Origin: an uncultured Deinococcales bacterium
Lineage (GTDB): Bacteria > Deinococcota > Deinococci > Deinococcales > JAAFIG01
Assembly: GCA_964247135.1 (NCBI GenBank)
Contig: CAXTTL010000033.1
Span: forward strand, 1-28,216
Length of the DNA stretch: 28,216 nucleotides
Direction of reading: 5' to 3'
Part shown: positions 1-28,216 of the stretch, piece after piece
Numbering within the stretch: the stretch's first letter is position 1
Layout: each line of letters opens with the position of its first letter
Position numbers and translations under genes: made by a program
Notes under the pieces: generated by a model
Told to the model about the DNA's origin: nothing
The model's database searches: none
Seen by the model: only the letters and a program-made list of their open reading frames with translations

Positions 1-708
1 TTGCTGCCCGACGCTCGAGCCGCCGTCCTCAACCGTTACTCGAGTTCCATACCCGCCGAGATTGGAACGTACCGCGTCAACAAAAACGCGATTGATTTTG
101 ATTGGTTGTTCTCTGGTAAGGAACACGACCCCGTTCACCTTTCGGGCAACGTCTTGCAACTCTCGATTTACGACCTCCAACAGACCGCCACGGACAACGA
201 AGCTCAAGCTGCCTTCGATACGATTTACCAAGCGCTTTTGAGCGACTCGGAAACCTACAACTCGAGGTTTGCGATTGGCAAGGCAAGCGATATGCATGAC
301 CGTCTGGACCCCAACCCAAACCGCCGCAATGCAGGAGCAACCGTCTACACTGGCGAGGGCTTGTACCTCTACGATTCGTTCAGCACTTCAGGCTGGGAGC
401 AACTGCCAAACGGTCAGATCAACGTTTACGACGGCTACTCTCGAGCCGACATGTGGTTGCTGCCCGACGGACGCGCCTGCAATCAAATTTGGTTGTGGCA
501 AGGTGTGGACATTCACGACCAGGCTCATGTCAAGCATATTTTGTCCTGGGGGCAATACAGTCTCACGCCTGGACAAAACGCACTCGAGGGGGATGTGGTG
601 AACATTGTGTTTGACAACGGTTTGAACGTGACTTACCGCATGGTGGGTGGGAGACGCTTCTTAAAATCGCGTGAAATCACCTATCACAATGCCGCACTTC
701 GTCAATAA
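1..708 (+). CDS. Hypothetical protein, probably 5'-truncated by the window edge
   Basis: Open frame from base 1 to TAA at 706-708; no family motif recognised. Confidence 0.7.
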   Translation: MLPDARAAVLNRYSSSIPAEIGTYRVNKNAIDFDWLFSGKEHDPVHLSGNVLQLSIYDLQQTATDNEAQAAFDTIYQALLSDSETYNSRFAIGKASDMHDRLDPNPNRRNAGATVYTGEGLYLYDSFSTSGWEQLPNGQINVYDGYSRADMWLLPDGRACNQIWLWQGVDIHDQAHVKHILSWGQYSLTPGQNALEGDVVNIVFDNGLNVTYRMVGGRRFLKSREITYHNAALRQ

Positions 709-792
709 GGGCGTATCAACTTTTTCTATTCGCTTGGCTTTGGCTTGCATTGCTTCGGTTTCTTTGCGCAATGCCAGAATCCGTTTAACCAA

Positions 793-833
793 CTCGAGAA
801 GGCATCAAAGTTTGCTTTTGATGCCTCCTCGAG
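793..833. terminator. Stem-loop between convergent genes, probable terminator
   Basis: CTCGAGAAGGCATCAAA-gtttgct-TTTGATGCCTCCTCGAG: 17-bp arms with one mismatch. Confidence 0.55.
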
Positions 834-893
834 AATCACTTTTTGAGGGTTTCAGGGTTTTTGCAAATAATTTGTTGAGTCCTCGTTCAAAAT

Positions 894-1552
894 TCAATCC
901 TCGAGCCAAGGAAAGCCGTTGCGGTTGCGTTCAATTCGTTGCCAGAGAATTTCATCGTTGTGTGCTCGAATTTGATGCAGAAAAGGAAAGTCATTGGCAT
1001 CGACAGCCACCCGAAACAAGGGCTTGACCTCGTGCAAACTTGCCCAATGATGCGCCTGTGTGTTGACGCCCTCGTGCGGTTCGGAAGGTTCTTGTTCAAA
1101 ACCATCTCGAGGCAAAACATAAACCCAACCGCTCCTAAAAGCCCCCTGTGTGAGCGCCTTGTCGGTCACACTAAAAAAGTAAATGTCGTGCTCGGGTTCA
1201 GTCTCGAGCCGCACCGCCGCATTGCTGATGCTCATCGGCACGGTGGGACGGTTGAGGATGGCAAAGAACATTGCCCAAATGCCATCCGAGGCGGCGTAGA
1301 CCGCTTTTCGGTTGCCAAACCAACCGACATCATTGGATTGTCGAGGCTCGAACAAGCTGATGTTTTGGTCGCCAGTGCCGTGCATCAAATACTTTTTGGT
1401 TTGGTTCAGCCAGATCAAAAACGCCCAAGTCGGAACTGGCAAGCTTGGTGCTAAACCCGTCTTTAAGGCTTCGGTCAAGCACAACTCGAGTTCTGGCACA
1501 AAAGGCTCGAGGTCAAATGTGGGCGCGTGAGCCAATACGACTCGAGTTTCAT
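894..1552 (-). pseudogene. Conserved-type hypothetical protein with an apparent 1-nt frameshift near the 5' end (pseudogene or sequence error)
   Basis: Main frame carries LMHGTGD, FEPRQSND and GNRKAVYAASDGIWAMFFAI. A TATGTT-6nt-ATG start at 1552 gives MKLESYWLTRP in another frame, which joins the main frame if one base is added to the run at 1521-1523. Confidence 0.6.
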
Positions 1553-1609
1553 GCCAAAAACATAGCATCTTTGGTGAAGAAAAACGTGGTGATACGTACT
1601 GATTTTATT

Positions 1610-2170
1610 TCAAATCCAAGCCTGAAAAACCCGTAATTTCGCCGTACTGCGGGGCAAATGATGTTTTTCAAGTTGATCTAAAAACTCGAGTGCAGTCATG
1701 GCAGGGCGTACCAATTGCGCCCGTTGCTTTTTGAGGGCAATCAGCACTTGGTTTAAGTTGTTTTCGAGCACCTCGAGCAAGAAATCATCGGGATGAACGG
1801 CTTGCAGACCATGCGGTTTTAATGTTTTGGCTGGAAAATCTTTGAGGTTTAAGGTCACAATTCTGCTTGCCTGACAAGCAATTGCCGCTGCAAGAATATG
1901 CTGATCATTGGGATCAGGTAACACAAAGCTCGAGATCAAATGTTCAAAGTCTGTCACCAGCGCATTGCGGGCATGAAGGTTCATCAAATCAACCACCCGA
2001 TTCCACTGTTCAGGTGTAGAACCAGGGCGTTCAGTCAAAATGTTTCGAGTCCATTCGGCATGAATCATTGCCGTCCATCTGGCATCAATGGCTTCCTCGA
2101 GAATCAACCGCATCCAAAGATCACGCAGCATTGCCGAATACAGTACGCAGGCATCCAGCACGACGATCAA
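1610..2170 (-). CDS. PIN domain protein (PIN_3/VapC50-like), putative toxin
   Basis: N-terminal VVLDACVLY, LPDPNDQHILAAAI, IVTLNLKDFP; overlaps the upstream HTH gene by 4 nt. Confidence 0.9.
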   Translation of the reverse strand: MIVVLDACVLYSAMLRDLWMRLILEEAIDARWTAMIHAEWTRNILTERPGSTPEQWNRVVDLMNLHARNALVTDFEHLISSFVLPDPNDQHILAAAIACQASRIVTLNLKDFPAKTLKPHGLQAVHPDDFLLEVLENNLNQVLIALKKQRAQLVRPAMTALEFLDQLEKHHLPRSTAKLRVFQAWI

Positions 2171-2577
2171 TCGTATAGCTCCATTTTTTGCTGCAACTGC
2201 GAAAGTTCATTCAGTGCCGCTTCGCGCTGCATTTTATGGAAATTTTTCAAGTCAAAAAAACGTACCCGTCGCTGATTCCCAACTTTATAAAACGGAATCA
2301 AACCTTGCTCGAGCAACTTGACCAAATGCGGACGCGAAACTTGCAACCAATCCGCTGCCTCTTGCGTGGTCAGTTCCCGATCTGCCGAACTGACTTGCAC
2401 CGCTTCACCTCGAGCGAAATGTTCAAACACTTCTTGAATCGCTTGACCAATCGCGCTGTTCACCTCGAGCTTTGGCAGGGTGACAGTATGATTTGCGCCT
2501 CGTGGTTGCTTGAAGGCTTGTAAACCTTTTAAGGCAAGGTCGGCATCGCTGGGTTGTGGTTTGATGATTTGCGTCAT
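2167..2577 (-). CDS. Excisionase-family (HTH_17) DNA-binding protein, putative antitoxin/autorepressor
   Basis: ELTTQEAADWLQVSRPHLVKLLEQGLIPFYKVGNQRRV and C-terminal LNELSQLQQKMELYD; ATG at 2577 preferred over TTG at 2592. Confidence 0.88.
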   Translation of the reverse strand: MTQIIKPQPSDADLALKGLQAFKQPRGANHTVTLPKLEVNSAIGQAIQEVFEHFARGEAVQVSSADRELTTQEAADWLQVSRPHLVKLLEQGLIPFYKVGNQRRVRFFDLKNFHKMQREAALNELSQLQQKMELYD

Positions 2578-2593
2578 GGTCTCTCGAGACAAG

Positions 2594-2611
2594 AATACTC
2601 GAAATACTCGA
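2594..2611. promoter_or_regulatory. Tandem 9-bp direct repeat overlapping a -10 hexamer; putative operator of the HTH-PIN operon
   Basis: AATACTCGA-AATACTCGA; on the minus strand it overlaps TATTCT, 14 nt upstream of the ATG at 2577. Confidence 0.55.
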
Positions 2612-2628
2612 AAAAGAAAAGGGGAAAT

Positions 2629-3120
2629 TTAAGATTTTGGCACTTTAATTTCAATCGATTTTGGAAACTCAGGCGCAAGTTTTGAAACCTCGAGTTCGCC
2701 TTGCACATCATAAAAGCACATGTTCCCATTCAGATCACAAGTCCAAACCTCGAGCGCCCCACGTTCAAAATACAATTTTCGCTTGCTCGAAATTTCTTTT
2801 TGGGTATTGCTTGGTGAGATGATTTCCGCGCAGAGTTCTGGTGCTTCGGACAAATCGAGTTCGTCGCGGTGCGCGTTAAAAAAAGCATAAGACGACCAGG
2901 CGACATCTGGCACTTTCACGCCTTTGCGGGTCGCAATTGCGGTTTCAGAACTGGTGATACCATTGGTCAGAAATTGCTCAATCAATTTTGCAAGGCGTGA
3001 CTGATAAATGCCGTGAATGTATTTTGTGGGACTCATGACCACCTGCCCGAATTCGTTGGTTTCAATTTTGAACGGTAAATTGGCTAAATCTTTGTTGTTC
3101 ACAATTTCTTGCCAGGTCAT
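2629..3120 (-). CDS. Uma2 (DUF820) family PD-(D/E)XK endonuclease-like protein
   Basis: VVMSP..H, VKVPDVAW, APELCAEIISPSNT, KRKLYFERGALEVW; SD GAGGTG upstream. Confidence 0.9.
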   Translation of the reverse strand: MTWQEIVNNKDLANLPFKIETNEFGQVVMSPTKYIHGIYQSRLAKLIEQFLTNGITSSETAIATRKGVKVPDVAWSSYAFFNAHRDELDLSEAPELCAEIISPSNTQKEISSKRKLYFERGALEVWTCDLNGNMCFYDVQGELEVSKLAPEFPKSIEIKVPKS

Positions 3121-3175
3121 TAGCTCACCTCTTGGGGCAGTGTAGCAAAGTCTTGCAAAAAGAAAAGCTCGAGGT

Positions 3176-3637
3176 TTAGGTTTTGGAAAGTTCGACCCAA
3201 CTCGAAATATCTCGAGATTCGATACTGGTTTTCACTTCGGAAATCAAATGGTCTAAAGTTGCCAGTAAATCCTTCGATGATTTTAGGTCAGTATTTTCGG
3301 GAAACGAGTGAATCTCAATTTCGTAGTCAAGATCGTGTCTGGCAACAAAGATTCCACCGTAAACCCGCCAATCTTCAATTTCACGACAGCAAGTCATATC
3401 CCACGTAACCACATCATTGCTTTCGTTTTTGATCGAAATTGACTCATTCCAGAAAAAAGGTTGACGTTCATATTGGGTTATGGAATGGTGATTTGTAACA
3501 AATTCTGCTCCGAATTTTTTCTTTTGAGCACTAACAAAATTACGAATTTCTACACAAATTTGAGCAACAGATATGAGTACCAGAAACCCAGGATCGTTTC
3601 CGTCTAAAGAATGCACTTTCAGGCTGATTTCATCCAC
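3176..3637 (-). CDS. Hypothetical protein (AT-rich)
   Basis: 153-aa ORF filling the gap between gatC and the Uma2 gene on the same strand; no motif recognised. Confidence 0.65.
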   Translation of the reverse strand: MDEISLKVHSLDGNDPGFLVLISVAQICVEIRNFVSAQKKKFGAEFVTNHHSITQYERQPFFWNESISIKNESNDVVTWDMTCCREIEDWRVYGGIFVARHDLDYEIEIHSFPENTDLKSSKDLLATLDHLISEVKTSIESRDISSWVELSKT

Positions 3638-3654
3638 AAATAATCCTCGAGATT

Positions 3655-3948
3655 CTATTCAACCGTCCGTGGCACTTGAAAAAACCCATCGTTCACTTCC
3701 ACACCAACCGCCAACGCCTCCGCTTGCGACATGGCAACTTCGGCAACATCTTCACGCAAAACATTCACCAACGCCACAGGGCGCGGCATTTCGGGCAGTC
3801 CCTCGAGATTTAATTTTTGCAATTGATCGAAACTCCCTAAAATCTTGTTGATCTCGGTTTTGGCTCGAGCCGTCTCCACGTCGTCCATCTCGAGTCTGGC
3901 GAGTTTTTTGAGATGCTGCATTTCCGCGTCGCTGATGGCTTCAGTCAT
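3655..3948 (-). CDS. gatC: Asp-tRNA(Asn)/Glu-tRNA(Gln) amidotransferase subunit C
   Basis: ISDAEMQHLKKLARLE, NVLREDV, DGFFQVPRTVE; TAAACT 6 nt before the ATG. Confidence 0.95.
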   Translation of the reverse strand: MTEAISDAEMQHLKKLARLEMDDVETARAKTEINKILGSFDQLQKLNLEGLPEMPRPVALVNVLREDVAEVAMSQAEALAVGVEVNDGFFQVPRTVE

Positions 3949-3957
3949 AAGATCAGT

Positions 3958-5370
3958 TTAACCGTTTTCCGCCTCGAGTTTCATCCTGTCCCAAAGCGCT
4001 TGCACATGCTCGAGTTCGGTGGGCATTGCGCCAATGCTGACGCGCACCATCCAGCGACCCTCGAGTTTGGCGGGTGTAAGGTACGCGAATCCCGATTGGT
4101 TGATGCGTTCGACCCAAGAGGACGTGTGACGCTCGAGTGCCTCGCCGTGAAGTCCTGCGGGTTCGTGGCGAACGCAGACGGTTTGCAGTGGTACGGGCGC
4201 GAGTCGAACCCAGTTTGGAGCGGCATCAACTTGAGTGGCGAGCCATTGGGCGTTTTTCATGTCGCGGCGCAACCGTTCGCGCAGTCCCTCGAGTCCGACG
4301 CTGCGAATCAAAAACCAGAGTTTGAAGGCTCGAGCGCGACGACCGAGCGGAATACCCCAATCGCGGTAATTTTTGGCTTGCCCGTCTTGCGAAGTTTGCA
4401 GGTAGCTGGGGTTGGTGCTCATGACGCGAATCAAATGCTGGCTGTCACGCACGTAGTACAAAGTGCAGTCAAAGGTTGCGCCGAGCCATTTGTGCGGGTT
4501 TAAAACAATCGAATCGGCGTTTTCAACTCCAGCCCACAAAGGCTGGCATTCGGGAACGATCATGGCGCTACCCGCCATTGCCGCATCCACGTGCAACCAA
4601 ACCCCGTATTTCGCCGCGATGCTCGAGAGTGGCGTCAGTGGGTCGATGGCGGTGCTGGTGGTCGTCCCGATGGAAGCCACAATCGCGCAAGGGACATTCC
4701 CAAGCTCGAGGTCGGCTCGGATGGCTGCCTCGAGTGCTTCTGGACGCATGGCAAAATGCTGGTCAATGTCCACGCTGCGCAAATTCTCGCGTCCGAACCC
4801 TGCCAGCAGCACGGCTTTTTCGATGCTCGAGTGGGCTTGACTCGAGACGTAAACAATCAAGGGTTTGCTTTCGGCTTGAATCCCGCCACGGTTCAGGCTG
4901 TAATGGCTGGTTCGTTCTCGAGCGCAAAGAAGCGCCAACAAACTGGTACTCGAGGCGGTGTCTTGAATCACGCCCTGCCACTCGCTCGAGAGTCCGAGCG
5001 CTTGGCGCATCCAGTCGGTCATGACCTCCTCGAGTTCGGTCAGCAGCGGGCTGGATTGCCAGTTGAGTCCCAACTGTCCCAAACCAGAACTGACCAGATC
5101 ACCCAGCACGCCTTCCAAGCTCGAGTTGGCTGGAAAGTACGCAAAATAGCGCGGGTGTTGAAAATGGGTCAGCGCGGGTTTGAGTTTCTCGAGGTCAGCC
5201 ACCAAACCCGCCAGATGATCGCCTTTTTCGGGAGCGCTTGGCGAAAACTGCGCTTGAACCTCGCCAGGTTTGAGGCTCGAGACGACGGGCAGGGTTTCGA
5301 TCTGGTCACGGTAATTGGCGATGAAGTCAATCAGTTCGTGACCGAGCGTGCGGAATTCGTCGGTGGTCAT
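3958..5370 (-). CDS. PLP-dependent aromatic-L-amino-acid decarboxylase (group II decarboxylase)
   Basis: THFQHPRYFAYFP, WQSSPLLTELEE, QAHSSIEKA, WLHVDAAMAG, NPHKWL (PLP lysine), YRDWGIPLGRR. Confidence 0.93.
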   Translation of the reverse strand: MTTDEFRTLGHELIDFIANYRDQIETLPVVSSLKPGEVQAQFSPSAPEKGDHLAGLVADLEKLKPALTHFQHPRYFAYFPANSSLEGVLGDLVSSGLGQLGLNWQSSPLLTELEEVMTDWMRQALGLSSEWQGVIQDTASSTSLLALLCARERTSHYSLNRGGIQAESKPLIVYVSSQAHSSIEKAVLLAGFGRENLRSVDIDQHFAMRPEALEAAIRADLELGNVPCAIVASIGTTTSTAIDPLTPLSSIAAKYGVWLHVDAAMAGSAMIVPECQPLWAGVENADSIVLNPHKWLGATFDCTLYYVRDSQHLIRVMSTNPSYLQTSQDGQAKNYRDWGIPLGRRARAFKLWFLIRSVGLEGLRERLRRDMKNAQWLATQVDAAPNWVRLAPVPLQTVCVRHEPAGLHGEALERHTSSWVERINQSGFAYLTPAKLEGRWMVRVSIGAMPTELEHVQALWDRMKLEAENG

Positions 5371-5391
5371 GATGGAAGTATAAACTGAAGA

Positions 5392-6075
5392 TCAGTCTTG
5401 CTCGAGTTGTACTGTTTGGGTTTTTAATTTTGGTTTTTGGTCTGGGTGTTCCAAATTTTGAAGCTCCATATTGCGAAATTTGAGGATGCGAAAATAATCG
5501 CTTCGCATGTTGAGAATGGCAAATATTGCCAGAAAACCGTATAAAATAATTCTGTTAAAATTTGGAATGCTTAAACCACTGAGCGAAAGTAGGACAACAA
5601 GCCCGATTGCAACCAGAATGTAAATACTATTATCAATCCAGAATTTCCAGATAAAATAGCGGTAAATTGTTATTCTATTTGGAATTATTTGATTTAGAAT
5701 GGGAATCAAAAGGACGAAGAACAACTTCCCTCGTTCTCTTGGAAAGAAGTAGTACAATGCAGAGCCGCCAATAATTATTTCAATCCATGACTTCCATGTT
5801 TTTTTACTGTTTCTTTCAAAGGAATGCTGTTCTAAAGATGTCGTGTATTTTTTCTCTAATTTTTTAGCAGCTTTCTGAGGACTGCCAAACTCGAGTATCG
5901 CTAATTGCTCGGCTTCAATTTCGTTTCGTCCATCGCTGATAAAACGATTGGTCAAATGTTCATAATGTCGGGTTACTGTTTCCCGTACTTTATTGCCTGA
6001 ATCATCAGAAAGTGAACTGGTGGCATCGTTAAGCCAGGTTTGCAGGGTGTACGTTTTAGGCGTTTTATTGAACAT
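5392..6075 (-). CDS. Membrane protein with N-terminal permease-prefix/HAAS-like domain
   Basis: LQTWLNDAT...HYE...EAEQLAILEFGSPQKAAKKL followed by about four hydrophobic segments; AT-rich; ATG at 6075 chosen. Confidence 0.7.
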   Translation of the reverse strand: MFNKTPKTYTLQTWLNDATSSLSDDSGNKVRETVTRHYEHLTNRFISDGRNEIEAEQLAILEFGSPQKAAKKLEKKYTTSLEQHSFERNSKKTWKSWIEIIIGGSALYYFFPRERGKLFFVLLIPILNQIIPNRITIYRYFIWKFWIDNSIYILVAIGLVVLLSLSGLSIPNFNRIILYGFLAIFAILNMRSDYFRILKFRNMELQNLEHPDQKPKLKTQTVQLEQD

Positions 6076-6162
6076 GACTTCTCGAAAAAGTTGGCAATGA
6101 CAACACAAATTCTAAAGCATCAAGCCCCTGTATGCTCGAGAAGATCAATTCCATTTTGACTT

Positions 6163-7161
6163 TTATTGCGGTGCGAGTTCTCGAGCCAGTTGGCTGAATT
6201 GATCGGTGACTTCATCCAGCACACTGACGCGCGGGATTGGATTTTCGGTCACTTCGCGCACCAAAAACGGACCTGGGTCAATGGGTGCGTCGTTCAAACG
6301 AACCTCGTAATGCAGGTGCGGTCCGGTGGAATTTCCGGTTGAGCCGACCAACCCAATTTCATCTCCAACCAGCACTTCCTGCCCAACGCTGACTTCGATG
6401 CTCGAGAGATGTCCGAACAAGGTTTTAAGACCGTTGCCATGATCGACAATCACGTGCAAGCCGTAACCGATGCTCGACATGCCCGCCGTGACGACCACGC
6501 CGTTGGCGGTGGCGGCAATCGGTGTGCCCATCGCGGTGGCAATGTCCCAACCGGTGTGGCGTTGTAATTTGCGATTGAACGGATTTAAACGGTAACCAAA
6601 GGTCGAACTGATGTCACCGGAGAGTGGCCAGCCGCTCGGGATCGAGTCCAAATCTGCGCCTCGAGCTTCTAAGGATGCAATGCTTTGCTCACCCAGGCGG
6701 TTTAACCCGACGATGGCGACGTTGGTGGTTTGTTGATTGCTGACATCCTCGAGCGGCTGCGTTTCAGTTTGGGCGCTGCCCACGCTTTGCAGGCGTTGCA
6801 ACTCGCCTTTAAAACTGCCCACCTTGCTCGAGAGTTCGTAGGCATAAGCTTGGGTTTTGACTTTTTGGATTTGCTCGAGTTTGATTTTGGAGGTTAAAGC
6901 CTCGATCTTGGTTTTCGCCTCGAGTTTTAAACTTTGGACTTGATTGGCTTTTGCCAGCATTTTGAGGCTTAAAAAACTGTTTTGCGCTTTTAAACGCTCA
7001 ATTTTTTCGAGTGCAATCAAGTTTTTTTGTTGGGCATCAAGGGCGATCAAACCGACGGCAGCCATGCCAGCCAACGCCAGCAGCGCCACGATCAAACGGT
7101 TTCGCGCCAGGTTTTGCGGGGTTTTAATGGTTTCTGATAACGGAATCTCGAGCACGCCCAA
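6163..7161 (-). CDS. M23 family metallopeptidase (peptidoglycan hydrolase) with N-terminal TM anchor and coiled coil
   Basis: HTGWD (HxxxD), TLFGHLS, GSTGNSTGPHLHYEVR; start uncertain (TTG 7161 or GTG 7155). Confidence 0.93.
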   Translation of the reverse strand: MGVLEIPLSETIKTPQNLARNRLIVALLALAGMAAVGLIALDAQQKNLIALEKIERLKAQNSFLSLKMLAKANQVQSLKLEAKTKIEALTSKIKLEQIQKVKTQAYAYELSSKVGSFKGELQRLQSVGSAQTETQPLEDVSNQQTTNVAIVGLNRLGEQSIASLEARGADLDSIPSGWPLSGDISSTFGYRLNPFNRKLQRHTGWDIATAMGTPIAATANGVVVTAGMSSIGYGLHVIVDHGNGLKTLFGHLSSIEVSVGQEVLVGDEIGLVGSTGNSTGPHLHYEVRLNDAPIDPGPFLVREVTENPIPRVSVLDEVTDQFSQLARELAPQ

Positions 7162-7209
7162 CAGGATACAAGATTTTCATGCGTCAAGGTTAGAAACTTC
7201 GCATTGGCG

Positions 7210-7695
7210 TTAATGCTCGTGTCGAACCCCGCCCTCGCCGTGAACATGTCCATGCTCGAGTTCGCTGGGTTCGGCGGGTCGAACGTTCAGGATTTTGATG
7301 TGATATTCGAGGTTTTTGCCAGCAAATTCGTGGTTAAAATCCACGGTCACCGTGTCCTGCTCGAGTTTGATGACCCGAGCCACCAGCGGTTTGCCGTGTT
7401 CGTCTTGGGTGTAAAAACTTGCTCCGAGCGCGAGGTTGGTGTTTTTTGGAAAGTCCGATTTTTGGGCGCTATACAGTTTGCTCGGGTCATACACGCCGTA
7501 AGCATTCTCGAGGGTTGCTGTGAATTCTTGAGCTTCTTCGTGTCCAATCAGCAGTTCCTCAAGTCCAACGGGCAGACTTTTGGCGTGTCCCATCAAAATG
7601 GTTTGCACTTCACCCTCGAGCGACCTTTCAACAACTTTGCCATCGATCATTAAGCTCCACTCGAGCTTCACCACGCTGCCCTCCGTAATCTTCAT
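7210..7695 (-). CDS. slyD: FKBP-type peptidyl-prolyl isomerase / metallochaperone SlyD
   Basis: GLEELLIG, AYGVYDP, VTVDFNHEFAGKNLEY, His-rich tail ELEHGHVHGEGGVRHEH. Confidence 0.9.
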   Translation of the reverse strand: MKITEGSVVKLEWSLMIDGKVVERSLEGEVQTILMGHAKSLPVGLEELLIGHEEAQEFTATLENAYGVYDPSKLYSAQKSDFPKNTNLALGASFYTQDEHGKPLVARVIKLEQDTVTVDFNHEFAGKNLEYHIKILNVRPAEPSELEHGHVHGEGGVRHEH

Positions 7696-7764
7696 GCCCC
7701 AATTTACCTCGAGCTTGTGGGTAAAGTCCTAAACTTGGGGTTGTGAAAACGGTAACATCAAGCC

Positions 7765-8727
7765 ATGTTCGAGTTTAAGCAACGCATTCCCGTCACCGTC
7801 GTCGGTGGCTTTCTTGGCGCTGGCAAAACCACACTGGTCAACCACCTGATCAAAACTGGCGGCAAACGCTTTGGCGTGATCGTCAACGAGTTTGGTGACA
7901 TCAACGTGGACGGGGCATTGATTGAAAACCTCGAGGCGGATGAAGACGGCGTGACCGAATTCAGCAACGGTTGTTTGTGCTGCGTGGGACGCGATGACCT
8001 TGCCGAAGCCATGATCAAACTTGCGATGCGCAAGAATCCGCCCGAGCATTTACTGATCGAACTTTCGGGTTTGGCTGACCCCGTGCCCGTGGCGCAAACC
8101 GTGCTTGACCCACAACTTCGCGGTTTGTTCGATCTGGACGGCATCATCGGCGTGGCGGACGCCCGCAACCTCGAGCGCACGCTGTCCGACGTTCCAGAGG
8201 GTGCGGTGCAACTCGCGTATGCCAGCAACATTGTGCTCAACAAGACCGATCTCGCCGACGATGCGCAACTCGAGACGGCACGCGGTTTGTTGCGCGGTTT
8301 GAATCCACTCGCGCATCAAACCGAAACCCAAAACGCCAACGTCGATGCCCCCGCGATGCTCGCGCAGAACGCCTTTGAACCCGATTGGAAACCACGCAAT
8401 TACAGTCACGAACACGCGGCTGGAGTCTCGAGCTTTACTTTGCATCACACCGAGCCGCTCGATGTGATTGCCTGGAATACGTTCATGGAAGAATTTATTA
8501 TTTCCCGACCAGGCAGCGTGTTTCGCGCCAAGGGTTTTCTGGCGTTCAAACAAATTGCCGACGAGATCGTGTTCCAAGCCGTGCGTGAAATTGTCAAAGT
8601 CACCAAAACCGACACGCGCCACGAGGGACGCTCGAGTTTGGTGGTGATTGGACGGGCTTTGGATGAAAACGAGTATCGTGAGGCGTTTGCAAAATTGCAC
8701 GTTCCGCTGCAACCCAAGTTTCGGTAA
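7765..8727 (+). CDS. COG0523/CobW family metal-chaperone GTPase
   Basis: IPVTVVGGFLGAGKTT, VIVNEFG, NGCLCC (CxCC), IELSGLADP, LNKTDL, FRAKG, LVVIGR. Confidence 0.93.
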   Translation: MFEFKQRIPVTVVGGFLGAGKTTLVNHLIKTGGKRFGVIVNEFGDINVDGALIENLEADEDGVTEFSNGCLCCVGRDDLAEAMIKLAMRKNPPEHLLIELSGLADPVPVAQTVLDPQLRGLFDLDGIIGVADARNLERTLSDVPEGAVQLAYASNIVLNKTDLADDAQLETARGLLRGLNPLAHQTETQNANVDAPAMLAQNAFEPDWKPRNYSHEHAAGVSSFTLHHTEPLDVIAWNTFMEEFIISRPGSVFRAKGFLAFKQIADEIVFQAVREIVKVTKTDTRHEGRSSLVVIGRALDENEYREAFAKLHVPLQPKFR

Positions 8728-8737
8728 GGCTCGAGTT

Positions 8738-9094
8738 TCAAATGTTAACGGTTTTTGCGGCAGTGGCATGATCGCCAGTGTTTGGTGTGCCACTTGGTTC
8801 AATCAAAAGCAAGTGTGTTTCCTCGAGTGCAAACGTTTTATGTTCAACACCTTTTGGTACAACGTATAACTCACCTGGATTCAAAGACACAACACCATTA
8901 CGCAAGTGAATATCGAGACGACCACTGAGTACCAAGAAGAAATCGTCCGTTTCATCATGCTTGTGCCAGACAAAATCGCCTTTGACTTTGACCACCATTA
9001 AGTCGTTTTCATTCAAAGGTCCAACAATTTTGGGTGACCAATATTCGCTGAATTGAGAAAGCTTTTCCTCGAGGTTAATGGCTTGTTGATCCAT
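8738..9094 (-). CDS. Cupin domain protein
   Basis: FSEYWSPKIVG, GDFVWHKHDETDDFF, VVPKGVEHK, EPSGTPNTGD; start moved to ATG 9094 (TACACT 6 nt upstream). Confidence 0.9.
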   Translation of the reverse strand: MDQQAINLEEKLSQFSEYWSPKIVGPLNENDLMVVKVKGDFVWHKHDETDDFFLVLSGRLDIHLRNGVVSLNPGELYVVPKGVEHKTFALEETHLLLIEPSGTPNTGDHATAAKTVNI

Positions 9095-9123
9095 GATCCG
9101 AGTGTAACATGCCAACTTAAGCA

Positions 9124-9151
9124 AAAAAATGCGCCCAACGGCGCATTTTTT
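9124..9151. terminator. Intrinsic terminator downstream of infC (bidirectional form)
   Basis: AAAAAATGCGCC-caac-GGCGCATTTTTT: perfect stem with A/T tracts on both sides. Confidence 0.85.
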
Positions 9152-9165
9152 GTTTTGAACTAGAA

Positions 9166-9819
9166 TTAGACCGATGCAGCTTCGCTCGAGCTTTCAGTGC
9201 TTGCCTCGATAACGGCTTCATCATGATCGTCTTCGTGATGGTCGTCGTGATCGTCATCCTCGAGCGGTGGCAGGTTGTCTTTGACTGCCATTTGCTGGCT
9301 TTTGACGGTTGGCGCAAGGATCATGTTCATGTCCATGCCCATCAGGTTTGGTGCGCTTTCGACCAGTGCACCGTCGCCAAGGGTTGTGGCAACGCGTTTC
9401 AGCAAGGCTTCACCGAGTTCTGGGTGGGTGCGTTCACGCCCCCTGAACATGATGGTGACTTTGACCTTGTGACCGTCTTTTAAGAAGCGTTTAACGTGGT
9501 TGAGTTTGGTATCAAAATCGCCGCCGCCAATTTTGACGCGCAATTTGATGCTTTTTTGTTCTTGGGCGCGGGCGCGTTTGCGGGCTTCTTTTTCTTGCTG
9601 TTGTGCCTCGAAACGGAAGCGTCCGTAGTCGAGTAAACGGCAGACCGGAGGGACCGCGTTGGGTGAAACCATGACCAAATCCAGACCTTTTTCGGTTGCC
9701 ATTCGCATGGCGTCCCGGGTGTCCACGATGCCAGCTTGGTTTCCCTCGTCGTCAATGAGGCGTACCTGACGAACTCGGATTTGCTCGTTTATTTTGTGAT
9801 CCTTGGCTACAACAACCAC
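9166..9819 (-). CDS. infC: Translation initiation factor IF-3 (true start possibly GTA at 9810)
   Basis: INEQIRVRQVRLID, GLDLVMVSPNAVPPVCRLLDYGRF, GHKVKVTIMFRGRE. Confidence 0.97.
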   Translation of the reverse strand: MVVVAKDHKINEQIRVRQVRLIDDEGNQAGIVDTRDAMRMATEKGLDLVMVSPNAVPPVCRLLDYGRFRFEAQQQEKEARKRARAQEQKSIKLRVKIGGGDFDTKLNHVKRFLKDGHKVKVTIMFRGRERTHPELGEALLKRVATTLGDGALVESAPNLMGMDMNMILAPTVKSQQMAVKDNLPPLEDDDHDDHHEDDHDEAVIEASTESSSEAASV

Positions 9820-9960
9820 CTGCCTTTTTCTGCTCGAGCAGCCTTTTTGTCTGCGCGGCGTTATCAGTATACCCGTAGTCTGGCTTTTTCAGTAGTGTTT
9901 TAAGCTGGATTTACCCGAGGTTTGCTTGAAAGCCTTGTATGACGTGGTACAGTCGGGGTC

Positions 9961-10167
9961 ATGAAAATTGTTTTTCGGGAGAATGGTTCAATCGGTGTGG
10001 AGACAAATGGCAAGTATGTGTTGCGGGTTGGGGACACCGAGATGCTGATCGAAAAGCCAAAGTTTAGTTTGTGCCGTTGCGGGCATTCCAAGAATTTGCC
10101 TTTTTGTGACGGTTCGCACAAGGAATTTGGGTTTGTCGCGCCAGCCGCCGAGATTGAACTCGAGTAA
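9961..10167 (+). CDS. CDGSH iron-sulfur domain protein
   Basis: LCRCGHSKNLPFCDGSH 2Fe-2S motif; TACAGT 7 nt upstream of the ATG. Confidence 0.93.
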   Translation: MKIVFRENGSIGVETNGKYVLRVGDTEMLIEKPKFSLCRCGHSKNLPFCDGSHKEFGFVAPAAEIELE

Positions 10168-10205
10168 AGCTTTTTTGGAGTGTCGCTCGGCGCAAAAAGC
10201 TTTAC
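10164..10205 (+). terminator. Stem-loop at the 3' end of the CDGSH gene
   Basis: GTAAAGCTTTTT...AAAAAGCTTTAC 12-bp inverted repeat with additional internal pairing. Confidence 0.55.
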
Positions 10206-10493
10206 ATCCCTCAAGCCAGTTGTTGGTTTTGGCTCGAGGGTTGTCTTGCCGATGGGCTTCTCGATTTTGATGTTGACATGTACAATGTCAGATATACCTC
10301 ATTCTATTCTGAAGAATTTTTAATCATTTTAATCTCCAGAACCAAACAGTGGTGCAAAACCTGATATGACTCGAGACAAATCTTTTCACAATCACGCGTT
10401 TAATGGTCATGCCAGGGCTGGCATTTTGAATTCAAAATGTCGTGTTCAATATCAATTTACCTTCACCAGACCAAGACCGACTCGAGTCAAGGC

Positions 10494-11720
10494 ATGAACC
10501 TTCAATCTGGGATTTCGGCGCGGTTGCATCAGATTTTTTTGTGGTCAAGCGCCAGCGTCTTTGTGCTTGCCATGATTGGTTTTGTCTTTGATCACGGTTT
10601 CAAACCGTTTTGGTTGCTGGGGCATCTGGTTTTTTTTGGTGTTATCGTTGCCCTCAATCAATTTTTGTTTCGGCGTTACTCGGTCAAAAGTGCAGGCTTT
10701 TTCTTGACGGCGTGTACCTTGCAGGTGGTCTTGGCGCTCTATCAACAGCAGGCATTCTGGGTTGAATCCTCGCTCGGTGGGATCATTTACGGGATTTGTG
10801 CGATTCCGTTGCTGTTTACCATTTCCACCAATTTGGGTTTTATCGGCTTGATGCTTGACTTGTTCCTCTCGGGCATCTTGATTTTTCTGGCATTCCAGCA
10901 AAGCCAGGGCGCTGGACTGACCGTGCTGTTTGCCTCGAGTTTGGCTTCACTGATCGGTTACATGTGCTATCAACTCTTCCGCGAATTTGCCAGCGTGCAA
11001 TTTGAACTCGAGCGCAACGCCACCACCGATGCCTTGACCAAAATTGGCAATCGCCGTGCGCTCGAGCAGGACTTTGAACGCTATCAAGCCATCGGGCGGC
11101 GCAAGGGAATGCAGTTGGTGCTCTCGAGTTGGGATGTGGACGGTTTAAAACGCATCAACGACGAGCAGGGTCATCGGGCGGGCGACCAGTACCTGCTGCG
11201 CTGCGTCAAGGCGTTACAACACGCAACCCGCAAGGGCGACGGTCTGTACCGAACCGGTGGCGATGAGTTCGTGGGTCTGCACTTGGGTTTAACCGCAGGA
11301 ACGCCGATTGTCGAACGGGTGCGCAGCGAGTTTTTCAATGTTTCGGTCGGGTTTAGCGTCTTCACCCAGGAAAGCCTGGACAAAGCTCTCTCGGACGCCG
11401 ACGCGCAAATGTACGCCGAAAAACGCAACCGCAAGAACAAATCTGGACGCGGTACGGGCGAATATTATGTTCAAAACAAAGCCGCGACTCGAGCCGGCAA
11501 CGAAGATTGGTTGTTGCGCAGCACCGGCATCGAAATCAATGTTCACACGACTGGCATCGATATTTCGGTGCGCAACACGGGTGAAATGCCCGTGAACATC
11601 ACCAAAGACCACGACGTGGGGCGTTTAACCCTCGAGCCTGATCTGGACACCAACATCACCTTGGAGCTTGATCCTCGAGATTTGAATGCTCGACCTGGTA
11701 CGACCGAAAAACCAAATTAA
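10494..11720 (+). CDS. Membrane-bound diguanylate cyclase (GGDEF domain)
   Basis: About six hydrophobic segments, DALTKIGNRRA, DVDGLKRINDEQGHRAGD, RKGD I-site, intact GGDEF; ATG 10494 preferred. Confidence 0.93.
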   Translation: MNLQSGISARLHQIFLWSSASVFVLAMIGFVFDHGFKPFWLLGHLVFFGVIVALNQFLFRRYSVKSAGFFLTACTLQVVLALYQQQAFWVESSLGGIIYGICAIPLLFTISTNLGFIGLMLDLFLSGILIFLAFQQSQGAGLTVLFASSLASLIGYMCYQLFREFASVQFELERNATTDALTKIGNRRALEQDFERYQAIGRRKGMQLVLSSWDVDGLKRINDEQGHRAGDQYLLRCVKALQHATRKGDGLYRTGGDEFVGLHLGLTAGTPIVERVRSEFFNVSVGFSVFTQESLDKALSDADAQMYAEKRNRKNKSGRGTGEYYVQNKAATRAGNEDWLLRSTGIEINVHTTGIDISVRNTGEMPVNITKDHDVGRLTLEPDLDTNITLELDPRDLNARPGTTEKPN

Positions 11721-11724
11721 AATT

Positions 11725-12186
11725 TCAATGTTCGCTTGGAATCAGCGGTTGATGCTCGAAGGCGGTGCTGAGTGTGACCACCGTGTTGGTTCTCGAGACG
11801 CCAGGAATTTGTTTGACGCGGTAGAGCAGTTCCTCGAGCGCCTCTGGCGTGCTGGTGCGGACTTTGAGCATGATGTCGGTGTCGCCCGCCACGCTGTAAC
11901 ATTCTTCGATTTCCGAAAATTGTTTGAAGGTCGGCGCGATCAAAAAGCAACTGGTCGAACCATCGGTGCGCACGCTGACGAACGCCAGCACGGGTAAACC
12001 CAGCGCTCGAGCGTCCACCCGTGCCGAAAAGCCTTTGATGATCCCGCGTTTCTCGAGCGTCTTGACCCTTGAATGCACGCTGGCGGCACTCAAACCGACG
12101 CTCGCGCCAATTTCGGCATAGGTTTGGCGGCTGTCGCGTTGCAGCTCGAGCAGAATGGCTTTGTCGTGTTGGTCTAAGTTGTTCAT
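11725..12186 (-). CDS. Lrp/AsnC family transcriptional regulator
   Basis: LDQHDKAILLELQRDSR, IGASVGLSAASVHSRVKTLEKRGII, CYSVAGDTD; divergent from the EamA operon. Confidence 0.93.
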   Translation of the reverse strand: MNNLDQHDKAILLELQRDSRQTYAEIGASVGLSAASVHSRVKTLEKRGIIKGFSARVDARALGLPVLAFVSVRTDGSTSCFLIAPTFKQFSEIEECYSVAGDTDIMLKVRTSTPEALEELLYRVKQIPGVSRTNTVVTLSTAFEHQPLIPSEH

Positions 12187-12280
12187 GAAGTGTCCCGACA
12201 TTCTAAATGATATTAGGAAATTTTGGCAATAATCCAAATGACATATTGCAAACTTGGGGACAAAACGATTATTCTTAAGT

Positions 12281-13192
12281 ATGAATCCTGGTTTGGCGGT
12301 CAGCGCAAGCTCGAAACGCGATTCGTTGTTGATCGCGTTTAGCTTGTTTGCACTGTACATCATTTGGGGCAGCACCTATTTTGGCATTCGGATCGGGGTG
12401 CAAAGTTTCCCGCCGTTTTTGATGAACGCCATTCGCTTTACCCTGGCGGGCGCAATCCTGTACGGTGTTTTACGCGCCCGAGGGGCAAAACACCCAATCA
12501 AGCTCGAGTGGTGGAGTGCCTTTCGGATCGGTTTGTTTTTGATTGTTGGCGGCAACACCGGCACAACCCTGGCAGAGAGCCTTGGCGTTGCCAGTGGGTT
12601 GGCGGCGACCATCGTTGCCACCATGCCGCTCTGGGCTGCCCTGTGGTCAACACTGTGGGGGCAGCGCCCAAGGATGCTCGAGGTGGCTGGGATGCTGGTC
12701 GGTTTGGTCGGGGTGATTGTCCTCAGCCGTGAGGGGAATTTGCAGGGCAATCCGACGGGGGCAATCGTGATGTTTATCGCGCCCATTTTCTGGTCGTTCG
12801 GTTCGATCTGGTCAAAGCACCTCACCCTGCCGCAAGGTTTGATGGCGAGCGCCAGCGAAATGCTGACCGCAGGTCTTTTGATGATTCCCATCAGCTTTTT
12901 GCTCGGTGAGCGCATGACCAAAGCCCCATCGCTCGAGAGTCTGCTGGCGTTGATTTACTTGATCACCTTTGGGTCGCTGGTTGCCTTTAGCGCCTATGTG
13001 TACCTGCTGACCAAAGTCCGCCCAAGCTTGGCGACCAGTTATGCCTACATCAACCCGATTGTGGCGGTGCTGCTGGGCTTGTTTTTTGGACACGAAAAAA
13101 TTGGTCTGAACGCCTTTATTGCCATGCCAATCATTTTGAGCGCCGTGGGGTTGGTGGCGTATGCCCAAAATCAAAAAGCAACCCTCAAATAA
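12281..13192 (+). CDS. yedA: EamA/DMT family exporter (YedA-like)
   Basis: LYIIWGSTYFGIR, PPFLMNAIRF, FGSLVAFSAYVYLL, TSYAYINPIVAVLLG; TATTCT 5 nt before ATG 12281. Confidence 0.88.
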   Translation: MNPGLAVSASSKRDSLLIAFSLFALYIIWGSTYFGIRIGVQSFPPFLMNAIRFTLAGAILYGVLRARGAKHPIKLEWWSAFRIGLFLIVGGNTGTTLAESLGVASGLAATIVATMPLWAALWSTLWGQRPRMLEVAGMLVGLVGVIVLSREGNLQGNPTGAIVMFIAPIFWSFGSIWSKHLTLPQGLMASASEMLTAGLLMIPISFLLGERMTKAPSLESLLALIYLITFGSLVAFSAYVYLLTKVRPSLATSYAYINPIVAVLLGLFFGHEKIGLNAFIAMPIILSAVGLVAYAQNQKATLK

Positions 13193-13204
13193 ACCAACAA
13201 CCCC

Positions 13205-13230
13205 GTAGGGGCGCATGGCAATGCGCCCTT
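13205..13230 (+). repeat. GTAG-family REP-like palindrome
   Basis: GTAG tetranucleotide followed by GGGCGCAT-ggca-ATGCGCCC, 12 nt after a stop codon; the layout is typical of RAYT-associated REPs. Confidence 0.7.
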
Positions 13231-13266
13231 CCAACCACCAAAACCTCGGGCAACAGGAGAAATCAC

Positions 13267-13383
13267 ATGAACGGTTCGCATCACAGTTTGGGAAATCTCG
13301 AGCGGCGCTGTCAGAGCATTACCGAAGAGTTGCGTGTGATTGTCGCGTTTGCGCCAGCAGAAGACTCGAGGAAACCCCGATGA
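13267..13383 (+). pseudogene. 38-codon ORF, probable internally deleted cupin gene
   Basis: SD AGGAG plus ATG; MNGSHHSLGNLERRCQSITEELRVIVAFAPAEDSRKPR*; ATGA overlap with the next gene; the C-terminal part resembles the small-cupin ending as I recall it (EHRFHDITEELxVLVFFAPAE). Confidence 0.6.
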
Positions 13384-14246
13384 AAACCGCCGATGCACTG
13401 CAATTGTTGGTGCTCTCGATGATTTGGGGCGTGTCATTTTTGCTGATTAAAATCGCGGGAACAAGCTTCCCGCCCGTTTGGGTGGCGTGCTTGCGTTTGC
13501 TGCTGGGCGGTACGGTGTTGTTCGTTATTCTCAAACTGAACAAACGCACCATGTTCACTCGGGCAAACCTGCCGTGGTTGATCTTGCAAGGTTTGATCGG
13601 CAGTGCCTTGCCGTTCACGTTTTTTGCGCTGGGTGAACAAACCCTCAACTCGAGCTTGGCAGGGGTGTTGAATGCCACCACGCCGTGTTTTGCCGCCTTG
13701 ATCGGTGTTTTGATTGGCGACTCGAGTTTGACCCCGCGCCGAATTTTGGGCGTGGCATTGGGTTTTGTCGGGGTCATGATCGCCGTGTCGGGCAGTTTGC
13801 AACTCGAGGGTTCGCTGCTCGGCGTGAGTGTGATCACCCTGGCTTCGATTCTCTACGCAATTGTGCCATACATTGCCAAACGCTTTCTGAAAGGCGTTGA
13901 CCCGCTCGCCATCGCCTTCGGGCAGGTCATGAGCGCTGGCATCATGTTGTTGCCTGTCGCGCTGTTCTCAAAACCTGGCATCATCACGTTGCCCGCCGTG
14001 GGTGCCATCTTGGTTCTGGGTATTTTCGGTTCTGGCATCGCTTACGCCCTGTTCTACAGCGTGCTGCCCAGAATCAGTGCCACCCAATCCTCGAGCATCA
14101 CCTACATCATTCCAATCTGGAGCATCCTCTGGGGCGCTCTGGCGGGCGAGCACATTGGACTCGAGACGCTGGTCGGCATCACGGTGGTGATCGTTGGGGT
14201 TATTCTGATCAACACCGACTTTGGATTCTCGAGGAGACTCGCATGA
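13380..14246 (+). CDS. EamA/DMT family transporter
   Basis: LSMIWGVSFLLIKIA, ALPFTFFALGEQTLNSSLAGVLNATTP, GSGIAYALFY; real start MKTADAL at 13380. Confidence 0.9.
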   Translation: MKTADALQLLVLSMIWGVSFLLIKIAGTSFPPVWVACLRLLLGGTVLFVILKLNKRTMFTRANLPWLILQGLIGSALPFTFFALGEQTLNSSLAGVLNATTPCFAALIGVLIGDSSLTPRRILGVALGFVGVMIAVSGSLQLEGSLLGVSVITLASILYAIVPYIAKRFLKGVDPLAIAFGQVMSAGIMLLPVALFSKPGIITLPAVGAILVLGIFGSGIAYALFYSVLPRISATQSSSITYIIPIWSILWGALAGEHIGLETLVGITVVIVGVILINTDFGFSRRLA

Positions 14247-14707
14247 ACAAACCCGTCCAAACCCTGCAAGCCACCCTCGAGCATCTGGACGACCTCGTGC
14301 CGTTGTTCGACGCCTACCGCGTGTTTTACAAACAGCCAAGCGATCTGACGGCAGCCAGGGAATACCTGCAAGCCAGACTCGAGCGTGAAGAATGCACGGT
14401 TTTTCTGGCTTACGATGAAGCTCGAGCCGTCGGATTTACGCTGCTTTACACCACATTTTCGAGCGCCACACTCAAACCATTGGTGATTCTGAACGACTTG
14501 TACGTGATTCCACAAGCCAGGGGTTCACGGATTGGTGAGCGCTTGATCGAACGCGGCAAGGCGTTCGCAAAATTGCAAGGTTCACCGATTTTGCGGCTGC
14601 GCACCGCCAAAGACAATTTCTCGGGGCAAAAATTATACGAACGCAGCGGTTTCGTACAAGACGAGGTGTTTTTGACTTATAACCTCAAACTCGAGGATCA
14701 AACATGA
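14243..14707 (+). CDS. GNAT family N-acetyltransferase
   Basis: LFDAYRVFY, ILNDLYVIPQARGSRIG, GQKLYERSGF; ATGA overlaps at both ends. Confidence 0.92.
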   Translation: MNKPVQTLQATLEHLDDLVPLFDAYRVFYKQPSDLTAAREYLQARLEREECTVFLAYDEARAVGFTLLYTTFSSATLKPLVILNDLYVIPQARGSRIGERLIERGKAFAKLQGSPILRLRTAKDNFSGQKLYERSGFVQDEVFLTYNLKLEDQT

Positions 14708-15258
14708 ATGCGCTTTTGGTGATCGATGTTCAACAAGGGTTCACCGAGTATGAACGCATCGCCGGTGGTCGCAACAACCCTCAAGCCGAACAAAATATTG
14801 CCATGATCCTGGGCGCGTACCGCAAAATGCAATATCCCGTAATTCACGTGCATCATGCCAGCACCGAAGCCAACTCGCCGCTTCGTCCCGACCAACCTGG
14901 ATATGCCGTCAAACCCGAAGCCATGCCGCTCGAGATTGAGCGGATTTTTGTCAAACACGTCAACAGCGCCTTCATTGGCACGAATCTCGAGGCGCACTTG
15001 CGGGAACATGACATCTTGAGCCTGACCATCGTTGGTGCGACCACCGATCACTGTTGCTCGACCACCGCGCGTATGGCAGCCAACCTTGGTTTTGAAGTCT
15101 GGTACATTTCTGACGCATTGTGGACATTGGACAAATTCATGCCCGACGGGACTCGGGTGGCGGCGCAATTGGTTCACGATGTCAACATTGCCAGTTTGCA
15201 CCAGGAATTTGCCGAAATACTGACCACCGAAGCTTTGCTCGAGCGAATTGGGAGTTAA
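14704..15258 (+). CDS. Cysteine hydrolase (isochorismatase family)
   Basis: ALLVIDVQQGF, FVKHVNSAFIGTNLE, GATTDHCCSTTARMAANLGF (Asp-Lys-Cys triad). Confidence 0.92.
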   Translation: MNALLVIDVQQGFTEYERIAGGRNNPQAEQNIAMILGAYRKMQYPVIHVHHASTEANSPLRPDQPGYAVKPEAMPLEIERIFVKHVNSAFIGTNLEAHLREHDILSLTIVGATTDHCCSTTARMAANLGFEVWYISDALWTLDKFMPDGTRVAAQLVHDVNIASLHQEFAEILTTEALLERIGS

Positions 15259-15262
15259 AACC

Positions 15263-15706
15263 ATGAACATCATTGTTGCTGACGCTTCACACCTCGAGAT
15301 GCTCGTCCCACTTTTTGATGCCTACCGCGTGTTTTATCAAGAAAAATCTGATTTGGAACGCGCCAGAAATTTTTTGCTCGAGCGAATCCAGAATGCCCAG
15401 AGCGTGATTTACCTGGCGCTGGACGGTGAAAAACCACTGGGTTTCACGCAACTTTACCCGAGTTTCTCAAGCGCCAGCACGCAAAAACTCTGGATTTTGA
15501 ACGACCTCTATGTGATTCCTGAAGCCAGAGGTTTGCGAATTGGTGAGCATCTGATCGAACGCGCCATGCAGCTCGCCCGTGAAACCAATGCCAAAGGCGT
15601 GATGCTCGAGACGGCACATACCAATACATCTGGGCAAAAACTCTACGAACGCATGGGTTTTGTGCGCGAAGACCTCGAGTTTCGCACGTATTTCAAAGCG
15701 GTATAA
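15263..15706 (+). CDS. GNAT family N-acetyltransferase (paralogue of 14243-14707)
   Basis: LVPLFDAYRVFY, WILNDLYVIPEARG, GQKLYERMGF; SD GGAG before ATG 15263. Confidence 0.92.
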   Translation: MNIIVADASHLEMLVPLFDAYRVFYQEKSDLERARNFLLERIQNAQSVIYLALDGEKPLGFTQLYPSFSSASTQKLWILNDLYVIPEARGLRIGEHLIERAMQLARETNAKGVMLETAHTNTSGQKLYERMGFVREDLEFRTYFKAV

Positions 15707-15783
15707 CTGAATTGATGATGACCTGCCATATATTCACGCTATGGCATTTATACATATCTCACACGAGATCAATAAAATTGCAT

Positions 15784-16488
15784 ATGCGAAAACGCATCTT
15801 GCTTGCTGTCGCCATTTTGAGCCTGATACTTGCCACGGCTGCCCTTGCTTTTCCTGGACAGACTGCTTGTGTGATGATTGGAATTTCAGGACTCGATACC
15901 CTATCTGACGGAACACGTGTTCAAAGCTCGAGCACAAATGTAGAACGACTTCAGATACTTAAGCTTTTACAACAAGCGAAAGCACGAATCACCAAAGCCT
16001 TTGGTTTACCTCGAGCCAAACCAACCATCATTTTTTTGAAAGACACCCATGCTCTTTTCCCATTTGGTTTGAACGAGTACGGCAGCACTCAAACAATCGC
16101 CTCTCGAGCCTGCGTAATTATTGGACCTCAAGGTACAAATCTGAACGTGGTCGCGCATGAATTGATGCACGCCGAACTGTTCGAGCGGGTTGGGATATGG
16201 CGTAAGTTCACTGCGATTCCCGCTTGGTTTGACGAAGGAGTTGCCATGCAGATGGACTTTCGTTCTGCATACGATCTGAAACAACCCATCAAAAACCTTG
16301 TCGCAGTAGAAAAACTTAAGTCGAGCAATCAATTCAATGCTGGCAACAATGAACAACTCACTGAACACTACGCACTTGCCAAAGCCATTGTTGCAAAGTG
16401 GCTCACGAAAATTGGAGTCTCAAACTTATACTCGAGCCTCGATCAGATTCGTGATGGAGAAGACCTTGAGTTTGTGTTTAACCCTTGA
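15784..16488 (+). CDS. Secreted or membrane-anchored zincin-like (peptidase MA-like) protein
   Basis: Signal-like N-terminus MRKRILLAVAILSL, VAHELMHAE (HExxH) and PAWFDEGVA; TAAAAT 5 nt before ATG 15784. Confidence 0.75.
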   Translation: MRKRILLAVAILSLILATAALAFPGQTACVMIGISGLDTLSDGTRVQSSSTNVERLQILKLLQQAKARITKAFGLPRAKPTIIFLKDTHALFPFGLNEYGSTQTIASRACVIIGPQGTNLNVVAHELMHAELFERVGIWRKFTAIPAWFDEGVAMQMDFRSAYDLKQPIKNLVAVEKLKSSNQFNAGNNEQLTEHYALAKAIVAKWLTKIGVSNLYSSLDQIRDGEDLEFVFNP

Positions 16489-16525
16489 AATAGCGTGTGT
16501 GTTTTGAGCTGTGTAAACTAAATTC

Positions 16526-16903
16526 ATGCCCGAGTACCAACCCATCAAAACCAAACTCGGCATTTTACGCTCGAGGGACGCGCTGCACCTGGAAGACCTC
16601 GAGTTCAAACCGCTCGAGAAAATTCTGATTTTAACAGGCGTGCTCGATGCCCGTCACAGCAGCTCACACCTCGAGCAAGATTTGCACTTCACCTTGCGGT
16701 TTTTGAGCGTGGTCGCGCTCGAGGTCACCGATTTGGATTCGTTTCACGGCGATCTCTCGAGCAGCTTTGACGTGGTGCATCACTCGAGCTGGTTCGAGAA
16801 CGCTGGCGGCAACGTCATGGCGGGGCACAAGCATTACCAGATCATTGAACGTCATCATATTCTGGGGATCATCGCCGACGGTTTTAAACTCGAGTTGCAG
16901 TAA
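16526..16903 (+). CDS. Hypothetical protein
   Basis: 125-aa ORF with TAAACT 6 nt before the ATG; its stop abuts the stop of the convergent gene. Confidence 0.75.
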   Translation: MPEYQPIKTKLGILRSRDALHLEDLEFKPLEKILILTGVLDARHSSSHLEQDLHFTLRFLSVVALEVTDLDSFHGDLSSSFDVVHHSSWFENAGGNVMAGHKHYQIIERHHILGIIADGFKLELQ

Positions 16904-17686
16904 TCATTTCCCTTTAAATTTTGCGGCTCGTTTCTCGAGGAATGCGCTTACACCCTCCGCAAAGTCCGCACTTGCCCCCGCGATGTTCTGCAACTGCCCC
17001 TCGTACTCGAGCGCCTCGTCCAGGGTACTCGAGAGGTTTTTGAGAAGGGCGCGTTTGGTCAGCCCAAAGGTTTTGGTTGGTCCCTGCGCCAGATTCTCGG
17101 CGAAGGCTTTGACCTTGGCTTCAAACTCTTCGGCAGGATACACCCGTTCGCACAAACCCATTTGCAGCGCGTCCTCAGCTACCACTTTCTCGGCGTGAAC
17201 CATCAGGTCAAAGGCGCGGTTGTAACCGACCAGACGCGGCAGAAACCAGGTGCTGCCCGCGTCGGGAATCAGCGCAATTTTGGAAAAGGCTTGCATCATG
17301 GTGGCGACATCGCTCCACAACCGAATGTCGCCCGCCAGCGCAATGCTCGCCCCAGCCCCAGCCGCCACACCATTCACGGCGGTGATCACGGGTTTCTCGA
17401 GGGATGTCATGCGGGCAATCACGGGTCGGAATGTTTTGTCCAGATGCTCTTTCAGGTTGCCGTGAATGCCTTCACGCAAATCCGCGCCAGAACAAAAACC
17501 GCGCCCAGCCCCAGTGATCACAATCACTCGAGCACTTTCATCTTTTTCGGCGCTCGAGAGGGCAGACTGCATCGCCAGCAGCATCGCCTCGTTTGCCGAA
17601 TTGAGGCTTTCGGGGCGGTTCATGGTGATGTAAAACACGCCATTCTCGAGTTTGGTCAGCACCGTTTGATCAAGAACTTGGGTCAT
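16904..17686 (-). CDS. Enoyl-CoA hydratase/isomerase family protein (PaaG-like)
   Basis: ITMNRPESLNS, TGAGRGFCSGADL, KPVITAVNGVAAGAG, LIPDAGSTWFLPRLVG, DFAEGVSAFLEKR. Confidence 0.93.
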   Translation of the reverse strand: MTQVLDQTVLTKLENGVFYITMNRPESLNSANEAMLLAMQSALSSAEKDESARVIVITGAGRGFCSGADLREGIHGNLKEHLDKTFRPVIARMTSLEKPVITAVNGVAAGAGASIALAGDIRLWSDVATMMQAFSKIALIPDAGSTWFLPRLVGYNRAFDLMVHAEKVVAEDALQMGLCERVYPAEEFEAKVKAFAENLAQGPTKTFGLTKRALLKNLSSTLDEALEYEGQLQNIAGASADFAEGVSAFLEKRAAKFKGK

Positions 17687-17721
17687 AAAATGCTCGCTTT
17701 CTTTTGGTTGCCTCGAGTGTA

Positions 17722-18798
17722 CTACTTGTCAAAAGATGGCTCGAGTTTGCCCGTCGCGCAATTCCAAACAAATTCTTGGCTGATGTTGTTGCCGTGCGCG
17801 ATTTGCACCGTGCGTTTTGGACTTAAGGCGGGGCAGGTGAGCTGAACTTGGTTGTTCTGCACGGCATGACGCACTTCAGAACCGCCCACAATTTCAAGCA
17901 CCAACAGTGTTTTGGTCGCGCCAATAAATTTGATCGTCAGGGTTTGCGCGAAACTGGTTTGCACCAAAACGTTCGCCTCGAGCGAAAACGGCGATGTTCC
18001 AGGATAGTTTCTTGCCTCGAGTTTGCCAGCTCTGGCAGCACCAGGCGTTTGCACGGATTTGGCAAGCATAAAGTTCTTGCTCGAGCCTTTTTCGCGCCAG
18101 CCGACATCAAATTTGGTGTTGATGGCAAACGGTATTTTCATGACAAAACGCCCAGCCGAATCTTGCGGAACGATCCCCAAATAATTTTGCCCAGAAAACA
18201 CGGCAAGTTCGAGGTTGGGTTTGTTCACGCCTCGCAACTCGAGGTCGTTGAAGCGCACGTTGCCGGAAACATTGTCAAAGGTTGTTTCAAACTCCCTGGT
18301 GCTGAAGACTTGAACACCGTAAACCCGTCCGTCGCCACTTTTGAAAACCCCAATGCCGGTATGGGTAAAACTTGGGGTCATGATGTTCTTGAAATGCCCT
18401 GGGCTGTTCATCCAACCCGTCACGAACGTTGTCACGATGCTCGAGTCAGCTTCACCTTCCTCAAAGGCAATGTTTTCCGCCCAAGCTTGCTCGAAGCTGC
18501 CAGCCTGATGAATTCGGTCCCCTGGGGTGTCAAAACCAGGTTTGCCCGAATGGTGGTCAAAAAAATTTCGGTCCGCCATGTCTTTGGCATGACCTCGGGC
18601 AGCAGCCGAAAGTCGCACGTCAAATTTTAAGCCACTCAAACCGGCTTTGGTTCGCTCCAAGTTAATGCCATTCCAAATGCCTTGCTCGGCGTCCGTCAAA
18701 CCCAAGATATTTGGCGGGTCGGGCAGTGGATTCCAAGCGGTCAGCACAAGACCCAGTGTACCCAAAGCCAGCAGCAAAGCCCAGAATCTCGAGTTCAT
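17722..18798 (-). CDS. Secreted CAP (SCP) domain protein with C-terminal beta-rich region
   Basis: Signal peptide; INLERTKAGL, AARGHAKDMADRNFFDH, AENIA, GWMNSPGHFKNI, THTGIGV. Confidence 0.9.
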   Translation of the reverse strand: MNSRFWALLLALGTLGLVLTAWNPLPDPPNILGLTDAEQGIWNGINLERTKAGLSGLKFDVRLSAAARGHAKDMADRNFFDHHSGKPGFDTPGDRIHQAGSFEQAWAENIAFEEGEADSSIVTTFVTGWMNSPGHFKNIMTPSFTHTGIGVFKSGDGRVYGVQVFSTREFETTFDNVSGNVRFNDLELRGVNKPNLELAVFSGQNYLGIVPQDSAGRFVMKIPFAINTKFDVGWREKGSSKNFMLAKSVQTPGAARAGKLEARNYPGTSPFSLEANVLVQTSFAQTLTIKFIGATKTLLVLEIVGGSEVRHAVQNNQVQLTCPALSPKRTVQIAHGNNISQEFVWNCATGKLEPSFDK

Positions 18799-18825
18799 GC
18801 CTTAGTATGCCACTGAAATTTGGTG

Positions 18826-19752
18826 TCAGGTTGTTTTGCAGCAAACCCGAATCCCCCAAGCGTCGGCACAAGAAAAACCGCCTTCGATGGTGCTGGTTTC
18901 AAAACCGAAATGTTTCAGGTTTTCCTCGAGCTGCTCAAGTTGCATTTGATTGGGCAAGATCAAATCCCAGGTCAGTAAACGTGCATCCTCATCGCTCGAG
19001 GGCTTTGACCCTGCCGCCCAAATGTTGGAACCCACATGATGATGGTAGCCATTTGCGCCCATGAACAACGCGCCAGGAAAATTCCAGGTCATTTTGCGAA
19101 ACCCCAAGCCAGCATGGTAAAAGTCTGCGGCTTGTTGCAGGTCGCCAACATAAAAATGCAGATGCCCCATGATCGTTCCAATCGGTAAACCCTGCCAAGG
19201 CTGTTCGCCCGCCGCCGCCTTTAAAGCCGCCAGATCGAGCGGGTCGCTGCCGCCAAATATTTCACCTTCGCTTGTCACCCGCCATTCGGCTCGAGGACGG
19301 TCGCGGTAGACTTCGATGGTGATGCCGTCAGGGTCAACCAGGTACGTGGCTTCGCTGTAATGATGATCGGATTGCCCGACGTGCCCAAAGGTTAAGGCAT
19401 TCGCCAGAAAACGTCCCAAATCGCCCCTTGTTGGCAGCAACAAGGCAAAATGGTAAATCCCCAAACGACCTCGGTGGGGCGCAAAACGCACCCCAGGTTT
19501 TTCAAACAACTCGAGCAAGACCTCGCCGCCCAAAGTCGCCAGTCGGGCGCTGCGCCTGCCTGGCGTGTCGTCACGGCTTTTCACTTTAAACCCAATGACC
19601 TTTTGGTAATACTCCAGAGAACGCTCGAGGTCGGCAATTTGCAATTTCACAACGCCAAGCCGCACATCCTCAGGCAACTGAAACCCCGGTGGTTTAACGC
19701 CGATTTGTTCGGGTTGAAGCTGCGTGTAAGGAAGGGTGGGCGGAAAATTCAT
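18826..19752 (-). CDS. VOC/glyoxalase family protein (CatE-like ring-cleavage dioxygenase)
   Basis: GIYHFALLLP, SDHHYSEATYLVDPDGITIEVYRDRP, MGHLHFYV, GYHHHVGSNIW; SD GGAGG before ATG 19752. Confidence 0.9.
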   Translation of the reverse strand: MNFPPTLPYTQLQPEQIGVKPPGFQLPEDVRLGVVKLQIADLERSLEYYQKVIGFKVKSRDDTPGRRSARLATLGGEVLLELFEKPGVRFAPHRGRLGIYHFALLLPTRGDLGRFLANALTFGHVGQSDHHYSEATYLVDPDGITIEVYRDRPRAEWRVTSEGEIFGGSDPLDLAALKAAAGEQPWQGLPIGTIMGHLHFYVGDLQQAADFYHAGLGFRKMTWNFPGALFMGANGYHHHVGSNIWAAGSKPSSDEDARLLTWDLILPNQMQLEQLEENLKHFGFETSTIEGGFSCADAWGIRVCCKTT

Positions 19753-19767
19753 GATTTCCTCCAAGTT

Positions 19768-21117
19768 TTAAGACACCTTCTCGAGCGTTTGATTTTCTCG
19801 AGCATCAAGGTTTTTCTGCTGTGGGTAACGAAAATTTTCTTTAAAAATTTGTGCCGATGGAACATCGTTAAAGATTTCCAAACCAATGCCGTTCAGTTCC
19901 ACCCAAGCATGACCCTCGAGCTTGCCATTGTTGCGCCGCACGCCACTGACAAAGACCACATCGTGTCCCTCGGCTTTTAAGGCATGATACGCCGCCGAAG
20001 AGCGCGGCACGCAGGCATCGGTTTTCGGACCAATCAAAAACAGCGTCCAATGAATGCCGCGCATGATCCGTTCCAAATGCTTAAAACCCTTGTTTGGTTG
20101 CGCCCGAGGAATGGGTTCGTTGGTGGCAACAATGTCATACAGGTCTGTTTTTTGCCGCAACAATTTCTTGACCCGCACCACATTTGAGTATTGGCTTGCC
20201 ACGTCAAACAGTGTTGGGATTGCCCGAATCAGACGGTCAAACCGTGCAAAACGCCACTCGAGTTGCCAAGACGTTGGAAACGAATTTCGCCAAGCTTTGA
20301 GCTTCTCTTGAGATAAGCGTTTGTAATCCAATTTTTGCCGCCAAGGATCACACAATGCCAAGAACGTCTCGAGCGCTTTGTTCAGACCAAAATGTTGCGC
20401 CCGTGACACCAGTGCCTCACGGCTTAAACCCCATTTTTTGGTGAGCGCCTTAAAATCAAGTGCATCGTGTGGTTTGATGCCTGGAGCTTCATCCCACATC
20501 CTCGAGAGCACAACGCCCAAAAGTGCGGCATCCTCAGCCGATGGCAGTGCCACCTGACAACCTTCCCAAGACACTTGACTCGAGGTTGACCACATCTCGT
20601 TTGTCAAATGTTGCGCATTTTTGGCGGAGGTAAACGTGTGCAGCGCAAAACGATGCAAGTCCAAACGCACGCTGTGGTCGGTGGTGAACAAATGGCTTTC
20701 CTCGTGAACGTTGGGCAGAACGGTGTCGCCACGATTCCAAGTCTCCACCCAACCAGGCAGTTCTCGCGCAATTTTTGTCGCTCGAGCCGCCTCAGATTCC
20801 TTGATGATAATATCCACATCGCCGTAAAAACGATTCGCCGGCAAGTCGTACATAAATTCCGCCATCATGAAACCCTTAAACAACATCGGCACGATACCCG
20901 CCGCGTTCCAAGCCTGCACCAACTCGAGCACATGGGTCTTCACTCGAGCATGACGCGCTGTGGATGCCAAGAATGCGTTGCGGAACTTGGGTTTTTCTGG
21001 GTGGTCGGCTGGCAAACTCGAGTAAAACAAGGGCAACAACCTAAAATCGGTCATCAAGCCAACTGGCACGTCTTTGGCTGGTGTGATTCCGAGCAGGAAT
21101 GACTCGAGGGCGTTCAT
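19768..21117 (-). CDS. Fusion of an uncharacterised nucleotidyltransferase (NTP_transf_5-like) domain and a lasso-peptide B2 (transglutaminase-like) protease domain
   Basis: N-terminal part PMLFKG...RFYGDVDIII...RLDLH; C-terminal part ACVPRS...G..VVFVSGVRR....LEGHAWVELNG. Confidence 0.82.
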   Translation of the reverse strand: MNALESFLLGITPAKDVPVGLMTDFRLLPLFYSSLPADHPEKPKFRNAFLASTARHARVKTHVLELVQAWNAAGIVPMLFKGFMMAEFMYDLPANRFYGDVDIIIKESEAARATKIARELPGWVETWNRGDTVLPNVHEESHLFTTDHSVRLDLHRFALHTFTSAKNAQHLTNEMWSTSSQVSWEGCQVALPSAEDAALLGVVLSRMWDEAPGIKPHDALDFKALTKKWGLSREALVSRAQHFGLNKALETFLALCDPWRQKLDYKRLSQEKLKAWRNSFPTSWQLEWRFARFDRLIRAIPTLFDVASQYSNVVRVKKLLRQKTDLYDIVATNEPIPRAQPNKGFKHLERIMRGIHWTLFLIGPKTDACVPRSSAAYHALKAEGHDVVFVSGVRRNNGKLEGHAWVELNGIGLEIFNDVPSAQIFKENFRYPQQKNLDARENQTLEKVS

Positions 21118-21141
21118 GGCGGTTAAGTGTACCGCGAAACC

Positions 21142-23826
21142 CTATTTCGCGTCGTACCAAGAATCCCCAACGCCCACCCCAACCCCAAGCGGCACCTCGA
21201 GCGTGAAAGCATTGTTCATGGTGTCCTCAACAATTTTACTGACTGCTTCAACGTGCTCGGTTGGACTCTCGAGCACCAGTTCGTCATGGACTTGCAAAAG
21301 CATTCTGGCGCCGAACGGTTCGAGTTGAGGCTCGAGGTAAATCATGGCGTACTTGATGATGCCCGCGCTCGTGCCTTGAATCGGCATGTTGATCGCGGCG
21401 CGTTCGGCGGCTTCGCGCACCATAAAAACCTTCGAGTTGATTTCTGGGATGTAACGCCGACGGTGCAATAAATCTTCAACATAACCATGTTCGTGACAAA
21501 AGGCTTTGGTGCGCTCGAGATAACCGTTGATGCCCGGGTAGGCTTCAAAGTATTTGGCAATAAAATCTTTGGCGGTCTCGTATGAAATGCCCTCGTCGCG
21601 GCTGAGGCGATGTGCCCCCATGCCGTACAAAATCCCGTAATTGACGGCTTTTGCGCCGCTTCGTTGGTCGCTGGTGACATCCTCGAGCGCAATGCCCAGA
21701 ATGCCGGCGGCGGTGCGGCGGTGAATGTCCTCGTTCAGCCTAAAACTCTCGAGCAGCGCGGGTTCCTTGGTGATGTGCGCCAGAATTCGCAGTTCAATCT
21801 GGCTGTAATCGGCGCTGATGAGTTTCATGCCCTCACTGGCAATAAAGCCCTTGCGCAGCTCACGTCCGACCTCGGTGCGTATCGGAATGTTTTGCAGGTT
21901 TGGATTCAGGCTCGAGATGCGCCCCGTCGCCGTGCCAACCTGGGAATAGGTGGTGTGCAAACGGTTGGTTTTAGGGTTGACCATCAAAGGCAGCGGGTCG
22001 AGGTACGTGCCCTTGAGTTTGGCAATCTCGCGGTACTCGAGGATTTTGGGAATGATCGCGTGTTCGTCCACCAGCCCCTCGAGCACGCTGGCGGCGGTGC
22101 TGCGTTTGCCCGTGCCTTTGGTTTTTTTGCCCGATGCCAGTTGCAGTTTGTCGTACAAGATTTTCTCGAGCTGATCCCGCGAGTTCAGGTTAAATTCTTC
22201 GCCCGACAATGCCCAGATGTCAAGCTCGAGTTCGTGAATGCGGGTTTGAAATTGATCTGAGAGTGCTTTGAATTGCGCGGCATCAATCCGAATACCGGTC
22301 GCCTCGATTCTGGCAAGCACTTTGCTGGTCGGAATCTCGAGGTTTTCGTACAGCTTGTTTTGCTCATCCGTGAACATCAGCGCGAGTTTTTGAATCAGTG
22401 TGGCGCTGGCGGCGGCTTGGCTTGCGGCGTCTTTTGCCCATTCATGCTCGAGGTAACGCTTGGAAATGATGCTGGCGCTGACGTTGGTGGTATCCAGCGC
22501 GTAAGCCATCAACAGCGGATCGTCCCCTGGCTCGAGGTTGACGCCGTTCATGATGGCGTGTACCGCCAAGGATTTCGCATCAAACGCGTGGACTTCACTC
22601 AAGCCTGCAAAAATCTCGAGGCTGGGATTTTCGGCTTCACGCACGCCGTTCTCAAAGTTGGGGTCGGCATAAGCCAGCGCCTTCAAATCCGCGCTCGAGG
22701 CGAAATCGCTCGAGAGGGTGAAGCCCCATACTGCATTCGCCTCGGGTTTTTGCCACTCGAGCCTGGTAAAAGTTTGCTCAACTTTGGCTGGCACCGCCTC
22801 GAGTTCAATCGCACCCAAATTCATGTCTTTGATCAAGCTGAAAAACTCGAGTTCGCTCAGCGCTTCACGCAGTCCGTCTTGCGGTGCAAAAACGTTGGCT
22901 TTGACAAAATCCGCCTCGAAATCCATGTCGGTCACGATCCTCGAGAGTTCTTTGCTCATTAAAACATTTTCGAAAGAATCCCGAATTTTTTGTGCATCTT
23001 TGGCAGGTTCTATCGTGTCCAAATTCGCCAAAATATAATCGAGCGAACCGTACTTTTCAAGGAGCTTCTGCGCCCCCTTTGGACCAATCCCCCGCGCCCC
23101 AGGAATGTTGTCACTCGAGTCGCCGGTCAAAGAACGGTAATCGACCCATTGATCGACGCGCACGCCGTACTTCTCGAGCACTTCGGCTGGTCCAACTTCG
23201 CGGTCATCGCTGGCGATCACCTTGACGTTCTCGGAAAGCAGTTGGTAGGCGTCACGGTCACTGGTTAAGATTCGCACCGCGATGCCCTCAGCTTCGGCTC
23301 GGGTTGCCAGCGTGCCGATCACATCGTCCGCCTCGTAACCTGGTTCTTCAAGGCGCATCAAACCCATCAGGTCAACAATTTTTTTGATCTTATGGACTTG
23401 CTCGTGCAAGTCGTCGGGCGTGTCGGCGCGACCTGCCTTGTAATTCTCGAACGCCTCATGCCTGAAGGTTTTCACGGGCGGGTCAAACACCACGATCACC
23501 GCGCCCTCTCGAGTTCCCTTTTTGACACCGTCTTTGACGTGACGCATAACGGTTTTGAGAAAGCCGTAAATCGCCTGAACGGGTTCGCCTTTGGAAGTCG
23601 TCAAACTGCCCGAGGAGCGTTGCAAGGCAAAGTACGAACGGTACGCCAGCGCATGACCGTCGATCAGGGTCACCCGTTTGGGTTTGGTGCTGCCGACCAC
23701 TTTTGGCGCAGGAATCTCGAGGTTCTCTGATGGATCAGGAATCCCGTGTTCTGCGAGGTAAATGTCATTTTCAGATTCGATTTGTTGCTCATTTTCGGGC
23801 GCATCGAACAGATTGGGTTGGCTCAT
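21142..23826 (-). CDS. polA: DNA polymerase I (Deinococcus/Thermus type)
   Basis: 5' nuclease LIDGHALAYRSYFA, GYEADDVIGTL, GDSSDNIPG; polymerase motifs DYSQIELRILAH, R...KAVNYGILYG, LLQVHDEL. Confidence 0.98.
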   Translation of the reverse strand: MSQPNLFDAPENEQQIESENDIYLAEHGIPDPSENLEIPAPKVVGSTKPKRVTLIDGHALAYRSYFALQRSSGSLTTSKGEPVQAIYGFLKTVMRHVKDGVKKGTREGAVIVVFDPPVKTFRHEAFENYKAGRADTPDDLHEQVHKIKKIVDLMGLMRLEEPGYEADDVIGTLATRAEAEGIAVRILTSDRDAYQLLSENVKVIASDDREVGPAEVLEKYGVRVDQWVDYRSLTGDSSDNIPGARGIGPKGAQKLLEKYGSLDYILANLDTIEPAKDAQKIRDSFENVLMSKELSRIVTDMDFEADFVKANVFAPQDGLREALSELEFFSLIKDMNLGAIELEAVPAKVEQTFTRLEWQKPEANAVWGFTLSSDFASSADLKALAYADPNFENGVREAENPSLEIFAGLSEVHAFDAKSLAVHAIMNGVNLEPGDDPLLMAYALDTTNVSASIISKRYLEHEWAKDAASQAAASATLIQKLALMFTDEQNKLYENLEIPTSKVLARIEATGIRIDAAQFKALSDQFQTRIHELELDIWALSGEEFNLNSRDQLEKILYDKLQLASGKKTKGTGKRSTAASVLEGLVDEHAIIPKILEYREIAKLKGTYLDPLPLMVNPKTNRLHTTYSQVGTATGRISSLNPNLQNIPIRTEVGRELRKGFIASEGMKLISADYSQIELRILAHITKEPALLESFRLNEDIHRRTAAGILGIALEDVTSDQRSGAKAVNYGILYGMGAHRLSRDEGISYETAKDFIAKYFEAYPGINGYLERTKAFCHEHGYVEDLLHRRRYIPEINSKVFMVREAAERAAINMPIQGTSAGIIKYAMIYLEPQLEPFGARMLLQVHDELVLESPTEHVEAVSKIVEDTMNNAFTLEVPLGVGVGVGDSWYDAK

Positions 23827-23844
23827 ATCGCAATTCTACCCGAA

Positions 23845-23861
23845 TTCTGTTATGGGCGAAA
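23845..23861. promoter_or_regulatory. Candidate radiation/desiccation response motif (RDRM, DdrO operator) in the polA promoter
   Basis: 17-mer TTCTGTTATGGGCGAAA lying 6 nt upstream of the polA -10 hexamer (TAGAAT, 23833-23838 on the minus strand). Confidence 0.6.
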
Positions 23862-23872
23862 CGCTTGGGTCT

Positions 23873-24298
23873 TCATTCTTTGGATTTGACCGCGCCACGT
23901 CCCAAATGCGCCAGTGATTCTGCCAGACGCCACTCGCGGACCGTCCACAGCCTGTTCAGTTTGTGGACATCACCTTGCTTGTAACCCGCACGGTGCAAAC
24001 TGACCCAACCGCGATCCTCGTTTAAATCCGAACTGAGTTCGGTCAGCGGATTCGGATGCCCAATCCAAACCACCGAATGCGCCCGCAGCGCCGCATGAAT
24101 TTTCGGAAAAACCTCCTCGAGTTCCAAACGCGTCTGACAAAAAGCGATCACCACGTCAAAGCGTCCCTCGAGCCTTAAAAAGACTTCCACCCGTGGCGGT
24201 AGGGGTGAAAGTGATTCATAAAAACCATCTGGAGGACTCAGCAAACCAACCAAAGAACCCTCATGGATACCCAGTGTTTCGACCAATTGAACGGACAT
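23873..24298 (-). CDS. Conserved hypothetical protein (DUF3052-like)
   Basis: LGIHEG...PPDGF, FDVVIAF, VVWIGHP, SDLNED pattern; TAAAAT 6 nt before the ATG. Confidence 0.7.
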   Translation of the reverse strand: MSVQLVETLGIHEGSLVGLLSPPDGFYESLSPLPPRVEVFLRLEGRFDVVIAFCQTRLELEEVFPKIHAALRAHSVVWIGHPNPLTELSSDLNEDRGWVSLHRAGYKQGDVHKLNRLWTVREWRLAESLAHLGRGAVKSKE

Positions 24299-24317
24299 GG
24301 CAGCATTTTAAGGAGTC

Positions 24318-25319
24318 TTACACTTCAAGTGCAAATACTTTCAGTGGAGACTCGAGGTGATCAAACGTCGGGAAGTCAATTTTGGACTGCCCCAAACTCT
24401 CGAGCAGGTTAAACCCCCGACCGGCGCGTTTTAAACCCGTTTTAATTTGTGCGTAAAAAGCCCGTTTGGACAGTTGGGCGTTGTTGCAACACGCCAGCAA
24501 CAAACCGTCTGGCGCGACAATGCTGGCGGCAAGTTCCACAAGTTCGTCGTAATTGGCTGTCGCCGAAAAACGCATGTGTTTTGATGTGGCAAAACTCGGC
24601 GGGTCAAGAATCAGCACATCAAACTTATCCTCACGCCTCGAGAAACGGTGAAGCCAGTCAAAAACATCGCCCGAAATAAAATCAAAACGCTTCGGCTCGA
24701 GTTTATTCAGACGGTAATTTTCCTCGCCCCAGTCCAGCACCCGCCGCGAAAGGTCAAGGTTTGCGGCTCGAGCGGCGCCGTTTAAACTGGCGACCAAACC
24801 AAAGCCGCAAGTGTAAGCAAAGGTGTTCAAAACGGTTTTTCCAGCCACGTGATGCTTGAGCCAAGCCCTCGGTTCGCGCATGTCCAAAAACAAACCCACG
24901 CTTAAATCCCCACCAGGACGAATCAAATACTTTACGCCATGCTCGAGAATCGTGACTTCGTCGGTTCGTTCGCCCCAAGCTGGAACGTCGGGCGCGAGTG
25001 AATCTCTGGCAACATTCGCCACATGCCGCGCCTCTTTTGGGCGGCGTTTGAGATAAATCGAAATCGGTTGGAATGTTGCTGCCAGCACCTCGAGCAAGAC
25101 GTTTTCTTGCTTTTGGGAAAGTTCAGTGTACAAACTCGCCACCAAAACACCAGCAAAAAAATCCACACTCAAATCTGTAATTTCATCCGCGCTCGAGTTC
25201 ACCAAGCGGTATGCCGTCAAGCTCGGGTTTTGCTCGAGTGACACACGCTTGGCTCGAGATTGAATCAGCAATTGCTCGAGTTTTGAGGCGTTGTTTAAAA
25301 GCGCGGTTAAATCTGGCAC
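24318..25319 (-). CDS. Class I SAM-dependent rRNA methyltransferase (RlmI/RlmK-like)
   Basis: AYRLVN, GLFLDMRE, VLNTFAYTCGF, FDVLILDPPSF; start reassigned to GTG 25319 (TATTCT 6 nt upstream). Confidence 0.9.
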   Translation of the reverse strand: MPDLTALLNNASKLEQLLIQSRAKRVSLEQNPSLTAYRLVNSSADEITDLSVDFFAGVLVASLYTELSQKQENVLLEVLAATFQPISIYLKRRPKEARHVANVARDSLAPDVPAWGERTDEVTILEHGVKYLIRPGGDLSVGLFLDMREPRAWLKHHVAGKTVLNTFAYTCGFGLVASLNGAARAANLDLSRRVLDWGEENYRLNKLEPKRFDFISGDVFDWLHRFSRREDKFDVLILDPPSFATSKHMRFSATANYDELVELAASIVAPDGLLLACCNNAQLSKRAFYAQIKTGLKRAGRGFNLLESLGQSKIDFPTFDHLESPLKVFALEV

Positions 25320-25359
25320 GACTCGAGAATAACTCAGATTTTGCGGGTATACTTCCTGC

Positions 25360-25554
25360 ATGGACTGGAAAATCAATCTCGCAGACCCAGATTTTGAACC
25401 CAGCGACGAGCAATTGCAAGAATTGATGCGTCGTGCATTTGCGCATCTTACTGAAGAAGACGAATTGCGATTGCGTCTGATGCGAGAACGCATTGCATTA
25501 GGGCGCGTTGAATTGTTAAAGCAACTTCGTCAAGAAACGGCACATTCAGCTTGA
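25360..25554 (+). CDS. Small helical protein, putative antitoxin partner of the zeta-like ATPase
   Basis: TATACT 6 nt before the ATG; its stop overlaps the TTG start of the next gene. Confidence 0.7.
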   Translation: MDWKINLADPDFEPSDEQLQELMRRAFAHLTEEDELRLRLMRERIALGRVELLKQLRQETAHSA

Positions 25555-26171
25555 AACCCGTTTTGCTCATGATCGCTGGACCAAACGGTTCAGGTAAAAC
25601 CACCGTTACTGTTTCACTGCGCCGCGATCAATGGAGCGAAGGTGTCGAGTACATCAACCCTGATGACATTGCCAAAGAAAAATTTGGCGACTGGAATTCT
25701 CGAGATGCGATTTTAAGTGCTGCAAACTGGGCAGAAGCCAGACGCGAAGAATTGCTCGAGCAACGCGCAGGAATTGCGTTTGAAACCGTATTTTCAGCAC
25801 CTGATAAAGTAAATTTCTTGCAACGTGCAAAACGGGCGGGTTACTTTTTGCGCGTTTTTTTTGTCAGTACCAACGACCCACGCATCAACGCTTCTCGAGT
25901 CATGAGGCGGGTTATGAATGGTGGACATACCGTGCCGCTCGAGAAAATCGTCAGTCGTTATGACAAGTCAATGGTCAATCTTGTCGCCGCGATTGAGATT
26001 GCAGATCGGGTTTACATTTACGACAATTCCATTGAAAACACCGAAGCAACTCTTTGCGCTCGAGTTTCTGACGGAATGATTCGCAAAATCTATGTTGATC
26101 TACCCGATTGGGTCACAGATGCCATTGAGGAGTTACCACAGCATCCAAAATTTGAAGATGCTCGAACTTAA
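25551..26171 (+). CDS. Zeta-toxin-like P-loop ATPase/kinase
   Basis: IAGPNGSGKTT, YINPDDIA, IAFETVFS, RVMNGGHTVPLEKIVSRY, IYDNS. Confidence 0.88.
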   Translation: MKPVLLMIAGPNGSGKTTVTVSLRRDQWSEGVEYINPDDIAKEKFGDWNSRDAILSAANWAEARREELLEQRAGIAFETVFSAPDKVNFLQRAKRAGYFLRVFFVSTNDPRINASRVMRRVMNGGHTVPLEKIVSRYDKSMVNLVAAIEIADRVYIYDNSIENTEATLCARVSDGMIRKIYVDLPDWVTDAIEELPQHPKFEDART

Positions 26172-26227
26172 GATTCTGGAATTCAAGAATTCCTAAACGG
26201 GAACGAAAACCACTCAATCCTCGTACA

Positions 26228-26509
26228 ATGCCCCAGAGTATGACCACCTGCCCCTTTTGCGCCTCGAGCCTTCCCGAACACGCCATCACCTGCCCAAGTT
26301 GCGGTGCGACCCTGGCAGGTTTGCAACTCGAGCTTGGGTCAATGCTGCTGGGCAAGTACAAACTCGAGCATCCGCCATCACGCGCATGGAATCTCGAGCG
26401 CAAGGCATTAGACTTCTTTTGAAAGGTGGTGCGTGCATATGATTCAGTTTCTTTCGCAGTCCAGCTTTTTCGACTCGAGCTTCCCAAATACTTTGAGGAG
26501 TACCTATGA
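26228..26509 (+). pseudogene. Remnant: zinc-ribbon N-terminus of a probable Ser/Thr kinase joined to an unrelated decayed segment
   Basis: CPFC...CPSCG, then LELGSMLLGKYKLE, where a Gly-rich kinase loop would be expected but is absent; in-frame TGA at 26420-26422, after which the frame stays open to 26509. Confidence 0.55.
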
Positions 26510-26567
26510 AACGATTGAATTGTGTAGTGTCATGCCACCAAAAATCCTTTAACACTTCGAGGTTGTT

Positions 26568-27851
26568 TTGACCCCGCTCGAGTTTAGAAGTGCGCTCGAG
26601 AAAGGGTTGGGACGAGCGATTTTGTACTTGCAGAAGAGTGACCCAGCACCGTTTTTTGATGTGATTCTCGATGCGAGTGTCAGAAATACGGTTTACGATA
26701 AGCATTATTTCGGTGCAAATAAAGCCGAATACTTGCTCGAGATTTTTGAATTGACAGGGCGATCTGATGAATTGATTGAGGCAATGCTAAAAGCCTATGA
26801 CGATTTTGATTTGGAAGAACGTCCTGATACCAAATTGATTATGGAGATTGCCAAACGCGGCAATGCCAAAGCACGTCGGCTTGTTAAACAGGATTTTCTG
26901 ATTGAACTCGACGAGAAATCAAAATATGCAGGCGGAGATTTAATCAAAGTTGGTGGCGCGAGTGCTTTCTTGTACGTTGCAAAACGTTTGGGACGTTTGG
27001 TAAAAACTGATCCAGCTTTTCAACCTGTGTCGTACTATTTGCGTGATCTGCGTTCACTTGATCTCAAGGAAAACAGTGAACCTAAACTTCCAGCCATTCT
27101 CGAGAAAGCACGGCTCGAAAACTCAGATGTTGACACACACTTGACTTATATTGAAGCGCAGCTAGTCAAACCAGAGCGGAAATTTGTTCGATACGAGCAA
27201 CTATCGTATCCAGAAACAAAAGCGCGGATTGAAGACCCACAGGATACTTCTTCGGTTGGATATTCCTGGTGGGGCGAATATGCTTCGTATCAAGAATTAA
27301 GAATGGCAGCAAATGATCTTTTGTTAGAAACACAGCCTGAGCGAATACGTCTGTATCTCGAAGTTTTTCGAGATCGTTGCTTTCCTTTGGGCTACACAAA
27401 ACTGATGCCTTTCATAGACCATGAAGACCCAAAAGTTGTTAGAGCAGCAATGCAAGCTCTAGGAAGCATAAAGCATAAAACCATTCGAGTCGAAGCGCTT
27501 AGACGTTTAACTTCATCTGAATGGGCTTGGGAAGCGCTTTGGATGTTACGCCGAAATTATCTTCCCGAGGACGCGAAACTGTTTACGGAAATCATTCAAG
27601 AATCTAACGATGAAGAAATTGAATTACTTGGACATCAAATGCACAGGGTACTTGAGGAAAACTGTAGTCCTGAAGCGCTTGAGCCAATCCAAGCCATTTA
27701 CGAGTCTGGTTCTTGCGTTGCGCTCCGAGCCAGTGTCGTAGAACTTCTGCAAGAACATAATCTTTTGCCAGATTGGATGCTTGAGGAATGCTGTTGGGAT
27801 AGTTACCAACACTTTCGTAAAAAAGCTCGAACTTGGGCAAACTATCCTTAA
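26568..27851 (+). CDS. Hypothetical alpha-helical protein with a HEAT-like repeat
   Basis: 427-aa ORF, AT-richer than its neighbours; LMPFIDHEDPKVVRAAMQALGSI is HEAT-like. Confidence 0.75.
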   Translation: MTPLEFRSALEKGLGRAILYLQKSDPAPFFDVILDASVRNTVYDKHYFGANKAEYLLEIFELTGRSDELIEAMLKAYDDFDLEERPDTKLIMEIAKRGNAKARRLVKQDFLIELDEKSKYAGGDLIKVGGASAFLYVAKRLGRLVKTDPAFQPVSYYLRDLRSLDLKENSEPKLPAILEKARLENSDVDTHLTYIEAQLVKPERKFVRYEQLSYPETKARIEDPQDTSSVGYSWWGEYASYQELRMAANDLLLETQPERIRLYLEVFRDRCFPLGYTKLMPFIDHEDPKVVRAAMQALGSIKHKTIRVEALRRLTSSEWAWEALWMLRRNYLPEDAKLFTEIIQESNDEEIELLGHQMHRVLEENCSPEALEPIQAIYESGSCVALRASVVELLQEHNLLPDWMLEECCWDSYQHFRKKARTWANYP

Positions 27852-27974
27852 AACCTTGCATCAACATAATCTCGAGATTGGAACTATTCAGTCTTGAGGT
27901 TTTCTTTTATCCTCCAAAAATCCCGTCCCAGTCTCGAGATTCCCACCCTCCCCAACACCGTGCGGCAAAAGCCC

Positions 27975-28003
27975 TTGCCTGAATGCAACCTTTGGTGTAC
28001 ACT
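27975..28003 (+). promoter_or_regulatory. Sigma70-type promoter for tuf
   Basis: TTGCCT-17 nt-TACACT. Confidence 0.6.
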
Positions 28004-28161
28004 TCCAAAGTTTCTGCCTCGGGTTTCTCGAGACGTTAGCACCACATCTCGCTCTGAAAGTTTACTTTCGGGCACATTGACAAGCGGCATTAGGATTTCG
28101 CGCCCAAGATTGGGCATAGCTCGAGTGCGTCATGTACTCGAGGGATTGAGGAGACGCAGTT

Positions 28162-28216
28162 ATGGCGAAGGGTACTTTCGAGCGCACCAAACCACACGTC
28201 AACGTCGGCACCATCG
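28162..28216 (+). CDS. tuf: Elongation factor Tu, N-terminal fragment (runs off the window; absent from the ORF track)
   Basis: MAKGTFERTKPHVNVGTI, preceded by SD GAGGAG at 28148-28153. Confidence 0.97.
   Translation, partial: MAKGTFERTKPHVNVGTI

Follow-up and report, generated by a model that had tools for sequence, protein, structure and literature searches.

CTCGAG is a highly iterated palindrome in a lineage of Deinococcales bacteria

We identified CTCGAG as a highly iterated palindrome. This DNA word is shared across the lineage and is neither a mobile repeat nor a protein motif. Every potential site in the DNA is subject to a bias: the word stands near saturation, its copies are kept, and proteins are pulled toward Leu-Glu. 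The window, the whole 28,216-bp stretch of DNA analyzed here, carries 215 copies (7.6 per kb) in housekeeping genes and spacers (Table 1). One hundred dinucleotide-preserving shuffles of the window gave a mean of 5.19 copies (s.d. 2.01, maximum 10) and none reached 215, an excess of 41-fold. The genome to which the window belongs (G000; assembly 84% complete) contains 33,925 copies in 5,091,702 bp (5.09 Mb), or 1 per 150 bp and 6,660 per Mb. CTCGAG is its commonest hexamer by a wide margin, the runner-up palindrome being TTTAAA with 3,272 copies, and it exceeds the order-0, order-1 and order-2 expectations by 24.7-, 35.2- and 14.4-fold, respectively. A fourth-order Markov ranking was dropped as uninformative, as the sub-words of CTCGAG itself dominate the expectation. 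The word is present on each of the 297 contigs that reach 5 kb (2.6-10.5 sites per kb) and on every one of the 89 shorter ones. The hyper-abundance reported in the initial annotation is thus confirmed in the window and genome-wide, and its manual tallies of 49 sites starting within the first 6 kb and eight in the 378-bp gene at 16526 (ORF 16526-16903, the densest stretch that it flagged) proved exact. The C1 contig is 115.6 kb long, and three primer-like patterns detected no rRNA genes in the assembly.

Such a word could be a by-product of codon or dipeptide usage or of palindrome avoidance, or an assembly artefact, given that 61% of the CTCGAG sites within ORFs lie in the Leu-Glu frame and that many other palindromes are strongly avoided in the genome, with GAGCTC absent. 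These explanations are refuted, and we give them almost no credence. Specifically, a synonymous-codon shuffle within each of 4,225 ORFs (10 rounds), which preserves the amino-acid sequence and codon usage, yielded 3,939 +/- 70 copies versus 27,959 observed, a ~7-fold excess. Sites occupy all three reading frames (17,072, 4,420 and 6,467 in frames 0, 1 and 2 of called ORFs), and their density is 7.4 per kb outside called ORFs versus 6.5 per kb inside, with the reservation that ORF calling was crude (a greedy choice by length among frames of at least 120 aa) and 'outside' therefore includes short genes. The nearly equal density inside and outside ORFs and the 7-fold excess over the codon-preserving null indicate that CTCGAG acts at the DNA level. 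Away from the word, CTC and GAG are minority codons (15.1% and 32.6%, respectively). The enrichment is present on every contig and recurs in each of the 18 further family members examined. The flanks are nearly free: 38.6% of sites have G at -1 and C at +1, and the most frequent 10-mer context has 478 copies. The earlier description of copies in three frames and in intergenic DNA, with no fixed flanking bases, therefore stands; the excess also outlasts a null that keeps amino acids and codon usage, and extends beyond the contig of the window.

The proteome has been reshaped by the word. Among 22,198 Leu-Glu pairs, 17,072 (77%) are written CTCGAG, where ~5% would be expected. LE is the most over-represented dipeptide, with an observed/expected ratio of 2.39 (1.02 for EL), and by arithmetic from the pair counts there are ~12,900 Leu-Glu pairs beyond the prediction from amino-acid frequencies. 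The Pol I gene of the window illustrates this effect, as its orthologues from non-enriched genomes carry 0-4 CTCGAG sites and have residues other than LE at about half of the 19 in-frame CTCGAG positions. The Taq type of this polymerase agrees with a placement in Deinococcota.

Table 1. Features of the window and their CTCGAG sites
Feature	Position	Strand	CTCGAG sites
Spacer, no ORF of at least 120 aa	3638..3957		4 (3646, 3802, 3864, 3889)
PLP-dependent decarboxylase gene	3958..5370	-	18
Spacer between IF-3 and GGDEF genes, no ORF of at least 120 aa	9820..10436		4 (9833, 10159, 10233, 10370)
125-aa ORF, no known family (Pfam: no match)	16526..16903	+	8 in 378 bp
Taq-type DNA polymerase I gene	21142..23826	-	25; 19 of 22 Leu-Glu pairs are CTCGAG

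Existing copies are preferentially conserved. Comparison with five genomes of the same genus revealed that 76-81% of the CTCGAG sites of G000 are intact, versus 42-45% of control hexamers. Within the word, synonymous third bases are kept in 341 of 364 CTC and 354 of 371 GAG codons (94-95%), whereas the same codons outside the word keep theirs in 200 of 313 and 239 of 385 cases (62-64%), in a sample of ~17 kb that pools five non-independent pairs. The excess of synonymous-base conservation inside the word fits a bias that reads the CTCGAG sequence, by generating or selecting it. At the tips of the genus, losses exceed gains: among 123 fully covered positions, the site is missing from one genome at 32 and present in one genome at 16. 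The imbalance may reflect either a net loss of sites, with no drive now running, or tip variants that are slightly deleterious. One public read run, considered as a source of recent gains and losses, contained just 6% of the words and was set aside.

The trait is patchy across the 301 genomes of the phylum that were surveyed. Densities are 4-7 per kb in the family of the window and 2-3.5 per kb in several other genera, and the two largest genera show no enrichment. Several families that differ in GC content share this enrichment, which points to a conserved reader. We considered G253 and G197 as a close contrast pair, but their Pol I identity is just 52.8% and the tree is unresolved, and the pair was given no weight. 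Within G000, CTCGAG density climbs from 1.4 per kb in genes with GC below 0.40 to 7.6 per kb; of the 1,999 ORFs that reach 900 nt, just 15 contain no CTCGAG, and these have a mean GC of 0.40; the longest CTCGAG-free stretches are low-GC accessory or defence-type genes.

We tentatively favor the reading that CTCGAG is a HIP-like word under a weak per-site bias, most likely linked to recombination or repair and exerted by a putative reader. The copies of its one-off neighbors number 1,383-4,350, versus 1,849 for the median hexamer, so that they are not depleted, and ln(perfect/neighbor) is 2.75-3.9; this ratio suggests a scaled strength of ~3 per site. The bias would most likely act through which allele outlives recombination or repair, with conversion or correction favoring intact CTCGAG by means of a putative palindrome-reading dimeric protein. 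Each copy may then spread and be restored independently, and imported DNA would arrive without the word and gain copies slowly. Spacing is close to exponential and slightly more even than random (CV 0.96), with too many intervals of 50-150 bp and too few that are shorter than 20 bp or span 300-1000 bp, and the largest CTCGAG-free gap in the spacing analysis is 2.6 kb. The near-exponential spacing and the size of this gap fit many independent sites better than one signal per fragment.

A recombination or repair mechanism is what we infer to lie behind CTCGAG. Dcm/Vsr very-short-patch repair at CCWGG needs an m5C methyltransferase and depletes a T-containing neighbor. It resembles the proposed process as a sequence-specific repair bias that raises its own target word. 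However, the neighbors of CTCGAG are not depleted, hence we find no Vsr-like footprint, and G008 is enriched with no m5C methyltransferase (PF00145) found. For HIP1, the available text of Xu et al. 2018 (PMC5861425) argues that conservation reflects functional selection rather than replenishment by biased repair, a view that counts against a biased-repair reading of CTCGAG.

The closest known parallel is HIP1 (GCGATCGC) of cyanobacteria. As proposed in the initial annotation, CTCGAG behaves in a HIP-like manner, being genome-wide, present in three frames, robust to the codon null, family-wide and preferentially conserved. According to the accessible parts of two HIP1 papers (PMC4390886, PMC5861425), HIP1 is likewise a short palindrome, found genome-wide in coding and non-coding DNA, conserved beyond codons, and lineage-wide with exceptions. 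The two differ in length (8 versus 6 bp), phylum and density, as HIP1 occurs at 300-2,700 per Mb in the available text of PMC4390886 and CTCGAG is denser. In addition, two widespread orphan methyltransferases have their sites within HIP1, but none matching CTCGAG was found. The distribution of HIP1 is described as periodic on a 10-90 kb scale in the accessible portion of Xu et al. 2018 (PMC5861425). Alternate HIPs (Elhai 2015), in which another palindrome fills the role of HIP1 in particular cyanobacterial lineages, resemble CTCGAG in this respect, but in the available text of PMC4390886 they have a matching methyltransferase whenever they are frequent, and one was not found for CTCGAG.

In the HIP model of Elhai, a methyl-directed ratchet, an orphan CTCGAG methyltransferase would mark intact sites and methylation-sensing mismatch repair would copy the methylated strand, which would both create and restore sites. 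We consider this unlikely for CTCGAG. The pairing of each cyanobacterial HIP or alternate HIP with a methyltransferase of matching specificity, as reported in the available part of PMC4390886, speaks for such a ratchet, as do the existence of m5C methylation of CTCGAG in Halorubrum (PMC8112702), the CTCGAG/TCGA methylation common to one hot-spring host-phage group in the accessible text of a preprint (10.64898/2026.06.24.734251), and the near lack of DNA methyltransferases in G197, a genome without CTCGAG enrichment. However, C-to-T decay at either cytosine of the word is no commoner than the remaining transitions (27, 19 and 28 copies with a single change), which speaks against m5C, and DmtA and DmtC fell below the significance threshold in a 2026 HIP1 correlation study (PMC13756078).

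Gene content also weighs against the ratchet. We scanned ten enriched genomes (G000, G005, G007, G008, G009, G011, G013, G114, G196 and G253) for five methyltransferase families (PF01555, PF00145, PF02384, PF07669 and PF02086), a search that methyltransferases of other families escape and that for PF07669 left out G005, G007, G008, G011 and G013. No methyltransferase orthogroup from these families is common to the ten genomes. Specifically, no PF01555 member was found in G011 (one contig, 94% complete, 4.6 sites per kb) or in G196, and no PF02086 member in G196. Nearly all methyltransferases of G000 adjoin a nuclease of other specificity. The initial annotation had proposed a search for an orphan methyltransferase co-occurring with the enrichment, and these scans revealed none. 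Its broader suggestion of a methylation-, repair- or uptake-linked process survives in part, as synonymous conservation supports a bias that reads the sequence and gene content supports neither a cognate methyltransferase nor a link to XhoI/PaeR7I. Failure to find a gene does not prove its absence, because the G000 assembly is just 84% complete and those of several relatives are in fragments.

The XhoI/PaeR7I restriction-modification system shares its target with the word described here. The targets of such systems are normally avoided, not enriched. The XhoI nuclease family (PF04555) was detected in 0 of 11 genomes of the window's family and in 4 of 301 in the phylum, and nothing in G000 closely resembles its partner methyltransferase (best match 25% identical). 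We therefore rejected XhoI and its partner as candidates. A SacI-like nuclease with a D12 methyltransferase (C320 of G000) was likewise set aside, as its phyletic pattern does not match CTCGAG enrichment: the nuclease occurs in 12 of 301 genomes, four of which are g7 genomes without enrichment, and searches of five enriched genomes in the window's family did not detect it. The C320 methyltransferase has a counterpart of 74.5% identity in the enriched G253. This system explains the avoidance of GAGCTC, not the enrichment of CTCGAG.

Other candidates were also rejected. A beta-class methyltransferase split at two contig ends (C4:1-397 and C207:3-827) is patchy within the family: counting G000, 6 of 19 genomes have an orthologue at 74% identity or more. 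The 514-aa gamma-class enzyme of G009 has no homologue in G000 and is not an orthologue of the G114 or G253 enzymes, and the ~285-aa D12 enzyme of G011, G007 and G005 lies in three different genomic contexts and is not in G000. The HsdM-like genes comprise several unrelated lineages, and a 372/319-aa pair of G196 and G253 is a Trm14/RlmL-type RNA methyltransferase. The Uma2/DUF820 expansion is also large in non-enriched g9 genomes and small in G253.

Alternatively, CTCGAG may be a DNA-uptake or transformation signal, whereby the competence machinery or a later step prefers CTCGAG-bearing DNA and molecular drive marks the DNA of the clade. Neisseria DUS and Pasteurellaceae USS are 9-12 bp long, non-palindromic and present at ~1 per kb, and experiments have demonstrated that they bias uptake. 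Like CTCGAG they are over-represented, mark their own DNA, are rare in imports and are tolerated in genes, and drive is possible for both, but CTCGAG is a 6-bp palindrome at 1 per 150 bp. To our knowledge, all uptake sequences are longer and none is palindromic. The rarity of CTCGAG in imported-looking DNA is consistent with an uptake signal, as is its intrusion into proteins at variable positions, exemplified by Pol I; the Pasteurellaceae USS intrudes similarly. The ComEC channel is encoded in 30 of 31 genomes, including 18 of 19 of the family with G000, but it is equally present in lineages without CTCGAG and thus does not discriminate, and we rejected it as a candidate. A role in uptake has been suggested for the HIP1 sequence (PMC13756078), which, in the accessible text of a preprint (bioRxiv 10.1101/2024.09.10.611283), reportedly raises transformation efficiency in a homology- and methylation-dependent manner. 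However, a word at 1 per 150 bp that fills 77% of possible LE positions far exceeds the need of one signal per fragment, and a 6-mer gives little specificity, so that we regard an uptake role as improbable.

CTCGAG might also be a dense functional site under density selection, either a two-way, Chi-like signal of 'self' for an end-processing nuclease or a site for a nucleoid protein, a reading that we find more doubtful again. Chi sites are asymmetric and oriented with replication. They are comparable as dense short words that separate own from foreign DNA in end processing, although CTCGAG is palindromic and AddAB-like genes appear not to track it in their phyletic pattern. The slightly even spacing and the lack of CTCGAG in foreign DNA are consistent with density selection, as are the AddAB-like PDDEXK_1 gene pairs (long ORFs) of enriched genomes of the window's family. 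Genomes of g9, a genus without enrichment, have such pairs as well, and AddAB-like genes were set aside as candidates. On a scale of 30-600 bp the only period is the 3-bp coding one, with none that is helical or nucleosome-like, and no candidate binding protein was found. For HIP1, selection on distribution is favored in the available text of Xu et al. 2018 (PMC5861425).

Returning to the per-site bias, its reader would not be a recognizable mobile restriction-modification methyltransferase, judging from the negative searches above. More probably it would be a conserved factor of the host, with an activity or specificity that differs from one lineage of the phylum to another. A bolder version, which we think rather unlikely, holds that conserved, methylation-independent host machinery keeps CTCGAG by reading it during recombination or repair, and that the trait arose early in Deinococcota, the two best-studied genera having since lost it. 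If so, this loss would explain how CTCGAG escaped notice. Highly iterated palindromes would then be widespread among bacteria through convergence, with a cause other than a cognate methyltransferase, and Deinococcota would provide a second, independent setting in which to solve the 30-year-old HIP1 problem.

Our literature search found no published report of the CTCGAG enrichment. HIPs have so far been described only in cyanobacteria, where their role is debated between methyl-directed repair, chromosome structure and DNA uptake. A second and denser case, with another word in an unrelated phylum, permits comparative tests beyond the reach of one phylum, and the range of CTCGAG among related genera, from absent to 7 per kb, is suited to phylogenetic profiling. 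No cognate methyltransferase was found in the enriched genomes examined, although the leading HIP model requires one. CTCGAG is also a strong signature of the native DNA of the clade, of use in binning and in spotting imported genes, and its density should be kept in mind when such DNA is digested with XhoI or TaqI.

The 28,216-bp window contains 215 copies of CTCGAG, against 5.19 ± 2.01 in dinucleotide-preserving shuffles; the maximum in 100 shuffles was 10, and 215 was never reached. The initial annotation had tallied 49 copies in the first 6 kb and eight in the 378-bp ORF at 16526, and both counts are exact (49 site starts). The whole assembly (G000; 5,091,702 bp in 386 contigs, GC 52.7%, with the window as contig C33) contains 33,925 copies, or one per 150 bp, and CTCGAG is by far its commonest hexamer; the runner-up among palindromes, TTTAAA, has 3,272 copies. 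This is 24.7 times the order-0 expectation, 35.2 times the order-1 and 14.4 times the order-2 expectation. The enrichment extends well beyond the window contig, as the site is found on each of the 89 contigs below 5 kb and, at 2.6-10.5 per kb, on all 297 contigs of 5 kb or more. The site tolerates almost any neighbouring base (G at -1, C at +1 in 38.6% of cases), in agreement with the annotated absence of fixed flanking bases, and no dominant longer context was found, indicating a bare hexamer rather than a piece of a dispersed repeat.

ORFs were called crudely (at least 120 aa; 4,225 ORFs, 84% of the genome). Shuffling synonymous codons within each ORF, which retains the protein sequence and per-gene codon usage, yielded 3,939 ± 70 copies versus 27,959 observed in ORFs. 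CTCGAG itself inflates the codon usage that this null retains, which makes the comparison conservative. The density is 7.4 per kb outside called ORFs versus 6.5 per kb inside, and two window spacers (table) likewise bear out the reported presence of the site in intergenic DNA. Thus, the excess does not disappear when amino-acid sequence and codon usage are preserved, the outcome that the initial annotation had named as refuting it.

The site accounts for 17,072 of the 22,198 Leu-Glu (LE) pairs in G000 ORFs (76.9%). The expectation is about 5%, as CTC accounts for 15.1% of Leu codons when no Glu follows and GAG for 32.6% of Glu codons when no Leu precedes. No dipeptide of the proteome is more over-represented than LE (O/E 2.39), with the reversed pair EL at 1.02 and SS, encoded in another reading frame of CTCGAG, at 1.63. 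In the Taq-type DNA polymerase I (Pol I) of the window, CTCGAG spells 19 of 22 LE pairs. Pol I orthologues from non-enriched genomes contain 0-4 copies each, and one of similar GC (0.535) has two copies and ten LE pairs. Roughly half of the 19 positions are occupied in the non-enriched orthologues by other residues, for example ID, IQ, ED or MA.

Five same-genus genomes align with ~17 kb of window sequence (85-86% identity), and the conservation counts pool these five genome pairs, which are non-independent. CTCGAG copies of G000 are intact in the other genome in 76-81% of cases, versus 42-45% for other hexamers. Third codon bases are kept more often inside the site than outside it, for CTC (341/364 versus 200/313), GAG (354/371 versus 239/385), CGA (63/69 versus 81/133) and TCG (142/164 versus 155/225). 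Among 123 positions with coverage in every one of the six genomes, CTCGAG is present in six genomes at 47, five at 32, four at 11, three at 7, two at 10 and one at 16. The greater number of single losses (32) than single gains (16) argues against a simple equilibrium, and could stem from slow net decay or from tip variants that are mildly deleterious. In copies broken by a single change, transitions predominate at each of the three half-site positions (27, 28 and 19), and these alignments revealed no excess of such transitions at either cytosine.

A DNA-level bias preserves and multiplies CTCGAG at thousands of independent positions. We infer that this bias is weak at each site; on a rough two-state reading, the ratio of perfect CTCGAG to each one-off neighbour equals a scaled advantage of about 2.8-3.9. 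Gaps between sites in G000 are near-exponential (mean 148, median 108, CV 0.96). Gaps shorter than 20 bp and those of 300-1000 bp are under-represented, and gaps of 50-150 bp are mildly over-represented. No periodicity other than the 3-bp coding one appears, and no gap exceeds 2,644 bp. As the density is near codon-level saturation, it is better explained by a per-site process than by a signal of which each imported fragment needs only one copy. This leads us to prefer, tentatively and with some doubt, biased conversion or correction toward intact CTCGAG during recombination or repair, in which the site would be read by a putative dimeric host protein. Recent work, in the portions available, ties HIP1, the cyanobacterial highly iterated palindrome (HIP), to transformation (bioRxiv 10.1101/2024.09.10.611283; PMC13756078), but an uptake or transformation signal, being needed once per fragment, fits the near-saturation density less well and seems unlikely here. 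It is somewhat less likely still that CTCGAG is a functional site selected for its density, although for HIP1 the accessible part of Xu et al. 2018 favours selection acting on distribution over biased repair (PMC5861425).

Biased conversion or correction could also be methyl-directed, a version of low probability in our estimate. The available part of Elhai's HIP model predicts a methyltransferase with specificity matching the word (PMC4390886), and the initial annotation named a methylation-linked system among its possibilities. None is common to the enriched genomes among the five families scanned (PF01555, PF00145, PF02384, PF07669 and PF02086), with G000 84% complete. All five were scanned in G000, G253, G197, G196, G009 and G114, and all but PF07669 also in G011, G007, G008, G005 and G013; several of these genomes are fragmented, and the result covers the scanned families only. 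Family scans detected no beta-class enzyme in G011 (one contig) or G196, no m5C enzyme in G008 and no D12 enzyme in G196, whose sole m5C gene lies within 4 kb holding one CTCGAG. D12 enzymes of ~285 aa, common to three genomes of the window's family (f1), occur in three different genomic contexts. Other multi-genome candidates are patchy or from unrelated lineages, with none common to all scanned enriched genomes, and one seemingly shared candidate is an RNA methyltransferase. The enrichment is not tracked by the SacI-like pair (table), by ComEC or by the copy number of Uma2 genes, and AddAB-like genes, which occur in enriched and non-enriched genomes, do not appear to track it.

Four of the 301 phylum genomes carry an XhoI-family nuclease, and none was found in f1. 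Their partner methyltransferases are beta-class enzymes of 340-354 aa, and the best match in G000 is only 25% identical. The nuclease and methyltransferase pairs (loci L138-L142) are in G084, G139, G021 and G104 (families f4 and f2; broken in G104), and these genomes are not depleted in CTCGAG (0.7-2.0 per kb).

The methyltransferases of G000 comprise two of m5C type, four of the beta class (N6/N4; one split over a pair of contig ends), a single D12 enzyme, two MmeI-like enzymes, one HsdM-like and one SNF2-fused enzyme. Except for the large or atypical ones, each adjoins a nuclease of other specificity (table). Both halves of the split beta-class gene match an intact 344-aa gene of G009 at 75-80% identity, indicating an assembly break inside a gene. 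Four type II restriction-modification (R-M) cassettes look complete (table), and the MvaI/BcnI-type one looks like a recent arrival. The NgoPII-type cassette occupies a slot beside an inosine-uridine nucleoside hydrolase gene that in G005 holds a different D12 methyltransferase, which suggests an R-M exchange hot spot. GAGCTC, in which the half-sites of CTCGAG are swapped, is absent from the 5.09 Mb of G000, as is the tandem CTCGAGCTCGAG. Across the phylum, the CTCGAG-richest genomes appear to be the GAGCTC-poorest, even where no SacI-like nuclease was found (for example, G009, G007, G207 and G300).

Locations of features in the window and elsewhere in G000, with one locus of G005
Feature	Location	Expected target	Observation
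Spacer, no ORF of at least 120 aa	window 3638-3957		4 CTCGAG
Spacer, no ORF of at least 120 aa	window 9820-10436		4 CTCGAG
PIN-domain, HTH and Uma2-family nuclease-like genes	window 1610-3120		
Segment	window 2001-4000		GC 0.452
Zeta-toxin/AAA_33-type kinase ORF	window 25551-26171		beside 124-aa ORF of no known family
NgoPII-type R-M cassette, complete-looking	C14:36040-37936	GGCC	GGCC-containing hexamers very rare (1-125 copies)
Nucleoside hydrolase slot with NgoPII-type R-M	C14:35074-37936		
Same slot in G005	L241 (G005:C6)		
Eco29kI-type R-M cassette, complete-looking	C178:2930-4752	CCGCGG	11 copies in genome
PvuII-type R-M cassette, complete-looking	C36:19235-21059	CAGCTG	15 copies in genome
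MvaI/BcnI-type type II R-M cassette, complete-looking	C189:4077-5632		1 CTCGAG in 1.56 kb
SacI-like nuclease	C320:1061-2155	GAGCTC	0 copies in genome
D12 methyltransferase beside SacI-like nuclease	C320:2152-2985		
NotI-like nuclease beside methyltransferase			weak match
Beta-class methyltransferase gene, two halves	C4:1-397; C207:3-827		at contig ends
Reverse transcriptase fused to trypsin-like protease	C4:51606-53234		0 CTCGAG in low-GC (0.355) 1.9-kb stretch

We surveyed CTCGAG density in 301 Deinococcota genomes. Family f1 (11 genomes including G000) has 4.3-6.8 copies per kb, and 18 of 18 other f1 genomes checked by an 8-mer form are enriched. Genera g13-g15 of family f5 range from about 1.4 to 3.5 per kb, mostly 2-3.5, with the reversed control word at 0.07-0.9, and family f2 spans 0.3-2.8 per kb. 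The non-enriched genera are g7 (100 genomes; 0.01-0.27 per kb) and g9 (about 0.9 per kb, equal to its control word). Family f3 includes G196 at 3.6 per kb and G253 at 7.0 per kb, the latter versus 0.3 per kb in G197 under one shared genus label; the Pol I proteins of these two are just 52.8% identical, and the Pol I tree lacks resolution. None of the claims made here depends on G265, which is flagged as unpublished.

A full-text literature search, with most subscription journals beyond reach, returned nothing describing hyper-abundant CTCGAG, nor any HIP from organisms other than cyanobacteria. Neither the available portion of Elhai 2015 (PMC4390886) nor a 2026 GBE paper on HIP1 (PMC13756078) mentions CTCGAG or Deinococcus, and the accessible text of Xu et al. 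2018 (PMC5861425) has no passage on genomes outside cyanobacteria. The GBE paper gives 110 families that correlate with HIP1 (its Table S4). According to the available part of a 2026 preprint, CTCGAG methylation is common to one hot-spring host-phage group (10.64898/2026.06.24.734251). The present analysis contributes a phylum-wide map of CTCGAG, a per-site strength estimate, a spacing analysis, word-free stretches tied to foreign DNA, and a negative result for methyltransferases and XhoI-type systems.

The density of CTCGAG climbs with gene GC, from 1.4 per kb (GC <0.40) to 7.6 per kb (GC >0.60). Among the 1,999 ORFs that reach 900 nt, only 15 lack the site (mean GC 0.40), and the longest word-free stretches are mostly low-GC. 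Several of the 18 annotated ORFs in such stretches are of accessory or defence type (O-antigen ligase, STAND/AAA NTPases, reverse transcriptase-protease fusion, AbiEii-like ATPase, unknowns), and others are ordinary-looking (three solute-binding proteins, a GH30 glycosidase, two peptidases). Thus, CTCGAG is a signature of resident DNA. The 66 tRNA genes (5,129 nt) hold ten copies, which is under the genome average and well over chance for structural RNAs. The reverse transcriptase-protease gene is likely an imported defence-type gene. In the window, the PIN-domain, HTH and Uma2-family genes together look like a small accessory island, in a segment of lower GC (table) and below-average CTCGAG density. 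The zeta-toxin/AAA_33-type kinase and its 124-aa neighbour may form a putative toxin-antitoxin pair.

Follow-up and report, generated by a model that had tools for sequence, protein, structure and literature searches.

A nucleotidyltransferase–B2 protease fusion of Deinococcota that probably serves a cyclase-free peptide pathway with precursors beside surface lipoprotein genes

Introduction

Linear polyphosphorylated peptides (LPP) have been described from Bacillota, where they are encoded by lppA-K-B-S-D-N clusters (Popov et al. 2026, PMC13381572). In that account, the kinase LppK acts on Ser3 of the core, deletion of lppN led to no detectable change in LPP, and LPP-type peptides are said to have an unknown role (PMC13381572). 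The phosphorylated lasso peptide cluster Bsf of Bradymonas sediminis comprises bsfA, K, B1, B2, N, C and D, and its kinase BsfK phosphorylates Ser3 of BsfA (PMC10368454). For pseudomycoidin, an Asp pair of PsmN is reported to be needed for hexose capping of phosphoserine, direct transfer of the sugar by PsmN being left open in the source (PMC6993621). In the fosfazinomycin pathway, the nucleotidyltransferase FzmU works with kinases on a ribosomal peptide, with an N–P bond formed from an activated phospho-substrate (PMC13622209).

The gene studied here encodes a fusion of a nucleotidyltransferase with a lasso B2-type protease and lies in a stretch of 28,216 nucleotides from an uncultured Deinococcales bacterium (the window). 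The system to which it appears to belong shares with LPP, as published, a discrete RRE, a kinase that is HPrK-like, an NTP transferase, a YxxP leader and the lack of a cyclase, and both share a single genome with a WxxP lasso cluster, here that on contig C32. The peptidase of LPP is SpI/SipW-like, whereas here it is a lasso B2 domain fused to the transferase; the LPP core cluster has an MsbA-like exporter, whereas none is conserved here; LPP genes lie in capsule loci, whereas here the precursors are numerous and scattered, with their genes coupled to lipoprotein genes; and the predicted cut here follows Thr(−2), unlike that in LPP (PMC13381572). B1, B2, kinase and nucleotidyltransferase are common to this system and Bsf, as is a Ser3 (or Thr3) putative kinase target, and the BsfA leader has the register seen in the peptides here, with Tyr(−17), Pro(−14), Leu(−12) and residue −2. 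Bsf as described differs in its cyclase, its ABC transporter and its separate B2 and N genes, and the peptides here carry no ring acid (PMC10368454). Pseudomycoidin and paeninodin biosynthesis (PsmK, PsmN) also pairs a kinase with a nucleotidyltransferase but is reported with a C-terminal Ser target and a lasso product (PMC6993621), while FzmU, as described, differs from the fusion in acting on a phosphonate triphosphate mimic and in having no B2 protease (PMC13622209). By analogy, the fusion system may work like LPP, and like Bsf minus the cyclase. The literature searched holds no description of the fusion or its cassette, and Deinococcota have 0 mentions in the main text of the LPP paper (PMC13381572); supplements, such as that of the same paper, could list such clusters.

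Results

A conserved two-domain enzyme

The features of the fusion gene, in window coordinates, are as follows.

19768..21117, minus strand: nucleotidyltransferase–B2 protease fusion gene, a single 449-aa ORF with homologues and a model of pLDDT 93.3
20341..21042, minus strand: PF14907 NTP_transf_5 domain, residues 26–259, with a Pol-beta-type fold (Pfam 80.6 bits, cut-off 31.2)
20812..20823, minus strand: GDVD metal-binding motif (G99–D102), D100 and D102 invariant in 59/59 alignment rows
20137..20340, minus strand: connector, residues 260–327, mainly helical in the secondary structure of the model
19885..20136, minus strand: PF13471/NF033537 lasso B2-type cysteine protease domain, residues 328–411, from profiles and alignment with the C32 B2
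20011..20013, minus strand: Cys369, predicted catalytic nucleophile, invariant in 59/59
19909..19911, minus strand: His403 of HAWVE, predicted catalytic base; E407 is invariant and D/E418 occurs in 54/59

The first-pass annotation had described a single ORF with FKG, GDVD, LDLH, CVPRS and HAWVE motifs, all of which are present in the translation. The two Pfam families that it proposed were both recovered over their cut-offs, PF13471 with 46.6 bits on residues 328–411 (cut-off 26, Pfam scan), and the NCBIfam lasso B2 model NF033537 also matched (42.2 bits, cut-off 33). Residues K81, G82, D100, D102, C369, H403, W405 and E407 are invariant across 59 aligned homologues, and the B2 domain aligns with the lasso B2 of C32 at the Cys and at HAW. 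With its score over the cut-off, GDxD motif and Pol-beta-type fold, the N-terminal domain is a PF14907 transferase. The profile score and the catalytic Cys and His point to a B2-type leader peptidase for the C-terminal domain, for which RRE-dependent cleavage is predicted.

Structural comparison of the AlphaFold model (pLDDT 93.3) matched the N-terminal part to Pol-beta-type transferases (MenT1, Z 12.2; ANT(2'')-Ia, Z 11.2; LnuA, Z 9.7), as did Foldseek, and the C-terminal part to papain/transglutaminase folds only weakly (Z 5.3–5.8). No significant match was found for the fusion profile among the sequences of solved structures. A database search with the fusion returned 76 proteins at E≤0.001, with named homologues in Meiothermus and Deinococcus, and 75 of these carry both Pfam domains, which rules out the assembly artefact raised as a caveat earlier. 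The fusion is thereby confirmed as a real two-domain enzyme gene, conserved in many Deinococcus-group bacteria.

At L082:9354-10825 (G211), and also in G107, G131 and G176, the gene is in two pieces, by a natural split or a frameshift, corresponding to the transferase and protease parts. Two ESM Atlas clusters of proteins of ~550 aa, mostly from Acidobacteriota, carry both Pfam domains; the range of the architecture beyond Deinococcota is taken solely from this listing, which is without domain order.

The polA neighbourhood

The fusion gene lies 24 nt from polA, as first noted, and 15 nt from a VOC gene, counting to the VOC ATG behind GGAGG; the longest VOC ORF would start 3 nt away. The first-pass annotation had noted the position behind polA, and a repurposed protein-modifying enzyme had been one of two functions proposed. 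On such a reading, the fusion would be a stand-alone enzyme for DNA metabolism in a polA operon, or a general protein nucleotidylase or transamidase; this spacing, the adjacency of polA and fusion in L042, and the MenT toxins among the fold neighbours speak for it. However, polA is present in only 2/46 loci, L042 and L040, with ~2.7 kb between the two genes in the latter (L040:7316-10000). Both loci come from close relatives, indicating that the position is lineage-specific and the link incidental, and the polA/VOC operon was rejected as functional context. The presence of the fusion also matches that of the kinase in 103/103 genomes of the family sample described below, and this strict co-occurrence with kinase and peptides makes a repurposed stand-alone enzyme highly improbable.

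The window polA (21142–23826) carries a Taq-type exonuclease domain (Pfam), and an acidic N-terminal extension of ~50 residues, ahead of the 5'-3' exonuclease domain, is kept in close relatives, L040 and L042 matching over the full length. The window also encodes a Zeta-toxin-like P-loop kinase (25551–26171) and a toxin-antitoxin-like HTH and PIN gene pair (1610–2592). A profile scan of the 35 window ORFs agreed with the first-pass annotation that the PqqD, kinase, cyclase and precursor families are absent from them.

A four-partner cassette in relatives

A search of the phylum for the fusion gave matches in 80/251 genomes, many of those in family f5 being to the transferase part only. Forty of these matches and L040 were extracted with their surroundings, at most 20 kb each, and their genes assigned by profile mapping; L083 and L084 are transferase-only and were left out, giving 39 fusion loci, one of them (L082) with the gene split in two. 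Within these ≤20 kb regions, a PqqD-type RRE was found in 24 loci, an HPrK-like kinase in 23, a leader peptide in 23 and a lipoprotein with a common N-terminal domain in 23. All four partners were present in 20 loci and none of the four in 12, while a cyclase was found in 0/39. The description of the fusion as an orphan therefore holds for the lineage of the window but fails in relatives, where 20/39 loci hold kinase, RRE, peptide and lipoprotein. ORFs with ABC motifs occur in only 7/40 loci and at no conserved position, so the cassette has no conserved exporter, and export could still be provided in trans. An SpI-like gene was absent among the recurring neighbours.

A sample of 103 genomes of the Deinococcota family f2 contained the fusion in 50 (three as two pieces). 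The HPrK-like kinase was present in exactly the same 50 genomes, including cases in which the two genes are unlinked. Lasso-leader peptides were detected in 49/50 genomes with the fusion vs 1/53 others, and the lipoprotein N-domain in 47/50 vs 8/53. Among the 29 fusion genomes outside the building of the partner profiles, 28 had the peptide and 27 the lipoprotein. The f2 genomes are kin, so that these counts are not independent, no significance value is given, and inheritance of the cassette alone would yield co-occurrence; the unlinked cases lessen this effect but do not remove it. Cyclase-like genes, counted as any NF033535 match at E≤1e-5 and so taking in ordinary asparagine synthases, were found in 12/50 genomes with the fusion and 19/53 without, and no match over the NF033535 cut-off was obtained among the 103 genomes. 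In the four closest relatives, whose genomes are incomplete, peptides were found in 4/4, the kinase in 3/4 and cyclase-like genes in 1/4.

At C26:23300-29600 (L089), L046, L047 and L049, genes for three tail-collar-like proteins, for a binding protein and for a GNAT acetyltransferase come after a peptide-lipoprotein pair, and a similar set recurs in Thermaceae-type loci.

Precursor peptides with a lasso-type leader

Alignment of 30 peptides showed invariant Tyr and Pro, with Thr(−2) in 29, in the register Tyr(−17), Pro(−14), aliphatic(−12) and Thr(−2), and Ser/Thr at core positions 2–5, mostly 3. A further 52 peptides were picked among the better-scoring listed rows of 176 matches, and Thr near −2, sought in a 4-position window, was present in 52/52. 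LPP has its core Ser at position 3 (PMC13381572); of these 52 peptides, 47 had Ser/Thr at position 3 and all 52 at 2–5 (background, 246/586 tail windows), although the peptide profile contains core residues, which partly predetermines the Ser3 count, and with near-duplicate rows among the 52 the counts lean favourable. Asp/Glu at core positions 7–9 occurred in 3/30 of the first peptides, 0/52 of the further set and 0/6 of the source-genome peptides. The conserved part of the core is short and beta-strand-like, with tails of 5 to 32 residues. A lipoprotein gene was next to the peptide gene for 49/52 of the further peptides and for 23/24 of another set.

With no cyclase and no ring acid, the pathway is not a lasso pathway. 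A lasso assignment for the fusion falls both on the cognate peptides, which are without a ring Asp/Glu, and on distribution, the fusion not tracking cyclases.

Dispersed components in the source genome

The source genome (84% complete) contains one PF14907 match, the fusion itself, two to PF13471 and two to PqqD. The search for PqqD and HPr-kinase-like genes that had been proposed found an RRE gene and a kinase gene back to back on contig C14, directly behind the tmRNA gene. The C14 RRE matches PF05402 with 62 bits; profiles built without the C14 proteins scored the C14 kinase at 198 bits vs 45.5 for the C32 lasso kinase and the C14 RRE at 95 bits vs 35 for its C32 counterpart. Six intact leader peptides were identified on six other contigs (C147, C154, C141, C26, C126 and C16), which bears out the dispersed RiPP pathway proposed in the first-pass annotation. 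A strict Deinococcus peptide pattern gave no true precursor in this genome and the six were found with profiles only; reversed-sequence controls for the profile searches gave best E values of 0.095 and 1.9. The Ser/Thr position varies from 2 to 5 among these peptides, one has Ile at −2, and one passes NF033521 (20 vs 19 bits). A leader-like motif at C40:1-282 was not counted as a precursor, lying at a contig start and having an atypical tail.

Five of the six peptide genes abut a lipoprotein gene of one family, four by ATGA overlaps and one with a 1-nt gap, and the C16 peptide has no lipoprotein gene next to it. The genome has ~15 genes of this family, ~9–10 of them without an intact upstream peptide, and a degenerate peptide precedes the lipoprotein gene of C89. 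The lipoprotein cargo is varied, including an ExeM nuclease, repeat domains and Ig-like domains. The N-domain was modelled as a beta-sandwich (pLDDT 90.9), and with a pilin-like fold queried, the best fold-search Z of 7.3 was below a trustworthy level. A Pfam scan of 41 N-domains assigned no family, a lipoprotein profile had no significant match among sequences of solved structures, and the best Atlas feature for the N-domain scored 0.88 and is without a name. Complex prediction for the C147 peptide and its lipoprotein N-domain gave a score of 0.06 against a mark of 0.32, which bears on their pairing in neither direction.

The RRE-kinase pair lies behind the tmRNA gene in the source genome (L009:4577-6135, on C14) and in three close relatives (L169–L171), and the tmRNA tag peptides at these loci end in LLAA or LALAA. 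On C58:1-4769 (L096), a short YxxP-type peptide whose end is rich in Gly comes after a lipoprotein of the family, and an ORF like a peptidase-containing ABC exporter lies beyond it; this peptide is possibly of a different kind, or exported. Large SARP/STAND-type regulators with a common N-terminal domain are encoded at C154:5800-8877 and on 16 other contigs (at least 17 genes), and with 17 such similar genes in the genome, their adjacency to some cassettes is uninformative.

A lasso cluster elsewhere in the genome had been named as a possible alternative owner of the fusion, and one does exist. At C32:16000-21000 (L008:8024-12994), a paeninodin-like cluster encodes a sulfotransferase, B2, B1, a cyclase, a WxxP precursor whose core has Asp9, and a kinase, and the fusion, the sole PF14907 match in the genome, might be an accessory giving this cluster its missing nucleotidyltransferase. 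However, the cluster has its own B2 and its cyclase is interrupted by in-frame TAG and TAA stops, no cyclase-like match was found in 38/50 fusion genomes of f2 or in 3/4 of the closest, incomplete relatives, and the 39 fusion loci are devoid of cyclase genes. C32 was therefore rejected as the owner; distribution largely refutes this accessory reading, which we regard as very unlikely. The C32 sulfotransferase may also end at a premature stop, and cyclase matches free of internal stops occur in the relatives G216 and G251. The RRE position equivalent to the Tyr-binding Asp, an equivalence drawn by eye, is Asp vs Glu alongside YxxP vs WxxP systems, and the Y/W leader split between C14-type and C32 proteins recalls the LPP/paeninodin discrimination reported for LPP (PMC13381572).

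A complete cassette and its RNA in Deinococcus

Plasmid MP1 of Deinococcus radiodurans R1 is a named record with the full cassette: the fusion (DR_RS15790), a first peptide absent from the annotation, the ExeM/NucH nuclease (DR_RS15795), another such peptide, an Ig-like lipoprotein, an S8 peptidase, the kinase DR_RS15810 and the PqqD protein DR_RS15815. From its annotation and plasmid location, DR_RS15795 is likely to be the DR_B0067 studied previously (PMC3554781, PMC6300522), for which a DNase plate assay is described (PMC3554781).

As RNA runs available as contigs alone cannot show expression, one stranded raw-read run was used for locus L070. Sense depth was 320–440 over the peptide ORF, with reads beginning 16–19 nt upstream of its ATG, which indicates that the peptide gene is transcribed. 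Depth dipped to 36–63 between peptide and nuclease and then rose to 320–730 over the nuclease gene, inside which a second pile of read ends was present; with this dip and second pile, the data do not demonstrate one peptide-nuclease transcript. Reads over the fusion gene were near background in the same run.

Discussion

Taken together, the fusion is probably an enzyme that acts in trans to cut the leader and tailor the peptide in a cyclase-free pathway, the short precursor genes of which lie directly before surface lipoprotein genes. The original proposal is thus partly supported, in that a dispersed RiPP pathway is favoured by the data and a lasso pathway is not. By analogy with known systems, the PqqD-type RRE would bind the YxxP leader, the HPrK-like kinase would phosphorylate or polyphosphorylate a Ser/Thr of the core, in the way that BsfK and LppK modify Ser3, and the B2 domain would cut after residue −1. 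These three steps, although predicted by analogy, are fairly firm. The transferase domain may then cap the phosphoserine with a sugar, sugar-phosphate or nucleotide, comparable with the hexose capping associated with PsmN (PMC6993621), the best lead for this domain; N–P bond formation of the FzmU type is another option (PMC13622209). Capping is the weakest step of the scheme, as lppN deletion was without detectable change in LPP, and it is put forward tentatively. The product would be a linear phosphopeptide of 5–30 residues. In the source genome, relocation would have placed one enzyme copy behind polA and the pair of RRE and kinase genes behind tmRNA, together serving at least six scattered precursors.

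The same enzymology could serve another purpose, the surface protein itself. The lipoprotein might require the peptide as a partner, for its N-terminal beta-sandwich to be folded, exported, anchored or inhibited, or the enzymes might work on the nascent peptide and so control translation of the coupled lipoprotein gene. The lipoprotein gene next to nearly all peptides in both sets, the ATGA overlaps, the tracking of the fusion by the lipoprotein family, the short beta-strand-like part of the core with its tails of variable length and the scarcity of ABC-motif ORFs all accord with this purpose. It is opposed by the source genome, where most lipoprotein-family genes lack an intact upstream peptide, by the enzymes, in which no signal peptide is obvious although the lipoproteins are exported, by the three of the 52 peptides and the C16 peptide that have no lipoprotein next to them, and by the eight genomes that keep lipoproteins without the enzymes. 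We consider a pathway that exists to serve the lipoproteins possible but unlikely. The favoured view remains a cyclase-free phosphopeptide pathway in which each peptide is made with its lipoprotein and acts for it or signals about it. As the cassette lacks a conserved exporter, the preferred role, suggested only weakly, is that of an accessory or signal which stays with the cell and is produced along with each lipoprotein, not that of an antibiotic.

In the broadest form of this view, which we hold to be doubtful, Deinococcota would have converted machinery for lasso maturation into a genome-wide ring-less system for surface-protein biogenesis, in which a single kinase, RRE and transferase-protease mature as many as a dozen peptides dispersed over the genome. 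Each peptide would be made with its own lipoprotein, and that lipoprotein would need it for folding, export, anchoring or activation, the radiation-released secreted nuclease of D. radiodurans included.

The reaction of PF14907 transferases is open in LPP and lasso pathways alike, and the system offers them a concrete substrate, a set of partners and a host. It would represent a second route to linear phosphopeptides, based on a B2 protease. Roughly half of the Deinococcus-family genomes sampled contain it, misleadingly labelled as 'lasso peptide biosynthesis B2 protein'. The link to surface lipoproteins offers a phenotype, as the D. radiodurans R1 cassette flanks the ExeM/NucH nuclease. The system is common in a model genus and directly testable in Deinococcus radiodurans.
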